Positions 1 to 64,000 of a stretch of DNA of 64,000 nucleotides are shown piece by piece. A program made the position numbers and the translations under genes. The number at the start of each line of letters is the position of its first letter. The first letter of the stretch is position 1. The notes beneath the pieces are model-generated. The model had not been told where the DNA came from, searched no databases, and worked only from the letters and a program-made list of their open reading frames with translations. This stretch comes from Cyanophora paradoxa CCMP329. Its lineage: Eukaryota; Plantae; Glaucophyta. The DNA is taken from NCBI GenBank assembly GCA_004431415.1, contig QPMI01000522.1, positions 186,001 to 250,000 of the forward strand, written 5' to 3'.

Positions 1-219
1 GAAGCCGGGGACGCGGTTCTGGACGACGACGTCGGCCTGCTCGATCCAGCGGACGACGGAGCGGAGCTTGCGCTGGGGCCAGCGGGTGATGCCGTGGGAG
101 CGGCAGATCTTCTTGAGGACGGTCACGCAGACGCCGAGGCGCCTGGCCACGTCCTGGATCGGGTGCTCGAAGTTGGCGACCAGCTCTTCCCGTGTCACCC
201 GCGTACCCGACGGCGGCAT
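1..219 (-). CDS. RWP-RK domain transcription factor (partial, runs off window)
   Basis: Reverse-strand translation MPPSGTRVTREELVANFEHPIQDVARRLGVCVTVLKKICRSHGITRWPQRKLRS matches the RWP-RK signature (LGV..T.LK.ICR..GI.RWP.RK); further upstream exons possible. Confidence 0.88.
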   Translation of the reverse strand, partial: MPPSGTRVTREELVANFEHPIQDVARRLGVCVTVLKKICRSHGITRWPQRKLRSVVRWIEQADVVVQNRVPGF

Positions 220-1155
220 CGCAATCGGGGTCGCCTGCGGCGCAATCGGAGTCGCCTGCGGCGCCTGCGGCTTTTAAGCCTTATATGAGAGACATGCTAA
301 TCTAAGGCGCTGAAACGAGTATAATTTAGCGGCGCACGGTGGCGGGGTCGCCCGAGCTTCTGGCCATATGCACGGGGCTGGCCATGGCACGCTCCGCTTC
401 CATCTCCCTTTGCAGCTTTGCGCGCTGCGCATGCGGAAATCAAACGCAGCGGCTGTGATGCGATGGCGAGATGGGCGCATGTGGCGATATCGACGTCAAT
501 CACTCGACTCGGGATTGCGAGGCGCACCTGGTCTTCCGCGAGGCGCCGCAAAAGGACCTCGTCGAGCTCGAAAGGAAGGGCCCCCTTGAAAACTGGCTTC
601 GGCGCCGTTGGCGCATGCGCGGGCGCCGGTCCGTCTCGCACGCGATTTTCCTCCGTCCTGCAGGCTGCAGCTGCAGCTGCAGCAGGCGGCAACTCGTTCA
701 TGGCTGCGGCTTGGGCTGTGCATGCGGAATTCGAAGCTGCAGTGGCGGAAGCGTGGTGGAAGGGGGCCGGCGGAGATCTAGAGGGGAGAGAAGAAAGGTG
801 GAGGGGTCCAGGGTTGGAGCGACCCTCGCGATCGCCATCACATGTACAGCTGCCGTCGACGCTCGCGATCGCGATCGCGATCGACCTTGCCGGGTCGCAA
901 TTTCCAGCGCCGCAGGCGTATATGTTTTCGTTGGCCCAGGTCATGGGACTGGCGGAGAGATCGAGGTGAAGGCTGCCGCTGATCGCAAACACGTGCGCCG
1001 TCGACGTCGCCGTCGACGTCGCCGCCGCCATGGACCCGGGCGCCTCCGGCCGCGGTGCCGGCCCCTCGTGTAACGCTAACGCATCTGCGGAGCCCCCACG
1101 CCCAGCGGGCAGTTCGCGTTCGCCGGCAGCGCTGTCGCTGCCAATTCAAAGAGTC

Positions 1156-1178
1156 AGAGAGAGAGAGAGAGAGAGAGA
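1156..1178. repeat. (GA)n microsatellite
   Basis: Direct reading. Confidence 0.9.
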
Positions 1179-3939
1179 TAGAATAGCGATCGCGGTAACA
1201 TAAATATACACATCGAGAGATAATAGCTATCAAGTTTAATTTAACCGATTGCGAAGGCTTACTGATTGCAGAACTTTAACGTTGCGAAATTGACGGTCGA
1301 CGTCGCGGCACTTTGGTCGAAGGATGGAGGCTCGCGATCGATCGCGATGCCGAAGGCGCCCGGGTGCGAGGCAGCAGCGGTGCCGGTGCTGGCCGTGGCC
1401 GTGGCCTCGGCACTGCCAAAGGGAGCTCGCAATTGGTTCGAAGGGTTCAAGTTCGGAGTCGGATTCGGGGAGGGGCCGCGGCTGGAAGGAGAGCGCGGGC
1501 TCGAGGACATTTGCGCGATACGGGAGCGCACGAGCCAGGGGGGTAAGAATTTGTCGTCAGCGCCTGCGACGAGCACCCCAGGGGGGTATGTATGAGCAAA
1601 CTCGAGTAGCACGGTGCACGTTCGTGTACATGTGTGAAATTTGTTCTTAAAAATGAATACTCATTCTGATCATGAGCTTAAAAAGCTTTAGCTATAGATT
1701 TCACGCAGTTGCCGAGCTATTATGATCACAGCAACATCATGATCAGAACTAATTATATATCATAGTATATAACGTTAACGGTAATTCGATGACGCGCTGT
1801 CGACATCATAGCAACCCTAAATCATTGAATCTAATTATAACGGCAATTCGAAAATGCTCGCGCTAAACGAGTATATAACGGCAATTCGAAAATGCTCACG
1901 TTAAACGTTCTGGTCACTCACCGTTCTTATGGATTCGCTCGAGATAGGTCGGGTTCCCGGATATGGGCACGAAGAGGTTCGAATTCGGCATGCGCAGCCG
2001 GCAAGCCGTGCGTATACCGGTTGAATTAATTGCAGATGCAGGGCCGGATGCGGATTCGGAGCGCGAGTTTCCCGCGGCCGCGGCCGGCCGCGGCTTTCGA
2101 AGGCGACTGCACTCGATCGCGAGGCCGGCCGCGGTGCCGTCGACGTCGTGCGCGCCGTGCGCAAACGATCGGGAGTTCTGTACATGTTCGCGCGGGAATG
2201 TTTTAGCTTTAGCCTCGAGATTTTCCGTTGCAATCGGGGCGGGTGCCATCACCTGATCATAGTCATATGCATGAAGCGTTCGATCAAAGGAGGCCGATCG
2301 TGAACGCTTGGCGGGAAGGGAGTGGGCGAACTTCGAATCACTCTCTTGCAGCGGCTGTCGGCAAGCTTCGTGGTCAGCTGCAGGCTGCTCCGCTCGGCAT
2401 CGCATATATATATAGGTACCGACCGCGGCTCGGGGGGAGTCGACATCGCTCACGCGTGCGCATGCGTCGGTGGAGGGTGAGTCGAGCGCGATGTGGTCTT
2501 GGGAAAAATCGATGTCATTGTCCGGCCGCGGGACGGCCGTTAGGCGACCGGGGGAGCTCCGCGGCCGGAGCCCTATAGCTAGCTCTAGGGGGAACGCGGC
2601 CGTACTCGGATTTGGTACGACGGCGGAGGCACCGCCGGCGCCGGCGACGGCGGCGCCGGTAATAAAATGACCGGAGGCTGAAAGGAAATCGAAGCGAGGG
2701 CTGTCGGCGTCATCGGATCTAGAGCTGACTACGGCCATCGATGTACATGTCGGGTTGGGCCGTAGTGTACAGTCGGCGCAACTAGTACTGGAGTCGCGAT
2801 CGGCCTGGCCCTCCATTGACATTCTGGCGGCTCCGGCCCAGTCGCGATCGGCCACATGCAAAGGCACCGCCAGCTGCAGGTGAAGAAAGCCGTCCTGCGT
2901 GAACGCACAAGGCCTAGGGATGTCCACGCTGGTCGACGTCGCCGCCGCGCTGACGTTACCGGCCGTCTCGAATTCAAGCGGGAAACCTGACGCATGCACG
3001 TGCGCATGCCCCGGACTGCCAGTGCCTTCGATGAATTTCTGCGCGGGAAATTCGAATATCAATCTCGCATGCGTCGGTCTCATGATCAAAATCATATGCA
3101 TGAGGCGTGATTAGCATTGTGTATGTGCGTATGCGGTTGCACTTTTGCACGTTTTTGCGATCGTCGCATGCGCACCAAAAAAGAAAGATGCTCGGGGTGT
3201 CCGTGATGAAGCTCAAGGGTCGGCGCTGTGGCGGTCGCTGGCAGCTCGAAGTTTGTGTTGTGATTAGAGCTGGCGGGTCCGCGGCCATGGCCAGGCCTAG
3301 GGCTTGGCTCGAGATATCCATCACCTACGACGTCGAACAGCCCGCGGTCGGGAGGGCTGGCGCCTGCAGCTGCATGTGGCATATGCATATGCATGTTGCT
3401 GCCCGCGACCGGCAATCCGGTACACGTAAATCCGCGAATGAGCGCCGGCGACAGGACAAGCTTCAGGAAAGAGAGAGGCTCGGCATCGTGCGCATTCGAA
3501 AGGTTGCAGCTGTGCGGGTGAACAGCGTGGACATGTACATGGCCATGTGCAGAGCTCGCCTGCGCATGCGGCGCCTCGGATGAGTCGGATTCCACAGCTG
3601 CAGGTACTTTGGATGCCATGGCCATATATGCATGAAACTAAGGCTGCTGTGCATGCTTCAAAGTGGACACGCGTGTTAGTTTTTGCACTAGTACTGGCAT
3701 TCGGTATTCGAAACTGCGCATGCAGCTGCGAGGCTCAGGCCGCTCAGCGACGAATATGCTCAGCAGCTGGCATGGTCCGCGCGTGGCCTAGCTATAGGAC
3801 TCCGGGAATTCTCACTGTTTTCTCAGGAGTCTGGAACTGCAGCTGCAGCTGCCGTTTACGTATACGTACTACGTATAATATACGGCCTTCCAGGCCCAGA
3901 GGCTGGCTCAATTGATTATAACTCGAGCTCATGATCACT

Positions 3940-4140
3940 GCAGCAGTGCAGCTGCCAGGCTGGCAGGCAGTGGCAGCTGCAGCCTGCAGCCTGCAGGCTG
4001 CAGCCTGCAGCCTGCGCAGGCCCTGAGGCTGCAGCCTGCAGGCCCTGAGGCTGCAGGCTGCAGCCTGGCTGCGCAGGCTGCAAATTCAAATGATTACCCG
4101 GTGTGACCTGCCAGGCTGCAATCTGCAGAACTGCAGAATC
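3940..4140. repeat. CTGCAG/CAGCCTG low-complexity palindromic array
   Basis: Dense tandem CTGCAG-containing units; similar arrays at ~24130-24420 and ~24700. Confidence 0.75.
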
Positions 4141-4182
4141 TGTACATCATCATCTAGACTACTACTAATAGTCTAGTTACTC

Positions 4183-4389
4183 TACTAGGCGCAGTTAAAT
4201 TGCGGTGGAGTTAATTTGCCGAATTCGCCCAAAACTGCAAATTGCCGATTCCAGATTTCTGCTCTATGGCGGCCTCGGAAAACAGCTACCCCCAAGCAAT
4301 TGCCGTGGTGCTAAATTGCCGAATTCGGCCTCTCGGCAATTCATATTACGGCAATTATTTACCACGGCTAAAAAACTACGCCTACAGTA
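4183..4389. mobile_element. Degenerate copy of the Tc1/mariner-type MITE at 4735-4959
   Basis: Shares internal AAATTGCCGAATTCGGCCTCTCGGCAAT blocks and a CCTACAGTA end with the 4735-4959 copy; left TIR decayed. Confidence 0.6.
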
Positions 4390-4734
4390 GTAACAGTACT
4401 ACGCTATACCTATACGTAAACGGTACGGTAGTAGTTCCGTAGTGCTAGACACTGCTAGTGCCGCAGTGCTCTACGTATACTGTTATTACTGTACCGTCTG
4501 TACGTATACGGTATCATCGGCAATGATTCGGTATGCTACCGTAGTACGGTCACACTACTACGGTGCTACCGTACTAGTAACGGTAGTACCTTACACTACT
4601 ACGGTACTACGGTAGTAACGGTATACGTATACCGTATACGTACAGACTGTACAGTACTACCGGTACCGGCGCGGTCCGGCGGACCGGCGGCGGTACGTAA
4701 ACGGTATATATATATAACTAGTAAGAACACGGTA

Positions 4735-4959
4735 CTGTAGGAATGCTTAAATTGCCGCGTAGTTAAATTGCCGAATTCGACCAAAACCGGAATTGCCGTG
4801 GCGATAAATTGCCGAAACTCTGGATTTCTTCTATGGCGCCATACAAAAGCGGCCGTTTCGCCATACCCCCTGAGAATTGCCGTGGTTTAAAATTGCCGAA
4901 TTCGGCCTCTCGGCAATATACGGCAATTTAAAACATCGGCTAAAAAAGCATTCCTACAG
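4735..4959. mobile_element. Tc1/mariner-type MITE
   Basis: TIR CTGTAGGAATGCT...AGCATTCCTACAG with TA on both sides. Confidence 0.8.
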
Positions 4960-5277
4960 TATACGTACCGGCCGCCGGCCGGCGGCTGCGACGGGGCCTC
5001 GGGGCCCCGGGCCCCCGGGCCCGGCTCCGGAGTCCGGCCCCCCGGGCCCGGGCCCCGGGGTACTACGGTAGTCCGACCGACTAGTACTCCGACTGTGTGA
5101 GTCCGTCGGTCCGAGTCGTCCGACACCAACTTGCTGGCAAGGACTCGACAAAGAGCCTCGACTCGGAGCTCGGAGTCACCTTTCATATGCAATAATATTG
5201 GCCATGGAGTCAAAACGCAGTGACTTTTTGAAAAGGCCCGGGCCCTGCCACTGGCCCACTGGCTGCCAGCCTGGCAG

Positions 5278-5798
5278 TAGGGTTGCCGTTTTAGCTCAAG
5301 TTTTAGCAAATCCACTAAAACTAAAAGTGCGCTCAAACTTGAGCGTTTTAGCCTAAAACTTGAGTCCATACAAAGAGCGCCCATCCAACTTGAGAGAGGG
5401 GCGCTGCCTGCGAGTCTTCGAACCCAGCTATGTCTCAGCTACGTATATATGCCTTTCCTACCGGGTTCTCGCTCTAGACACACGATTTTCGGATAATTAT
5501 AAAGAAGTGCAGTCCTAAGGGGGGGTATGCGTAGGCCTTCCAAGGGCACCCTGGCCTTAGAAAAGGTGCTTAACTGGTAGGTTTTCAATGCAGAAGGGCT
5601 TTATATCCGATGGAAGTACGATTAACATCCCGAATGGGGCGGTTATGCGCCCAGAATAGGGCAATTCTGCCACCGGAACCCCCCCTCCAGCCGCGCGCCG
5701 TTTTAGCTCAAGTTTTAGCAGGGCCACTAAAACTAAAACTAAAACTTGACTAAAACGCTCAAGTTTTAGTGCACTCAAACTTGAGCGCGGCATCCCTA
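5278..5798. mobile_element. hAT-type MITE
   Basis: TIR TAGGGTTGCCG...CGGCATCCCTA, 8-bp TSD CCTGGCAG (5270-5277 and 5799-5806), subterminal CTCAAG/TTTTAG repeats at both ends. Confidence 0.88.
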
Positions 5799-5986
5799 CC
5801 TGGCAGCCTTGTGGGCAAGTTGTGGCAGGCTGAGGAGTCAGTGATCATGAATCATGATTCATGAGGATCCCCGGACTCGACAATTTGACGAGTGTCAGTG
5901 AGTCAGTGACAGTGACTCCCGGGTCCCGTCTCCGAGTCCCGACTCCCGACTCCCGACTCCCGACTCCCGACTCGGCGAGTCCCGAC

Positions 5987-6427
5987 TAGGGCTGGGTTCA
6001 GTCACTGTCAGTCAAAGTCAGAGGGTCTGACTGACCCGACTGAGTCACCAAATTGGCCGACTGAGGTTCTCTCAGTCCCATACAAAACCCTGCTGGGAGC
6101 GTGCCCCCCTGTGGGCTTTTTCCATCTGAAGCTCGACATGGATCGACCTAAAAAGGATCTTCTGTCGTCTTACCTCCAGAAAAACAACGAAATCTGAACG
6201 AAACCGCCCGCGCTAACTTAGTAACGAGGCTAACGGGGGCCGAATTCCTTTCATCAGTGTTCTTATAAGCTTTGCTCGCCTAACCACTCCCTACTGCCCG
6301 CGCACTGTGCTTGGCAACTTAGATGGATCGCATCTGGGTCATTTCCGGGTCATTTTCCTCAGTTTTTGCACGGTAGCCTGACTGAACCTCAGGTTGACTG
6401 ATTCAGTCACAGTCAGGGGGGCTGAGC
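5987..6427 (+). mobile_element. hAT-like non-autonomous element, copy 1 (right end lost)
   Basis: Starts TAGGGCTGGGTTCAGTCA; 6150-6425 is the reverse complement of copy 2 at 7481-8330. Confidence 0.6.
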
Positions 6428-7480
6428 GACTTACGTATACACGGTAGCTATATATGCGGCGGTCAGAACCTGCCTTTGTATTTCGATTCAAAAATGATTG
6501 CGGATTTCGAATTGTCCGACGGTCGCGATCGATTCAACTTGCAATTGCAATTGCAACGGCGACGTTTCGGTTTCGCCGCTATGTACGTGTACCGGCCCCG
6601 GCGGTAACGGTATGTTCTGGTGAACACGGTGGATATCGATACACCGTAAATTCCGTAATATGATACTAATATCCTGGTATATATAATATGTGTTCGGAGG
6701 TGAATCGACGAATCGTTTCGCGCATATGAGCTTCAATCGCCCTCGAAATTGCTCCAATGGGTTTGGCCCAAATTGCTCTAATGGGTGGCAATTTCACTGG
6801 CAAACACTGGAAATGACCCTACTACTAGTGAATCGCATGGCAGTGATGTTATTACTAATTAATCCCAAAAATATTAATGCACTATAATTAATGAGAGACT
6901 TTGTTGTCTTTAATATCACTACCTACGGGGGGTTCGCCCCACCGTAGTCTCTCAAAAAAAAATGTTTAATTTAATGGGATTATAATAAACCTTACTAATA
7001 TTATACTATATTACCTGTACCTCATAGAACCCCCATTCCCGCAGCCCTGCAGCTGCGCATGCGCTGCTTATTCTTGATCATCGGATGTTAATCTGTCCGA
7101 AACACTCTCTATAGCTAATCACCGTGGCACGTGAAACATACAAGATGCGACTTGTACATGTAAGCTTATTGCAATTGCTAACCGTTGAACTTCGGAACAT
7201 GGTTTAATTCTATGCCCCCTGGGCAGCCCCCGCAGTGCTGGTGTCTAGAGGCTGTGGTCGGTAATTCACCAAAAACAATTTAATTATCATAGTATAAGAT
7301 CAAGAGGCCTTCACTGAGTCAAGGGCTTTAATTTTGAGGCACGCACCGTTAACGGGGGTACCCCATCCAGCAAGGTCTAATTATAAACGGGGCGCCCGGC
7401 TGTACATGTTAATTATAAAGAGCTTCCTGGTCATCAGGAGTGTCAAATATCGCTTAGATGTAGTTATAGAACGTGTAGAT

Positions 7481-8330
7481 TAGTGCTGGGTTCAGTCAGG
7501 CTCCACCCCTGACCCAGTCTCTCAGCCCCCCTGCAGCTGACTGTGACTGCCAGGCCTAGGCTGATCATGAATCAGCTGCGCATGCAGTCAACCCGCGGCC
7601 GAGGTAGGGATATGGCCGGGGGGGTCAACCATTGGCCAGCGGCCCAGCCCGAGCCGCCAAAGCTCGGCCGCTGGCCCGGAGCTGGCCGCCAGCCTCCAGC
7701 CAGAACTTGACCAGCCAGCTGGCGGCCAGCCTCTTACTAGGAGTCTGCGGCTTGGTCGGCCAGGCTGCAGCTGGCAAGCCGGCCAGCCGTAGAGCCCGCC
7801 CTGTCTGATGAAAGCCTTGACGTAAACCCGATCTTATATCTGTTTTATGAAACCTGTTAATATCAAGTGCTGTAGAAATTAGCAAGCCTCGTCATCAAGC
7901 CCCACCCCTAGCCTCGAGCCTGCGCCCCAGCCAGCCCCACCGGCCGGCGCCAGCCGGCCAGCTGGTCGACCAGACCAGCGGCCATATCCCTAGGCCGAGG
8001 TTCAGTCAGGCTACCGTGCAAAAACTGAGGAAAATGACCCGGAAATGCATATATGACCGGTACGTACCCAGCTGCAGATACGTATACGATCCATCGAAGT
8101 TGGCAAGCACAGTGCGCGGGCAGTAGGGATCCCGGAGTGATTAGGCGAGCAAAGCTTATAATTAAGAACACTGGAGAAAGGAATATTAATTCGGCCCCCG
8201 TTAGCCTCGTTAGCACGGGCGGTTTCGTTCAGGTTTCGTTGTTTTTCTGGGGGTAAGACGGCAGAAGATCCTTTTGAAGGCCTCCCTCTCGCCCCCTCTA
8301 GCCCCGCGGAAAAGCACGTCCATCGTGTTG
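7481..8330 (-). mobile_element. hAT-like non-autonomous element, copy 2 (inverted, carries a nested MITE)
   Basis: TAGTGCTGGGTTCAGTCA terminus; 8000-8280 is the inverted homologue of 6150-6390. Confidence 0.6.
7605..7992. mobile_element. hAT-type MITE nested in copy 2
   Basis: 13-bp TIR TAGGGATATGGCC...GGCCATATCCCTA, 8-bp TSD GGCCGAGG (7597-7604 and 7993-8000). Confidence 0.88.
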
Positions 8331-8819
8331 TTGAACGGTAACGCGGAAACATGCGCATGCTCGCATGCGCATGCTCGCATGCGCATGCTCGCATGCGCAG
8401 TCACCATATAATTAATGTCACCTTGACGTCGACACTCTTTTATTTGAGGCCCGGGCTTAAGCTTCTTGAAAGGCTTTCAAGTTTAGGCATTCAAGTTTAC
8501 TAAGTTAGGCATCTGCGCATGCAGCTGTAGGGGTACGCGTACGAAGGGGGGCCGACTGGCCGCCGGCTGGCCGCCGGCTAGTCGGCTTGATTATATATAA
8601 GCTTTGACTAGGGCCGCATGCCAACTTGACGTGCCTGGCCACAGTGGCCAGCACCGTGGCACCGCCGCGGCGCTGCCGACTCACAGTACTAGTGCCGATT
8701 ACTACATCAACGACAGATTCGGACAGAAGCAGTCAACACTGACTCAACAGACGCAGGAGCCCCCCCGAATTTAATCGGGCCCCGATATCGATCGCTGGGC
8801 CGACGCTGGCTAGCAGTGG

Positions 8820-10657
8820 CTACTTGGCCGGAGCGCGAAGGCCCCGGGCGTAGTTGGGGTCGTACCCCGGCGGGCCCTCCATGGTCTCCATCCAGGAGTA
8901 CGGGGCCAGGAACCAGACCACCATGATGCTGGGTACGGCATTCAGGTGGCGTGCGGGGGTACGCCGAGGGGGGGGGGGGCGAGCGCACTGCTTGACGCCC
9001 TTGGTGACGGCGCCGGCGCGGTGCACCGCATTATCGTGGCAGTAGAGGGTACCGTTCGCCAACTGCCGCGACCTTTCAGTCCCTTCTTCGCGAATGGGAT
9101 CCTTAAGGCTCGCGCACCAGATCGAACTTGATACCCCACCTGGGCGCGCGAGTGCGAGCAGGGTCGCGTGAGATCATTGAGAGTACGCGGGGCCGCTGGG
9201 CGTGGATCCGCGTACCCCGGGGGGCCCTTGAGGTGCAGGCCAAAGTTCTTGGGGCGGGGGGGAGAGGGGAGGGGTACGGTCAAACAACGAGGCGGGGCCC
9301 CTCCCTCGAGGGGCGCCGCTCACCACGAACTCGGTGTGGCCGCCCTGCACCGAAAAAGGGGGGGGGGGGGTTCGGAGGGGGATACAGGGAGAGAGCGGGG
9401 GGTACGGGCTCGGGCACCTCGTAGTCGCTGCCGGAGTTGAGCCAGACGACGACGCCGGTGCGCCGCTGGCGGCCCTCGCCGTACCTGCGGGGTACACGCG
9501 CGTTACGAGGCGAGCCTGATGTGAGGGGGAGGGGAAGGGGGGGGGGGTAGACGCCTCCGAACAATATTATCTAGAGCCCTCACGGCCCCGCGGCCCCAGT
9601 TCGGATCGAATCGGGGGCGCGCGCTTGCGCACTTGCGGAACCACTCGGTGCAGTCGTCGAGGCAGCAGCCGTCGTTGTGGTAGCTGGTCGAGAAGACCGC
9701 CTCCGGCCGCACCGCCCGGTAGCTGTTTTAGAAATGGGAAGTTCCATAAGATCAATAAGAAGAGCAAGGATAGATTCTATTAGAAGTCACTTGAAGAACT
9801 GGACGCCGCGGCTCCAGAGGTCCTCGTAGGAGTACGAGGGCCCGAGCTTCTTCGTGATCTTCTCGAGGACCGCCCGCGTCTTCGGGTGCAGCTCGGGGTC
9901 TGCGAATCCGAGCCGGAGCGTCAGCCGGGGGCGGGGCGGGGGCGCGCGGGCGCGCGGGCGCGCGCCGTGCGGGTTGATGTTGACGCGCTGGCCTGCGCCC
10001 TCGGCCCCCTCCAGCAGGTGGTCCACGTCCTCGGCGTCCAGCAGGCTCAGCATCTGCCGCCGCCGACGCCGAGGAGCTGAGAACGGAGAAGGCGGCGGGC
10101 GAAGCCGAGCCAGGCCGGCGGGCGGGCGGGCACCTCGGGATCGTTGTAGGGGCCGGCGGTCGTGAAGGCGGTGGCGCGGTCGACGTACTCCTCCGGCCCG
10201 TGCCCGTGGTCGTGCTCGTGGTCGTGATCGTGCTCGTCTCCGTGGTCGTGCTCGTCTCCGTGGTCGCCGTGCTTGCACGCTGTGCCGCGCGGCGGCGGCG
10301 GCGGTACGGTGAGGAGGCTGTGCGCGCGGCGCGGCGGTGGTGAGGAGGCGGGCGGCGCGCGCACAGGCGTCGTGCTTGTGGCCCGCGTCGTGGTGCTCGT
10401 GCGTGCACTTGCCTGCGGGGGGGCGGAGGGTCCGATCGGCGAGGAGCGCATTGCGGACCGCTGCCGGCCGCGGCTGTCGCCGTCACGCGCGTCGCACCCC
10501 CGTGCTCGTGCTCGTGGCCGTGCTCGTGGCCATGGTGATGATCGTCCTCCTCTCCGTGGGCGGCCGCAGCAACGACGCACGCGGCGAGCGCCAGGGCGAC
10601 AAGAACGCCCCAGCGGCGGGACCCGGGCCGCCGAGAGAGTAGCACCGTGCTGTACAT
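8820..10657 (-). CDS. Secreted His-rich 2OG-Fe(II) dioxygenase (prolyl-hydroxylase-like), multi-exon
   Basis: Signal-like LVALALAACVVAAAA followed by HGH/HEH repeats; exons give YHND (HxD), VVVWLN, GGHTEF, HDNAVHRAGAVTKGVK; boundaries approximate. Confidence 0.65.
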
Positions 10658-11117
10658 GCGATTGATACGTATGACAGCGCGCCGGTCGAGCAGATGCTTG
10701 CGTGTAGGCTAGCCGCGACGGTACGATCCGCTCGGAGCTTCGGCCCGGAGTCAACGAGGGTGACGAGGCGTTCGGTCGCGCCTTCGATCGCTCAGAAAGC
10801 TGCCAAGCAACAGGCCAGCTGCTTCGAAATTCGGTGTGATGCAACCGGCTGGGGTACAGCCACAGTACACCAACTTCGGTGCCATGCATATGGCCAGGTA
10901 CTCCGGTCCACGTACAGGGGTATACGTACAGGCTCGTTACAGCAGCAGTACATGCCAGGTTCCGGCCGCGGCAGGCTAGCGCTAGCGCTAGCGCTGTGCC
11001 AGCCTGGCCCGAACTTTTTTTGGGGGGTGCGCATGCGCATCATCACATGCGCAGCGCATGCCCGGCCATGGCCACGGTCACCGGGTACGTATACGCGTAT
11101 ATACGTACGGTCACATA

Positions 11118-11370
11118 CTGTAAAACGAGAAATGTCCGGCAGCACTTAATATTCGGCGCTTTTCGGCATAGCCTCGCGGTGCCGAATATTTGAAACTGCC
11201 AGAATTGTGCAATTGCAAATGTCTGGCGAAAGAAGGATCGATGTACCCGCCGCCTAGGCGGACTGGCTGTGTTGCCGAAAATATGATGCCGATGAACCAC
11301 AGTACTAGTTTCGGCGCATTTTTCAGGTTTTGCCGAAATAAAGTGACGCCGGACATTTCTCGTTTTACAG
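11118..11370. mobile_element. Tc1/mariner-type MITE
   Basis: Perfect 23-bp TIR CTGTAAAACGAGAAATGTCCGGC with TA flanks. Confidence 0.88.
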
Positions 11371-11739
11371 TACGTATACTACGGTGCCAATATTTTTAAT
11401 TGCAATTGCAACAGCGGCTGGCCACGGCCATCTAGATCTCGGCCGTCTGCGGGCCTGCGGCCGGCCTCAAATTAAAATCGGATCCGGACTCTTAAGCTTA
11501 GAGCTCGAGCTTTACATTAAATTCCAGGTTGGAAGCCTGGCAGCAGTGCGCGCGGGCCCGAGCTCGAGCGGACCGGCCGCGGTCACCGCGCCGGGACGTC
11601 CCCGCCAACTTGGCCATGGCCGCCGGGCAAGCCGCCGCCGGCAGCCCAGAATCCCCAGATGCATCAGACGTCGACGCATATCGATATCATGTTTCAAACT
11701 GTTGGGCGCAGAATGTCCCATGCCTGCAAGGGGACGGGG

Positions 11740-13602
11740 TCATCGGCCGGGGCCGCTGGGGATGTGCGAGTGCGTCGGGGCCGCAGGCGGCGCGTCGCGG
11801 TCGTTGGCGCCTGCGCACGCCGGGAGGCCACCGCGTCAGAGGGACCGCGGCGCTGCGCCCAGCCGGGTCGGGCGGGGGGTACCGAGGAGCCGCTTCATGA
11901 ACTCGTACGTGCTCCTGCGGGGCGGGGGGGTGGGGGCGGCTCAGAGGGGTACGGGAAAACTGGCGAGGGTCGGGCGGCCGCACCAGCAGATGGCGGCCGC
12001 AGGCGTGTGGAAGAGCATGCGGGCCTGTACCCCGCCCCGTGAGAACAAGAAGAAGGTGTGGGGGGGGGGAGAAATCAGGGGGGGGGTACCTGAGCGCCGG
12101 CCCAGAAGGCGCGGGCGCCCTCCTCGCGCAGGATGCTCCGCGCCGTGTCCGCCATCCCGTGGTACTTGCGCCCAATGCACGGGCCCTGCGTCTGCAGCCG
12201 CGTCTTGATCACCTGCGCGGCGCGGACGGATCAAATCCCGGATCAAATTTCAGATCAAATTTCGGATTTCGAATTCGAATGCGGGCGGACGTCGAGGGGG
12301 TTGGTGAGGCCGGAGGCGATGCAGCCGGCGAAGGCGCCGGCCGGGATGTCGACGGCCGGGCCCTCCTCCCCGTTCGGCGCGATGACTCTGCGGGCGGGCG
12401 GGTGGGTGGGGGTGGAATAGATGCGCGCGGGGTACGGGTGGGGGCGCACGTGCGGCAGGATTCGTATGAGGCGAAGTGGATGGCGGTGAAGGGTACGTTC
12501 ATCACGAGCGTCGTGGGGTACGACACCCAGAACTGCTTCACCTGAGAACAGGGGGCGTCAGCGGCGGGCGACGGGCTGGGGCCGGAAGCAGATCGAGTGG
12601 ACGCGTACCCCCTCCTCCACCGCGATCCGAGAGACGGCGTTCGTGATACTCCTGCAGCGCGGCGCGCGTAATAAGGATGGAAGCCAAGTGGGGAAGGGAG
12701 GGAGGGGCCAGGGCCGCGCCTGTACTGCCCGAGCTGCATGCGCTGCTTGACCACGTCGCAGGGCGTCATGATGGCGTCCTGGACCTGCGCCGCGGGCTCC
12801 GTTTGAGGGCGGCGGGCGCGGCAGCTCCGGGCGCAGCTTCGGGCGCACGACTGTCGCGGTGGCGCCGGCAGCGCCCGTGGCGAGCGGGTGGTGGCCGGGG
12901 CTGTCCCCGCCGTAGGCCTGCCGCGCGAGCAAGCGAGCGAGTCAGCGGCCGGCCGCATGCGCGGCGCGGAAGCGCTCCCGCTCGCGCTTGCTCGAGGCTG
13001 GGGAGCGCTCACGATCTTCGCGGCTTCGTAGGTGGCGAAGTAGATCGCGTGGGCGGGCGCGGCGCCGGCAGCCATCGCGGAGACGCCGCGCCACGTCCGG
13101 CGGAGCCCCTCCTCGGCGACCAGCTTGCGGAAGGATGCGAGCATGCCCACCGTCTCCTCGGCCACGCTCGTGCGCGCCACCTGCAGGCGCGTCTTGATCG
13201 TGTCGACCTGCACAGCCCCGCGCTCAGCTCCGGTGCCGCGATTAGGGACGGGCGGCGGCCGCGCGCGGTGCGGAGCGGTCATTGGGCTAACCGGGAACAT
13301 CGCTATGTGCTCGACCGTCCCGGCAACGGCGCCCGCCACCATGTGCTCCCCGAACGTGAGGGACTCATCGCGCTCGTCTGCCCGCGGGCCTCAGGACGCG
13401 GCAAAATCGCCGCGAGTCGGAGGAGAGATCGCTAACCGGCACTGGGGATGTAAATGGGCCGCGCCGCGCCCTCGGACGGCCGCGAACTGGGATGGCCCGC
13501 CGGCTGGCCGCCGCGAGATGGCGCCGCGACGGCTGCTCGCGCTGAAGATGCCAACGCGGACGGGGAGACCGTCGCGGGCGGGACGCGCTGCTCGCGCTCC
13601 AT
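11740..13602 (-). CDS. Mitochondrial carrier, mitoferrin/MRS3-4-like, multi-exon
   Basis: Three carrier repeats: EHIAMFPVDTIKTRLQ, MTPCDVVKQRMQL, TNPLDVIKTRLQ; mitoferrin-type AAPAHAIYFATYE and SYPTTLVMNVPFTAIHF; start inferred. Confidence 0.88.
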
Positions 13603-13828
13603 AAGCGCGACCTAATGATACTGCCACAGCGGGCACGTCCCGAGCCTACAAACAGCACGAGCCCGAGGTCCGGGACCCTCGTAAATCGCTTACTGGCTCG
13701 CGCGGGGGCCCGCTCGCAAGGGCAAGGAAGCTCGGGGGGTACCTGAACGTACAGCCTGAACGCGACGTCGACGGACCAGGCAAGCAAAGATTGAGCCGCC
13801 GAATCTGAGGCCGAGAGGCGCGGCCCCG

Positions 13829-15208
13829 ATGGGCATGCGCGAGCACGCGGCGGACGACGCCGAGCAAGTTGCGCTTATGGACCACGGCAGCGACCACGAA
13901 CACGACCGCAAGGGGCAGACGCACGCCTGGGAGTTCAAGGTGCGGCAGCGCAGCCGGCTCGGCACGCCTGGCGAGCGCGCCGCCAGAGAACCAGAGCGCA
14001 CATAGGAAGCGCTGGTCCTTTGGCATGCCGCCGCTCAGACGAGCCGCGCGAGCGCTTCCCACGAGCTCTTACTAGCGCCTAGCCCCCAGCGCCCCGCCCG
14101 CGAGTCCGTCCGACCGTGCCGCGTGTCGCGCGCTGACCTTCTGGTTCTCGCGCCTCCGGCAGGGCCACCCAGCGGCAGCCGCGTACCTGGCATCAAGCGA
14201 CGCGGCCGTCGCACTCGCTCCCTACAGCCAATCCACAGTCGGTCCGCGCTCCGGCCCGCAGTCGCGCACGGGGTCCCTCACGCCCCGGCCCCGCGTCCCG
14301 CAGGGGACGCGATAAGGACGCGCGGGCCGTGGTTGCTCGTCCTGTTCATCGGCGGCATCTGCACGGGCCACGTCATGCAGGGTGCGCGCGGCCCGCGAAG
14401 CTTGAGCCGCGCGCCCTTGCGGCCCACCAGAATCTGCCGCCGCAGTCTTCGAGGGTGAGCTGAAGCGCAACATCGAGCTCTCGTACTTCATACCCCTCCT
14501 AATCGGCACGGGGGGGAACACGGGTGCGTCCGCATCCCTCGCGACACTACCTCCCGCTCGAGACCGGATTCGACGCGAGGCCCGCAGGATCCCAGACAGT
14601 CTCGACAATCATCCGCGCTTTGGCCCTGCACGACGTGAGGTGCGGTAGCCCCCCGAAGCCATGCGTACCCCCCTAGACGTCCCCCCCAACCGCAGGCCCA
14701 CCGTCCGGGACCTCCTCTCCGTCCTCGCCCGCGAGGGTACCCCCCCCCCCGCCCCGCCGTCCGCGCCCGTACCCCCCTCAAGCCGACGTCGTATCCCCCT
14801 CCGCCAGCAATGACGGGCCTCGGCGTTGGGTCGGGCCTCGCTGTGGTGGCGTTCCTCCTTGCCTCGCTCTGGGGTATGCCCTCCAGCGTCTCCCTCGTCG
14901 TCGCCGTCTCCACGGTATAGCCCCCCACACACACGGCTCCTCGCCCGCCTGTACCCCCGCCAATGCGCCGGGCGCGGCAGGTCGTCATAACGCTCTGGGC
15001 GAACTGCGTGGGGGCGGCGGTACCCCTCCTGGCCTGCCGCTTCGGGGTAGACCCCGCCGTCCTCTCCGCCCCCGTCTGCACAACCCTCGTCGACGCCACC
15101 GGTCCGCCTCCCGTACCCCTCTCCGCTCCTCTCCCCCTTATGAGCTCGCCCGTGCACGCAGGTCTCACAATATACTTTCTCACAGCGAAACTCTTCCTAA
15201 GCGTATGA
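13829..15208 (+). CDS. MgtE-family magnesium transporter (membrane domain), multi-exon
   Basis: [44 protein letters not shown] motifs. Confidence 0.88.
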
Positions 15209-15273
15209 CGCGGGCCGGCCGGCCCGCGGATGGGCAGGCTCGAACCATCTCCAGCCGGCCGGCTCGGCCCCGC

Positions 15274-18200
15274 TCAGCCGATGAAGTCCGTCCAGGAGGG
15301 GAGGCCGGGGGGCCCGCCGTCAAGGGGTACGGGCGTCCGCGCCGGGGCCGCCCGGTACACTCCGCCCGGGGCCTCCTTCTTCTTCCCCCTCCGCCCCTTC
15401 CCGCCCTTTGCCGCCCCGGAACCCGCCTTGTCGTCCGCCTCCGCCTCCGCCTCCGCCCCCCCGTCCTCCTCCCCCTCGGCCTTCTTGGCCGCCCTCCGCC
15501 GCCGCCGCCGCGCCGGCGTCGGCGAGGGCGAGGGCGAGGGCGTGGGCGTCGGGCTGGGCGTCGGCGTCTCCACCCCGTACCCCGCCCACTCCGCCGCCGA
15601 GTAGACGTCCGTGATCGCCCCGAGGCCTGCGTAAAAAAACAATACAAATAAGTGCCAAATCGGATTCGAACGCTGCGCTGCGCCCCGCGCCGGCCGCGGG
15701 CACCGACGGCGGCGGCCGTGAACGCCTCCTTGAACGCTAGGAACTCGTCCAGGCGGCACCTGGGGGTACACGGGATCAAAGGGGGGTACGGTGCGCTCGG
15801 AGGGGGGTACGCACTTGGCGACGACGCGGCAGAACCGCTCGTCGGAGGGCGCGCAGAGGACGGCCAGCGAGGAGCTCTCCGCCCGATCGGCGTCCCGCGC
15901 CCTGAGAGCGGGGTGCGTCGATTCCTGATCGGGCGCGAGGCGAAGGAGCGAGTCTGGAGGGGGGGTACCGGAGGAAGGTCCAGCGGGGCTTGATGCGCCC
16001 CTCGAGGCTGCAGCCGAGGAAGGCCGGGAACTCGACTAGCTCCTGGGGGTCCCTGTACCCCCGCTTCAGAGGGGGGAGGGGGGAAGGACATCCAGAGGGG
16101 GTACGGGGCGCGCCTGCGCATCTCGGTGCGGAGAAACGCGACCTTCGCGTCCAGCGACTCCGTGCGGTAGTGGAAGAGCCCCGGGAACATGACGCACCTG
16201 GGGTACATGTCAGGTTGAGTTGGGAGGGGGGGGGGGGGGAATAGTTCACATGCTGCCGAAGTCGCGGGGGCTGATGCCCAGACCCGCAAAGTAGACCCGC
16301 GTGGCTGCGACGCGGGGTAGGGTCAAGGGGGAAAGGAGCGGGCGGGGGTACGAGATTCGGGGGATGAGCGGGAGGGGTACGGGGGTCGGGAAACCTCACC
16401 CTCGAGGCGGGCTAGGGAGAACCCGAGGACGTTGAGGGAGCGGGAGAGGAGGATGGGTACCTCGAACTGGGGGATCCCGACCTGTACCCGGGTAAGGCTA
16501 GGGGGGGGAGCCGGGGGTAGGGCGACCTTGGAGGTCAGGAACTCAACAACGGGGGCGATGTGCCCCTCGACGCTCAGCGTCAGCAGCGAGGGGCGCATAA
16601 ACACCATCTGATGAGAGGGGGGATGAGACGGGGGAAGTGGGAGGGTAGATGGAGCCGAGGGGGTACGCTCGCCTTGCCGAGGGCCAGGGGGGGTATCCCG
16701 AGGGCCACCAGGTAGTCCACGGTCGGCTCCAGCTTCTTCTTCAGCTGCGCCGAAAATAAGCAGACTGAGGGGGACGCTTTATCAACGGGAAGGGGGGTAC
16801 CGAGAGCTTGGCAAGGGACGGAACCTTGACGAGGCACATGGCGGCGTCGCTGTCGGGTCCGATTGAGTGCGATTGAATCGGATCGATTGAGTCGGGCGGT
16901 GGGACGGGGCGGCGCCGGGGTACCGTTTGGAGAGGCGGAGGGCCCTCTCGAGGAAGGCGATGATCTTGGGGGCGGCGGGGGAGGGGGGTAGGGCCTCCTC
17001 TACGGGGGAGGGGGCGGAGGGTACGGGGGACGCGGGGCGCGCCTCGTCCCCCCCGCCCTCCCCCTCGGAGGAGGCCGCCCCGCCGGCGCGGGGCCCGCGG
17101 CGGCGGCGCGGGGCCAGCGCCGTCCCGAACTGCAGCGGCGCCGCGTGGTACTGAAGGAAGGGGAAGACGAACGTTCGCTCAGCCAGACCCGCGATCCGCG
17201 CTCGAGACGGGAGGGGAAGGGTCACCTTGGCGCGGACGGCGGCCCAGTCGTCGGGCGAGGCCGGCGCGGCGCCCTCGCCGCGCCGCAGCTCCGCGAGGCG
17301 CGAGACCAGCTCGCCCCGGAACGCCGCGTAGTCCTCTACAACAACAACAAGAAGAAGCACGGATCATCAGAGGGGAAGCGAGCGAGCGAGCAGGGCTATA
17401 GATAGCCGGCGCGCGCACCGGGGAGGGCGCCGCAGAGGGCGGCGAACTTGTCGTCGGAGTACTGGAGGAGGCTGGAGAGGGAGAGGTCCCGCCCGCACTC
17501 GGACGCGAACTCGTGCCGCGGCACGATCCGCTCCTCCAGCCTGGGCCGGCCCGCCGATCAGAGGGGGGATTGAGAGGGCGTGGGGGGGGGGGGAGGCGGA
17601 TGCCGAGGGCGAGCCCCTCCCTGCTAGCTTCTGGAGGGCCCAGAGTAGCACTCTATCCAAACTTGACTCTCGTAGCTGTCTCTCTCTCTGGGCGGGGCGG
17701 CGGCGCACGAGAAGGTGAAGTAGTTCTTGCAGGTGAGGAGCTCCCTCGCGTCGCGCCCCATCACCTCCGTCAGGTACAGCGTCTGCGGCGGGGGAGTGAG
17801 GGGGGGGGAGGGGGGGCGGGGGGGGGGGGGGGGGGGGCGGGAGGGGAGCGAGCCTTGCGGGAGAGGGTGTCGAGGGACCAGCCGAGGACGGAGGGGCACG
17901 CCGCCAGGTACCCGTGCAGGTCCCGGTTCCGGATCCCTGGGGGGGTACGGTCATGCGGTGTGGGAGGAGGGGGGTACAGGGGCGCTGGGGGGTACCGATG
18001 CGCTCGAGGAACTCGACCTTCTGGCGGACCGTGTCCGTGCTCATCTTGAAGACGCGCGGGAAGCGCAGCGCGATTTCCCGCACGACCCTGTACCCGTACG
18101 CGGGCGAGCGAAGGGACTCAGGGGGTACGAGGAAAGCGCGGCGCGACGGGGGTACGCACTTCTTGGAAAAGCCCTGGGCGCGGAGGAACGCCACCGTCGT

Positions 18201-19433
18201 GGGGAGCTTGAGGGGCCGCGAGAAGACGAACGGGTCCCCCTTCACGACGTACCTGCGTACCCCCCTCAGTCCCCGGTACGCGTACCCGGGAGAGGCGCGG
18301 CCGCGCGGGGGTACGCGCGCACTCGAAGCGCTTCTCGTCGATCCCGAGGCGCTCCAGAAACTCCACGACGTACCTGCGGGGTACCGGGAGTCGGGAGGGG
18401 CGCGGGCACAGAAGCGGCGTACCCCCCTCCCAACCGCACCGGATCTCCTCCATGGGGGTCGTGAGGATCTTGGGGTACGAGAGGAGCAGGCGCGCCATCT
18501 GGCGGCCTCCGACGCCGGCCGTGTTCAGGTAGTCGACGTTCTGCGGGGCCAGCGGCCTGTGAGGAGCGCGGCGGCGGGGCGGGCGGCGGGGCGGGCGGCG
18601 GGGCGGGCGGCGGGGCGGGCGGCGGGGCGGGCCTGCATCATGTGCACGCAGTCCGCGGGGTCCCTCCGGAACGCTCCGACGATTCCCTGCGCCGCGCTGA
18701 GCGCAGCGCGCCGCGCGCCTCGCGTCCCCTCGGGCCGCTCGGACCTTCGGCTCGAGTCCCACGTGCCTGAGGTACTCGGAGAGGGGCCGCATCGCGTCCT
18801 GCGGAGCCGCGTCGGCGCCAGAGAGACGCTGGGGCGATCCGCAGGGCGCGCACCTCGACGCTCATGTACTTGAGCAGCGGGAAGCGCTCATTCAGGTCGA
18901 CGATCTGCGGAGGGGCGTGGTTCGAGCGGCGCCGGGCGGCGGGGTGGCGGGGCCGGACGCGCCTCGCTCTCCTTGGCGCCCTCGGCGGCGAGGAACGACT
19001 GCGACGCCTCCGGCCTGCTCAGCATCGCCTCGATCGTGTCACGCTCGCCGAGCTCCGCCTCCTCGGCCTCCTCGAACTGGCTCTTGCGACCGCGTCCGCG
19101 CTTCTTCGCTGACTGCGGTACCGCCTCGCTGGCCGCTGCCGCACGGCAGCCCGCGGGAGGCGCGAGCTCAGGGGCCTCCGCTGCCTGGAAGCGGACGGCC
19201 GCTCCAAGGAATCCGCGGCGACCGACAAGCGCGTCATCCGAGGGCAGGCGCCCGTGTCTGCGTTCGCGGTCACCGTGAGCAAGCATCGGACGCGGTGCCC
19301 GATCGCCGACGCACCCGCGAGCGCGAGCCGAGTCGTGCAGGGCACATACCGCGCGGGCGGTGGTCAGGACCGCAGGAACTCCATGCTGTGCCGCCGGCGT
19401 GTGCACGGAAGGGCCGCTGAAGGCCGATCCCAT
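15274..19433 (-). CDS. mTERF-repeat protein, multi-exon (possibly organelle-targeted)
   Basis: Repeats such as LLSYPKILT, ALRFPRVFKMS..VRQKVEFL, LEPTVDYLVALGI, FPAFLGCSLEGRIKPR; could be more than one gene. Confidence 0.8.
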
Positions 19434-19733
19434 CAAATCGCAGCGGTCAAGTTGAAGTGGTGTACCCAGTTGGGCAAGCCGCCGCTTAGCCGCGGCTTAG
19501 CCGCCAGCCGAGCCAAGAACAATCGGGCAGTTCTGGCCGCTTGCGGCTGACTCAGAGCTCCATGAAGCTGCGCTGATGGCCTAGCCAGGAGCCCTTGAGC
19601 CTTATCCGTCCAGCGAGCTGGGCACTGCTCCAGAGCGGACACCACGCTAGATTGAGCTCGGAACAGCGGCGTAGCTAACATTTCCGGCCTTTAGGGGCAG
19701 CAGCTTGGTCGGCCCGCCGAGGTAGAGCAGACC

Positions 19734-21939
19734 ATGTCCGCCCGCACGGTCCGCACCCACTCCGTCCGCACGGCGGACCTCGTCGCTCTGCTCGACAGGG
19801 TCGGGACCCCTGGCGACGAGGAGTGGGGCAACGACATTCTCCCGAGCGCGCACAAGGCCCACCTGGCGGAGCGGCCGCAGCACGCCGCCTCCGGATCCGC
19901 CTCCGCGCGGCGAGGCTCGGGCGCCGGCGCCCCTCGGGTCTCGCCCAAGCGGCCTTCGAGCTCTCCCGCGGCGCCGGCGGCCCCTCCGGCGCCCGAGGCG
20001 ACCTCGCCCGCGCCTCCGGAGCCGCCCAAGCAGCAGCAGCAGCAGGAGCAGCAGCCGCGGCCGCCGCCCAGCGCCCCTCCAGGCCCCAGGTACCGTCCCT
20101 CCCCGCCCCGCGCGCCGGCTGCCGTGCCTGACGTGCGTCTGGCAGACCGCCGCGCCGGCGCCGGCGCCCCGCCGGCCCGTCGCCCCGCGGAGCGCGGGCC
20201 CGCAGCGCGTCGCCCTCAAGTTCGGCCCGCCCGTACCCGTCGCACGCCTCTTCGGCTCCGCCCGGGCCGAGGGCCGCGTCGCCGTGCGCCCTTTCTTCCC
20301 GGTACCCCCGCCGCCTTTCTTCCCCCCTCACCCCGCCGCTTCCGCAGGCGGACGAGGCGGCGCGGGAGGCGGGCGGGGGCGACCCCCCCGAGACGCAGCG
20401 CAGCCGGACCGCCTCGTTCTCCCGCTCGCTCTCGGGTACCCTGAAGCCGGAGCACGTACCCCTCCTGGAGGCGGCCGTGGCGGGGATAGTGGATCGCGCT
20501 TCGTTCGAGGCGGCCGCCGCCGCTCTCCTCTCTTCGGCCGCCCCGTCTCCGGTCCCTTCCCGCCCCTCCTCCGCCTCCGCCTCCGCCTCCGCCTCCCGTC
20601 CAGGCTCCGCCGCCGCCTCCCGCCCGCAATCCGCCCACCCCGCCGGTGCCCCGGCCCCGGTGGAGGCGGCGGCCCCCGCCCCGCCCGCCTCCCGCGCGCC
20701 GCGGCCGCCGCAGCCGCCGCCGCCGCCGCCCCTCACGGGCCCCGGGATGCGGCGGAAGCCGGACCTGATCGGCCGCATCTGGAAGGAGGAGGAGCTGCCG
20801 GAGGGCATCCACGGCGGGGGCACCCCCCTGAAGCTGCACGTACCCCCCGCGCTCGCGCGGCCCGAGGGCGCGCAGCCGTTCGCGCCCCTCTCGGCGCGCG
20901 CGGCCATAGAAAAGTACCGCCCGGAGCACGCCGGCCTTCCCGCCCGCCCCATTGAGCTCTTCGAGGCGCCCTGGAAGAAGAGAAGGGATCGCCCCGCCTC
21001 CGCCCCCGCCTCTCCCCAGGGCAGTAGTTCCGCGTCCGCCCGACCGGCCCCTCCCCCGGCCCCGGCCCCACCCCCGCCCCCTCCCCCACCGCAAGCCCAG
21101 GCCGCGACCGCTTCTTCGCCCCGCCCCCAGAGCGCGCCCCGCGGCCTGGGGTGGCGCCCGCCCCCCTTCCCCGTGAACCCTCCGCCCCCGCCCCGCGGCC
21201 GACCCGTACCCCCCGGCCGCATCAGCGCCGGGCCAAACGCCAGCGGTCCCGTGCGCCCTTTCCCCCTCCCCTACCCCCGCCCCAACCTCACTGTACCCCC
21301 GCAGGCCTTCCGGAGCGGCGGCGAGGTCGCCCCCGGGCTGGAGGTCGTGTCTACCCCCCGCGTACGCCCGGAGGACCCCCCGCAGCCTGCCCAGGGGCCC
21401 TCGGCGCCAGAGGCGGCGGCGGCTGCGGGGCTTGTGTCGTCCCTAGAGGCCCCCGAGGGCGCCTCCTTCAAATCCGCGGCGCGGCACGCCCTGAACAGGC
21501 GGCAGGGCTCGGCCCGCTCCTGGGGCTCCCAGTCGGCCCCGCAGTCCCCGCCCTCGTCCTTCCGCATCTCGCTCGACGCGGACGAGTACCTCCGCGCCGC
21601 GGCCGAGTCCGACAGGCGCGCCGAGGCCGCCGCCGAGGCCGCCGCCGTCGAGGCCGACTCGCCGGGGGCCCGCCGCCGGCGGGCGCATCCCGCCTGCCCG
21701 TCGCCGCCGTCGAGGGCCCGCCCGAGCGCCCCGCCACGGCCCGATCCGCGCGCTCCTCGAAGTCCCGCCCGGCCTCCGCGTCGGCCGTCCCGCCGCCCCG
21801 CGCGCACTCGCCCGACCCCTTTCGGGAGTCGCAGCACCGGAGGAACCCGCACCCGCGGCCGGCCCCGGCGCCTACGCCCACGCCGCGCGGGGGCGCCGCG
21901 ACGGCCCGGGGCGGCGCCCCGACGCCGCCGCCCTCCCAG

Positions 21940-21971
<32 letters not shown>

Positions 21972-22335
21972 TCCGACCCTCTTCGAGTTCGTTGGGGACG
22001 CCGCACGGCGGTTCACCTTCGGTGCCTACCTCGTGCGGGCGGGGTACGTGGTGAGGAGGCGCCCGAAGTCCGCCGAGGAGCGCTTGGTCTGGCACGCCGC
22101 GAGCACGGTGCGGGCCCTTTGTTGCCGCTTTCCGCTTTCCCTCGCGACACTCTGCTTGGATTTGCTGAGGCGGCTGAGGCGGCAGAACCCCGAGCTGGCG
22201 GAGGCGTACGTGTCGCGGCCGGCGGCGCGGCCGGCGGCGGAGCGGGCGCGGCTGCGGGCGGAGGCGGCCCCGCGGGCCCTCGCGGCGCGCGCCGCCGCCG
22301 TCCACGCCATGGAGAACCCCGACTTCGACTACTGA
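19734..22335 (+). CDS. Pro/Ala-rich hypothetical protein, multi-exon
   Basis: Long GC3-rich ORF segments joined by short GT-AG introns, ending MENPDFDY*; no recognised domain. Confidence 0.55.
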
Positions 22336-23298
22336 TGCCGATCTGAACACGACAAGGCCGGTGGTATCCGAGAAGTTCAGAAGGGGCGAGGGGCGAGGGG
22401 GCGAGCAAGGGGCGGCGGGGGGGGAGGGGGAGGAGGGAGGGGAGGGGAGGGGGGCGGGTGGGGGAGCTCAGAATTCTGATCATGAAGACGATCGCGAGGC
22501 TCAAAAATAATTGTACTAGTATATCCTACGTATATTCACGTATACGCGTCTACTGGAGGCTCAAAAACCGTAAACTAACTCGTCTACTACGTATATCATA
22601 GTAGTGTGCTAATGTACATGTGAGTCACACAGTACGTATACGTGTACAAAAGCAATCAGATATCGAAGACCGCCATTGGCTGATGATAAATCATGATTAA
22701 ATTATCCCTATCTACGTAGGAGCACTGAGGAAATTCGGACCGTGTCGGACCCGGGAGGAAGCTGAAGGCGAAAGCCGCGACGGGCCGCGGGCGACTCGGA
22801 GCGAGGCTTCCGCGGGTCGCCGGTCGCGAGGCTCGCGACGGACGCATGATCAGGATGTCCCCTGCATGCATCATGGCATATGGCTGTAGCCTGCAGGTGC
22901 AAAAAGGCCTTGAATTTAAATCATCGGGGGAATCGATATCGGGGCTCCGTCCGAGTTGGGGACGCCGCATACCTACGTAATATACACGTGGTTTTACGTG
23001 CACGCGCGCGCTTGCGTGTTCGGGATTTTTGCGTTTGAAGTTGTCGAATTTTCGTGTGTTCACTTCAAGGACGGATCGGACCGGATCATCGGTCCGGATG
23101 ATCATGATCATGATCATGATGATGATGGATCCAAATGCGAGACTTTGCGAGTTCCACAGTCTTACAGACTCTTACTAACTTTAGCTTTCACCGTCACGAC
23201 GGCGTGCACGTGCACGGTGCACCGTTCAACTTGGCAACTTTCACCGTTCAACTCGGCAACTTAGGCGCCGCCGCGCCGGCCTATATTGCTATAACGTA

Positions 23299-23604
23299 CC
23301 GTAAAACACTTAATTAATGCGCCCGATATTAATGCGTTTTTGGACCCGGACCCCTATATGGCTAATAATGCGCCCCCGAATTAATGCGTTTTGAAGCTTT
23401 TTGGCCGCGGTTGCCAGTTGGCCATGGGGCCCCCTATGATGGGGGGTACATACTGCAGTTTCTTATATAATTAGCGTTTCGATATTAATTTAATGCGCCC
23501 CCGAATTAATGCGTTTTGCTGCCAAATTGCTGGCCGGCGGAAAACGCATTAATTAGGGGGCGCATTAATTAAGTGCGCGCATTACTTAATTAAGTGTTCT
23601 ACGG
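23299..23604. mobile_element. Tc1/mariner(pogo)-type MITE
   Basis: 19-bp TIR CCGTAAAACACTTAATTAA (1 mismatch), TA flanks, internal ATTAATGCG repeats. Confidence 0.85.
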
Positions 23605-25343
23605 TAAGTTACGTATACGTATACGTGGAACTCGAGTTGGCGGTTCGTTTACCGGACGTCGACGACGAAATTTCAGAAAAAAAACGGTCGTTCGTCCGGG
23701 TCGTGCGATAAGGGATCATAAGGCAAACCTGCGACTACGGGAAATCGTCCATACTGTAGAACTAGTTAATTTAGTACAGGAAAATAATTAGTACTTTGCC
23801 AAAACTGCCACTTTACTACGTGACTTTACTAAGTTAGCAGCTGGCCCGGCAAATCTTTAGTAGCCCTATCTAGAGCTAGTAGGTCGGTCTTTAATTGCAA
23901 GGCTTTTGTATGGCGGAGACAGGACTACCCCTACAAATTCTCGGCTTTAGCAGGCGGGAAATATTTAGTAGATCTTTTCTTTCGATATTGGAAGACATAA
24001 AAAAAATTATTACAGAGGGGGTTGATGATGATGTTGATGAGGCTTGCCCCCCTGCATATGTTGATGATGATGTTGATGATGACTCTCAGTGACGATGATG
24101 CATATGAAGCCTCATGATCATGTGATCATGCAGGCTCCATCATGCAGCCTGCAGGCTGCAGCCTGAATTGGCCCTGCAAGTTGGGCTGCAAGTTAAAAGC
24201 CTGCAACCTGCGCATATGCATGCAGCTTGCAGGCTTAAAAGTTGCAGCCTTACAGTAGTTGCAGGCTGCCGCAGACTCTCGGACTGGCCCGCAGTCTGGG
24301 CCGCAGACTGGGCCGCAGTGCGCATGCAGCCTGGCAGGCTGCAGGCTGCAGCCTGCAGCCTGCTGCACAGAGAGCAGCACAGTGCACACTGCCCTTGGCC
24401 TGCAGGCTGCAGGGCCCCATCCCTGAGCGATGATCCCTCAGGCCCTGAGTCACTGAGTCACGGGCCTCACGCTGGCACGGTCCCCACTGGGCCAGGGCCA
24501 TTGGCCAGTGGCCACTGGCCAGTGACAACTGCAGGCTCCGACTCGGCCACTACCGTAGACGACTTATATACCGCGCTGACTTAACTACCGCGCTGCCAAA
24601 TTACCGCGCTTAAATACAGCCCTAAAGGCTAAAGCCTGCCGAGCAGCGCCGCGGGAAAACCCACTGGGCCAGGAGGCAGCAAAAGGCAGCCGCTGAGCGC
24701 TAGCTGTATACAGCTGCAGCCTGCAGCAGCCTGGCAGGCCCGGAATTCGAAGTGGAAGCTGAAGCTTAAGAAGCAGAAGCAGAAGAAGCCAAGAAGCAGC
24801 GCAGAATTCGAACTCGAACGATATGCCATGATCATGATGGCGCACGTCGGCGTCGCGCACGTAATGCGGGCGCTTTGCGTGGCAATTACCCTACTCGCCG
24901 CGGCCGCGGCGACCATCACCTCTCCTACGGGAAGCTTTGTCGCTGATCATGAGGACACTTCACCCTTCGACGTGAGTGTTTCGACAAGCGCTCGCACAGA
25001 TCTACACCTGCCTTTCTGGTGAGTTGCAAAAGATTGGCGCGCGCGTGCGCGCGCTCGCGAATAAATGATTATATGTACATGTACATATATACATTGTTAT
25101 ACAACATTGCGCTGGGAAGTCTGACGTCGCGCGCCTCGGGCGCAGGACGATAACAGCGGCCAATTCCAGCGATCGTGTCTTTCTGGAATTCTGGAGCGTC
25201 GCCCACACAAAGGTCACTGCGGAGTCGCCCCTTTTGATGGTTAACTACGTTCCCATGGCGCTTCTGAGCACGTGCTTGGCGGCGACTCTGCTGGTCGCAA
25301 CTTATTAAAGCCGAAAGATCTAAATAGCTAATCTAGAAGCGAC

Positions 25344-25499
25344 GGAGGCGTACGTGTACATGTCGCGGCCGGCGACGCGGCCGGCGGCGGAGCGGGCGCG
25401 GCTGCGGGCGGAGCCTCGCGATCGGAGGCGGCCCCGCGGGCCCTCGCGGCGCGCGCCGGCGCCGCCGCCGTCCACGCCGCTCGCTTCCAGGAGAACCCC
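25344..25499 (+). pseudogene. Decayed duplicate of the 3' end of gene 19734-22335 (left half; continues at 50526-50870)
   Basis: Aligns with 22199-22320 with small insertions. Confidence 0.85.
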
Positions 25500-25817
25500 A
25501 CCAATTGCGCGACCTTCCCCACTACCATTCTCAGTAAGCCCATTATCCATTTTCAAATTTCTCAGTAAGGCTCAGTAACAAATTATAAATTAGCACTGTA
25601 TTTTTCAAACATCTAACCTCTCCTTACTGAAACCAATCACGAAATCCTTCCATTCTTCATTTTTCTAATTCCTTACCATTCCCAGTAAGCCCTAAAACCC
25701 TCTCTCGATTTCTCAGTAAGGACAGTGAGACCCCTATTTTTACGAAATGTTCCCGATCGTTTCCAAACTGTTTTCAGTTACCCAAATTGAAAAATCAAGG
25801 TGACCCCCACCGATAGC
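25495..25817 (+). repeat. Left terminal inverted repeat (outer block)
   Basis: 25594-25817 is a near-identical reverse complement of ~50198-50421; outer ACCCCACCAATTGCGCG matches 50494-50511; repeated CTCAGTAAG motifs. Confidence 0.92.
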
Positions 25818-25880
25818 GTAAATCAACATATGAAATGCGTTTATCCCCACTTAAAGATTTCCCGCTATATAGCTATAAAG

Positions 25881-26204
25881 ATGCCGAGCAATCAACTCCC
25901 ACTACCCAAAAGTAAGCAATGCACTATCTGCAAAGTAGATAGACCTGCATCGTGTTTTGGTTTGCGTAAATTAAAAACTGGTAATGTCGCATTGAATCCA
26001 AGATGCATCGAGTGCAACCGCGACTATCACCTTGACCTGTATCACAAAGTCTTAAAAACGCGTCCGAAAATCGAAGTACAATCGAAAATATGCCCCGATT
26101 GCAAGATTGAGAAGCCTGCAAGCGAGTATAATAAAAAACAAAGCACGAAGGATGGTCTCTACTACAAATGCCGACAGTGTTATAGTGAGACTCGGACGAG
26201 CTAA
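25881..26204 (+). CDS. Tandem CxxC...CxxC zinc-finger protein (107 aa)
   Basis: Two repeats K.C..C....PAS.[FY]......G....C..C; ATG preceded by TATAAAG. Confidence 0.7.
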   Translation: MPSNQLPLPKSKQCTICKVDRPASCFGLRKLKTGNVALNPRCIECNRDYHLDLYHKVLKTRPKIEVQSKICPDCKIEKPASEYNKKQSTKDGLYYKCRQCYSETRTS

Positions 26205-26420
26205 TTTATGATTTTAAAATGAGATTTGTATTTTTTAAAGCAAGTTTGTGCTGCCGAAAATGCCCACCTGCACAAACTTGCGAGATCAAGGTAAGCCCCA
26301 CCGACGAAGTACGACGATAGACCACGATTAATCGCAACTGGAACCACTCGCGCCCCGCCCACTATGCAAGATACATGCCTTTCTTATGCATGCTCTATGA
26401 AAAACCAATTAATTTAGACT

Positions 26421-26684
26421 TCATTCCTCAGCAACTGTATTATATTCAATTGCTTTCTTCACAGTTCCCCTTTGGAATGCCTGTAACACAATGGCTTCCT
26501 TTGAGGTTGGTATTTGAACTCCACCTGAGATGCAAGAATGGATTTCTTTCTGAACGATCTCTTCAATTGCAATTCTTGCCCTGTTGTGGGCAGCATTATC
26601 AATCCAATCCTGAACAGAGGCGGCGCAATATTCCATTCCCAACTTTTCGATATCAGAGAGAACCACTTGGTAAATATTCGACAT
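26421..26684 (-). CDS. Small phage-type protein, probable fibre assembly chaperone
   Basis: SVQDWIDNAAHNRARIAIEEIV...GVQIPTSKEAIVLQAF resembles small proteins I recall next to C1q fibres in tailed phages; lies directly downstream of the fibres. Confidence 0.55.
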   Translation of the reverse strand: MSNIYQVVLSDIEKLGMEYCAASVQDWIDNAAHNRARIAIEEIVQKEIHSCISGGVQIPTSKEAIVLQAFQRGTVKKAIEYNTVAEE

Positions 26685-26706
26685 TTCTTAAACTACCATA
26701 AGAAAA

Positions 26707-27726
26707 TTAAACGATGCTTATTAATTCTCCTGAGAATGCTGTGCTACTTGCATAGGAAGCGACTGAATTTGTAACAAGTGTCACAAATTCGTTTTGTGCA
26801 AGATTGAGAATGCAAGAGAAACACAGTGCTTTATGTGTGCTTGAGGCATTGTGAACTTGCGAAATGCTTAATCCCCCAGGATCGACATCATTAACCCTAA
26901 GAAACAATTCAATAACAGAAGTTGTGGTTGAAGAAGTGAATACTGAAAATCGATAGTGTCCCGCAACAGGTGCTGTGAACCTTCCAGTTGATGTGCTGAA
27001 TGAGTTGGTATTGTTTACTCGAACTGTTGCCCAGTTTATAAGAACAGCAGAACTTGTAGCAGTGTGGTTATAACCAAGTTGGATGGAAAATCGTGGATGT
27101 GATGTTTTGAGATAACACCCAGTATTAAATGTCAAACTATTGGCTTCCAGAGTAGCAACAGTGTTACTATTTCGTTTCAGAAGAAGGTCTACATTGGCTC
27201 CTGTATCGATTTCCGGTGTAACAACCTTGGTTGTTGCTGTGATTGTGGACTGTGAGGCAATTGGTAGTGAAATACCAGCATTAGCAGTTACCAATTCTGT
27301 AAAGGTGCTTGTTCCTGTAATACTCACCTGATTTGCTGTTAGGGTTCCATCAACCCTTGCCCCATCTCCAATGTAGGCACCTCCACTTCTTACCACAAGA
27401 GCAGAGTTATTTATTGTGTTGTCAAAGGTTACTATTTTGGGTGTGGTGACCCCTCCCATATCATCATAAATTGTGGAATCTGAGACTATCTGACCTGATT
27501 GAACTTGGTTCTTGTTTGAAACTATTAAACCTGTGGTTCTCACCTTTCCATTATTGCGATCACATCGAATTTCTTTGCATCTTATCACAGAATTCTGAGA
27601 AAACGAATCGGCACCTGTTGTTTCAGTGCAAATAAAACCAGGGGTTGCATCTGTTACTGTGTGGTTGAGTTGATGTATTTTGGGGGCGGCGTAACAGAAC
27701 ACAGGAACAGCTATTTGAGTGGTCAT
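26707..27726 (-). CDS. Fibre protein with C-terminal C1q domain (paralogue A)
   Basis: FSTSTGRFTAPVAGHYRFS...ILNLAQNEFV C1q signature; beta-rich shaft. Confidence 0.85.
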   Translation of the reverse strand: MTTQIAVPVFCYAAPKIHQLNHTVTDATPGFICTETTGADSFSQNSVIRCKEIRCDRNNGKVRTTGLIVSNKNQVQSGQIVSDSTIYDDMGGVTTPKIVTFDNTINNSALVVRSGGAYIGDGARVDGTLTANQVSITGTSTFTELVTANAGISLPIASQSTITATTKVVTPEIDTGANVDLLLKRNSNTVATLEANSLTFNTGCYLKTSHPRFSIQLGYNHTATSSAVLINWATVRVNNTNSFSTSTGRFTAPVAGHYRFSVFTSSTTTSVIELFLRVNDVDPGGLSISQVHNASSTHKALCFSCILNLAQNEFVTLVTNSVASYASSTAFSGELISIV

Positions 27727-27748
27727 AATTTATATTATATGGATAATA

Positions 27749-28819
27749 TTATGAAGAGCTGAGAAGCATACATCCAAAGAACCATCTGATATTATAATAT
27801 GAAGAAGCTCCACCACTGACACTATATGATATTCTGATGGAATCATTAGCTTGAAGGTCAACGATTATTTCCAACCCATTGTTTGCATACACAGATGGAT
27901 AATTATTATTAACTTCAATTCCAGATGAGCTTCCGTTTTTCTGTAAAAATGTTGTTATAATACCTGGTCTTCCAGCCGTATGACAGGATCCACTAAATGT
28001 GACAAGATAGTTTCCTGTAACAGGGGCAGTAAAAAGCCCTGTCGCAGGGTCGAAATGATTCCCTTGGTTCACTATGACTCCTGTTGATGGATATATATTA
28101 ATTGAGGGCATGGTTGCAGTTATTAACCCATTTGGTTGCTGTTTTGTTGCAAAGAAACGAGGGTGACCACTTAATTTCAGATACTTGTAGTCAGGAAGTG
28201 TGAGATGTTGAACAGTTGTATTATCTGTTTGAGTAGTTGTTTGGAGAGAAAAGATTGTGTCCCCATTCCTCTTGTAATTCATGACCATGTCACTCATGTT
28301 ATCAATCTCAGGTGTGTTCAACCTTGTTGTAAGTGTGAGAGTTCCATACTGAATACTCCCTGAAAGCCCACCATTGAAGTCCATAAACCCGCCAAAACTA
28401 CTTGTCCCACTCACAGATAGTTGATTTGCTGTGACAGTTCCTGCTACATTTGCTCCATCTCCAATGTAGGCTCCTCCACTCTTGACTACAAGAGCGGAAG
28501 TATTACTTGTGTTATTGAAAGTAACTATCTGTGCTGTGGTGACTCCACCCACATTATCATATATTGCTGAATCCTGGACTACCTGACCTGCTTGAACTTG
28601 GTTTTTATTCGCGATTATAATGCCTGTGGTTCTAATCTTGCCTCCATTTCGATCACATCGAATTTCTTTGACCCTCAGTATACTGTTCTCTGTGAAAGAG
28701 GTATTACTTGTAGTTTCAGTGCAAATATTCCCAGGTGAAGAGTCGACTACTTCATGAGAGGTGCTGTGTAGTGATTTTGCTGCAAGTTCATAGTTTGGGA
28801 TTTCCAATAGAGAGGTCAT
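27749..28819 (-). CDS. Fibre protein with C-terminal C1q domain (paralogue B)
   Basis: NQGNHFDPATGLFTAPVTGNYLVTF...VDLQANDSI; N-terminal ~130 aa homologous to paralogue A. Confidence 0.85.
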   Translation of the reverse strand: MTSLLEIPNYELAAKSLHSTSHEVVDSSPGNICTETTSNTSFTENSILRVKEIRCDRNGGKIRTTGIIIANKNQVQAGQVVQDSAIYDNVGGVTTAQIVTFNNTSNTSALVVKSGGAYIGDGANVAGTVTANQLSVSGTSSFGGFMDFNGGLSGSIQYGTLTLTTRLNTPEIDNMSDMVMNYKRNGDTIFSLQTTTQTDNTTVQHLTLPDYKYLKLSGHPRFFATKQQPNGLITATMPSINIYPSTGVIVNQGNHFDPATGLFTAPVTGNYLVTFSGSCHTAGRPGIITTFLQKNGSSSGIEVNNNYPSVYANNGLEIIVDLQANDSIRISYSVSGGASSYYNIRWFFGCMLLSSS

Positions 28820-28838
28820 CTTTATATTAATCAAATAG

Positions 28839-30407
28839 TTAAATTGCGACAGCTGTGTAATGAATTGTAACAGTAATGCCTGGTCTGTCGTGTGAACTTA
28901 ATGGAACTATCTCAAGCTCACACGTGAAATAGCTGCTGTAAACATTTTTAAGAGTTACAGACATACGATAGTCGAAGGCTGTCTCGTTGTGTTGTATACC
29001 CGTTGTTACAATAGGAGGGTTAGCAAAGCTGGCGTTGAATTGGATAGTGAGATTAAAGCGAGTGTAAGGGTTTGCCCATAGATAAGGAGTATTGTAAACA
29101 TACTTACCTGCTTGAATTTTCCCATTAAAATATGTATTGAGTTGACTGGAAAGATCCGCTTCTGTAATACATCTACTAATAGTCTGATTATTGGAAGGGT
29201 TCATAGCATAGAAATTTCTTGCATAAGCATTTCCACGAACAAGTAGGGTCTTGTCCTGGTAATATGCTATGTTATCAGTGGGAATAGTCGAATTGTGGAA
29301 ACTCCAAATCACAGGAGGATTGGGCATAATATTTGGGTCATAATCGAGAAAGTAACCTGATCCAATAAGAAGGTTTGCATTTGCTGTAATGTTATTAGCT
29401 GTAAAGGGATCAAGAGTTGGTCTATTGGTCAAATCATTGTAGTTGCCCGAGAACATCGCGGGTTTATTATAGATATCTGTATTCCAATCATGAGTGTGAC
29501 CTACCAATGAAATGTTTCCGAGATCTGTTATCTGGTCTTTGGTATGAGTGTGTGCAAAGTCTGTAATCTCTGCCTTGGTGTGGGTGTGACCAACATATGC
29601 AACATTTCCGAGATCTAAAATCTCTGATTTAACATGAGTGTGAGCGAAATTCGTAATGTCTGCTCGGGTGTGATAGTGTGCAAAATCTGTTATTTGGGAC
29701 TTGGTGTGAGTGTGTGCAAAATCTGTGATTTCTGCCTTTGTGTGGGTGTGTGATCTATTATTAAGGTCGAGGAAACTCCCCGAAAATGCAACAGGGTGTA
29801 GATTTGCTGCGGTGGGTTTATTAATGAGATCATTATAGTCTCCTGTAAATGAAACGGTTTTCAGTTCCCCCCTCCCTACATAATCCGAAGGGAGATCGAT
29901 TTTAATAGGCATTATAGCTGGATCATCTGGGATCACATACTCTCCACCTGTGTGAACAACAGGGTATCTTCGAATATACATATTGGATGCACCCATGAGA
30001 GGTGCCACAATGGGCACATCCGAATTAACGAGATTGCAAGTGATGGAGAAAATGGTTTTGGGGGCAAACAGATTGCAATCAAAGGTAATCGTGGCGGGAT
30101 CAATAGTAGGATCGACGTTTGAACAGATCTGAAACATCCACCCACCCACACAGTTGCAATTTAGATTTCGAAAGACTGTTCCCGCCATTGCATCCACATA
30201 GCCAATCCCATTTGCTATGTCATATATGTGACCAAACTCGTAACCAAAAATGTCATTCCACAGGTTGGAAGCCATAGCTCCCATCACATACCCTTTTAGA
30301 TCTACTATCAGGTCATTGGATTCACTGGGTATATTGGCATGGGTTATATAAAATTGATTATCCAAGACAGCATTCTTTATTGTCGTTTCTACTATGGGTT
30401 CAGTCAT
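28839..30407 (-). CDS. Phage-like tail fibre with HxH repeats and H-type-lectin-like tip
   Basis: About seven HTHTK..ITDF-type repeats, G[DN]YNDL.N[KR]P motifs, C-terminal IQF..SFANPPIV...VTLKNV. Confidence 0.8.
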   Translation of the reverse strand: MTEPIVETTIKNAVLDNQFYITHANIPSESNDLIVDLKGYVMGAMASNLWNDIFGYEFGHIYDIANGIGYVDAMAGTVFRNLNCNCVGGWMFQICSNVDPTIDPATITFDCNLFAPKTIFSITCNLVNSDVPIVAPLMGASNMYIRRYPVVHTGGEYVIPDDPAIMPIKIDLPSDYVGRGELKTVSFTGDYNDLINKPTAANLHPVAFSGSFLDLNNRSHTHTKAEITDFAHTHTKSQITDFAHYHTRADITNFAHTHVKSEILDLGNVAYVGHTHTKAEITDFAHTHTKDQITDLGNISLVGHTHDWNTDIYNKPAMFSGNYNDLTNRPTLDPFTANNITANANLLIGSGYFLDYDPNIMPNPPVIWSFHNSTIPTDNIAYYQDKTLLVRGNAYARNFYAMNPSNNQTISRCITEADLSSQLNTYFNGKIQAGKYVYNTPYLWANPYTRFNLTIQFNASFANPPIVTTGIQHNETAFDYRMSVTLKNVYSSYFTCELEIVPLSSHDRPGITVTIHYTAVAI

Positions 30408-30444
30408 TATACTCTATTATGGAATACTACAAAAATTAAGGTTG

Positions 30445-33400
30445 TTACATAACGTTTGGAACATGTTCATATATTCTCCCTTCTCGCTGTGCCATTTCCG
30501 CCATAAAGTCTCTATCATTGTTCATCGTTTGCTCTGCCAATTCTTGTGCTCGTGATTTTTTGGGTGCTGCCCTATTTGCTGGTGGTCGGTCAGTCCTCAC
30601 AACACTAAGACCATGCCCCTCGGCTGATCTCACCTCTAACCCCACATCTCCTTCGGCTGTTTGGGTCACATTCAGTTCAGGCGTTGAGTATTTATTTCCT
30701 GCACCTGCAATGGTTCTATCTAAGCAAGCACAACAAAGAGCTCGAAATTTGTATGCAAGCACAAGCCCAAGAGCACCGAGAATCGGCAAGAGAATCATAA
30801 GCACTAACGTTCCTGGATTAGTTCCCGGTGCCCCGACTGGATTTGTAGGATTCGTGGGATTATTAGGTGGTGTGTTTGGATCTGGATTAGTTGTAGGGGG
30901 ATCTTGTGAATCGGGATCTGGGTTAGGCTGGTTCGGATTTGGATCGTTTGGTGGCGGTTCCGTCGACCCTGCTAATGATGTTGGCGCTGTGTATGCATTC
31001 GCAAACACGATGGGAGCCGTCGCTGGATTTCCTGTGGAGGATCCTGAGATTGCACCATAGGTATCTGCGAGATACTTGTATAATTCCTGTGTCACAGGTG
31101 GATTGCTCACAGATCGACACACCCAAATATTGCATGTGGTATCATAGACTGTGTCCCTGATAAAAGGCGGTAGAGCTGTCCCACTAAATGACTCAAAGAG
31201 TCCATTTCTCGATAGCAACCTATGGGCTGCATCACAGTTCCCACCCTCAAAGTACTTTGAAGCTGAAATTGCACCTTGAACATAAATATTGCATGTCGAG
31301 TGCATTCCAATGTTATTTAGGTTAGGAGTGTATCTGTCGTCGAGCCGGACAGAGCATACCCATGGGGAAGCGGTTTTAATATATTTCTTATCGCCCACTT
31401 CGATTACATCTGTATTTGGGTGGCTGTCAAGCTGAGTCCAAACAGCATCATATCTGAAAGTGTAATAAACTAAGAGACCATCTGTGGACGATGTGAAAGC
31501 AAAGAAGGTCATAAAGTCCGTGGATCCAAAGAAGTCAGCATTGGTCGATGTAAGGGTGACTCTGGGATAGCTCATGTTGACAGTCTCAGAAGGATATGGA
31601 ATATATGAGGTGTAATTACGATTGAAAAGATAATAGTGAAATCCATCTGAGACATTCGAGTGAGTGGGCAAGGTGACTGTTAAGGTCTTACTGCGATCCT
31701 CAAACGTTTTCTGTATGACAATGTTGCAAGTATTAATATATCGAGAATCGAAAAAGTAATTATTTGTGACTCTATTATCGATCAAAGTCGCATTGGTTCC
31801 ATTAAACACGAAATTCTGCCCATTGATCCTCGTAGTGTGAATGTCGGTAACATCGAGAGGATACCTTATTTTTAATCGATCTTCGGGGTCAAATCGCGGA
31901 ATAGTTCCTGTTGCCTTCCAACTGATAGTAAAGGGAGGAGCAAGGGACACTGCTGGGATAACAGAGAGATTAAATTTCGAAAAATACAACCCAACAGGGT
32001 ATGATGTCAGAGCATATGTCACTGTTGCATTTCCTACAAGTGTAAAGCCGGTGGTTGTTATGTTAGTTGCAACAAATGGGGAGTAGCCGGCTGGTGCATT
32101 TTGAAGTGATGTAGCTGACCCATCATTGACCACATACAAATTCGTGTCTGTTATTTCAATAGTAGGAGGGGAAACAAATGGTGTCTCAAATGTGAAATTA
32201 AAATTCGCTGGAACCCCTGCAAGATATCTATATGAGACCGATCCTATTTCGGATGCCTGGAATACTTTGCTTCCACTCTGCACTACATTACTTGTGTCTT
32301 TCACATTGTGGTATGAGATGCTGGGAGTTGGGGAGAGCACCAACGAAATAGCATCTGGTAAATCAGACTTTGTTATATACAGCTCTTTAAGATACTCCTT
32401 TCTAAAAGGCGCGGTCAGATCTCCAATAGTAGCCGATGAACCTGCGACCACAATATTACAGGTGTTTGCACTCAAAGAGTAAACTGTGTTCCACCTTAAA
32501 GAATTCGCCCCAAGATCGAAATTCTGTGAGAAGGGCACGATATTGCTACCTTGTAAATCTCGGTAAACCTTTACTCTGGGTTTGCTATCGAATACAGGGC
32601 TAATGTAATTGATGTTAAGAGTGAAACTAATAGTAGCTTCGGAACTCAATGAGTTGTTTCGGATGATAAGTAAATTGTATGTCTCGTTAATGACAAACGA
32701 AACCTGAAACCCTGTGGAGGTGACATTTTGGATAAATGCTTTATTAGATTCATTATTGTTATAGATAGGATTATAATAAGTAGTGTGATCCACCAATGAA
32801 ACAGTGGGTATATTCGTCTCGAAACCTGTGACACCCAACTGATCCCAAGTGAATGTATATGTAGGTTTGCCTACATAAGCGACATAGACCCCATTTGCGA
32901 GCTGCTGAGGGTATCCCTCGACAGTGTAGGTCTCAGTTTGCGAAACCGAGCGGGAAAGGTTACTATTATAGTCGGTGTAGCTGATCAGTGCATTATCATT
33001 GGTGAGAATCTGATTAGGTCGGAGTGAGTGATTAAATGGAAGGATTAAATTGGAGGCAAACATGGAAACTCCATGCACCTCTGACCATCTCAGATTCGAG
33101 AGACCAACTCGGTATGCGTTATCAATAGAAGGGTAAATGTTCCTTTTCGATAGAATATGGGCTAAGGTAATTGCAAGCGCTCCATCTGCTGCAAACAGTG
33201 CATTAATTTCGGACTGCAAAGCCGCGATCTCGGTTGTGTGGGTCGTGAGGGTTCCATCCTGGCTGGAATCTTTGGTGTTCTTGCTCCTTTCAAACTCCAA
33301 AAACGCCTTTACGATGTCCTTGCCTAAAAGATCGTTTATATTGTCTCTGGTTATGTGAACATGGTCTGTTCTCAGTGCCTGTTTCTCTGTGGTAAAAGCT

Positions 33401-34167
33401 GGAATTTCCTCTGCAAATGATATAGTCGTTTTATCAAGTGCTAAGGATCTCACATTCGGAGCATTGGCGCCAATTATATCCACAACGTTCCCATTTTCGA
33501 CAATTTCTAAGGTCGGTTTCGCGGGGTCTAATGTGAAAACACCCTCTGTTATCTGGGGAACCGATTCGCTCTTCTGAATCACAAAGGATTCGATGTTTAG
33601 GTTACAGGTTGCGACATTGGTGGCGAAAAACGACTCGGAGTTGAGCGAGTTTACATTTAGGGTATCCGTAGTGATGTTACTTGCTGTAATGTTACTCGTC
33701 GTAAGATTACCTGCTGAGAGATCATGGACGACCTCTACCTTTGTTTTCCGTGTGGATACTCCCGCTATAAGTGTGCTATTATCCACGATTCTCATAGCTG
33801 CATTTTGGAAACCGCTCTCATCTTGAATGAAGAAGTTTAAGCGACCTCTATCGAATGCTTTCGGGATGTTCCTACGATTATATCGCACCGTTTTCGGTAG
33901 CTGGCGGGTTGCCTGAATGCTGGCGACTCTGTTTCGTTCGTTATCATCAAGTAAAAAGTCGATTCCAAGTTTATGATCCCCTTTCTCGACGTTCATTAAC
34001 TGCAAAGCTGCGGGTCTGCTCGGTGTTCCACTGACTGGATCTTCGCGGTCTGCATTGTAGTTTATTCTCAGAGACCCGCGAATTTCAGTGTTTACCTGAT
34101 CAGTGTCCTCTATCTGAGTGGTCGAATTAATAACTCGTGCATCTGGTCGCGGATTCAGGAACGACAT
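30445..34167 (-). CDS. Large fibre/adhesin-like protein with C-terminal transmembrane anchor (1240 aa)
   Basis: Start MSFLNP after an AT-rich leader; I.P.....LG....RW..V fibre motifs, repeated TCNI, PNP/PT linker, TM LVLMILLPILGALGLVLAY, CCAC, short tail. Confidence 0.75.
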   Translation of the reverse strand: MSFLNPRPDARVINSTTQIEDTDQVNTEIRGSLRINYNADREDPVSGTPSRPAALQLMNVEKGDHKLGIDFLLDDNERNRVASIQATRQLPKTVRYNRRNIPKAFDRGRLNFFIQDESGFQNAAMRIVDNSTLIAGVSTRKTKVEVVHDLSAGNLTTSNITASNITTDTLNVNSLNSESFFATNVATCNLNIESFVIQKSESVPQITEGVFTLDPAKPTLEIVENGNVVDIIGANAPNVRSLALDKTTISFAEEIPAFTTEKQALRTDHVHITRDNINDLLGKDIVKAFLEFERSKNTKDSSQDGTLTTHTTEIAALQSEINALFAADGALAITLAHILSKRNIYPSIDNAYRVGLSNLRWSEVHGVSMFASNLILPFNHSLRPNQILTNDNALISYTDYNSNLSRSVSQTETYTVEGYPQQLANGVYVAYVGKPTYTFTWDQLGVTGFETNIPTVSLVDHTTYYNPIYNNNESNKAFIQNVTSTGFQVSFVINETYNLLIIRNNSLSSEATISFTLNINYISPVFDSKPRVKVYRDLQGSNIVPFSQNFDLGANSLRWNTVYSLSANTCNIVVAGSSATIGDLTAPFRKEYLKELYITKSDLPDAISLVLSPTPSISYHNVKDTSNVVQSGSKVFQASEIGSVSYRYLAGVPANFNFTFETPFVSPPTIEITDTNLYVVNDGSATSLQNAPAGYSPFVATNITTTGFTLVGNATVTYALTSYPVGLYFSKFNLSVIPAVSLAPPFTISWKATGTIPRFDPEDRLKIRYPLDVTDIHTTRINGQNFVFNGTNATLIDNRVTNNYFFDSRYINTCNIVIQKTFEDRSKTLTVTLPTHSNVSDGFHYYLFNRNYTSYIPYPSETVNMSYPRVTLTSTNADFFGSTDFMTFFAFTSSTDGLLVYYTFRYDAVWTQLDSHPNTDVIEVGDKKYIKTASPWVCSVRLDDRYTPNLNNIGMHSTCNIYVQGAISASKYFEGGNCDAAHRLLSRNGLFESFSGTALPPFIRDTVYDTTCNIWVCRSVSNPPVTQELYKYLADTYGAISGSSTGNPATAPIVFANAYTAPTSLAGSTEPPPNDPNPNQPNPDPDSQDPPTTNPDPNTPPNNPTNPTNPVGAPGTNPGTLVLMILLPILGALGLVLAYKFRALCCACLDRTIAGAGNKYSTPELNVTQTAEGDVGLEVRSAEGHGLSVVRTDRPPANRAAPKKSRAQELAEQTMNNDRDFMAEMAQREGRIYEHVPNVM

Positions 34168-34210
34168 CCTCTTTATAAACAAAGAAGATATATAAGAAGT
34201 ATATAAGATA

Positions 34211-35704
34211 ATGAAGACCTGCCTCGCTTTGAGTGGAGGGGGGTCGCGCGGAATAATCGAGGCTGCTATACTGGCACAGATTGAAGCCCAAACCGGTAAA
34301 CGAATCCAACAGCTATTCGACTGCTTTGCGGGAACATCCACAGGTGGATTAATCGCGCTCCTATTGAATATCAAGGGAACCGATGGCGCCCCTAAATATA
34401 CTGCCACTGATATTCTCGCGCTCTACAAAGCGAAACTACCGCTGATTTTCGCGAATCCACGAGTGCTTACATCGATTGTACAGCGCCCAAAGTACGAAGC
34501 AACTAACTTAGAAGCGGTGGCTCTCGAACTCTGCGGCTCAGCGACCATGGCGGATCTCTATAAACCAACCATCGTGACTGCATTTGACACGATCTTAATG
34601 TCCCCCGTTTTTATTTCAAGCAACGATGAAGACATTAATGGGATGCTTGTGCGCGATGCTGCAAGGGCTACCTCGGCTGCTCCGACCTATTTCGAGCCGA
34701 AACAAGTCACAGTCGCCGGAAGAACATATTGTTTAATCGATGGTTGCATGAGTGGAAATAATTCGCCCGGGGTTTGCGGCTACACATTTGCCCGCACTTT
34801 ATTCGGAAACTCTTGCGAGGAGGAGCTTATCGTGGTCTCGATTACGGCGGGTCACGTCCAAGACGCCGATAAAGCAACCGCGGGATATTCGTATGACACC
34901 ATGAAAAATTGGGGGATCGTGCAATGGATGCTAAGCGCCACAGGATCGCCAATTCTCAGCATGTTCTTAGAGTCGAGTGATCTAAACGCCCACGTAAAGC
35001 TACTGGAACTTTTACCCAGAAACGATGATCAGAATTACGATCGCTACTATAAGCTGAGCGTTCCTTTACCGAAAGATAAAATGACCCTCGATACTATCAC
35101 AACGACGCACCTGCAATATTTGGAAACGGAAGCGCTCGCCTTTGTTTCCGCACAGCAAACGTATTTTAATGCGATGTATTCAGTGCTGACGATGAATATC
35201 TCAGAGGGCGATGTTCCCATAATTAATCTGTCCGGGTGCACAGATGTAAGCGCACCCCCGGAGTCTAACTGGGTGCCGCTCGATAATAGCGCCTTTATTG
35301 CGGAATTTGGCACAGCTTCTGATGCCCGCTGGTCAAATGCTACGGGGTGGGTGGGATTTACTAACCCGCCGCAAGGTAGTAGGTCGGGAGGCAATTACTT
35401 ACGCATCGATTTCCCGCGTCTGTTTATGCTTTCCTCTATAAAAATGAAGCCGGCTGCGAATGGAAACTACATTAAAACGTTTGAGATCGATTACCAATTA
35501 ACTCCGGGAGTTTCGGCGCTTGTAACATACACAGAAGCCGGCGCGACGAGAGTGTTTACCAATGCAAATCAAATAGCCGGAAGTGCCGATCCTGACGAAC
35601 ATTTCTTAGCAAACCCGAGATCTGTGAGAACCCTCGTAATCTGGGTGCTTACTACGAATGTAGCTTCGGCATGCCGAATTGATTTCGAGGGCTACTACGT
35701 GTGA
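34211..35704 (+). CDS. Patatin-like phospholipase fused to F5/8 type C (discoidin) domain
   Basis: GGGSRG, GTSTG, SAAPTYF, DG(C) motifs; C-terminal YLRIDF...IKTFEIDY...RIDFEG. Confidence 0.88.
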   Translation: MKTCLALSGGGSRGIIEAAILAQIEAQTGKRIQQLFDCFAGTSTGGLIALLLNIKGTDGAPKYTATDILALYKAKLPLIFANPRVLTSIVQRPKYEATNLEAVALELCGSATMADLYKPTIVTAFDTILMSPVFISSNDEDINGMLVRDAARATSAAPTYFEPKQVTVAGRTYCLIDGCMSGNNSPGVCGYTFARTLFGNSCEEELIVVSITAGHVQDADKATAGYSYDTMKNWGIVQWMLSATGSPILSMFLESSDLNAHVKLLELLPRNDDQNYDRYYKLSVPLPKDKMTLDTITTTHLQYLETEALAFVSAQQTYFNAMYSVLTMNISEGDVPIINLSGCTDVSAPPESNWVPLDNSAFIAEFGTASDARWSNATGWVGFTNPPQGSRSGGNYLRIDFPRLFMLSSIKMKPAANGNYIKTFEIDYQLTPGVSALVTYTEAGATRVFTNANQIAGSADPDEHFLANPRSVRTLVIWVLTTNVASACRIDFEGYYV

Positions 35705-35710
35705 CAGCGC

Positions 35711-36556
35711 TTAATCGGTGATCACTTCGAGCTGGAACGAGTATGAGAGACCGTTTATATCCGCAACAGAGCCCCGCCATTTTCGAAGCGAAATTGTGAG
35801 ACGATCTAAATCGAGTTGCGATGTGACATTTACGAAAGGGATGCTTGCGCTCGGTTCGTGGTAAAAGGAATATCTACCAAAGTCCGAGTTCATCTGAATT
35901 CGCAATAGATAGGAGTCGTCGAAATTGTTCTGTCTCCCAGTAACCGCTGCGAATTTGGTAAACGGGCGGAGCTCTTCGATATCAAGGTAAATATATGGAA
36001 TTGCATTAAAGTCGACCATTTTCGGGCATATAATCGCGTAGCGACTGGGGTAATCTCTGAGTGGAACCGGCACTGGTTCTGGTGTGCTGGCGTAAACCAC
36101 TCCGGGTTCTATGCCGAGACAGTCACAGAACTCCTGGTCTGAGGACTCTAATGTAAAAGGGCTATTCGGAGATGAGAACACGAAGCGGTTCGTAGACAGA
36201 GCGAGAGAATAGGAAACCGGGAAGAGACCGAGAGGATTAAAAGAACCGCCTGAAAAACCGAGTAAAGCATCACTGTTTAAAGCTCTCTCTTTCGGATATC
36301 GTTCGTTATCAGCATCGACGTAATAATAATCGTTTACGCTGGGAATCGGTGCTATCATTTTGGATGCGGGGATTACTGTGGGCTCTTCGTTCAAAAGCGT
36401 TATAGTTATTGTCTGATCGGGCGGAACAACATAAGAGCTATTGGGAATCTCAGCTGATAGCACACGAAATCGCCTTACATTATTAAGGCGCGTTTTCAAG
36501 TGCAGCACGCCATTTTCAAGGTCTCTACTGTCGCAATTTATTGTTATTCTTTTCAT
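35711..36556 (-). CDS. Minor capsid protein (penton) 1
   Basis: DSRD...NNVRRFRVLSAEIPNS...YIYLDIEEL...LDRLTISLR..RG..ADING...SFQLEV penton pattern. Confidence 0.8.
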   Translation of the reverse strand: MKRITINCDSRDLENGVLHLKTRLNNVRRFRVLSAEIPNSSYVVPPDQTITITLLNEEPTVIPASKMIAPIPSVNDYYYVDADNERYPKERALNSDALLGFSGGSFNPLGLFPVSYSLALSTNRFVFSSPNSPFTLESSDQEFCDCLGIEPGVVYASTPEPVPVPLRDYPSRYAIICPKMVDFNAIPYIYLDIEELRPFTKFAAVTGRQNNFDDSYLLRIQMNSDFGRYSFYHEPSASIPFVNVTSQLDLDRLTISLRKWRGSVADINGLSYSFQLEVITD

Positions 36557-36572
36557 AATCTATTATAGTAAG

Positions 36573-37499
36573 ATGAAAGAATACCTGAGCTTTTCGAGCG
36601 ATGATCGCGATGAGGAGTTTACTCAGCCAAACCAGTATGTAGTGACATTACCCCGTCGCTATGACAACGTAAAATCTGTGCGCCTGGTGCAGGCAACGGT
36701 TCCCAATGTTCTTTCGACCGTGACAAACGATATAGACGCGACTGGTGCAACCATCGAGCGCATGGAACTCTATTTCTCGGTCACAGCTTCGGATTCCGGA
36801 TTCGTGACCATCACAATCCCCAAAGGATTTTACACCAAAGACGACCTTGCCGCAAAAGTCACAGAAAGACTCGAAGCAGCTCGCCTTTCAGATTTCGGTG
36901 GAAAATATATTAAATGCCGCTATAATACTACTTCAAAGATCTATGAGTTTTTCAGTGATAGTAACTTTTGGTTCAAGTTCTCCAAAGCTTCCCCTGAAAC
37001 ACTCAGAAAATCCAGTAATCGCAAAGCAATCGCTAAGAAACTCGCAATATTCGGTTTCAAAGATATTCAGCTATATGTTTACGAGACATTTACCCCTTTT
37101 GCAAGCGATACATTCCTTGTGTTTAATCCTGGGACGGGAACTGTGACACTCAATCGACGCATTCGCGGCTATACTCGTGGAGATGAGACCCCGGCGGCGA
37201 TGATCTGGCTATATATTGATGAATTTGCGCCGTTTATTCGCTCAGTCAACAAGCACGTCGATGGTTATTTCATGCGCATTCCAATCCCACAGGAACTCGA
37301 ACATGGTGATATCTACCACTTCGACACGTCCACTACGGTGCCTCTCATTCGTGAATTCCGCGAATTAAAATCTTTCGACCGCCTCACGATTAAACTCATC
37401 GACCATGATGGCGCTCTCTTAGATTTCGGGGTTTGGGCGCATTATTTCACTTTTGAAATCGAAACCTACGACGCACCGCCCGAAATGAATTTCTATTGA
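36573..37499 (+). CDS. Minor capsid protein (penton) 2
   Basis: SSDDRD...YVVTLP..YDNVKSVRLV...IPKGFYT...FDRLTIKLIDHDG.LLDF...FTFEI. Confidence 0.82.
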   Translation: MKEYLSFSSDDRDEEFTQPNQYVVTLPRRYDNVKSVRLVQATVPNVLSTVTNDIDATGATIERMELYFSVTASDSGFVTITIPKGFYTKDDLAAKVTERLEAARLSDFGGKYIKCRYNTTSKIYEFFSDSNFWFKFSKASPETLRKSSNRKAIAKKLAIFGFKDIQLYVYETFTPFASDTFLVFNPGTGTVTLNRRIRGYTRGDETPAAMIWLYIDEFAPFIRSVNKHVDGYFMRIPIPQELEHGDIYHFDTSTTVPLIREFRELKSFDRLTIKLIDHDGALLDFGVWAHYFTFEIETYDAPPEMNFY

Positions 37500-37546
37500 G
37501 CCCTGTAAATTATTTTCTGATCCCAAAGATAAGAGAAGAAACGCTC

Positions 37547-38860
37547 ATGGAGACTAACAGCCAATTCCAGCGCCCAACGCTGAAATCTATGCTCACCACC
37601 GATGACTACAAGGATTATTTCCTAAACAAGTCGCTGGTCATTGGAACGTCCTCTGGCACTAAGCCACTTCGAGTTCTGGTCGCCCCCGACACTGAGCCAC
37701 CCAGCGCTCTCGGCAACCGAGTTGTCTTCAAAATCCCCCGCTACCATTTCCTGAATGGTCTCGCGCTGCAACTCGATCTTAACCCGATCACCCTCACTGA
37801 TCTCACGAATGGTGTCGCTGGAACTACTGGCTACCTTCGCGTTATTGGATCGCTAATTAAGCGCATTGAAATCTCTCACGCTTCATTCCGCTATGTTGTC
37901 CCAGAGGATTTCGTCACCCAGTATTTTCTACTGATGACCGAACAGGGCGAACTCGATAAGAAACTTCGCTATGTGGGTGGTCTTGTCGGAACCGCTGGTA
38001 ACACTGTCGGTGGAACCTACGAAATCGATTTACCCTCTCCTTTCGAGAAGGCGATGTTCCCACTTTGCGCTCTGAACTCTGAGATCGTGGTCGAAATCGA
38101 ATTCAAGGCGATTGGTGATGGTATCATTGAGGATGTAAACAATGTTGGCAATATTTCGGTCGTAAACAGTGGTGCTTCCCTTCAAGTGCTGAAACCCCGC
38201 ATTATCTGCAAGGTCGTAAATGCCGATGAGGCGGTTGTATCTGAGACCATTGCCCGTGTTAAATCGACTGGCATCGCGATCCCCTACAACGAAATCGGTT
38301 TCCTCCACACAGATTTCCAGCCGACCGCCTCCGGTTCGCGAGTCAATCTCTCGCAACTCACAGGTGCGGGTCTCATCCACACTCTCGTATTCTCTGTGCG
38401 CCAAAACGCGAAGACGAAGGTGAACAACGGAACTCTCTCGGTTCTGGCTCCTCGTGCACTCCGAACCAACGCTGTGAACTTCTATGTGGAACTCAACAAT
38501 AACCGCCTTTACTCGAATACTTCGCTTCCTCTCATGATTGCCGCGACCGAACTTCAAGATAAATATAATTCGGCGATCTTTACCGAGAGCACAAGCTACC
38601 CCGCTCTCACTGGCATTTACTTCGGTGCTGGAAACGGAAAGGCGTCGCTTCTCAACCAAGAGAACACGGGCTACATCGATGCCACAGGCACATCGGCGTT
38701 CGATCTGGTCTTCGAATTCAATGGTGTCACAGCCGGTGGAGTCGGTAATGAGGAGTGGTATGCGGGTGCCGCTTATCAGAAGATGCAAATTCAGTGCATT
38801 GCCCTCGCTCATAACATAATGATAATTACCGCCGACGGAATCCGAAGAGTATCCGCATGA
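37547..38860 (+). CDS. Major capsid protein (double jelly-roll, PLV type, 437 aa)
   Basis: VVFKIPR..FL..L.L, LIKRIEI, IDLPSPF...FPLCAL..EIVVEIEF, C-terminal ALAHNIMII..DG; lies between penton and ATPase. Confidence 0.85.
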   Translation: METNSQFQRPTLKSMLTTDDYKDYFLNKSLVIGTSSGTKPLRVLVAPDTEPPSALGNRVVFKIPRYHFLNGLALQLDLNPITLTDLTNGVAGTTGYLRVIGSLIKRIEISHASFRYVVPEDFVTQYFLLMTEQGELDKKLRYVGGLVGTAGNTVGGTYEIDLPSPFEKAMFPLCALNSEIVVEIEFKAIGDGIIEDVNNVGNISVVNSGASLQVLKPRIICKVVNADEAVVSETIARVKSTGIAIPYNEIGFLHTDFQPTASGSRVNLSQLTGAGLIHTLVFSVRQNAKTKVNNGTLSVLAPRALRTNAVNFYVELNNNRLYSNTSLPLMIAATELQDKYNSAIFTESTSYPALTGIYFGAGNGKASLLNQENTGYIDATGTSAFDLVFEFNGVTAGGVGNEEWYAGAAYQKMQIQCIALAHNIMIITADGIRRVSA

Positions 38861-38975
38861 TTACCATATTCAGTCTCATTTTTACAACATTTTCATCGTT
38901 TTGGAAATTTCCAGTAAGAGATACCCACAAAAAGCATTTAAAGACAAGCCAACAATCAGTATATTAAGAAACAAG

Positions 38976-39923
38976 ATGACTCCCGCTCTGACTCACGATC
39001 AATTCGTATCTCGGTCTCAGGAAAGATTCCCAGGTAAATTTGCATATGAGAAGGCGAAGTATAAAACATACTGCTTTGACAAGGTCACTTTGATTTGTCT
39101 GACATGTAACACAGAATTCGAATGTCTGCCTTCAAACCATTTGAAAAAAGGTGGATATGGAGGATGTCCCCAATGTTGCAAGGACATGCTCCACAAAGAA
39201 AGAGCCACTCCAAAAGACGTGTTTTTGGAACAGGCTCGATCAGCTCATGGAGACCTATATGATTATGACTTGACGAATTACAGAAACTGTCGTTCTAAGA
39301 TTTCTATTCACTGCAAACAGTGCGGGCACGACTTTGAGAAGACTGTGTGTGAGGTTGTGCGAAGCGAAGGATGCCCGAAATGTAGTTTCCAAGCGAAATG
39401 CAAGAAAAGAAGTAAGCCACTCGATATATTTTTGAACGAAGTCAGTGAAGTTCATGGAGATCTTTATGACTATTCAGAGACAGAATACACAAACAAACGC
39501 ACACCAGTTACCATTAAATGCAAGAAATGTAGCTCAAAGTTTTCATGCCTACCACAGAATCATCTACGGGGGACTGGTTGCCCCCGCTGCAAATTTTCGA
39601 AAGGAGAAATTGCCGTTGAACAAGTCTTGAAGTCTTTGGAGCTTACATTTAAACAACAGCACCGTTTTGCGAACTGCAAAAATAAAAACACGCTACCTTT
39701 CGACTTTTACATTCCTTCATTGAAGATTGCAATCGAGTATGATGGGCGCTTGCATTATGAGCCGGTCGATCACTTTGGGGGTCAGGAAAGATTAGATACG
39801 ATTCGGCTTCACGATGGAATAAAGAACCGCTACTGCGAAGCTAACAATATTAAGCTCCTCCGCATACCATACACTGAAACTGATATTAAAGGTTGCATTG
39901 AGCGCTTCCTCTCATCGCTCTAA
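38976..39923 (+). CDS. Zn-ribbon-repeat endonuclease (DUF723-like repeats + PD-(D/E)xK/DUF559-like nuclease)
   Basis: Three HGD.YDY...VTI.C..C...F....NHL.G.GCP.C-type repeats; SKGE...LPFDFYIP...AIEYDG..H. Confidence 0.85.
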   Translation: MTPALTHDQFVSRSQERFPGKFAYEKAKYKTYCFDKVTLICLTCNTEFECLPSNHLKKGGYGGCPQCCKDMLHKERATPKDVFLEQARSAHGDLYDYDLTNYRNCRSKISIHCKQCGHDFEKTVCEVVRSEGCPKCSFQAKCKKRSKPLDIFLNEVSEVHGDLYDYSETEYTNKRTPVTIKCKKCSSKFSCLPQNHLRGTGCPRCKFSKGEIAVEQVLKSLELTFKQQHRFANCKNKNTLPFDFYIPSLKIAIEYDGRLHYEPVDHFGGQERLDTIRLHDGIKNRYCEANNIKLLRIPYTETDIKGCIERFLSSL

Positions 39924-39968
39924 TTACCACAGTCAGTCTTATTTTTCTATTGTTTTTATAGTGAAAGA

Positions 39969-40835
39969 ATGCAAAAAGGGACAACGCCCATGGATCTCGA
40001 AGAATGGAACCCGAAACAGAGGGTGAAACTTCCCGCACGATTTCTCCTATTGGCGAAAACCAATTGTGGTAAATCGGTATTCTTAAAGTGGCTGATCAAA
40101 GAACTCGAAGACCAGATCTCGTATGTTCTGGTTTTCTGTCCTACGAGTTTTAACGGTTTCTGGGGTCAAATAACAGATGAAGTGCATGATACCTGGAAAC
40201 CGGAATACGTAGAGTCGATCATAGAAGCCCGCAAAAAGGCTATCATTGCGGGTAAGAAACCAAAGAATATTCTTATCGTGCTCGACGATTGTTTGGAGTC
40301 CGGAACTATCGATCTTTCGCGCGATCATTTGCTAAATAAATTGATGGCGCAAGGTCGTCATACGTTTTGTAGCGTCGCTTTAATATCGCAGAAATTAACA
40401 AAGCTGTCAACTATCATTCGCAGTAATGCGGAGTATATCATATTCCTCAGCTGGTCAAACATGCGAGAGTTCGAAGCATATCACGAGGAATTCGGCAACA
40501 TGGATAAGGAGAGTTTCAAACGTATGTTCCAAGAGTTTTGTCATAGCTACCAAGCGATCATTCACGATAATACCGGGTATTCTGTGCGATGGTGGGTCGA
40601 AAAAGCCGATATGATCGATGACCATCCGTTTACTAAATTCCACAAGCGGGCGGCTTTTGAAGAAAAGAAGCGCAAACAACAAGAGGAGCAAGCGACAAAA
40701 CCGCCGCCTGTCAAAGATTCGACAACTGTCTGTCGAACTTTATCCAAATTTGAGCGTGAGCTTGAAGGTATCCCAAAACTTTCGCAAATTTCGCCTAAGA
40801 AAAAGAAAATGTTAATCAAATGTAAGAGAAGATAA
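39969..40835 (+). CDS. A32-like genome packaging ATPase
   Basis: Walker A AKTNCGKS, Walker B ILIVLDD, GRH...ISQ, IRSNAEY. Confidence 0.92.
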   Translation: MQKGTTPMDLEEWNPKQRVKLPARFLLLAKTNCGKSVFLKWLIKELEDQISYVLVFCPTSFNGFWGQITDEVHDTWKPEYVESIIEARKKAIIAGKKPKNILIVLDDCLESGTIDLSRDHLLNKLMAQGRHTFCSVALISQKLTKLSTIIRSNAEYIIFLSWSNMREFEAYHEEFGNMDKESFKRMFQEFCHSYQAIIHDNTGYSVRWWVEKADMIDDHPFTKFHKRAAFEEKKRKQQEEQATKPPPVKDSTTVCRTLSKFERELEGIPKLSQISPKKKKMLIKCKRR

Positions 40836-40837
40836 TC

Positions 40838-41521
40838 ATGGTCTACCGAAAGAAGCCTCAAACCATTCAAACTGTCGCTTCTGGTAATCCTAATCGCGGA
40901 CTTGAAGAGTCTGGGTTAACGTCGGGTGGCGGTCTCGAAATGCCCGAATATCTTATAGACACTTCGCCAGAGGAGGTCGCCAAGCAAGAGGCGATTATTG
41001 CGAGTGCCACCGCGGACAAGGGAAACCAAGATAGCGGTAAACGCCAAATGGACGATTTAGCTACTGTAAAACCACAGATTGGAGGCGGCTCTGTTGATGA
41101 AGCAACCGACAAAGTACTAAAAGCGCAAGTTGTTGCAAGCCAACACAAAACGCAAGACGTCCCGAAAGCCGCCGAAACCGAGCTTAAAAAGCGCGGATCC
41201 TATCAAAAACACACGGTTCCTGTCGACGTTGTCATGAGCTTCGAAGAGAAAGTGCGAGACCTTGAAACGAAAGTCTCTAACTACGAGAAATGGATGCAAG
41301 ATTATAACGAACGCAAGAAATTAAAGGGGCTCGTGAAGAAAGAGATCTCCAAACTCGGATTAAAGCAAAAAGTCGACGTAGAGGAGATTAAAAAGGAGGA
41401 AAAGACAGATGCGCAAGCCGTAACTCGTCAGCAATCGGTCGCCCCGCAATATGCACATATTGTGCCGACCGCACCCGTGAATTATGCCGCAATGCTCGGT
41501 GGTAAACGCCATATCCGCTAA
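40838..41521 (+). CDS. Hypothetical coiled-coil protein
   Basis: 227-aa ORF 2 bp after the ATPase stop; charged helical C-terminal half. Confidence 0.65.
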   Translation: MVYRKKPQTIQTVASGNPNRGLEESGLTSGGGLEMPEYLIDTSPEEVAKQEAIIASATADKGNQDSGKRQMDDLATVKPQIGGGSVDEATDKVLKAQVVASQHKTQDVPKAAETELKKRGSYQKHTVPVDVVMSFEEKVRDLETKVSNYEKWMQDYNERKKLKGLVKKEISKLGLKQKVDVEEIKKEEKTDAQAVTRQQSVAPQYAHIVPTAPVNYAAMLGGKRHIR

Positions 41522-41676
41522 TGACTGTGAATATCCGCAAGGCAAAGCTGAACCCGCCCGTATTTAGAGCGGGTCTTTATGTGGACTCCCTTGCAAAAGG
41601 GACAGGTCGGCTCCATAAACAGCATTATAAGGTCGACCAATTCGTAGGGGAACACACGAGCAAGTAAAGCCCTCAT
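41518..41676 (-). CDS. 52-aa micro-protein with F-box-like motif and CxxC (not in ORF track)
   Basis: MRALLARVFPYELVDLIMLFMEPTCPFCKGVHIKTRSKYGRVQLCLADIHSH*; fills the gap; A-rich leader AATAAAAGGGA-ATG. Confidence 0.55.
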   Translation of the reverse strand: MRALLARVFPYELVDLIMLFMEPTCPFCKGVHIKTRSKYGRVQLCLADIHSH

Positions 41677-41725
41677 TCCCTTTTATTTTCTCCGATATTT
41701 AATACGTTGCTTCCTTGTAGGGTCG

Positions 41726-42160
41726 ATGAATTTCATCACACAATGCATCGAAATGTTTCATTTACATTTCACAAGCACGTGCCACAACTCCTGCTGCGAC
41801 ACAACCGTAGAGGTTAATATTTCTGACGACGAGAATGGAGGTAGGCGCCTTTCTGTATATTCTAACCACAGCGACAATCACAACCACCCAAGATCTCGAT
41901 CGCCCTCGCCTGTGCCCGCGGCTATGAGTTCCAATATCGAAACCGCTCAGATAGAGGACGTGCATGTAGAGCATATTAGAAGGCGCTCATGTCCTGAGTT
42001 TGTAGAAGGTCATTTGCGCGCTGACTCCCCTTATCCGATGTATAGATTGGATCAAATGGCATTAGGCGACGATGAAAATGTAACGAACCCTTATGTTTAT
42101 CCTCAGCAACCTTATGTATATCCTCAGCAACAAGAAAGAACCGTCTGGAACGGTTATTGA
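41726..42160 (+). CDS. Hypothetical protein
   Basis: 144-aa ORF preceded by the TATTTTCTCCG motif; PYVYPQQ repeat. Confidence 0.55.
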   Translation: MNFITQCIEMFHLHFTSTCHNSCCDTTVEVNISDDENGGRRLSVYSNHSDNHNHPRSRSPSPVPAAMSSNIETAQIEDVHVEHIRRRSCPEFVEGHLRADSPYPMYRLDQMALGDDENVTNPYVYPQQPYVYPQQQERTVWNGY

Positions 42161-42284
42161 GCGGTGAATTTCGGTGGCGCTTGTATCGAGCCAAGGGCAA
42201 AAATTGAAGGTTTCGGTAAAAGGTATATAAGGGCAAGGGAAATAATACAGAGTGACAAAAAACTATTTTCTCCGGTTATAGTAA

Positions 42285-42698
42285 ATGGCGAAACCCAAGA
42301 TTTCAAACCAAGAGGCAATGGCGGCACAGCAAGAAAAGCGCAGACCAGGGCGACCGAAGAAGGTGATCACAGAAGAGGAGAAAGCGGAGAGATTAAGACT
42401 AAAACGCGAGAAAGATGCAGAGCGGCAGCGAAACAAGCATCAGAGACAAAAGCAAGAGCGATTAGCCGCCGGAGAGGCTACTATATTCACACCGGAACAG
42501 CTACAAAAGATCGCAATTCGTAAACAGCAGCGATACCAAGACGATGAAGAGTATCGGGAGAAAATCCGAGAGAAGGCACGTGAATACCAACGAAGGAAAA
42601 GAGCGGAACGCAAGCTGAATCCGCCCGCTAAACCTCAGCCGCAAAAGCCCGCTGGGAGACCCCGAAAGCATGTCGTCGAGAACGCGAAAAATTCGTAG
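42285..42698 (+). CDS. Basic DNA-binding protein with two AT-hook-like motifs
   Basis: RRPGRPKK and KPAGRPRK flanking an R/K/E helix; AAAATTGA and TATTTTCTCCGG upstream. Confidence 0.7.
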   Translation: MAKPKISNQEAMAAQQEKRRPGRPKKVITEEEKAERLRLKREKDAERQRNKHQRQKQERLAAGEATIFTPEQLQKIAIRKQQRYQDDEEYREKIREKAREYQRRKRAERKLNPPAKPQPQKPAGRPRKHVVENAKNS

Positions 42699-42867
42699 CG
42701 GAAAGTATCCGTACGATGCAAAAAATGATTAATTTTTTACCTCCATTTTTATTCCCCGTATCGGTCAAAAAAGCACTTAAAGATTTGGCGACAAGGGTAT
42801 GAAAAGGAGAATTTGGTAGATTGCGCCGAAATTATTTTCTCCGGTTATTTTAAAAGAACTAATAGAG

Positions 42868-45800
42868 ATGCCGCGCGCAACCAACAGAATCGCTAACAAT
42901 GTTCGGGATGAAATTATCGGATACATTATGCAGGGATTGAGTCAGGATTTGCTAACCGAAGAACAGGCGCATTGGGCGATGCACAACACAATGAATCGGA
43001 AGCCCAAGCTCCAAACGCTGATCGACATTCGGGATACTCTGAATGGCATCATTAATCCCCGCGTTTTCCGCAGGGCAGAGCGGAAAGAAAAGCGTGCCGC
43101 TCGCACCCAAGTTAATATAGAAAAGCAAAAGCAAAAAGAACAAGAGGCGAAGCGTTTACAGCGCTTCGATCGCAAACGAGAACAGAAACGGGCGAAAGAA
43201 GCGAAACTCGAAGCGAAGCAGCAGAGAGGTAAACTAAAAGCGGTAGAGGATGCGATTAAACGCACTATTCTCGACCCAATCGCCGCATACGATCCGGAAA
43301 CTCTCGCAACAATTACGTTCAAGCTATGGGCGCCCGGATCCGGTGCTCGGTCGTCGGAGGTAATTGTTATTCCCGGAATTCCCGAATCAAATATGCCAGA
43401 CAGAACCTTTGTCACCTACCGCAATCTAAGAGAGACAGTTTCGGTGAGTGTGTTGCGAAGCTTTGCTCTGGCAAAAATCGATAGTGTGTATGGAATTCTC
43501 ACCGCTCAAAATCGTTATTATTCGGAAGAGAGAGATTCAATCTTCGATTTACTCGAAAACTACGATGAATTGAAGATTCGTCTGGGAACTTTCGGACAAG
43601 CATACGAGATGTTCTTCTTTAAGACACCACCAACCGAGGAACAGAAAAAACTACGCAAAGGTTTCGATGATTTTGGCGGCAGTATCGATGATGCCTTTAT
43701 AACTGTTCATGAGGTCGCGATCGATGGGGACGAAGGTGTCGAGGACGATGGAGCCGGCGCTATACCTGGCAATCGCTATGAGTTCCTGGATGAGGAGCTA
43801 ATGGACAGTATGCGATGCACCGCGATTATGAGCAAATTCACAGACTACACATTAAATCCAAACGCGTCTGAGTTCGAAGATATTATTGAGCTTCCCAAAT
43901 CATCGACATCTAACGCTTGCGGCTACGATATGATCATCTCCACATGGGGAGCGTCCATTAAGAAGTGTCAGGAGGCGCCAAAACCGCGATATACTGACTT
44001 AACTATGTCCTACGACGGTCTCTATAAATTCTTTCACGGTCGCGAACGCACACCTGGCGACTCTCTGGCTCTCACGCTCCGCCATATCGAGAAATTCTGT
44101 AAGAGAATTCAGACAGGCTTCCGCGTCTTTGATGTCGACGGAAAGTTAATACACAAATTCGCGGCGGAATCAATTAACAAAAACATCTTTCCCCGCAATA
44201 TTCACTTTATGATTCACAACAAGCACATCTATATATTCAACGATAACATCAAGTCGCTCGAAATGCGCATGGCAAAGATGGAGGTCGAAGAGCTCGATAA
44301 TCATGTTCCTAAGTCGAACTCTTCGTTAGCACTCTATAAAATTCCGACGTGTCTTACTCACGATATCTTCGCGCACACATCCAAGGATTTGTTAAAGATC
44401 ACGCAACTTAAACTATCGCCCGACGAGCGCAGTTTCATCCGCATTCTGTATACTGGGCGCGAAGGTCTGGAAGGTCTTCTATTTACGTTCCTGAAAATGC
44501 GATATGAACCCGCAGTGAAGCTAACACCATCGAAACAGATCGACAGCATCACATTCAAAGCTAATGGCTCGATGTTCTCTATCAAAGATCCACGCACAAC
44601 AGACCACTTTATTGAGCAAGATTTCGAAACAGAGGAGTATTATAATAAGGTCTGTGAAATCGGGAAGGGATTCCGCGAGTCGCTTCTAAATGCGACGAAT
44701 ATCTCACATTACAGCCCGAACATGCGCGAAATTCTCACGCACTACAAGCGATCCGCACTAAGTGGCTTTTTCTATAAGCCGAACCCGAAAGCCACCTACA
44801 CAGCTGTCGATATGGCGAAGTGCTACCCTTCGATACTGAAAGGCATGCAATATCTTCCGAAATACAATGTATTCGATGACTTCGTTCCCTTTAAAGCGGG
44901 AAGCGATATTCTCGAATACGCGATCTACTACGTGCGTGTCGTTGCGTTTGAGAGAGAGCAAGCAACTTTCGCAGACGACGAGGATATTGATTATGATGCC
45001 GCCATGTCTCGCAAGATTGATGGAATCGAAATTATACTGGATCGCGCATTTTCCGTGAGTGGTCGCTGTTATAATTTCATGACAGGCTACACTCTCTCCA
45101 TGCATTGGGCGGACGTAAAGGACAAGATAGAGATTATCGCGGTCGCGGAGCCTTCGCATTTGGTGCCCAATACGTCGATCGCTGAGATGCAAAAAGTGCT
45201 GTCAAGCGACATTCAAACCACAGATAAGAAGCACATTTTAGTGAAAGAGATCGGAATGCTCGGCAAATTCCAAGACTCGCAAACATCCACGAAAATGTTC
45301 TACAACCGTGCCGAGGCTGAGAGGTTCGCCCAAGAATGCGGAGGAACAGTAGAGGTGTTTACTTTCAATCCTAAGAATTCGAAACGTGTCAAAACTCTTA
45401 GCGAATTCGAAGGTCACATCTATTTCGTTAAGATCAGCTCCCACCGCGAGCTCGTTAACGGATTCCTTCCTATCCACTTTCATATTTACGATCGCAACCG
45501 TGCTAATATGTTTGCGCAATACAAGCGCCTGACAGCGCGCGGGCACAAGGTTGCCGGGATCAGAACGGATTGCCTATATATCGAAGGTTCATGGACAAGT
45601 AAGAAAGAGTTCGACCGAAATGCGTTTGAGAACATGGGCAAATTCAGCTATATTCCCGGGAAAAGATGCCCTGAGAATGCACTCCGCCCACCACGGGGTG
45701 TAACTCTCGAATTTCAGGATCCCGAGACACTCATTAACCGGTTCTCGCTGAGGGACGAATTTAATCCGGAGTGCTTTAATTGGGTTGCGGAGCTCCATAA

Positions 45801-47178
45801 TCGTATGCTTGTCCTTGCTGACATGCCCGGAAGTGGAAAGTCGACCCTCGGTATTAATTGCTTTGCCTCTCAAAAGTCAAATTGCTTAGTCATTTGCCCC
45901 TATAACAAACAGTGCGCAGAGCTGAGGGACTCTCTCAAAGTCCGCGGAATCGAGAATATTACCGTTCGCACTTTGTATAATGTTCTCGGGATCCGTGTCT
46001 CAAATGATCAGACCTACGAAGAGGCTATGAGCGAAAAAGACCAGAGGGCGTTTGTCTCCGAGTTCAGCCACATTATGTTCGACGAGATATTCGCGTATTC
46101 TGTAAAAGATCTCGCTAAGATCAAGTCGTTTATCGATCGCTATCCGGATATCAAATATTTGGCTAATGGCGATACCTATCAGAACGAACCGATTAATGAT
46201 GAGCTATCGGTTTCTGATCGCAAGGGCTACTATAAGCGCGCTGTGCAGAGCATGTTCCCTAACGTCCTGAGTCTACGCATTAACAAGCGGCACAAGAAGG
46301 AGACAGACCGTGAATTAATTCGGGCGATTAAAGAGGATCTCTTCGAAAACGGACTCGAAGCCGCACAGATTATCTCGAAATACGGCTTACCGACAATTAA
46401 TGATCTAAGCGCTATTCCCGACGGCTACTTTGGCATCGCTTACAGAAACGAAATGACCTTAGCCTACAACAAACTGATGCACGATAGACGCAAAGTAAAT
46501 ATCCCAACCGTAGAGGTCAATGGCATCAAATTCTACAAGGGTTTGGAAGTCGTTTGCCGCAAGTATCTACGCATTTCGCGGTCTGAGGGCGAGTCTATAA
46601 ACGCATACACGAATTACACCTATCGAATCACCAAAATCACAAAGCAAATGGTCACATTAACGGACGTTTTCGATGGTGTCACGTTTGAGGTTCCGTGCGC
46701 GATGTTAGAACATTTTTCTCTCCCTTATGCAGGAACAGGTCATTCAACGCAAGGTCTCACACTTGATTCGGGCATTGTCATTTGTGAGGCTACGTTCCGC
46801 TATACCACTCGCGAATGGTTCTATACCGCTCTCACTCGTAACCGCGATCTGTCCACTGTGCTGATTTATACACCGATTCACAAGTTCCAAGGAAAGAGCG
46901 ACTACATCGAATATCTGAAAACGAAGATCCGCGGTTATAAATGCCAGGATCAGCGTGCCGGGCGCGATTTCGATGAGGCGGATTATATTACGCCGGAGTG
47001 GATATTAGAGCGCAAGAAGCAACAGAAGGGCGCCTGTGCGATCTGTTCCCTTCCGATTCCGATTGAGCCGCAAGATCCGAATTATAGGCTCGTCGTGGAT
47101 CGCATTAACAACAGGCGCCCACATCTTAAAGACAATTGTCAACTCGCGCATCACGGGTGCAATTGCAGCAAAAAATAA
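42868..47178 (+). CDS. Family-B DNA polymerase + SF1 (Pif1/RecD-like) helicase + C-terminal HNH fusion
   Basis: Pol motifs VDMAKCYPS, K..L...IGML, RTDCL; helicase PGSGKST, FDEIF, GD..Q..P, HSTQGLT, YTALTR; CAIC...VDRINN..PH..DNC....GCN. Confidence 0.85.
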   Translation: MPRATNRIANNVRDEIIGYIMQGLSQDLLTEEQAHWAMHNTMNRKPKLQTLIDIRDTLNGIINPRVFRRAERKEKRAARTQVNIEKQKQKEQEAKRLQRFDRKREQKRAKEAKLEAKQQRGKLKAVEDAIKRTILDPIAAYDPETLATITFKLWAPGSGARSSEVIVIPGIPESNMPDRTFVTYRNLRETVSVSVLRSFALAKIDSVYGILTAQNRYYSEERDSIFDLLENYDELKIRLGTFGQAYEMFFFKTPPTEEQKKLRKGFDDFGGSIDDAFITVHEVAIDGDEGVEDDGAGAIPGNRYEFLDEELMDSMRCTAIMSKFTDYTLNPNASEFEDIIELPKSSTSNACGYDMIISTWGASIKKCQEAPKPRYTDLTMSYDGLYKFFHGRERTPGDSLALTLRHIEKFCKRIQTGFRVFDVDGKLIHKFAAESINKNIFPRNIHFMIHNKHIYIFNDNIKSLEMRMAKMEVEELDNHVPKSNSSLALYKIPTCLTHDIFAHTSKDLLKITQLKLSPDERSFIRILYTGREGLEGLLFTFLKMRYEPAVKLTPSKQIDSITFKANGSMFSIKDPRTTDHFIEQDFETEEYYNKVCEIGKGFRESLLNATNISHYSPNMREILTHYKRSALSGFFYKPNPKATYTAVDMAKCYPSILKGMQYLPKYNVFDDFVPFKAGSDILEYAIYYVRVVAFEREQATFADDEDIDYDAAMSRKIDGIEIILDRAFSVSGRCYNFMTGYTLSMHWADVKDKIEIIAVAEPSHLVPNTSIAEMQKVLSSDIQTTDKKHILVKEIGMLGKFQDSQTSTKMFYNRAEAERFAQECGGTVEVFTFNPKNSKRVKTLSEFEGHIYFVKISSHRELVNGFLPIHFHIYDRNRANMFAQYKRLTARGHKVAGIRTDCLYIEGSWTSKKEFDRNAFENMGKFSYIPGKRCPENALRPPRGVTLEFQDPETLINRFSLRDEFNPECFNWVAELHNRMLVLADMPGSGKSTLGINCFASQKSNCLVICPYNKQCAELRDSLKVRGIENITVRTLYNVLGIRVSNDQTYEEAMSEKDQRAFVSEFSHIMFDEIFAYSVKDLAKIKSFIDRYPDIKYLANGDTYQNEPINDELSVSDRKGYYKRAVQSMFPNVLSLRINKRHKKETDRELIRAIKEDLFENGLEAAQIISKYGLPTINDLSAIPDGYFGIAYRNEMTLAYNKLMHDRRKVNIPTVEVNGIKFYKGLEVVCRKYLRISRSEGESINAYTNYTYRITKITKQMVTLTDVFDGVTFEVPCAMLEHFSLPYAGTGHSTQGLTLDSGIVICEATFRYTTREWFYTALTRNRDLSTVLIYTPIHKFQGKSDYIEYLKTKIRGYKCQDQRAGRDFDEADYITPEWILERKKQQKGACAICSLPIPIEPQDPNYRLVVDRINNRRPHLKDNCQLAHHGCNCSKK

Positions 47179-47196
47179 ACAGGGTTAATTAGAAGA

Positions 47197-48367
47197 ATGT
47201 CACGGATCGTCAGAAGGGTAGCGGGAGAGGAGACAGAGACCACCATACTACCTATCGCGGTTCCTGAAACTGAGCAAGTCCCCAAAAAATCACAAAACGC
47301 CAAGCAAAATCAAATTTATTAGGAGATGTTCCTTTTAGCATTGCTAACCCGTCCTCGAAGATCGTGCGCCGCATGTATGACCCAAAGACAGGTTTTAAGA
47401 ACCCATCGGCATTGTACGAAGAGCTGAGAAAAGAGGACAAGAGCCTCACATTGAAAGAAGTGCAAGATGTCGCAGCGAAACAAGAATTTATGCAGATTAA
47501 CAAGAAGCCCCCAGCACCGACCCAAACAGCTTTTATTCCCATCACAGCCCCGCCGTGGTGCTATCAAGCGGATCTCATATTTTATCTCTCATATGGCAAT
47601 TATAATTCCGGCTACATTGCAGTCCTTACTCTCATTGAGATGACAAGCCGAAAAGCATATGCCAAGAAGTTAAAGAATAAGGAGGGCGCAAGTGTTGCCG
47701 CCGCTTTTGCGGAGATGCTCACAGATCTCCCGGCTCCGATGATTCGATTGGAGACAGATAACGGCTCAGAATTCATCGCGAAGGAGTTTCAGGAGGTCGT
47801 TAAAAGCAATGGAATAGAGCACCGCTTTAAACAGGTCGGAGATCACACTTCGCTGGGAATAATGAATCGCTTTCATTTGACCCTAAAAACGATGATAAAC
47901 AATTACTGTGTCGCATATAATACTGTGCGGTTTATGGACAAGCTGGACGACTTCGTTTTCAATTACAACAACACGATTCACCGAACCATAGGAATGAAAC
48001 CCGGGATGTTAAGCTTTCTGATATGGAGCGGATCCGAGCGGCTATTATTTCAAAGAAGAACACAATCGTAAAGGATATATTCAGCGACTTTAAGCCGGGT
48101 CTCCACGTCCGTGTATTATTGCCAAGATCAAAGTTTGATAAAGGAGCAACACAAAGGTATAGCAGAGAGGTCTACAAAATTGCGGGAAGGAGAGGAAACG
48201 CGATAGAGGTGCAAGATGCAGCGGGGAACGTAATGCCGAAGCTTTTTAAGCCGCACGAATTGCAAATCATTACAGAGGTCGAGGCAGTGGTCGAGCCCGC
48301 AGAAAATGCAATTAAAGCAGCCGAAATGGAAGCCGCTTCTATCCGGCAGGTTCAAAAGAAGGCATAG
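47197..48367 (+). CDS. Retroviral-type (rve) integrase, frameshifted in this assembly
   Basis: YDPKTGF, YQADL, TDNGSEF, NYNNTIHRTIGMKP, C-terminal VRV...FDKG....YS.EVY; -1 breaks near 47285 and 48003, and probably 48357. Confidence 0.9.
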
Positions 48368-48614
48368 ATGTCGCCGCAAGTGTTCCAAAAGGCGCATTAT
48401 TGGAAGATCGCGCAGAAAAGACAAAGAGGGCGCTGAGAGAGCTCGCTAAATTAACGATCGCGGGAACTGAGAAGCTCTCAGAGGTAAACAGTCAGCGGTG
48501 GTATAAATCATTCAAGAATCAGAGCGCAAGCTACACAGCCCCTACTACGCGCATTCTTCGGTCTTCTCGTTCATAACAAACCCGAAATTATTTTCTCCGG
48601 TAAATATAAAAGAG

Positions 48615-48928
48615 ATGGAGGGTGAAAAGTATTATGTTGATATTCCGTTTGATAAAAAAGACGTTGCGAAATCCCTCGGTGGAAAGTGGGATCGTGAGAA
48701 TTCATGCTGGTATGTCATGAAGAAAGATCACCCCCTATGCTCTCAGTTCAAAACTCTAAGCTATGAGCAAGTGTATCAAAGAAACGTGAAGGTTTACCTC
48801 GATATTCCTTATGAATTTAAGGATCAAGCGAAGGCTGAGAAAGCCCGCTGGGATCCGTTATGAAATCCTGGTATGTCATGGGTCTCGATCACCCGCTAAT
48901 GGGCAAGTTTCCGATCAAGGAGCATTAA
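48615..48928 (+). CDS. Tandem DUF5710-like domain protein (one frameshift)
   Basis: YVDIPFDKKDVAKSLGGKWD...WYV repeated as YLDIPYEFKDQAKAEKARWDP / MKSWYV after a -1 break at ~48858. Confidence 0.75.
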
Positions 48929-48953
48929 ATATATCTGTCGTTTTTTTCATTTT

Positions 48954-49344
48954 TTATGAAATTGGGAACCTTTGCTCGACCTGTAAGTCCCACTTTCGCA
49001 CTTTCAGCCTTTCCTGTATGAGATCGTTAATGTCCTGTGCTATACCCATTGTCTTCGCTTCGGCATTTGAGCCGCATGTAAAGATATCGATCGCTAATAG
49101 CCCCTGGTCGCTATAAGAGTGAGCTGTGGCATGCGACTCATCTAATAGAAAGCCAATCGCGAAACCGGGAGGGGAATTAGAGCCATCGAAAATGCATGTG
49201 TGCTGGTGCACGATGCGCATATTGCGATCTGTGATATATTGCGATAGGTTCGCTGTGATCCACTCGGCGCATGCCTCCGGGACTCAGTAAACGGCTCGGT
49301 TATATAGTCGAGCATAACGTGGTAGCCGCGGTATCGGAATCCAT
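48954..49344 (-). CDS. S-adenosylmethionine decarboxylase-like pyruvoyl enzyme (SpeD class 1B-like), frameshifted
   Basis: LLDESHATAHSY...AIDIFTCG with E-SH self-cleavage site; N-terminal GYHVMLD in an adjacent frame; two -1 breaks. Confidence 0.8.
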
Positions 49345-49597
49345 TATTAATTATTTAACAAATATTTTAATGACCATATGATATCTACATGTGCGTGCTG
49401 GTCTCATCAAGACGGTCACGGCGCTATTTTCATTTTTGAATGGCGATGAGTTGGTGAAGAGATACAGGGGTTTGACGGTTTGTATGGCGGTTTTCGGCTT
49501 TTTGTTTTTTTGTTTTTTTGATTTTGTTTGTTTTTAGTTTTTGTTCGAACTCTGGGTTTTTTTGCATGTGACACCTGTTAACAGCTGTCAGTTTTTA

Positions 49598-49683
49598 GGT
49601 ATCCCCCCTTTCTAGACCTTTCTAGTAAACCGGTAGCCCCCCTTTCTAGACCTTTCTAGTAAATCGGTATTCCCCCTTTCTAG
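49598..49683. repeat. 34-bp tandem repeat x2.5
   Basis: Unit GGTATCCCCCCTTTCTAGACCTTTCTAGTAAACC. Confidence 0.9.
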
Positions 49684-49950
49684 TGGCTTGTGATTGGTCG
49701 AATACCACAACAAAAACATTAATTACTACTTTGTGGCATGCTATATGTTTTCGGAATCGCCCCGATATGATGACCCCGAATATGTCGGTGACGCCGGTAT
49801 ATATATGTATATGTCGCCATATGAGAAAAAAAACAAAAAAACAAAAAAATCAAAGTTGTGCGGGATCACACACACGGAGGTTCGGACATATATACGAAAT
49901 ATATACATGACTTAATCGTTATAGTTTTTCATGGAACTCGCATGTAGTTT

Positions 49951-50511
49951 GCATGTATCTTGCATAGTGGGCGGGGCGCGAGTGGTTCCAGTGCATTAAA
50001 TGGAACATTTCGATTGAAGTCGCGAGTGTGTGCAGGTGGGCATTTTCGGCATGCTTGCTCATGCACAAACTTGCTTTCGTTATTTTTCATTGCTTGCGAT
50101 AAATCGATTAATCGTGTTCTATCGTCGTACTTTGTCGATTATCGTACTCTATCGGTGGGGTTCACCTTGATTTCGTATTTGATCCATCCGGATTAAGGCT
50201 ATCGGTGGGGGTCACCTTGATTTTTCAATTTGGGTAACTGTAAACAGTCTGGAAACGATCGGGAACATTTCGTAAAAATAAGGGTCTTACTGTCCTTACT
50301 GAGAAATCGAGAGAGGGTTTTAGGGCTTACTGAGAATGGTAAGGAATTAGAAAAATGAAGAATGAAAGGGTTTCGTGATTGGTTTCAGTAAGGAGAGGTT
50401 AGATGTTTGAAAAATGTAGTGTGGCTCAGTGCGAATTTGTGATTTTGTGACTGAGATTCGTGATGCTGTAAATGTGCTTATTGAAAATGGTCGCGCGCAA
50501 TTGGTGGGGGT
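49951..50511 (-). repeat. Right terminal inverted repeat (outer block plus inner modules)
   Basis: Reverse complement of 25495-25817 and of modules within 26237-26378. Confidence 0.9.
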
Positions 50512-50970
50512 GACCTGCATGCGAGCCACGCCATGGAGAACCCAGACTTTGCATTTGACTACTGATGTCGATCTGAACATGACAAAAATTTGAAAATGGC
50601 CATGGCTGCTGCACATGTCGTCTGTCCCCTCATCCGCATGGCCTCAAGTGCAAAAGTCACTCCGACGTTCTTCCCAGGCGCTAGCTATATATATAGCTAT
50701 AGGGTTTCAGGGCTTCCAAACAAGTCGGGGACCCGGGGGCTATATATGGTTTCCGAGAAGGGGCTAGGGGCTAGGGTTATAGGGCTATGTACGGTTTCCA
50801 AGAAGTTCAAAAAAGGCGTGGGGCGAGGGGGCCGGGCGATCGCGAGCAAGGGGAGGGCGGGGGCCGGGGGCCCGGGGGAGGGGGGGGAGGGGGCGAAGGG
50901 GAGGGGGAAGGGGTGGAAGGGGGGATCCGGAGGGACTCGGGGAGGGGGCTGCAATATTAAATTAATTTGC

Positions 50971-51482
50971 CGAGGCGGCTCGCCGAGGCGGGGCGCGCGG
51001 CGCTGGCGCTGCGGGCCCGAGCGGAGGCGGCGGAGGGCCAGTCGGCCGCCCTCTCCGGGCGCCTTGAGCACGCCCTGGAGGTGCGAAAATGGACTCAATT
51101 TCCGAGGGTGTAACGTTAACGGATATCGATATTTTGCGGGCAGGTCGGCGAGGCGAGGCTGGGCGGGATGACGGCGGGCGAGCTGCTCGGCCTCTCGCGG
51201 CGCCTGCAGCAGGCCTCGGAGCACGTGGCGGAGCGCTTCGCCCGCGCCGCCGCCCGCGAGGCCGCCGGCGCCGCGGCGCGCCCGCCCCCGCCCCCGGCGA
51301 CCTTCGACTGCGGGGTCTGCCTGGAGGCGCGGCCGCTGGCGGCGCGGCGGGCGGTCGTGCCCTGCGTGCACGTGCACGTCTTCTGCCTCTCCTGCCTCAC
51401 TTCTGTCCGCTCGCGGGGTGACCCCTGCCCCACCTGCCGCGGCGAGATCCGCGACGTCAGCCCCGTCCATGACGGCCTCTGA
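50971..51482 (+). CDS. RING (C3HC4) finger protein, 3' exons
   Basis: CGVC...VPCVH..FCLSC...CPTCR; upstream coiled-coil exon; 5' end not found. Confidence 0.7.
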
Positions 51483-52376
51483 CGAGCTTTAGCTGGGACC
51501 TCGAGCTCGCTTTGGCGCCGGCGACCTCTTCATCGTCTTCTGGATCTTGCGTTAACGTTAGTGCGGCCGCTATGAAATTTGCACTCGATCGCGATCTCAT
51601 GATCACGATCGTGCACGCTTCAAAAAATTCGCAACGTTCACTAAATTCCAATTCTGCGAAATTCGAAGGACGCGCGAAGGGGCTCGCGCTCTCCCACCTG
51701 CATGCCGTGGCAAGCAGCTGCAATTTGCGGCGCCCCACCGTAGTCTCTCAAACAAATCCGACCAGTAGATAATTGCGATCTTCAAATAGTATGTAAGCGC
51801 TGTACGAAATAACTGTTCATTAAGCTTAAGCAAGCGGAGAAGAATGCGTGAGAATCGCAGGGATGGTTAAAGGTCGAGACTGTATATATCTATGAGGTAC
51901 TTTAGCTATATAACTATAGCTATTATATAGCTACCGTGTCATTCATAACAATGATCGACACTGCACGATGTGGAAAAGAGAGCCCGGCCCGTTCGGATCT
52001 AGAAGCGGCGGAATCAAGCCTGCTCAAGTTGATACTATGCGGAACTGAAATGTAGCTATAGTCTCAGTTTTGCGTCACTAGTTATATGCATTAGACTAGC
52101 TATAGTAGAACTATATAGGAAAGAACAGCGCCTGTACTATTCCCGCGCCACCGCCGGTGCGCAAAGGATTAGAAAGCAGCAAACAGGAAATTAAAATAGA
52201 TGTTCAGGTATATATATAACTGTGGTCGATAGCACTAGTTGTATAGTAGTAGCAGTAGTAGAATAAGCGCTAATTATAAGCTATCGGGCGCCCGAGCCCC
52301 GGGTTGGGGGCGGAGCCAACCAGCCGGCCAGCCAGCCAGCCGGCCAGCCGGCTCGCTCGCCCGGCCGGCCGGCCGG

Positions 52377-55300
52377 CTAGGGCTGGAGCTCGAAGGGGGC
52401 CGGCTCGGGGAAGAAGGCGGCGAACCAGGCGCGGAGGGGCGCCTCCAGCGCCCGCGCCTTGTCCGGCGCCAGGTCGTCGTTCACGCAGAAGAAGGCCGGG
52501 CGCGTCGCCACGATCGGGAAGAGCTTCGTCACCAGCTGCGCTTGATTATGTGAGCTTAAGCAAGTAAGCTTTAGCTTAATTAATATAAGATAGAGTAAGC
52601 TTAGTTATGTCATCAGCTGCGCAGTTATGTAAGCTTAAGCCCTCCTGTTCTGCTCTAGGAAGAGGGCGGGTCGGAAGGGTCGGAAGGAAGGAAGAAAGGG
52701 AGGGAGGGAGGGAGGACCGTGGTGGGGAGGATGGTCTTGAGGGTGATGAAGAAGGTGTGGAAGCGGTCCGCCTCGAGCTTGGGGAGCTGGGCCCCCGGCG
52801 GCGTCGGCGGCACCCCGCCCGGCGGCACGTACGGCGGCGCCGCCGGCCACTCGCGCTCCGGGGTCGTCTTGTAGCGCGCGAGCAGCGGCCAGCGCGCCTC
52901 GGCGGCCGGCGTGCGCAGGAGCTCGCCGTAGAGCGCCGCCGCCGCGTGCGCCGCCGAGCGGGGCGCCAGAGCCAGCGCGTCCTCCAGCTGGGTACACGTA
53001 CGTTCGGCTGGGGTACGGGAGCGGGGGCGGGGGGAAGAAGCGGCGCACGGGGACGGAGGGCTCGGGCCCGGAGCGGGGCCACTGGTCCTCGCGGGCCCAC
53101 GGCGCCCCCTGGAACCGCCGGAAGAGCGGCCGCCTGCCCCGCCGCTCCACCTAACAGACAGCAGCAACGGCTCAGGGAGCGGGCGGGGAGGGAGGGAGAA
53201 GGGAGAAGGGGCGCACCTCGCCCCGGAGGTCGGCCGCGTATCGGAGGAGGGCCGCGAGGGCCTCGGTCGCCGCCTTCTGTTTCTCCTTGTCCCCGGCGCC
53301 GGCCCCGGCGCCGACCCCGCCGGCCGCCGCCGGGAGGAGGGCCCTCAGATGGCCGGGAAGCGCCTCCAGCTCGCCCCTGTCCAGCGCCCCGTCCCCGTCC
53401 CGGTCCCTGGGGTACAGGGTTCATCGGGAGGGGGCGGGGGAGGAGCGCGGGAGGGAGGGGTACGGGGCACCAGAGGTCGGCGGCGACGGCGCGCAGGGAC
53501 TCCTCCGCGTACCGCTCGACGAGGAGGTGCGGCGCCAGGAAGAACACGTGCGCGTCCTGCGGAAGGAAGGGGGGGGGAGTACGCGCGTTGGAAGGGGGGA
53601 GGGGAGGGGAGGCGAGGGGGTACGGGAAAAGGACCTCCTTGGAGCGGAAGCGGCGGCGGGCCTGGGCGCGGAGGGCGTCGGGCCACGTCTCCGCGACCTG
53701 TCCGGGGGCGAGGCGGGGGAAGTGAGGGCGGGCCGGAGGAAGTTAGCCGCAGAGCGGGGCGGGGGCGGGGGCGGGGGCGGGGGCGGGGGCGGGGGCGGAG
53801 CGGGGGCGGGGGCGGGGCGGCGCACCTCCCTCAGGACGGCGACCTCGTGGAGGCGCGGCATGTGCGAGACGTACCCCCGCTGCGCCTTCCCGAAACGCTC
53901 GTCTGCGATGCCGCGTCGGGGGTACGCGAAAGGTGGAGGGCGTTTGAGGGGGAAGGGGTCACCGAGGAGGCGGTTGCTGTTGATGAGGGCGTCCCACTCG
54001 GCCTGGAGGCGGCGGCCGGTGCCTCCTCCCGCCCCGGCCCCCGCCCCGGCTTCGAGCTCGGCCCGCTTGACGCGCCACAGCGCCGAGTCCACGGGGGCCT
54101 GCACGCGCCGCTCAGGAAAGGAAGGAAGGAAGGGAAGGGGCGTTCTGGGCTCCGGCGCACGCGGGAGGCGGGGTCGGTCTCCTTGGCGCCGACGGGCAGG
54201 TGGGACTCGAGGAGGAGGCGGAAGCCGCGGCGCGGGGACCAGAGCTCCGCCAGCGCCAGCGGCCGCCCGACGAACATGTCGTCGTTGAAGAACAGCGCGC
54301 GCTGCGAACGAAGAAGTAAGGAGAGGCGGGGGGGGGGAGAAGACGGGGGGTAGGGGCGCCTTGGAGATCCCGGGGATGCGGTGCAGCTGCGCCTCGATGG
54401 CGAAGGAATTGAAGACGGGCAGCGCGTCCCCCTGAAGCGGGGGCGGGGCTCGAAATTCCAAGCGGGGATGAAGGGGGCGGGGGGGGGGGGGGGGAACGAA
54501 AGAAAGGGGGTACCTCCTCGAAGAGGGTGCGGTGGTCGACGACGACGACGCGGCGGCGGCGCCCGTCGCGCCCGACGAACTCGACGGCGTCCGACCCGTC
54601 CTGCGCCGTGCTCGGCGCCAGCCACGCCGGCCGCTGGCCGTCCGTCACGATGTACACGTTCCTGCGCGGCGGGGTACGCGATCACGCGGAGCTGGGGGGG
54701 GGGTACGCGGGGGGGGGGTACGCGTACGCACCCCGTCCAGTTCGTGTACTGAAAGACGCTCCGTAGGCTGAACTTGAGCTCGTCGCGCTCGACGAACCTG
54801 TACCCCGTTACGTCGGGAACGGCGGGCGCCCTGGACGTCGACGGCGGGGCGCCCACCTGTTGGCGCCGTTGTCGCTGGTCTCGGCGGGCTTGCCGATCAC
54901 GGGCTTGCCGTTCGCGGGCTTGCTGCTGCTCGCGACCGGGATTTCCGATGTGTGCGCCTCGCGCCGCCGCGCCCACGCCGGGTCGCTCCCGTTCACCCTG
55001 CGGCCGCGCGCGGCCGAGGCGTCTCGCCGCGTCGCCGAGGGCGCGGGCGGGCGGGCGAGCGGGCGGGCGCACCACGTGTACACGACGTCGACGAGGTCGT
55101 CCGAGGCATCCGAGGCGCCGGCCGCCGCCCCCGCCGCCGCCCCCGCCGCGCGCTCCTCCCGCTCGGCCGCCGAGAAGCGCGTCAGCTCCGCCCGCACCGC
55201 GCGCAGCACCTGCGCCGCAACGCGCGGGCGCCGGTCGGCGGGAGCGGGAACGGGAGCTGGGGCGGGGGCGAGGGCGGCAGGTATAGAAGGCCTAAGGGCG

Positions 55301-56213
55301 GCGGGGGAGGGGGTGGAGAAGGGGGGAGCGGCCATACCCGCTCAGAGGATGCGAGCTTGGCCATGAGGCGCTCCGCGGAGACGTCCGCCGCGGCGCCGCC
55401 CGCGCTCAGCTCGAGCCCCGCCACGGCCCGCAGCAGCGGCTCGACCCCGGCCGGCGGCGGCCAGAGCGGCTCGTCCGCCGCCGCCGCTTTGTCGGGGGCC
55501 TCCCCTGCAGCGAGCGAGCAAGAGTGAGGTGGGGAGGCGGGGGAGGGCGCGGACGCCGCTGACCGGTACCCGCGGTGGTGGTGTTGGCGCCCGCGGCGGC
55601 CGCGGGGACCGCTGCCGGCCTCCGGCGGGACGCAAGGACGGCGTAGCCGCGGTCCAGGGTTTTCAAGAGCTTCTCCGACTCGAGGGTCTCGACTGCGGAC
55701 GTCGACGGCCCCCTCTCGCCGAGGCCCGTACTGCACTGCAGCTGCCTGTTCGCGCGAAGCGAGAAGCCAGTGATTGTGATCATGCAAGACACAAGCGCAA
55801 ACGTGAACTGCGCGGCGAAGATCAGGCCTAGGAGGCTTCAGGGACAAGAAGGGACAGGCGCCGGCGGGGCCGGGACGAACCAAAAGTTTGAACGCGCGCT
55901 CTGCGGGACCGGAGCTCGAGCCTCCTTTCGCGTGGGAGCCGTACGGGTTTGGGGAGCGATGGCTCTGCGTATGGCTTCCTGGTCTGAGAGTTGACCGCGC
56001 GCCACGTCCATACCGCGCGGCCGCGGGTCGCTGCAGGAGCAAAGCGCCGATGGCGCTGGCGACGATGGAGACTCCTAGCGCAAAAGCAGAGGCTCCCTCG
56101 CGCAGCGCCGAAGCGAAGTCGCTGGCGGTGACCACAGAAGTCGGCAGGTCTGACACGACGGCAACCCTCCCGCACTCCGGGTCGGAATCCTCCCTGCCGT
56201 TTTCGTGGCCCAT
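52377..56213 (-). CDS. Stealth-family hexose-1-phosphotransferase (GNPTAB-like), multi-exon
   Basis: CR1 VDVVYTWVNGSDPAW, CR2 DELKFSLRSV...IVTDGQRPAWL...VDH...FNSFAIE..LHRIPGIS...FNDDMF, CR4 FFCVNDD...FFPEPAPFE. Confidence 0.9.
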
Positions 56214-56365
56214 CGCGGCTGCAGCTGATGCTCCGCTATTCCATCAGTCTGTGCCAGCTATTCTATTAAGCTTGCAGCAGGCCTATAGGCCTAGGTGTTG
56301 CGCGCCTCGACTTCGATCGGAGCTCCTGCTGGCTAGCTATCTCCTGCGCATACTGCTGCTCCTCG

Positions 56366-56421
56366 CGCTGCTGCTGCTGCTGCTGCTGCTGATGGTGCTG
56401 CTGCTGCTGCTGCTGCTGCTG
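56366..56421. repeat. (CTG)n microsatellite
   Basis: Direct reading. Confidence 0.85.
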
Positions 56422-56637
56422 CGTGCGCCGTGCGCTGCTCGAGCTCCCGCCGCCTCCCAGACGTCCGCGCGCGCGCGGATGCACATGTACAGATCGATCG
56501 GAATTACGGCCGGCGACGCGAACGTCGCGAAGGCACGCAATCGTGGTAAGTCGACGTCTTCCATTGCATACAATTACTATTGATCGGTTTCGGAGCTTGC
56601 AATATTGTGAACCTCTGACGCTCATATATGTTTACAT

Positions 56638-59442
56638 TTTTTTTCACAAAGCCCATATCAAGGGCGGTGGCGATTGTATTTGTTCAGTAACATCATCGTA
56701 CGCACTACCGGTTCGGAATAGGCCGAACTCTGGGTCAGAGCATAACCTGAGGCCGGAACACAGGGATAGGCGCCTCGACGCTACAGCTGAGCGTTTCTCT
56801 TGTGGGGGGAGGCGTGGGAGGGGGTCGTAGGTGTGAGTGTAGACGTACAGTTGGGAGTCGTGGCGCCATGGGGGCCAAGCTTATCAGTCAGGGGAGAGCG
56901 GGGCGGGGAGGGAGGGGGGGAGGGGAGCGGCGCGGGCTAGGGTAGCGGGCGCGCCCCCGATTTTTATTGCGTGTGGGGCGCGGGTGGGTGTGGGCCGGGT
57001 AGGGGCTTTATCGGGTATGCCGCGGCCGCGGGGACGGGCGGTGGCGGGCGGGGTGGCACCCTAGGAGGGTCAGGGGACAGAGGGGCGTGGCGGGGGCGCA
57101 GGCCGTGGAGCTAGTCTGTCGCAAGCGTCCGGGCCGGAGAGATGCTTAGGGAGTGGGGCGAACCCGTAGGCGGGCAAGGCTTAATGCGAGGGCGGGTAGG
57201 GGGTGTCATTGCTTCATGGAGCTATCTAACTCAGAGAGGAGGGCGGCGGGCTTGTCACAAGGCCCTTTCTTCGGCAGTCATGCTACCGCAAATTGTAGAG
57301 AGAGGAAAGAGAAAGAAATCGGGGGCCGAAAGGGTAAAAGTGCCGAGAGAGGAAATTTCTACGCTGCCGCGTTGTCGGCGGCGGCCGCCCGGCGGCCGGC
57401 CAGGAGGGCCTCGATGGCGGCGGGGCCCCCGAGGGCCCAGGTGAGCTCGGCGAGCACGCGCTGGGCCGCCTGGTAGTTGGTAAGCGAGATGGTGGCCGGC
57501 CCAGGGCCGGGGCGGGGCCGGGCCCGGGGCGGCGCGGGGCGGCGGCCGGTGCCGGGGCGGCGGCGGCGGCGACGGCGGCGGCAGCGGCGGCGGCGGCAGC
57601 AGCGGCAGCGGTGGCGGCGTTGGCGGCAGCAGCGGGGGCGGCCGCGGCGGCCGCGGCGGCGGGGGCGGGGGCGGCGGCACCGCCCTCGCGCTTCTTGACG
57701 GCGTCGGGGCCGAAGCGCTCGATCGCGCGCTTGTGGGACTGGGCGGCGATGTCCGCCGCGAGCTGGGCGGCCTCCTCGGGGGTCTTGTCCTCGTTAAGGG
57801 CGCTGAGGCGGTTGAGCCGGCGCGCCCCCGTCGAGTGGCCGGGGCGGTAGGACGCGCGGCCACCCCGTCGGGGTAGTTGATGCGGTGCTCCCGGGATCGA
57901 GATCTTCTTGCTGTTCTTGGTGGCCTCGAGGGCCACCGAGTCGGGGCCGCCCCCTATAGCTATATATATGCAAATGATCATGAGCTCAAGGGCCTATATA
58001 GCTAGCTATGCGCTTGTACGCATGCAGTATATATATACCGTACGCGGACCCTGTCCTGGTTCTCTTGTTAAACGTTTAGACTCTGAGAGATTTGCATGCA
58101 AGTTCGAGCTCGAGCGAGGGTGCCCAGCTCCCTCGTGCAGTTAAAATCTTTCGAATCGCTCCACTAGGGGGCCAAGCTTTTAAGGGCCTCCTAAAGCAGA
58201 CGGGGGCCGACTTATTCGTGTGTATATCGATATCGCAGGCGCCCCTCAAGCTCGCCGACCGTATAGGAGGCTTGCATCGCGGGGGGTGTGCAGGGACCGG
58301 TCGCCTCGTGGGGGAGGGCCGGCGGGCATGAGGGGCGGGCGGCGCGGGGCCTGGCAGCGACCGCCGGGGACGCACTGCCCGCCGCTGGGAAGTCTTCGAC
58401 GGAGCCCGGGGATTCCGGGTCCGATAGTGGGCGAGCGCCATCAGGCTCGGACCCCACGAGGGCGGGTCCCGGCGAGGCCGGGCCCTGAGGCAGGCGAGCG
58501 CCGTCTGGCTCAGACCCGCGGTGGTAGCTGGGCGAGCGTTTGAGTGCTCATGCGCCCGGGTAGACGTAGGGGACGTCGGCTTGCATGCCGGCGCCAGCGG
58601 CGCCAGGGGAACGATTTGCATAGGCGCCAGCGGCGCCAGCAGAGGCGGCATCACAGCTCGGGGCTCTGTCCACTGCCGCGTCTTGGGCGCTTGCTCCGCG
58701 TCCCGCCAGAGGCCTGCGAGCGTCGCGCACGCGTCACGGAGAGCCAAGTGAGCGGGGGGGACGCGGCCCCGTGGTTCTTGAGTGTCGTGCTGGCGCGGGC
58801 GGCCCCGCGCACGGGCCGCCGGCGCCGGCGTGCTCTGTGGCCGTACGGGTCCGGCGTCAGAGTTCATAGAGGAGGGGCGCGGGCGGAGGGCGTGAGCGAC
58901 GGGCGCGGGAGGGTCCCGCATGATCGGCGGCAGCGGAGCCGGGTGCGTTGGCGGAGCCACGCGTCCGACTGCGCGGAGTCGAGTCGAGTTGTGCGTCGTG
59001 CGCTGTGGGCGTGGGCTCAGGCGAGCCGCGCATGCGCGGTGGCATGCGTTGGCGGGAAGGCGGGCGGAGCGAGGACGGGAGCTTAAACGGGCGTATGTTG
59101 GCTCTAGATGTTGTGGGCGTCTCTCGGCGCGCTCGGAGTGGCAGGAGAAGGCGGCGGGGACCGGCCCGTTTAAACACGTTACCGCGGGAGCTGGCGCGAG
59201 TCGCGGCGCCAACAGGGGCGCAGCTGCTCTTCGAGATGTCTGTGGTGTCGCTGCGGCTGTCGTTGCCCGCCCGGCGGACCTACTTTGCGCGTTCGGGCCG
59301 TGCTGGTCGTTGGGCGTCGGCGCCGCGAGTTTTGGGACCGGCCACGTGCAGTGCTAGCAGGCACCCTCGTTGGGGAAGCCCCACTGCGCCGGCTTACTCG
59401 CTCGCGGGCCTTCGCGCAATTTTCCGGGGTACCGGAATCCTC
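56638..59442 (-). mobile_element. Retroposed (non-LTR type) element, ~2.8 kb
   Basis: 15-bp TSD CATATATGTTTACAT at 56623-56637 and 59443-59457, T-run (poly-A on minus strand) at the left junction; no RT motif seen. Confidence 0.6.
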
Positions 59443-60027
59443 CATATATGTTTACATATACACAGTATCAAGGATTGATGAACTTGGGAACTCCCAATCG
59501 ATCGATGCCTCCCGCCGCGGGCTCCCGCGGCCGCCGCCTCCCGGCCCGAGTCCCGGGCCCCGGCCCCCGGCCCGGGCCCCTGCCATCAGCAGCCTAGGCC
59601 TGGCATCGAGGCTGCCATCAGCTCCCATATGCATCAGCTGCAGCTGCATGCGCGCAGGGCTTCCTATCAGCTGCAGCATGCAGGCCCTGAGGGCTTCGAG
59701 GGTGACATGCAGGGCCGGCGCCCTGGGCCCCGGGGGCCTGAGCTCGTCGCGTGGCTCTGCGCATGCGGGGGAGGGAGCCTCAGGGAGGCAGGGAGGCAGG
59801 ATCCGGAGGCAGGCCTAGAGGCCCGGGGGTGTGTGATCAATGGGGGTTTCAATTGCAATCTCACGCGCGAAAGTACCAACTATCATAGTATTAATATAAT
59901 TAAGTGAGTCGAAACAAGTCGACTCAAGAACTTCGGAAGTCATTTCATAGAAATGCTGCAGCCTGTCTTAAATGCACAGCCGAGGGAAAGGCGGGCCGGG
60001 GGGCTTGGGAGCCGGTCCCTCACAGAG

Positions 60028-62523
60028 TCAGGGGGTAGAGGCCGGCTTGCCGGCTTGCGCGACGGCCGCCGGCAGCTGCGTGCGGAGGAGCCGGGCGGCC
60101 GCCGACGTGTCCGCCAGAGCCGACTTCCGGTAGTTCATCTGATTGGGAAGGGGCGGGGGGGGGGGGGGGGGGGGGGGGTCGGAAACAAAAGCGCGAGGGG
60201 GTCGGGGTACAGGCGAGCGCACGACGGGGAAGTCCGCGGGGTCGAATCCCATTGGGTTGTCGAGCTCGACGTAGAGGAGGAGGATACCCTCGAATATGAG
60301 CACGTTGAAGGAAATGATCAGGTACCCTGCCGCGCCGTCAGGGGGGAAGGATCGGAGGGGGGTAGGGCCCGCGAACCGAGGACGATGCGCTCGGCCTGCA
60401 TGTTGAGGAAGCCTACCCCGATGACGCTCGCCCCGTACAGCGTAATGAAGACCTGCGGGGGGTACAGTTCGCCCCCGAGACCCGCGTCGGACGCAGGATT
60501 GGGGGGAGGAGGCGGCGGGGGGTACGCACGAGGTGGAACTTGGTCATGACGGAGAGGAGGTGGGCGTACGCGTACGGGATGGGCGTCGACATGATCCCCA
60601 GCGCCTCGCCAGCTGCGGGGCCAAGGACGTTTCCGGGGGGTACAGGATTCACAATTTGGGGGGGGGGGAGGGGCAAAGCGGACCGGCGTACTGGGCATCG
60701 ACGAGGTCGCGCTGGAAGCCGAAGCACATGTTGGGCGGGGCGGCCTGGAAGCGTGTCTGCTTGAAGAGCTCCCGCAGGATGCACATCGCCCACCCGAAGC
60801 AGATCTGCCACTTGTTGTTCACCGGCTTCTGCGGGGGGTGCTCAGAGGGGGGGGGGAGGGGGGGAGGTGGAAGGGAGGTGGAGGGGAGGGGGGTACCAGC
60901 AGGGCCAGCTCCTCCTCGGTCATGAGCCCCTCCCGCACCAAATCGTCGTACCTCTTCGGGTCCGGCAGCGGCTCGTCCGTGATCGCCGCTGGGGGGTACG
61001 CGGTGAGCAGGGGGAAGGGGGAAAGAGGAGGCGCGGGGGCGGGGGGTACGGGCGCACAGCGGGGCGGGTCCTGCTTCCCCATGAGCCGCGCCTGCTTGTG
61101 GAACAGCGCCAGGGCCAGGTGCATGTAACTGCCACCGGGGGGGGGGGGGGAGTGTTCGCTCGCCGGGGCAGAGGGGGGTACACGGCGAAGGGCTGGGGTA
61201 CCGGATGATGTCGTTGACCATCGTGAGGCCCTCCTCGGAGCTCGTGTCGACGATGGCGTACAGCTGCGACGCCATCCGATTCGTCCTTCCGAACATTTGC
61301 TGCGGGGGTACGCGATTCGATTCTCGCCCGGGGGAGGAAGGGGGAAAGGGCGGGGGCAGGTCGAGGGGGGTACGCGGCGCGCCTGGAGAAGGTTGCGGAG
61401 CTGCCAGTACCTCGAGAAGATGAGCGAGGTGAAGAGCGAGAGGAGGAAAGCGGCCAGGGAGGCTAGCGTCAGCGCCTGCGAGTTCTCCTGCGGGGCGGGG
61501 GTACCGCATCGGGCCGGGACTGCGGTGCTACACAAAAGAACGGACCAGGGGCACGCAGATGGTCCAGCCGTCGAAGTTCCGGGGCCCCGGGCGCGTGTCC
61601 GAGCGCGCCGGCTCGCAGCTGGGCGGGGCGGGGAGGCGGGGGTGAGCCGCGCGGAAGAGAGACGGCGCGGGGCCTCTGAACGAGAAAGCGGGCGGGCTCG
61701 TAGGAGGAGGCACCGGTAGTACCCGAAGACAGTGGCGACGCCGCAGAGGAAGAGCGCCTCGAGGACGAGGCGCCACGTCACGACCGTCGCCGTCCGCATC
61801 TGAGCGGAGCAGCTCGGCTCAGCTGAGCGGGCCAGAGCGGAGCGTAGCGGGGGCGGGCGGGCCTGCAGGAAGGCCCAGTTGAAGAGGGACGAGGCGTCGT
61901 AGCGCACGATGTTGCGCTGCGTGTGCAGGTCCCACCTGCGCGGCGCCGCGCGGCGCAGCGCGGCGCGGGTTAGCTGGGAGGCTGCGGCGGGGCGATCTCG
62001 GGGGGAGCGCGCGGGCGCGTGCATGCGCACCCGATGTGCGGGGCGCCGGGGCGCTTCTTGGCCATGGTGGCGTCGGCGCGCGCCGGGTTCGTGAGCTCGT
62101 GGCGGATCGACCTCTTCGCGCCCCGCAGGCGCATGCTCATCTCGCTCCAGCCGCCGCGCGCAGGAGCCGGTGTCCTCCCGAAGACCCGGACCGCGTGCTT
62201 CGCCGGCGGGGCCGCGGACGACGCCGTCGTCGCGCCCATGTCGATCACAGCCGCCGTCGCCTCGGCCTCCGCCTCCCGCGTGTGCCGCGCCGCCTCCGCC
62301 TCGACCGCATCCCACGCGCACGACGACTTCTGCGGGCGGGATCAGCGACTTGGCGAGTCCCTCTACACAGCTTTCGCTCCGGGCGCACGGTCGAGCGGAC
62401 GACAACCTTGTGCGCAGGCCGGGCGGCCGGCCTGCTTTCCACTAGCTCTTGCGCGTTCTCCAAATCCACGCTCTCCATTGCGTCGCCCCCCTTGAGGTTG
62501 ATAGGCGTTACAGCCGCCGCCAT
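60028..62523 (-). CDS. Bestrophin-family anion channel, multi-exon
   Basis: FLLSLFTSLIFSRYW, DLVREGLMTEEE, PIPYAYAHL, ELDNPMGFDPADFP motifs. Confidence 0.88.
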
Positions 62524-63222
62524 CGCACGCCGCTGGAGACTCGGGCGCTAGCGCGCACTCAGGGCTGGGCTGCCGCGGCGCAGCTAGCTATGGCCGCCCT
62601 AATGCTGACACAAGGTCCAGATACCTAAAAGCAGCCCACCGAGTCGCGGGCCTCGCGGCGATTGCGAGCGGGGGTGGCGCGACCGCTGGCGATATCGATG
62701 GAGCGGCGCAGCGGTACAGCTATTAGCCGGCTAGGGAGCTGCTTCCCTGCTTCGCGCTCGGGTGTTGCGCGCTTTGCTGGTATGATTTCAGCGCACCCCA
62801 AGTTGCTCACTGCATGCAGGCCGCAGCTGCGGCAGGCTTCGCAATGCAGACTACCCGTACCCCCCTTCGCGAGTGGCCTTTCGTCTTTCATCTTCGAGCG
62901 AAGCGATCGATGGCGGGCCATTGGCGGCCCAATCATGGATATGGATATATAAGGCTCTGCAATGCGGCAGCGCCGGGCAGGCCGGGGGCCGGCCCCGCCG
63001 GGGCAGCCTGCATGATGGCTGCATCTGAGTCATCAGGCTGAATGCGCTGCGATGGTGCGCATTGCATGCGCAGCAAAGACGAGCACGACGGCGCCTGGCG
63101 CAGGGCTACTGCATGGGGCACTGGGGCTGCTGCCCGCCGTGCCCCGGCGGCCGCGGCGCCGGGACCAGCATCTTGGGGTCTGTAACAACCTGCGGGCGCT
63201 CGAGCCTCAGCCCAAGTATCGC

Positions 63223-64000
63223 TTAAGGATAGGCTAGGCTAGGCTTGGCTTGGCTAGCCACCCCCCACTCTCCTACTCCTCGTGACCTGACCTGGAGGCG
63301 CTGGTCGATGATCTGGATGAGGTCCGTACCCGGCCCGTCGCAGATTGTGAAGATCTCCTTCGCTTTCCTGTACCCCCGGGGGACTTCAGGGGCAGGGCGG
63401 GCGACGCGGGGAGCCGCCGCACCGCAGGTGGTCGGCGGAGCGCTCGAAGAGGCGCCGGCGCAGCGCGACGGGCGCCTGCCGCGACCGTGAGGCGGGGGGA
63501 AGGGGGAAGTCCGAGGGGGGTACGCGCACGGTGGTGCCCTTCTGGTGGTAGCGGTCGGCGAGGGCCATGAGGAACTGGCCCCGCTCGGGGTGGAACGGCG
63601 GCAGGCACGCTTCCGCGTTCGCCAGCACCTGCCGAGGCTCGGCGTCAGCGCCAAGGAGAGGCTCGGGTTCAGGATACTAGTTATAGGAGCCTAAGAAGAA
63701 GAAGAGCTAGACGTGGCGCTCCGGCGCCTGTTCTACTGCACCGGGACGGGCGTCGGGAGCGGCGGGGACGGGGCCTCACCTCGCGGCCGTGGACGATGGC
63801 CTGGTCGGTCTCGTTGACGCGCATGTAGCACTGCAGGAGCAGCATGTTGCAGTGCAGCAGCAGCGAGTGGTTCTTGTGCAGCTTCTCCTTGTGCTCCGAC
63901 ATCACCTGAGGCCGCCCGGCGCTCGTTTGTTTGTTTGGTTCCGTGCGGTGCGGTCTTGCAGGCGCGGGGGCGGCACCTTCTCGATGGCGGCGGCGGCCTT
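63223..64000 (-). CDS. C-terminal TPR-like region of a SMYD/SET-MYND-type protein (partial)
   Basis: LHKNHSLLL...AI..G..VL...E..LPPFHPE.G...M.LA...KAKEIFTICDGP pattern. Confidence 0.55.

What the first reader, a model, noticed from the sequence alone, without database searches (positions are those of the whole stretch)
25495..50511. Apparently complete ~25 kb endogenous Polinton-like virus with an atypical gene repertoire
Seen: TIRs at both ends, GC drop, intron-less genes, MCP, two pentons, ATPase, integrase and replicase. Established: these genes define Polinton/PLV elements. Unusual: no adenain-type cysteine protease was recognised, and the element adds a phage-like fibre cassette, a patatin-discoidin fusion, an AdoMetDC-like gene and a PolB-helicase-HNH fusion. 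Inference: a possibly undescribed PLV lineage, still able to form particles, since the ORFs from 25881 to 47178 are uninterrupted.
Basis: partly seen in the sequence, partly recalled or inferred. Interest (0 to 1): 0.85.

Follow-up and report, generated by a model that had tools for sequence, protein, structure and literature searches.

The report
Algal Polinton-like provirus, already catalogued
This is a real 25-kb DNA virus genome integrated in an algal chromosome (most likely Cyanophora paradoxa), but its capsid gene and most of its odd gene set were already listed in published surveys, and this copy's integrase gene is broken as assembled, so it likely depends on sister copies to move.

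Summary
The element is real and 31 bp longer than reported: 25479-50526 (25,048 bp, 44% GC in 64-68% flanks). It has terminal inverted repeats, a 6-bp target-site duplication (CACGCC) and an uninterrupted paralogous host site 3 kb upstream. It encodes a double-jelly-roll capsid, two probable pentons, an A32 ATPase, a fibre cluster, a patatin, a Tlr1-like polymerase-helicase-nuclease replicase and an rve integrase. It is not undescribed. Near-identical capsid proteins are listed as Cyanophora paradoxa endogenous-virus capsids (Bellas 2023, Table S2). Bulzu 2025 (Table S6) tabulates 156 glaucophyte elements: 0 proteases, 89 lipases, 66 AdoMetDCs, 85 rve integrases. Lacking a protease defines PLVs, and the replicase fusion is a known type. 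The structural arm is open and differs from sister copies mostly at silent sites (21 of 31). The integrase, DUF5710 and AdoMetDC genes are frameshifted as assembled. Still open: the capsid lineage is unnamed and unplaced. Not found in the papers I searched: a four-fold promoter-like motif on the replication arm, and a C1q fibre head plus partner gene taken from tailed phages. Verdict: already known kind and family, thinly described.

The parts
25473..25478 (+). Left target-site duplication CACGCC
50527..50532 (+). Right target-site duplication CACGCC
22199..22355 (+). Paralogous host segment with the uninterrupted (empty) site; single CACGCC at 22303
   Evidence: matches 25343-25478 and then 50526-50585
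25479..26378 (+). Left TIR (core 25479-25824), interrupted by an insert of about 420-480 bp
   Evidence: contigs skipping 25820-26243
49951..50526 (-). Right TIR (core 50191-50526)
25830..26204 (+). Zinc-binding N-terminal fragment of an HNH/endonuclease VII-type nuclease, inside the left TIR
   Evidence: PHROGs E 6.5e-10
26421..26684 (-). 87-aa protein homologous to small phage proteins encoded right after C1q-headed fibres; likely fibre assembly partner
26707..27726 (-). Fibre with C1q head (A)
   Evidence: Pfam C1q E 1.7e-9
27749..28819 (-). Fibre with C1q head (B), paralogue of A (44%)
28839..30407 (-). Fibre with phage-tail repeats and C-terminal H-lectin-like domain
   Evidence: PTR E 1.6e-5, H_lectin E 3e-4, both under Pfam cut-off; repeat D13
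30445..34167 (-). 1240-aa beta-rich protein with a Pro/Asn linker and one predicted transmembrane helix (residues 1120-1138)
   Evidence: no family hit beyond weak H_lectin
34211..35704 (+). Patatin phospholipase with intact GGGxRG, GxSxG and DG motifs; C-terminal discoidin-like domain by eye only
   Evidence: discoidin not detected
35711..36556 (-). Probable minor capsid protein 1
   Evidence: similar to ORF 36573 (E 1e-7); motif by eye
36573..37499 (+). Probable minor capsid protein 2
   Evidence: DUF5901 E 0.0011
37547..38860 (+). [quoted passage not shown]
   Evidence: model pLDDT 63; Z 23.9 to PBCV-1 capsid; Foldseek E 1e-17; PMC10120064 Table S2
38976..39923 (+). Free-standing homing-type endonuclease present in a minority of copies
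   Evidence: phrog_559 E 3e-71; depth 9-15 times lower than the neighbouring bin in three runs
39969..40835 (+). A32-like packaging ATPase
   Evidence: Pox_A32 E 1.6e-10; motifs
40838..41521 (+). 227-aa ORF, no family
41726..42160 (+). 144-aa ORF, no family; preceded by motif at 41684
42285..42698 (+). Basic AT-hook protein (pI 10.6); preceded by motif at 42264
42868..47178 (+). Tlr1-like replicase, 1436 aa: candidate vOTU (Cys351, His453), PolB palm (D648, D901), SF1B helicase (Walker A 988-991), C-terminal endonuclease VII/HNH; preceded by motif at 42833
47373..48367 (+). rve integrase, split by a frameshift near 48005-48020; D67 and D129 present, Asn at the third catalytic position (165)
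48615..48930 (+). DUF5710 repeat protein, frameshifted near 48860; preceded by motif at 48589
48954..49350 (-). Class 1b AdoMetDC-like gene with the ESH self-cleavage motif; N-terminus out of frame (two breaks near 49285 and 49345)

Best explanation
This is one copy of a multi-copy endogenous Polinton-like virus, bounded by inverted repeats and a 6-bp target-site duplication, in a host that is most likely the glaucophyte Cyanophora paradoxa; the family likely cycles between a silenced provirus and virus particles, probably when a giant virus infects the cell. Shown: the ends, the duplication, the empty paralogous site, the gene set, the capsid fold, many diverged sister sequences in the same organism, and an excess of silent differences. 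Inferred steps: (1) the rve integrase inserted a linear genome and made the 6-bp duplication; (2) the host keeps it silent by CpG methylation; (3) on induction the Tlr1-like replicase copies it by protein priming from the TIRs, the helicase unwinding ahead and the vOTU-like domain cutting off the terminal protein; (4) the A32 ATPase fills a capsid of MCP and two pentons that needs no maturation protease; (5) C1q and lectin fibres bind cell-surface sugars and the patatin breaches the membrane; (6) AdoMetDC raises polyamine supply for DNA packaging. This copy would need an integrase from a sister copy if its frameshift is real. Within this reading I put helper-virus dependence at about 55%, autonomous nuclear replication at about 35%, and neither at 10%.
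For: Ends, TSD and empty site. An independent contig end starts with the same GCTCGC in the same register but in another flank (run X18, table 7). Single contigs over capsid genes are 26-49 times deeper than the flank contig in runs X3 and X7 (rough, not a copy number). All 24 listed runs carry one organism label, 17 holding half or more of the words. Of the 40 best-supported variant sites shown, 31 are coding; 21 are silent and none makes a stop, against 26% silent expected (p 1e-6). MCP differs by eye at 3 of 308 residues from a published C. paradoxa EVE capsid, and the 37% relative P0002 is labelled C. paradoxa. Published gene counts for glaucophyte elements match. Replicase architecture matches PMC11161782. 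No RNA polymerase or transcription-factor family was hit among 20 ORFs. C. paradoxa carries methylated giant-virus insertions (PMC12344493, passages).
Against: No listed contig bridges the left junction, and no reads cover 44,000-52,500, so the right junction and the frameshifts are unchecked. The replicase model failed (pLDDT 34), so vOTU and terminal-protein domains are not shown. Motif B of the palm has Val where Asn is usual (recalled consensus), also in P0007. The integrase has Asn in place of the third catalytic Glu. The same replicase type occurs in the autonomous virus TsV-S1, which argues against helper dependence. The mimiviral early promoter AAAATTGA occurs only twice. The variant test uses 40 of 1138 rows, chosen by the tool for support, and the sites are not independent.
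Confidence: 0.8

Rival explanations
1. An autonomous, nucleus-replicating lytic or temperate PLV like TsV-S1/TsV-N1 that uses host RNA polymerase II and needs no giant virus. Same element, different lifestyle.
For: Same replicase type as TsV-S1. Own fibres and lipase for entry, an AT-hook protein, and a motif upstream of four replication-arm genes that matches none of the giant-virus motifs I counted.
Against: Intergenic spacers of 16-47 nt, including divergent pairs, with TATA-like words within 20 nt of the start in 8 of 11 structural-side genes against 2 of 58 background windows look tight for host polymerase II (inference). Transpovirons with this replicase depend on mimiviruses.
Confidence: 0.3
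2. A former virus now spreading only as a self-synthesising transposon, its capsid genes decaying.
For: Four frameshifts on the right arm, TIR arms only 84.5% alike at the ends, nuclease inserts. Published sister MCPs include a frameshifted one.
Against: All structural ORFs are open, and differences between copies are mostly silent, also in fibre genes (21 of 31). CpG observed/expected is 1.11, so no methylation erosion. PMC10120064 shows that such frameshifts are often assembly errors in multi-copy EVEs.
Confidence: 0.12
3. Assembly chimera of a co-cultured free virus with host DNA.
For: No bridging contig among those listed.
Against: Exact 6-bp duplication at a site that is whole in the paralogue 3 kb away; present in runs of 2012, 2019 and 2024 of one organism.
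Confidence: 0.03

Closest known systems
Cyanophora paradoxa endogenous PLVs (Bellas et al. 2023, PMC10120064; Bulzu et al. 2025, PMC12220804)
   Same: MCP about 99% identical by eye to Table S2 entry gene_3321. 366 MCPs in two unnamed clusters. Group totals of 156 elements: 0 protease, 139 A32 ATPase, 85 rve, 34 S1H, 89 lipase, 66 AdoMet_dc. PTR-PTR-H_lectin fibre and patatin-discoidin named in the text.
   Different: Those papers give counts, not an anatomy. C1q heads, the phage partner gene, the promoter-like motif and the empty site were not in the parts I read. Their per-element annotation table (Zenodo) was not visible to me.
Tlr1 element and Tlr1-like replicase PLVs (PMC5499653, PMC11161782)
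   Same: rve integrase plus a vOTU-palm-SF1 helicase replicase ending in a homing nuclease; linear genome with TIRs; first Asp of motif C replaced.
   Different: C-terminal nuclease is endonuclease VII/HNH, not GIY-YIG (both are reported). The MCP has no named PLV relative in my searches.
Gezel-14T / PgVV (10.1101/2022.07.28.501842)
   Same: MCP, mCP, ATPase, phage-like fibre and lipase; the last two are virion components there.
   Different: Gezel has a tyrosine recombinase and TVpol and uses the AAAATTGA early promoter, which is not enriched here.
Maverick/Polintons (Polintoviricetes)
   Same: TIRs, 6-bp TSD, rve integrase, MCP, mCP, ATPase.
   Different: No adenain protease; no stand-alone pPolB.
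OmPLV of Oxyrrhis marina (PMC12721341)
   Same: About 25 kb, low GC, no protease, divergent MCP, large polymerase-helicase fusion.
   Different: Opposite domain order (helicase first, exonuclease kept), tyrosine recombinase, no TSD.

Membership tests
Polinton-like viruses (definition of PMC4642659) | Double-jelly-roll MCP | tested here: met
   Z 23.9, rmsd 3.5, 326 aligned to PBCV-1 capsid; ranks 1-16 all double-jelly-roll capsids or scaffolds
Polinton-like viruses (definition of PMC4642659) | [quoted passage not shown] | tested here: inconclusive
   Two paralogous ORFs beside the MCP (E 1e-7), DUF5901 E 0.0011; not folded
Polinton-like viruses (definition of PMC4642659) | A32-like packaging ATPase | tested here: met
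   Pox_A32 E 1.6e-10 above cut-off
Polinton-like viruses (definition of PMC4642659) | No capsid maturation protease | tested here: met
   No convincing protease hit in 20 ORFs against Pfam, NCBIfam, PHROGs (one E 0.026 Prp hit on a penton treated as noise); the unnamed ORFs were not folded
Polinton-like viruses (definition of PMC4642659) | Genome of about 15-40 kb with terminal inverted repeats | tested here: met
   25,048 bp, TIRs
Class Aquintoviricetes or any named PLV group (PgVV, TsV, GKS1-3, Trimcap, Zora, Zephyr) | MCP/ATPase placement in the group | not testable with these tools
   Group HMMs not available. Only 6 relatives among 1.84 billion representatives; published PLV MCP profiles hit 2 of 156 glaucophyte elements; listed outside named groups in Table S4
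Maverick/Polintons (Polintoviricetes) | Stand-alone protein-primed PolB with DTD motif | tested here: not met
   Palm is fused to an SF1 helicase and motif C reads RTD
Maverick/Polintons (Polintoviricetes) | Adenain-type cysteine protease | tested here: not met
Maverick/Polintons (Polintoviricetes) | rve integrase and 6-bp TSD | tested here: met
   rve E 1e-13, TSD; the gene is frameshifted here
Tlr1-like replicases | PolB palm followed by SF1B helicase and C-terminal homing nuclease | tested here: met
   Atlas nearest clusters carry DNA_pol_B_2 in 14-45% of members, a lead; motifs; Dda-like helicase E 2e-13, endonuclease VII E 5e-9
Tlr1-like replicases | vOTU domain with catalytic Cys and His before the palm | tested here: inconclusive
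   Cys351 and His453 conserved in the one relative P0007; no family hit; model failed
Virophages (Virophaviricetes) | Virophage-type MCP and maturation protease | tested here: not met
   No protease; Sputnik Z 13.2 and mavirus Z 12.3 rank well below giant-virus capsids. This concerns the taxon, not the lifestyle
Mriyavirus-related small viruses (Zora, VC134, VC218) | Mriya48, HUH endonuclease, VLTF2/3 | tested here: inconclusive
   No HUH or VLTF family hit; no Mriya48 profile available

The most novel reading that the evidence does not exclude
The glaucophyte elements form a deep capsid lineage of their own, outside every named PLV group, and are inducible proviruses tuned to a not-yet-isolated glaucophyte giant virus: the TATTTTCTCCG motif is that helper's early promoter, and the fibre heads with their assembly partner were captured as a working cassette from tailed phages of freshwater bacteria. 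This would give the first experimental handle on a DNA virus system in glaucophytes.
Probability: 0.3. Interest if true: 0.6.

Novelty: already known. Interest (0 to 1): 0.3.

Why it matters
As a discovery it is modest: the family was catalogued in 2023 and its genes counted in 2025. Its value is as a well-bounded example. C. paradoxa is culturable, carries hundreds of these capsid genes and also giant-virus insertions, so one can test directly whether endogenous PLVs with a Tlr1-like replicase are helper-dependent or autonomous. The capsid is too divergent for standard PLV profiles, so placing it may add a branch to the classification of small double-jelly-roll viruses.

Tried and rejected
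No whole genome is held, so copies could not be counted or compared. No close relatives in IMG/VR for MCP, replicase, ATPase, integrase or the TIR end, nor in JGI metagenomes for MCP. The integrase found only 9 bacterial-type transposase loci (one read). These scans find close relatives only. The palm-region search gave nothing. The replicase model (3 sequences, pLDDT 34) was not used. Discoidin was not detected by Pfam or PDB sequence search. No PDB sequence hit for MCP or two fibres. No RNA holder listed; run X18, only guessed to be RNA, gave short pieces at depth 2-5 over capsid genes, not taken as expression. The left end does not fold better than shuffles (z 0.78). A second repeated word, CTGTCGCAATTT, has 2 exact copies; most of its looser matches lie inside genes, and it was dropped. 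The PLV-like contig L010 shares the AdoMetDC (46%) but not the capsid (hhalign probability 0.6%). Earlier scan notes: nothing in three look-ups. Paper searches: 'polinton' with 'C1q' gave 1 unrelated paper; 'polinton' with 'adenosylmethionine decarboxylase' gave 0; 'Cyanophora' with 'polinton' gave 5. Subscription papers and bioRxiv supplements are outside these searches.
Full report
1. Observation. GC falls to 0.443 between flanks of 0.637 and 0.681. The inverted repeats are real: 25479-25824 pairs with 50191-50526 at 84.5% over 349 columns, with a 231-nt core at 95%. Shorter pieces extend the arms to about 26378 and 49951. Both ends begin GCTCGC and are flanked by CACGCC, a 6-bp duplication. 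A paralogous host segment at 22199-22355 matches the left flank and then the right flank with a single CACGCC, so it is the empty site. A contig in run X18 starts with the same terminal word in the same register but in another flank (table 7). The element is 25479-50526, 25,048 bp. No listed contig bridges the left junction, and no reads cover the right arm. Integration therefore rests on the duplication and the empty site, which a chimera would not produce.

2. Copies. All 24 listed runs carry one organism label; 17 hold half or more of the sampled words. In the two runs that cover the flank, single contigs over capsid genes are 26-28 (X3) and 35-49 (X7) times deeper than the flank contig. 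That is not a copy number, and GC bias inflates it, but it points to tens of related copies. The nuclease ORF 38976-39923 is 9-15 times shallower than the neighbouring bin in three runs, so it is a variable insert. Of the 40 variant sites shown (1098 more not shown), 31 are coding: 21 silent, 10 replacing, none a stop, against 26% silent expected (p 1e-6). The copies thus diverged under purifying selection, also in fibre genes. The sample is small and chosen by support.

3. Genes. The MCP model (pLDDT 63) matches the PBCV-1 capsid at Z 23.9, with Sputnik at 13.2 and mavirus at 12.3; Foldseek agrees. By sequence it is isolated: 1 hit among 5.8 billion clusters and 6 among 1.84 billion representatives. 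The ATPase, integrase, patatin, AdoMetDC, two C1q heads and DUF5710 pass Pfam cut-offs; PTR and H-lectin do not. The two pentons are paralogous but unfolded. The patatin keeps its catalytic motifs; its discoidin tail is by eye only. The 1436-aa replicase has palm motifs, a complete SF1B helicase and an endonuclease VII end. A Cys351/His453 pair before the palm is kept in its one relative, P0007, where a vOTU protease is expected, but the model failed. Motif B has Val at the usual Asn position (recalled consensus) in both proteins. The right arm is broken as assembled: integrase near 48005-48020, DUF5710 near 48860, AdoMetDC near 49285 and 49345. The integrase also has Asn at the third catalytic position, aligned to Glu in 8 of 9 transposase relatives. 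PMC10120064 warns that such breaks are often assembly errors in multi-copy elements.

4. What is already in print. PMC10120064 (Bellas 2023; I read parts 2-3 of 7, passages and rows of Tables S1, S2, S4) lists C. paradoxa capsids. One differs from residues 130-437 here at 3 of 308 positions, another at 1 position in its first 240, both compared by eye. It counts 366 MCPs in two clusters outside the named groups. P0002 is labelled C. paradoxa. PMC12220804 (Bulzu 2025; section 13, passages, Table S6) names a PTR-PTR-H_lectin fibre in a C. paradoxa PLV and patatin-discoidin fusions in glaucophyte PLVs. It tabulates 156 glaucophyte elements with 0 proteases, 139 ATPases, 85 rve, 34 S1H helicases, 89 lipases and 66 AdoMetDCs; AdoMetDC also occurs in 72 cryptophyte elements; only 2 of the 156 hit their PLV capsid profiles. 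PMC4642659 (passages) defines PLVs by lacking the protease. PMC11161782 (section 9, passages) and PMC5499653 (part 2 of 5) describe the TP-vOTU-palm-S1H replicase ending in GIY-YIG or HNH. PMC8502044 (passages) noted related contigs in C. paradoxa data. An unrelated 18-kb PLV-like contig, L010, carries a full-length AdoMetDC 46% identical to this one; giant-virus bins come next. Class 1b AdoMetDCs of algal viruses are active, and some phage homologues switched substrate (PMC9992855, passages). The 2026 framework preprint (10.64898/2026.06.19.733378; passages, part 3 of 5) does not mention Cyanophora in its main text; its supplements were closed and may place this capsid. I also read parts 1-3 of PMC12721341 and of 10.64898/2026.10.13.758929, and passages of 10.1101/2022.07.28.501842, 10.1101/2025.10.09.676808 and PMC12344493.

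5. What I did not find in print. First, TATTTTCTCCG occurs exactly four times in the window, always on the plus strand 21-42 bases before the start of ORFs 41726, 42285, 42868 and 48615 (1 of 100 shuffles reached 4 even with a mismatch allowed; the word was picked by eye). Structural-side genes instead have a TATA-like word within 20 bases of the start in 8 of 11 cases, against 2 of 58 background windows (pattern chosen after looking). This suggests early and late promoter classes. Second, the 87-aa ORF after the C1q fibres is 42-54% identical to small phage proteins. The gene just upstream ends in a C1q-like head in 17 of 21 scorable loci (24 examined, 3 at contig edges; 11 distinct sequences; by eye) and in both named phages. 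The head and its partner look captured together. Third, the 1240-aa protein ends in a transmembrane helix.

6. Mechanism. Shown: a bounded, integrase-type insertion of a multi-copy virus with an open, selected structural arm. Inferred: silencing by CpG methylation, which marks viral genes in this alga; protein-primed replication; packaging without a maturation protease; entry by lectin-type fibres and lipase, as in Gezel-14T virions. No RNA polymerase is encoded, spacers are as short as 16 bases between divergent genes, and the host has giant-virus insertions, so I favour helper dependence (about 55%). The autonomous TsV-S1 uses the same replicase type, so autonomy stays at about 35%.

7. Verdict. 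Observation confirmed with corrected ends; interpretation partly supported. It works like, and meets the tested features of, a Polinton-like virus; it fails two defining features of Polintons. The family is already catalogued, its unusual genes included. The capsid lineage remains unplaced, which is the one open point of real interest. Interest 0.3.

Noticed in passing
window 25479-25495: The first 17 bases of the left TIR differ from the right TIR at 5 positions and contain GGAGAACCC, which also follows the TSD in the host flank. Could be chance, gene conversion or a polishing artefact from empty-site reads.
   Followed up: no
window 25496-25824, run X18 record 9: A 613-bp contig holding a TIR end and a different flank has depth 437, about 100 times the other element pieces in that run; perhaps a host transcript running into a TIR or a short derivative.
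   Followed up: no
window 30445-30810: The largest fibre-like protein ends in a Pro/Asn linker, a transmembrane helix and a 100-residue tail, like a type I membrane protein but with no evident signal peptide.
   Followed up: partly
window 22199-22467 and 25343-25478 / 50527-50890: The element sits in a local host duplication; both copies continue into a similar G-rich tract.
   Followed up: partly
window 49598-49699: Three tandem 34-nt repeats just inside the right TIR, possibly an origin or protein-binding array.
   Followed up: no
window 51168-51482: Small host RING-finger ORF right of the element (Pfam E 2.5e-6).
   Followed up: partly
window 4195-8275 and 23485-23572: Lower-GC host stretches with inverted repeats (6151-6390 with 7997-8275; palindromes at 4478-4665 and 23485-23572), probably small DNA transposons.
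   Followed up: no
L010 (IMG/VR contig, 18 kb): PLV-like genome with a repeat-rich fibre, primase-helicase, ATPase, capsid genes and an intact class 1b AdoMetDC; capsid unrelated to this one at the sequence level.
   Followed up: partly
L012 (giant-virus bin): Carries both an AdoMetDC and a homologue of the variable endonuclease ORF 38976-39923 (E 2e-46), hinting at gene exchange with giant viruses.
   Followed up: no

Follow-up and report, generated by a model that had tools for sequence, protein, structure and literature searches.

A probable attachment-gene cluster of phage-type fibre modules in a Polinton-like virus integrated in the genome of Cyanophora paradoxa

The window analysed here, a stretch of 64,000 nucleotides from Cyanophora paradoxa CCMP329, contains an integrated Polinton-like virus (PLV), whose boundaries are set by a step in GC content, terminal inverted repeats and a target duplication (Table 1). 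The GC content of the element is 40–50%, as compared to about 55–80% in the host; the inverted repeats align over 349 columns at 84.5%, and patchy similarity extends as far as about 900 bp; a target duplication of 6 bp, CACGCC, flanks the element on both sides and is present singly at an uninterrupted paralogous (empty) site near 22298–22303. Polinton-type elements are defined by a length of 14–40 kb together with terminal inverted repeats and a target-site duplication, and the size, repeats and 6-bp duplication found here all agree with that definition, as does the presence of both an A32-type packaging ATPase and an integrase, which are expected of a PLV or Polinton-type virus. An exact-sequence collection contained none of 10 element proteins, and queries with the capsid, ATPase, minor capsid or C1q N-termini returned no related virus locus.

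Table 1. Features of the integrated element, in window coordinates
Feature	Position	Strand	Remarks
Integrated Polinton-like virus	25479..50526		25,048 bp
87-aa protein	26421..26684	-	Member of an unnamed tailed-phage family following C1q fibres; likely fibre-assembly helper or cap
339-aa C1q-tipped fibre	26707..27726	-	Head about aa 213-335; Pfam C1q E 1.7e-9; phrog_15750
356-aa C1q-tipped fibre	27749..28819	-	Tandem paralogue, predicted homotrimer; Pfam C1q E 2.3e-8
522-aa fibre	28839..30407	-	Unique N-terminus, YNDL.NKP motifs, HxH phage-tail repeats, H-type lectin tip
1240-aa orphan	30445..34167	-	Fibre-type motifs, two weak H-lectin-like domains, Pro/Asn stalk, 100-aa tail
Predicted transmembrane helix of 1240-aa protein	30754..30810	-	aa 1120-1138; basic residues and cysteine cluster follow
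Patatin-like lipase	34211..35704	+	Pfam Patatin E 7.6e-22; extra C-terminal domain
Two putative minor capsid (penton) genes	35711..37499		281 and 308 aa
Putative major capsid protein	37547..38860	+	437 aa; label inferred
A32-type packaging ATPase	39969..40835	+	Pfam Pox_A32 E 1.6e-10
1436-aa replication protein	42868..47178	+	Degenerate family-B polymerase motifs fused to superfamily-1 helicase
Retroviral-type (rve) integrase	47373..48367	+	Pfam rve E 1e-13; split over two frames here

Several non-fibre genes bear on how the element might enter cells. The patatin-like lipase gene, likely encoding an entry enzyme, stands head-to-head with the fibre genes; its C-terminal domain, which by eye alone looked discoidin-like, had no match in domain searches, and that reading was dropped. 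The 281- and 308-aa proteins are related to each other (E 2e-6) and weakly match DUF5901 in Pfam; their size, position and motifs make them putative pentons. The 437-aa protein has five relatives among 1.84 billion representatives, one of them a Cyanophora paradoxa protein (39%), and no Pfam or PDB match. In size and place the putative capsid genes would suit a double jelly-roll major and a single jelly-roll minor capsid protein, with no PDB matches.

At one end of the element, positions 26421–34167 hold five co-oriented minus-strand open reading frames of 87, 339, 356, 522 and 1240 aa, spaced by 19–37 nt. This cassette takes up 7,747 of the 25,048 bp (30.9%), in line with the original prediction of five co-oriented genes over ~7.7 kb and about 30% of the genome. 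Its members differ considerably in how far their parts can be traced to other viruses.

The 522-aa protein has the traits first ascribed to it, namely an HxH-repeat fibre with YNDL.NKP motifs and a lectin-like tip: there are seven HxH motifs, and YNDL.N[KR]P is found at residues 191 and 323, with a degenerate copy at 212. The H-lectin domain (PF09458; cut-off 24) scores 21.2 bits in the whole protein and 26.3 bits when the tip is scanned alone, and PF12789, carried by many of the 120 homologues listed for this protein, scores 25.3 bits here, below its cut-off of 27. Loci with the YNDL motif are mostly tailed-phage tail regions, and the HxH profile weakly matches the phage-like fibre chain FtbO (E 0.0013). 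The protein matches phages only through its repeats, and among the homologues listed the matches span 6–42% of its length. There was no PDB sequence match, and the single-chain AlphaFold pLDDT is 33.

The two smaller fibres were expected to be C1q-tipped, and both are, scoring 38.4 bits (339 aa) and 34.7 bits (356 aa) against a Pfam cut-off of 23.7; PDB C1q domains were also matched, by sequence and by fold. The 339-aa protein is 44% identical to the 356-aa protein over its length, and the two genes are a local duplication. The C1q genes show less summed contig depth than the 522-aa gene, a measure that cannot rank genes.

Modelling as a trimer, proposed from the start as a check, favours the fibre reading for the 356-aa protein: the three-copy model scores 0.87 as compared to 0.00 for the best of three controls, although such models lie outside the calibration of the mark, which 21 of 30 solved pairs and none of 23 single chains attained (17 of 29 and 0 of 30 for eukaryotes). 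At least 85% of contacts recur between runs, partner pLDDT is 71–75, and contacts run along residues 91–225 and the head. The protein is thus predicted to be an intertwined homotrimer with an elongated shaft and three C1q heads at the tip, although the pass may stem from the model's memory of solved C1q trimers. Single-chain pLDDT is 37 outside the head, and fold searches were read for the head only; there, animal C1q domains and a tail chain of cyanophage A4 match about equally well, at Z scores of 8–9 (8.7 for the A4 chain, with rmsd 2.4 over 103 residues).

The C1q heads are 29–42% identical to phage heads. Outside the heads, nothing in phages matches the first 200 residues of these fibres (best E 0.26), the whole fibres have no match in named phages, and no homologue of the 356-aa protein was found among sequences of near length. 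C1q domains have been proposed as variable receptor-binding tips in marine phages (PMC3909814). C1q fibres also appear common in giant viruses, according to a low-confidence model, so the C1q head alone does not name the donor.

The clearest phage connection lies in the 87-aa gene, whose product is 41–61% identical to phage and metagenome proteins among the matches listed and scores 0.95 to Uroviricota clusters in the Atlas. It has no match in Pfam, named PHROGs, NCBIfam or PDB, and its family was not found in prokaryotic genomes. The immediate surroundings of the family, drawn from the best 80 of 128 and the best 80 of 264 matches, are strikingly one-sided: with clustering at 95% identity, a gene with a Pfam C1q head lies directly upstream in 54 of 67 clusters and downstream in 5 of 47, counts that are not independent events since the clusters share kinship. 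A custom C1q profile gives 59 of 69 and 5 of 49, and clustering at 70% gives 9 of 11 and 0 of 9, within the same best-80 sets. The gap between fibre and small gene has a median of 22 nt in 59 clusters and is 22 nt in the window. The order C1q, C1q, small gene recurs in cyanophage S-SRM01, and C1q, small gene in Limnohabitans phage DC33; other fibres in the phage loci of this family likewise have small genes of their own behind them. The place behind a fibre gene's 3′ end is the usual one for tail-fibre assembly genes such as lambda tfa and T4 gp38, and the arrangement typical of tail-fibre chaperones, a small gene just after that of the fibre it serves, is seen for the 87-aa family. The predicted fibre-then-small-gene layout of tailed phages is therefore borne out by this conserved pairing and is inherited from, or shared with, phages. 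Since its relatives in aquatic phages mostly lie directly behind the same kind of fibre, the 87-aa gene is a likely fibre-assembly helper; an early reading that gave it little chance of being fibre-linked has been overturned.

How far the helper label should be taken is a separate matter. We infer the chaperone role from gene position only, and the "chaperone-like" of the original prediction was put too strongly, since it draws on gene order and no chaperone family matches. The protein has no sequence or profile similarity to Phage_tail_APC, Caudo_TAP/Tfa or Peptidase_S74; hhalign gives its family a probability of 0.2% against Phage_tail_APC and below 1% against alignments of five neighbouring small genes. 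Alternatively, it may play no part in folding and serve as an adaptor or spacer in the structure of the particle, or block receptors, its gene travelling alongside that of the C1q fibre. That lack of likeness to known chaperones speaks for such a role, as do the 13 of 67 clusters in the best-80 sets without a C1q gene ahead (in 4 of the 13 the upstream gene is a Phage_tail_APC chaperone) and the differing sequence directly upstream of the 87-aa gene in other copies from the same organism, with loose ends at position 26685 in two of three DNA-like runs; the strong preference for a place just past the 3′ end of the fibre gene, with a short gap of constant length, speaks against it, and we regard it as rather unlikely. 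In those other copies the C1q-fibre/87-aa pair may be uncoupled or joined to another tip, a hint of tip swapping among element copies.

The least certain member of the cassette is the 1240-aa protein. It was predicted to be a giant membrane-anchored fibre, and the anchor holds up: there is one hydrophobic 19-mer (mean hydropathy 2.64), with the next best among the 16 element proteins at 1.41. The label of giant fibre was put too strongly: it draws on motifs and on two H-lectin matches below threshold (E 0.011 and 0.007), and no homologue was found, with residues 1–800 searched among near-length sequences; nor was there a PDB sequence match. Most likely, this is a tail-anchored spike or adhesin whose fibre part, when synthesised, lies on the cytosolic face of the membrane. 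It might, with somewhat lower likelihood, be a membrane protein produced in the cell during infection or lysogeny, such as a decoy, an exclusion factor or a protein that recruits membranes, and not a virion fibre. The membrane helix, the basic and cysteine-rich tail, the Pro/Asn stalk, the 21 N-glycosylation sequons (the 1436-aa polymerase has 9) and the orphan status all suit that idea, and related small viruses are not known to possess a membrane. Set against it are the lack of a signal peptide, the two weak H-lectin-like domains, two IxP..(D/R)xG....RW motifs, a form that also occurs in 16 of 4,036 open reading frames of the fetched phage loci, and Atlas neighbours that are phage proteins at 0.78–0.84, which we treat as a lead only.

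Taken together, the cassette is best read, with a probability of about 0.6, as a PLV attachment-gene cluster: a mosaic of N-terminal anchors that are specific to the virus, joined to shafts and binding tips like those of tailed phages, with the 87-aa protein as a likely folding helper or cap for the C1q fibres. The three soluble fibres would sit on the vertices of the capsid, attached through their N-termini, and the element does have two putative penton genes; the C1q and H-lectin tips would bind host-cell surface molecules, probably glycans; and the patatin would then help breach the membrane. During assembly, the 87-aa protein would bind the C1q tip, in the manner of the small genes that follow fibres of other types. 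The two genes at the end of the cassette were probably acquired jointly, out of the pool of aquatic phages, and the other modules separately. More tentatively, and at somewhat under even odds, the 87-aa family would consist of undescribed, dedicated C1q-fibre helpers widespread in aquatic tailed phages, one of which crossed into the PLV together with its tip; the element copies would keep a repertoire of tips and repeats, and the anchored fourth fibre would imply a lipid-containing particle.

The modules are of phage type, as originally proposed, but the uptake of a whole multi-fibre system from phages is unsupported, because the N-termini are unmatched, the 522-aa protein resembles phages in its repeats only, the 1240-aa protein is an orphan, and giant viruses have C1q fibres too. 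Transfer of all five genes en bloc from one tailed phage would accord with their common orientation, tight spacing and GC content of 40–44%, as compared to 45–51% in the capsid and patatin genes, and S-SRM01 does have a similar run of fibre genes; yet apart from those unmatched parts and the local C1q duplication, a protein anchored in a membrane would be out of place in the tail of a phage, and we consider this origin very improbable. In a tree of the 87-aa family made by a quick method (77 rows, 91 columns), the window gene sits on a branch that is long and unresolved, and no donor is named.

Attachment might also be directed at something other than the host: the fibres could ride on a helper giant virus or on bacteria that the host contacts or eats. 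Phage-related tail proteins of a virophage are reported to bind Synechococcus lipopolysaccharide (PMC12724248), and among the matches listed the 87-aa gene has its nearest named relatives in a cyanophage and in a phage of freshwater betaproteobacteria. However, published PLV work interprets fibres of this sort as pointing to independent entry into the host, the adjoining lipase fits direct entry, the modest identity of the C1q heads to phage heads means that specificity need not persist, and no helper virus is known for the element; we judge this quite unlikely.

The attachment-cluster reading has close precedents, and the surprise implied by the original prediction was too high, as phage-type fibres with chaperones in eukaryotic viruses are already in print for PLVs (PMC12220804) and prasinoviruses (PMC12906663), and phage-like fibres for a virophage (PMC12724248). 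Section 13 and Fig. S6 of PMC12220804 share with the window integrated PLVs and PF12789 fibres, including one from a Cyanophora paradoxa PLV that is built as PTR-PTR-H_lectin, the architecture of the 522-aa gene, a fibre followed by a separate chaperone gene, and glaucophyte PLVs with patatin fused to a carbohydrate-binding domain, as the window lipase also has an extra domain. Their chaperones, in contrast, are Peptidase_S74 and Phage_tail_APC, neither found in the window element; those sections describe no membrane-anchored fibre member, and C1q is absent from the main text and two supplements searched. In virophage DSLV2 (PMC12724248), consecutive phage-related fibre genes with cyanophage relatives lie beside a minor capsid gene, much as in the window, but its tripartite tail proteins form a heterotrimer with a T4 gp37-like collar domain (PF07484) not found in the window, and the available text describes no small partner gene. 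The prasinovirus hypervariable region (PMC12906663) likewise clusters phage tail fibre and tail assembly chaperone genes, although in a giant virus and with chaperone families that differ from the 87-aa gene. A PLV fibre protein, the single gp36-like Ltf of Gezel-14T, has been found in purified particles (10.1101/2022.07.28.501842); the main texts of that paper and of PMC12906663 do not mention C1q. The closest parallels in gene order, S-SRM01 (gp008–gp010) and DC33, with C1q fibre gene(s) followed by an 87-aa family gene, differ in their bacterial hosts, in carrying the fibres on a tail and in N-terminal halves unrelated to those of the window.

A pairing of a C1q fibre with an 87-aa-type helper was not found in the literature. 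The gene order described here gives a likely function to an abundant phage family unnamed in Pfam, PHROGs and NCBIfam, and suggests that fibre genes can pass between phages and eukaryotic viruses in company with their partner genes. For studies of how PLVs recognize and enter protist cells, the element supplies small, expressible tips (two C1q and one H-lectin); as the host has apparently been sequenced many times, the question of the receptor is directly testable.

All five cassette genes (87, 339, 356, 522 and 1240 aa) lie on the minus strand with gaps of 19-37 nt and occupy 30.9% of the element, as the original prediction of five co-oriented genes filling about 30% of the genome had it; the cassette stands head-to-head with a patatin gene and adjoins putative capsid genes. 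It sits inside a low-GC island (40-50% GC, against ~55-80% in the flanks) and belongs to a Polinton-like virus (PLV) of 25,048 bp, which has terminal inverted repeats at both ends and is flanked on both sides by the hexamer CACGCC, present once in the uninterrupted target-site paralogue near 22300. Short AT-rich hairpins, seen by eye in two gaps between fibre genes, are possible transcript ends.

Coordinates of features in the window and in viral or phage loci fetched for comparison (L handles)
Feature	Coordinates	Strand	Remark
Element	25479-50526		PLV
Insertion site	25347-25478 / 50527-50585		host repeat ending a short reading frame
Uninterrupted paralogue of host repeat	22197-22345		81-83% identical, 3 kb upstream
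Zinc-finger/HNH-like ORF	25830-26204		124 aa
AT-rich hairpins	26685-26706, 27727-27748		
Homing-endonuclease-like gene	38976-39923		between putative capsid and ATPase
11-mer TATTTTCTCCG	41684, 42264, 42833, 48589	+	
Polymerase-helicase fusion	42868-47178		
rve integrase	47373-48367		two frames in window copy
AdoMet decarboxylase	48954-49220		apparently without 5' part
Tandem 34-nt repeats	49598-49699		three, near right end
Viral contig with repeat fibre	L002:1-14676		16 kb, 27% GC
Fibre + small-gene examples	L037:3009-4472, L053:4946-5964, L061:6287-7603		cyanophage fibre islands

The two fibres of 339 and 356 aa both pass the Pfam C1q cut-off, as predicted; with 44% identity over their whole length, they are a local duplication. 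A three-copy model of the 356-aa protein (residues 60-356) scored 0.87 in 3/3 runs, whereas the best of its 3 controls scored 0.00; a three-copy job lies outside our score calibration, in which the mark was reached by 21/30 solved pairs and 0/23 single chains (17/29 and 0/30 for eukaryotes). The runs shared at least 85% of contacts (pLDDT 71-75), which follow residues 91-225 and the head. The proposed trimeric fibre is thus supported, as a prediction, for the 356-aa protein; since solved C1q trimers exist, the pass may partly reflect memorised structures. In a low-confidence single-chain model the head aligns equally well to animal C1q domains and to a cyanophage A4 tail chain (Z 8.7, rmsd 2.4 over 103 residues), and viral structure library matches comprise tailed phages and giant viruses (klosneuviruses, pandoraviruses, medusavirus, prasinovirus); because of this spread, the head names no donor. 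Compared with phage heads from the fetched loci, the heads show 29-42% identity; for the first 200 aa of the C1q fibres these loci offer no match (best E 0.26), and whole C1q proteins searched against named phages returned nothing. Capture of the whole cassette en bloc, for which the phage-like run of genes would speak and against which these N-termini would, seems very improbable.

The 87-aa gene matches no named family in the libraries searched. At 41-61% identity, and over ~80-90% of its length, its product aligns with proteins from cyanophage S-SRM01, from Limnohabitans phage DC33 and from uncultured viruses. Its family set, drawn from the best 80 of 128 viral and the best 80 of 264 metagenome hits, holds 179 ORFs in 175 loci, some contigs appearing twice, and forms 77 clusters at 95%. 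With clusters of too little flank dropped, a Pfam C1q end occurs in the gene directly upstream in 54/67 clusters and downstream in 5/47. Our own C1q profile, itself seeded from the fetched family loci, gives 59/69 and 5/49 at 95%, and 9/11 and 0/9 at 70% clustering (Fisher p 3e-14 and 3e-4, for clusters that are kin). The fibre-to-small-gene gap is 22 nt in the window, equal to the family median, and S-SRM01 likewise has two C1q genes and then the small gene; such a tandem C1q pair stands ahead of the family gene in 7/73 rows with room. Among 13 exceptions to the upstream rule, 4 place the small gene behind a gene of the Phage_tail_APC chaperone family, and other fibres in these loci have their own small genes behind them. 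Shared gene order and one-sided bias therefore support the predicted fibre-then-small-gene layout of tailed phages; its chaperone half is carried by analogy, by which the 87-aa protein would be a chaperone. By profile, the family shows no relation to Phage_tail_APC or to four further neighbour alignments. A non-chaperone role for the 87-aa protein is, on balance, unlikely. In cyanophage fibre islands (L037-L059), a small unnamed gene of its own (phrog_5784, phrog_9114, phrog_6228) lies behind each fibre type, which suggests that there are several other fibre-helper families not yet characterised.

The family tree does not resolve a donor. In a sample of 26 loci (41 ORFs), tailed-phage genes for adaptor, head, sheath or terminase occur in seven and a T4 gp9/10 domain in one more; the others have phage-type or unclassified genes, and with the libraries used a giant-virus origin of the unclassified loci is possible. 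Element core genes match nothing in any of the 175 loci.

The 522-aa protein has the predicted HxH-repeat architecture: seven HxH motifs in 12-residue steps, YNDL.N[KR]P at the flanks, then an H-lectin tip. Its 471 homologues match through the repeat only (query coverage 6-42% among the 120 matches listed), and the named ones (13 records) are jumbo-phage tail proteins at ~30%. A motif search gave 36 viral loci; among the 24 scanned (73 ORFs), most have tailed-phage head or tail genes. One, L002, has genes for an A32-like ATPase, a primase of the D5 type and a fibre in which the YxDL.NKP motif occurs eight times; it is probably another PLV or virophage with this type of repeat, so such repeats already circulate outside phages.

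The role of the 1240-aa protein is the weakest point of the fibre reading. The predicted membrane anchor holds, as a single helix at 1120-1138 after a Pro/Asn stalk and before a basic, cysteine-rich tail, with no signal peptide; the fibre label draws on two copies of IxP..(D/R)xG....RW and two sub-threshold H-lectin-like domains. Homologue searches found none, and Atlas phage clusters at 0.78-0.84 serve as a lead only. A cell-membrane role in place of a virion fibre, which the helix would suit and the fibre-type motifs would not, is the less probable reading and still a serious one.

All 20 runs with this stretch carry a single organism code, and their contigs contain many diverged copies of the element; variation was read from contigs only, in three DNA-like runs. 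Loose ends at 29398 in 3/3 runs hint at other sequence after residue ~336 of the 522-aa protein in some copies, and joints at 29489-29752 at a repeat number that varies. A joint between 27402 and 28518, present in one contig of one run, would fit a copy with a single C1q gene or a third paralogue. In two runs, loose ends at 26685 lead to different sequence upstream of the 87-aa gene, which could hint at a different tip or uncoupling.

Besides patatin, the element encodes an A32 packaging ATPase, an HNH-type nuclease, an AdoMet decarboxylase and an rve integrase that is divided between two frames; a further gene joins a degenerate family-B polymerase and a superfamily-1 helicase in one protein. 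This fusion protein, in which the family-B motifs are altered and an endonuclease-VII-like domain lies at the C-terminus, resembles the inactive-polymerase/helicase fusion that 10.1101/2025.10.09.676808 reports in Tetraselmis PLVs. The split integrase and the apparently shortened decarboxylase reflect decay or assembly error. From size, position and motifs, we take the 437-aa gene to be the major capsid gene and the 281/308-aa genes minor capsid genes; none of the libraries searched confirmed this, and the 437-aa protein has just 5 relatives among 1.84 billion representatives, the sole named one from Cyanophora paradoxa (39%), which makes a glaucophyte the likely host. The zinc-finger/HNH-like ORF breaks up the terminal repeat region on the left, has no equivalent on the right and is bypassed by joints in other copies; contigs of the homing-endonuclease-like gene hardly differ from the window and have low depth, which would fit its presence in few copies. 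The 11-mer TATTTTCTCCG stands just upstream of non-structural genes and before no fibre gene, a candidate early promoter.

Beyond the observed domains, gene order and phage synteny, and the predicted 356-aa trimer, we infer that the three soluble fibres most likely dock on the capsid via virus-specific N-termini and would present C1q and H-lectin tips to putative targets on the host surface, while patatin would aid entry and the small protein would assist or cap the C1q trimer. Use of such tips for hitch-hiking on a giant virus or bacteria is rather improbable.

In the portions available, earlier papers describe bacteriophage-like fibres in PLVs, among them 19 pairs of a phage tail repeat (PTR, PF12789) gene with a Phage_tail_APC gene and, in a C. 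paradoxa PLV, a PTR-PTR-H_lectin protein that may be our 522-aa gene (PMC12220804), a fibre protein in PLV particles (10.1101/2022.07.28.501842), a tail fibre in Tetraselmis PLVs (10.1101/2025.10.09.676808), a virophage with three cyanophage-related tail genes (PMC12724248), phage-type fibres and chaperones in giant-virus islands (PMC12906663, PMC13620141), C1q tips in marine phages and injection systems (PMC3909814, PMC12923769), and fibre genes in related mid-size viruses (PMC8502044). Within this literature and the further records listed by searches, which leave out many subscription papers and preprint supplements, we found no account of C1q fibres in a PLV or of the 87-aa partner family. 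The observation is real and forms a coherent picture, most of it of a kind already in print. Two things appear new: the pairing, in a PLV, of a C1q fibre with a partner gene that is unnamed and shared with phages, and the membrane-anchored 1240-aa orphan.

Follow-up and report, generated by a model that had tools for sequence, protein, structure and literature searches.

The window analyzed here is a 64,000-nucleotide stretch of the Cyanophora paradoxa CCMP329 genome (assembly GCA_004431415.1, contig QPMI01000522.1, positions 186,001 to 250,000), and it carries an endogenous polinton-like element in which a single long open reading frame (ORF) encodes a multidomain replicase (Table 1). Beyond the left terminal inverted repeat (TIR), more patches matching the right arm extend to approximately position 26378. 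Polinton-like viruses (PLVs) and group 2 Maverick-Polintons are recognized by TIRs, a size of 15-40 kb, a target duplication, an integrase, and an A32 packaging ATPase, all of which are found in this element. The candidate major capsid protein has a single relative (61% identical), and is without a family or structure match in Pfam, NCBIfam, or the PDB. Pipolins, the carriers of piPolB, are found in a context of tRNA insertion and a tyrosine recombinase, whereas the replicase gene here resides in an element with TIRs and an rve integrase.

Table 1. Features of the polinton-like element and of its replicase gene, in window coordinates
Feature	Position	Strand	Remarks
Target-site duplication, left copy	25473..25478	+	6 bp, CACGCC, read from end sequences
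Endogenous polinton-like element	25479..50526	.	25,048 bp; GC ~44%, versus 64-68% in host DNA
Left TIR	25479..25824	+	core 25594-25824 is 95% complementary to right arm
Putative minor capsid protein (weak lead)	36441..37499	+	Pfam DUF5901 E 0.0018, below family cut-off
Putative major capsid protein, 454 aa	37496..38860	+	candidate from size and position only
Stand-alone homing-type endonuclease with Zn fingers	38901..39923	+	PHROG 559 E 2.5e-71; Pfam DUF4379
A32-like packaging ATPase	39969..40835	+	Pfam Pox_A32 E 1.6e-10
pPolB-S1H replicase ORF	42868..47178	+	1436 aa, single uninterrupted frame
Basic N-terminal stretch, aa 1-140	42868..43287	+	34 K+R; median identity to relatives 12%
Alpha/beta domain in terminal-protein position, aa ~146-285	43303..43722	+	AlphaFold; pLDDT 59-76 in ordered parts, <50 for aa 200-254
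vOTU-like cysteine protease, aa ~310-462	43795..44253	+	Cys351 at 43918, His453 at 44224
Putative 3'-5' exonuclease-fold remnant, aa ~496-625	44353..44742	+	structural alignment; catalytic carboxylates gone
Protein-primed PolB palm and fingers (as modeled), aa 626-940	44743..45687	+	
Motif A, DMAKCYP	44809-44829	+	
TPR1-position insert	~44845-45171	+	AlphaFold model
Motif B, K788-x3-V792-x3-G796	45229-45255	+	Val for Asn at 45241
TPR2-position insert	~45268-45453	+	AlphaFold model
Motif C, RTDC	45562	+	
SF1B helicase (RecD2/Pif1/Dda-like), aa ~975-1335	45790..46872	+	
Zn-binding HNH (His-Me finger), PacI-like pattern	46900..47175	+	C1390, C1393, D1411, R1412, H1419, N1423, H1428, C1431, N1432
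rve (retrovirus-like) integrase	47364..48367	+	Pfam rve E 1e-13; two frames in this copy, break near 48000
Right TIR	50191..50526	-	
Target-site duplication, right copy	50527..50532	+	hexamer identical to left copy

The protein is a pPolB-S1H fusion ("Tlr1-like helicase"), a published family known from PLVs, Tlr1, and transpovirons, as described in portions of two earlier reports (Krupovic, Yutin, Koonin 2016, PMC5499653; Krupovic et al. 2024, PMC11161782). Its domains run from the N-terminal domains through the vOTU, the exonuclease remnant, the palm, and the SF1B helicase to the HNH. The family descriptions in these reports share with it the N-terminal domains, the vOTU, a palm with TPR1 and TPR2, the SF1B helicase, and a C-terminal HNH, together with a length of 1000-1400 aa (1436 here), loss of the first motif-C Asp and of motif 4, the lack of a working exonuclease, and a linear, TIR-bounded element. 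This comparison with Tlr1 and transpovirons draws on published descriptions, while the match at the sequence level is to a protein of Capsaspora MELD virus 1 (DAC81521.1, "PolB-S1H"; Starrett et al. 2021, PMC8502044), which aligns from vOTU through HNH with 332 of 1181 residues identical (28%, E 3e-111). That alignment ends at the last HNH residue and excludes the N-terminal 300 aa. The Capsaspora protein retains the motif-B Asn where ours carries Val, and its second Zn pair is CxxC rather than HxxC.

The architecture is not only published but common, with 1311 representative relatives at E<=0.001 and 370 at E<=1e-30. Conservation was counted in 121 full-length proteins out of 152 relatives retrieved, a collection biased toward HNH-bearing matches because the query contained the HNH. 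All 121 have a common layout. The spacing between the vOTU Cys and His is 102 residues here versus a median of 99, from the vOTU His to motif A it is 195 versus 194, and from motif C to Walker A it is 90 versus 91. No Pfam match to PolB, OTU, or HNH families was obtained with the query or with 11 relatives. A phmmer search of the single protein against the PDB returned RecD2 alone (E 0.22), and nothing for the HNH segment by itself. Related loci were absent from the viral and metagenome contigs searched, as were matches in phage records. Leads from the ESM Atlas, all scoring below 0.9, linked aa 325-640 to pPolB clusters and aa 1340-1436 to unnamed Nucleocytoviricota clusters and HNH.

Two other kinds of replicase invite comparison. 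The SF1-pPolB of an Oxyrrhis marina PLV (Haro et al. 2025, PMC12721341) is likewise a helicase-pPolB fusion (~1500 aa) in an endogenous PLV of ~25 kb. However, its helicase is N-terminal, its exonuclease is complete, and no vOTU or terminal protein was found in it, and it is an independent fusion. Canonical Polinton pPolBs, ordered TP-vOTU-Exo-Palm, have intact ExoI-III and carry no fused helicase, and the present protein departs from them on both counts.

The first-pass annotation had suggested that the N-terminal ~600 aa might act as one terminal protein. Instead, four parts can be told apart in this region: a helical stretch rich in basic residues, an alpha/beta domain, a vOTU, and an exonuclease remnant. 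The alpha/beta domain has no sequence match to the terminal proteins of PRD1, GIL16, or phi29. The protease had been overlooked in the first-pass annotation. OTU domains match residues ~170-345 of the AlphaFold model at Z 4.1-5.0, values that are common by chance in a model of 846 residues, and the vOTU assignment is made from these fold matches together with the Cys351/His453 dyad, each residue of which is present in 121/121 relatives. In published accounts of the family, the vOTU is read as freeing the terminal protein (PMC11161782, in part). The absence of 3'-5' exonuclease motifs noted earlier holds for the catalytic residues, as no conserved Asp or Glu occurs at the ExoI-III positions among the relatives, but it does not extend to the fold, part of which is covered by the structural match to phi29 polymerase. 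The structural alignment begins at the ExoI strand of phi29 polymerase, archaeal PolB, and Pol epsilon. Because the sequence-only score (10.1) falls within the range of shuffles (7.4-11.3) and is not significant, the case for a remnant rests on structure, and the model suggests that a catalytically dead exonuclease fold persists. In the main texts of PMC5499653 and PMC11161782, such a remnant is given for mavirus only, whereas one appears to be visible here.

As modeled, the palm is of the protein-primed PolB type, with inserts at the TPR1 and TPR2 positions. The AlphaFold model covers aa 130-975 (pLDDT 78, pTM 0.79), and all nine Foldseek matches to the PDB at E<=0.001 are phi29 polymerase. 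Structural comparison, which reports aligned ranges and not residue pairs, gave phi29 polymerase a VIA Z of 15.7 (rmsd 4.5, 366 aligned), versus Z<=8.2 for RNA-primed PolBs, and the top viral structure matches are pPolBs of bidnavirus-type, mavirus, phi29-like, and tectivirus kinds. A profile of the family aligned to a nine-sequence phage pPolB profile at E 1.9e-4 with motifs A, B, and C in register, and a comparison of the same type with column-shuffle controls yielded E 0.003 versus 0.46-0.89 in ten shuffles. HHalign against phi29 polymerase as a single sequence was uninformative. Phi29 polymerase is the best structural match, from its ExoI strand up to residue 498, at 9% identity. Unlike our protein, it has an active exonuclease, a thumb, a KxY motif, and a separate terminal protein, and has no protease, helicase, or nuclease. 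Neither a KxY motif nor a thumb could be aligned in the palm region here. D648, G796, and D901 are invariant in the 121 relatives, K788 is found in 120, and the steric-gate residue Y653 in 118. The constancy of D648, G796, D901, and K788 shows that the motifs have not arisen by accident.

The motif-B Asn is missing in 11 of 121 relatives, eight of which form one clade (SH-aLRT 100). One palm tree placed the query inside this clade (0.95). Because that placement was not recovered after removal of the motif columns or with other domains, it cannot be taken to show that the query and the clade lost the Asn in one event. The family descriptions in PMC5499653 and PMC11161782 call motifs A and B conserved, in contrast to the Val found here. 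An analogy is provided by the N828V variant of Pol epsilon, which in the portion of the report that describes it has wild-type activity, increased NTP uptake, and a 3.8-fold raised mutation rate (PMC10639073). The substitution here may mirror that variant, which is active yet ribonucleotide-tolerant.

Matches to RecD2, Pif1-like helicases, and Dda (E 2e-14 to 3e-12 with the family profile) and to a PHROG Dda-like helicase (E 1.6e-13) identify the helicase, in which SF1 motifs I, Ia, Ib, II, III, IV, V, and VI lie at 45820-46839. The HNH matches PHROG endonuclease VII (E 5e-9 over aa 1323-1436) and HNH (E 0.004). These results bear out the first-pass assignment of a full SF1 motif set and a terminal Zn/HNH-like domain, just as the palm data uphold its reading of one ORF with PolB motifs A and C and a noncanonical motif B without Asn. 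With PacI (His-Me finger group 20) the HNH shares an ungapped 31-residue match, D-R at the metal strand (where PacI likewise has Arg rather than His), the helix Asn, and CxxC, although its E-values, 0.021 and 0.5, make it a weak match. The loop Tyr thought to be the general base of PacI is replaced by His1419; this residue is His in 109/121 relatives and Tyr in 4/121. PacI is a stand-alone homodimer, whereas the HNH here is fused into a replicase, and a word search found no stand-alone relative of it. The passages on the family consulted in PMC5499653 and PMC11161782 contain no mention of the Asp-Arg pattern. The full PacI-like residue set is present in 106/121 relatives. Of the remaining 15, six have no aligned HNH residues, some perhaps being cut at contig ends. 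At 35% median identity to relatives, versus 32% for the helicase and 27% for the palm, the HNH is the best-conserved domain, and for this reason it may carry more weight than the term "accessory" implies.

The ORF shows signs of purifying selection, as judged from sequence polymorphism. Among copies in other sequencing runs, polymorphisms fall in 23 synonymous versus 9 nonsynonymous codons (34 ORF sites among the 40 best-supported of 167 variable places), where ~22% synonymous would be expected. In the palm stretch, for which all differences are listed, the counts are 12 versus 7 against the same ~22% expectation. In the four runs covering the palm, none of 21 variable places is a variant at 45241-45243, in motif A, or in motif C. 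Downstream of the ORF, five length differences separate the window from other runs. One run, which we guess to be RNA, contributed five 151-base pieces and is uninformative on expression.

The intact vOTU dyad and the linear element with TIRs together point to priming by a terminal protein. We consider it probable that pPolB-S1H replicates the linear genome between its TIRs by strand displacement, primed by protein and assisted by the helicase. The N-terminal alpha/beta domain would accept the first nucleotide at each TIR, and the vOTU would then cut this domain free, leaving it attached to the 5' end of the new strand. The palm would extend without proofreading while the SF1B helicase travels 5' to 3' on the displaced strand, compensating for the absent thumb and exonuclease. 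The polymerase with Val in motif B would still be active, but presumably more tolerant of ribonucleotides and errors. The HNH could be a working accessory nuclease that acts on branched intermediates or on ends, or a homing module that has been kept, rather than the maker of primers.

Strand displacement had been proposed in the first-pass annotation and is supported, but its further proposal of a nick-unwind-synthesize mechanism distinct from protein priming found no support, given that the palm, as modeled, is a PolB of the protein-primed type with inserts at the TPR1 and TPR2 positions and belongs to a fusion already described (PMC5499653, PMC11161782, in part). Those descriptions include the C-terminal HNH and the motif-C Asp loss, and the outcome largely matches what the annotation had itself named as refuting it. 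Under the nick-unwind-synthesize mechanism, a nick made by the HNH in or close to a TIR would supply the 3'-OH, which the palm would extend once the helicase had opened the duplex. A terminal protein would then be unnecessary, or nicking would be a second start route, for example from the integrated copy. The strong conservation of the PacI-like residue set, the His1419 that replaces the PacI tyrosine, and the protein-free ends of an integrated copy all fit this proposal, and ZRANB3 is described, in the section of PMC5714182 that treats it, as a cellular precedent in which a helicase with an HNH makes a 3'-OH for a polymerase. We nevertheless regard it as quite unlikely, because the TPR-position inserts, the invariant vOTU dyad, and the TIRs all fit protein priming. 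In addition, the C-terminal nuclease is exchangeable within the family, being GIY-YIG in Tlr1 and HNH in PLVs (PMC5499653, PMC11161782, in the parts on these elements), the residue set is incomplete in 15 of 121 relatives, the HNH-containing query favors HNH-bearing relatives, and the PacI match is weak. A broader scenario is speculative and improbable, though not negligible: a PacI-like HNH, intact across relatives only 25-35% identical, might be a functioning component of the replicase that cuts the element's own ends and lets the fused helicase and polymerase begin copying from the provirus, giving two start routes (a nick on the chromosome, a terminal protein on free genomes), and Asn-less lineages might use a ribonucleotide-tolerant, proofreading-free polymerase.

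Doubt about the palm itself has a longer history. Such palms were called inactive in 2016 because they lack three elements at once, namely the first Asp of motif C, the Asn of motif B, and KxY (PMC5499653, in the passage arguing for inactivation). On that view, the protein could serve as a helicase that also binds the origin and brings in a polymerase from the host or a giant virus. The RTD of motif C and the missing Asn, KxY, thumb, and proofreading residues are as that reading predicts. Yet D648 and D901, which bind metal, never vary among the relatives, K788 and Y653 hardly do, active polymerases without the same motif-C Asp exist (PMC11161782, in part), active Pol epsilon tolerates Asn-to-Val, and the palm polymorphisms are mostly silent, so that a dead scaffold seems very unlikely to us. 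The view that the motif-B Val is a postinsertion mutation in a decaying provirus, or an assembly error, could draw on the split integrase next to the gene and the five downstream length differences. It is largely refuted, and retains hardly any probability, by the agreement of 4/4 runs at 45241-45243 and at motifs A and C, by the absence of the Asn from 11/121 relatives, eight in one clade, and by a 4.3-kb frame that has stayed open. Protein-primed, helicase-assisted strand displacement is therefore the reading we favor.

As a discovery, this gene matters little, its architecture being published and common. However, polymerization by pPolB-S1H has been argued both ways, as inactive in the 2016 account and as active in that of 2024, to judge from the relevant parts of each, and a literature search found no biochemical study of any pPolB-S1H protein. 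Because its frame is open, its ends are defined, its polymorphisms point to purifying selection, and it carries a natural counterpart of Pol epsilon N828V, the Cyanophora copy is a test case that could decide whether pPolB-S1H proteins are active polymerases and what role their conserved HNH plays.

The replicase ORF is one uninterrupted frame of 1436 aa (see table), and its polymerase and helicase motifs all lie where the first-pass annotation had placed them. A family search with aa 561–1436, HNH domain included, against 1.84 billion representatives returned 1311 matches at E<=0.001, of which 370 reach E<=1e-30. One match, annotated "PolB-S1H [Capsaspora MELD virus 1]" (PMC8502044), aligned with the query at 28% over 1181 columns. 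Among the 121 aligned relatives of 1150–1700 aa (from 152, after exclusion of 31 shorter ones), D648, G796, and D901 are invariant, whereas K788 is kept in 120 and Y653 in 118. It is close to certain that the replicase belongs to the pPolB-S1H family, and fusions of this all-in-one kind had been published already (PMC5499653; PMC11161782).

Features of the replicase and its host element (window positions)
Feature	Position	Remarks
Element	25479–50526	Ends placed by aligning end sequences
Zn-finger ORF	25800–26204	Beside left TIR; resembles endonuclease VII N-termini
Patatin-like phospholipase	34211–35704	Inside element; Pfam E 8e-22; extra C-terminal domain
Candidate major capsid protein	37496–38860	One relative found, 61% identical
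Stand-alone homing-type endonuclease	38901–39923	Between putative capsid and ATPase genes
Replicase ORF	42868–47178 (+)	
Motif A	44809	D648
Motif B	45229–45255	K788-x3-V792-x3-G796
Motif C	45562	R899-T-D901
SF1 motifs I to VI	45820–46839	

In polinton-like viruses (PLVs), Tlr1, and transpovirons, the SF1 helicase was reported to share one polypeptide with a protein-primed polymerase domain that includes TPR1 and TPR2; these fusions lack the exonuclease and motif 4, and in PLVs they carry HNH at the C-terminus (PMC5499653). A domain in the terminal protein (TP) position and an active vOTU were added in PMC11161782, the source of the new family name. Such fusions are described as common (PMC13215967; preprint 10.64898/2026.06.19.733378), and one from Oxyrrhis differs from the query in its reverse domain order and complete exonuclease (PMC12721341). 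Passages from 10.64898/2026.10.13.758929 hold nothing further on SF1 fusions. The exonuclease remnant, HNH type, and motif-B variants described below may already be present in the supplements of PMC5499653 or PMC11161782.

The PolB core of the first-pass annotation stands as far as the palm is concerned, and its affinity can now be specified. An AlphaFold model of aa 130–975, built from 58 sequences (pLDDT 78, pTM 0.79), is closest to the protein-primed phi29 DNA polymerase, which accounts for 9/9 PDB matches at E<=0.001. VIA-align gave Z 15.7 against this enzyme (rmsd 4.5, 366 residues) versus Z<=8.2 against RNA-primed family B enzymes, and the best matches among viral models are protein-primed polymerases. 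In the model, inserts separate motif B from motif A and from motif C, at the positions of TPR1 and TPR2, respectively. Because the structural match stops at phi29 residue 498–499, no thumb or KxY motif was aligned; the helicase starts 90 residues past motif C. Aligned with nine phage pPolBs, a family profile also keeps all three polymerase motifs (A, B, C) in register (E 1.9e-4), and it scores better than 10 of 10 shuffles.

Upstream of the palm is a vOTU protease that the first-pass annotation overlooked. Its dyad, C351 and H453, is invariant in 121/121 relatives, and model residues about 170–345 match OTU deubiquitinases at Z 4.1–5.0, which is weak alone. Farther upstream, an alpha/beta domain of modest model confidence seems to occupy the published TP site of the family; comparison with three phage TPs gave no match.

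The structural alignments start at model residue 365–369 (aa 494–498), paired with residue 3–6 of phi29, 135–136 of archaeal PolB, and 283 of Pol epsilon. We take the phi29 exonuclease domain boundary to be near residue 190; the 366 aligned residues lie within phi29 3–498, and therefore part of this domain must be covered. If the strand is ungapped, and given the ExoI residue numbers that we assume for phi29 and archaeal PolB, the ExoI Asp and Glu positions land on H503 and S505. The Pol epsilon counterparts are D290/E292 (PMC10639073). A profile alignment instead sets the same strand against the third Exo strand. Under either pairing the query keeps none of the ExoI–III carboxylates, and the 121 relatives show no conserved one at these positions, in agreement with the earlier failure to see clear 3'-5' exonuclease motifs. 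Proofreading is therefore lost, although the model retains part of the exonuclease fold. This remnant is read from the model because the sequence signal of the region alone is no better than shuffles.

The replicase lies in a low-GC island (44% versus 64–68% in the flanks) bounded by inverted repeats, with CACGCC directly outside both element ends as a 6-bp target duplication. An rve integrase adjoins it, and the element also has an A32 ATPase and fibre-like C1q and H-lectin genes. In this copy the integrase (47364–48367) is divided between two frames. Contigs of three other runs differ in length from the window at five places in 47279–48854, the break included, at most or all of their depth, which suggests that the break is peculiar to this copy or arose in its assembly. 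Four reverse-strand genes at 26707–34407 likely encode fibre or receptor-binding proteins; they have C1q and H-type lectin domains as well as tail-like repeats, among them a 36-bp tandem at 29667–29752. The two C1q genes have a 277-nt repeat in common (75%). The candidate capsid protein had no family or PDB match and may belong to a capsid group that is sparsely sampled. A non-coding 34-bp tandem repeat (2.5 copies, 92%) precedes the right TIR at 49598–49683. In the host flank, inverted-repeat-bounded pieces at 6151–8275 (about 2.1 kb), 4478–4961, and 11113–11375 (0.2–0.3 kb) are probably DNA transposons or MITEs.

The replicase is present in several diverged copies, and 17 of 24 listed runs of one organism contain at least half of its words. 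Low-depth contigs of runs X2, X4, X9, and X14 share only short stretches of 44790–45650, which surround motif B and precede motif C; beyond these they continue unlike the window, representing a second, more diverged replicase relative in the same organism.

The missing motif-B Asn was correctly noticed at the outset: the query has V792, whereas 110 of the 121 relatives have Asn and the others Val (6), Cys (2), Leu (2), or Thr (1). Eight of the Asn-less relatives group in a single clade with SH-aLRT 100. The query falls near but outside it after removal of the motif columns (the last tree held 34 selected rows), and thus Asn may have been lost in more than one event. Across the palm stretch in four runs, 21 places vary, with 0 at the Val codon or motifs A and C, although contigs drop rare variants. 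Codon changes there are 12 synonymous versus 7 non-synonymous, with about 22% synonymous expected; for the ORF they are 23 versus 9 (34 in-ORF sites among the 40 best-supported of 167 places). Variation in the replicase among runs is mostly silent, and we give very little credence to decay or error as an explanation. The literature searched yielded no biochemical work on the family, and every activity of the replicase is one that we infer. The Asn of motif B presumably corresponds to N828, the conserved finger Asn of yeast Pol epsilon. The palm of these fusions was judged inactive in PMC5499653 and predicted to be active in PMC11161782. A dead palm is quite improbable, since N828V leaves Pol epsilon with activity comparable to wild type, with ribonucleotide uptake increased and the mutation rate up 3.8-fold (PMC10639073). 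By analogy, the query polymerase would be active but sloppier.

The Pif1/RecD-like helicase and terminal HNH-like domain recognized earlier both hold: the helicase is SF1B, with RecD2, Pif1-like, and Dda profile matches (E 2e-14 to 3e-12), and the C-terminal domain matches PHROG endonuclease VII (E 5e-9) and PHROG HNH (E 0.004). In 109/121 relatives the metal-binding Asp is followed by Arg, where the canonical motif has its general-base His. The HNH profile aligns ungapped with PacI residues 86–116 (E 0.5; E 0.021 using the whole-protein profile), pairing D1411 with D92, R1412 with R93, N1432 with N113, and H1419 with Y100, which we take to be the relevant loop tyrosine. According to reviews, PacI has no such His and relies on a tyrosine in a loop (PMC5714182; PMC3384342; PMC4081073). 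The H1419 position is His in 109/121 and Tyr in 4/121. That the full residue set is intact in 106/121 relatives, a count biased upward by the HNH-containing query, and that HNH is the most conserved domain of the replicase suggest a probably active nuclease. Such a nuclease could suit the nick-unwind-synthesise model of the first-pass annotation, but nick-primed initiation is improbable: 15/121 relatives lack the full HNH set and Tlr1 carries GIY-YIG in its place (PMC5499653; PMC11161782), both of which argue against an essential priming role. We consider it likely instead that initiation would be protein-primed at the TIRs, with the primer domain then released by the vOTU. DNA synthesis would proceed without proofreading, displacement would be assisted by the SF1B helicase, whose polarity is 5'-to-3' (PMC5499653) and which presumably tracks along the displaced strand, and HNH would serve as an accessory.
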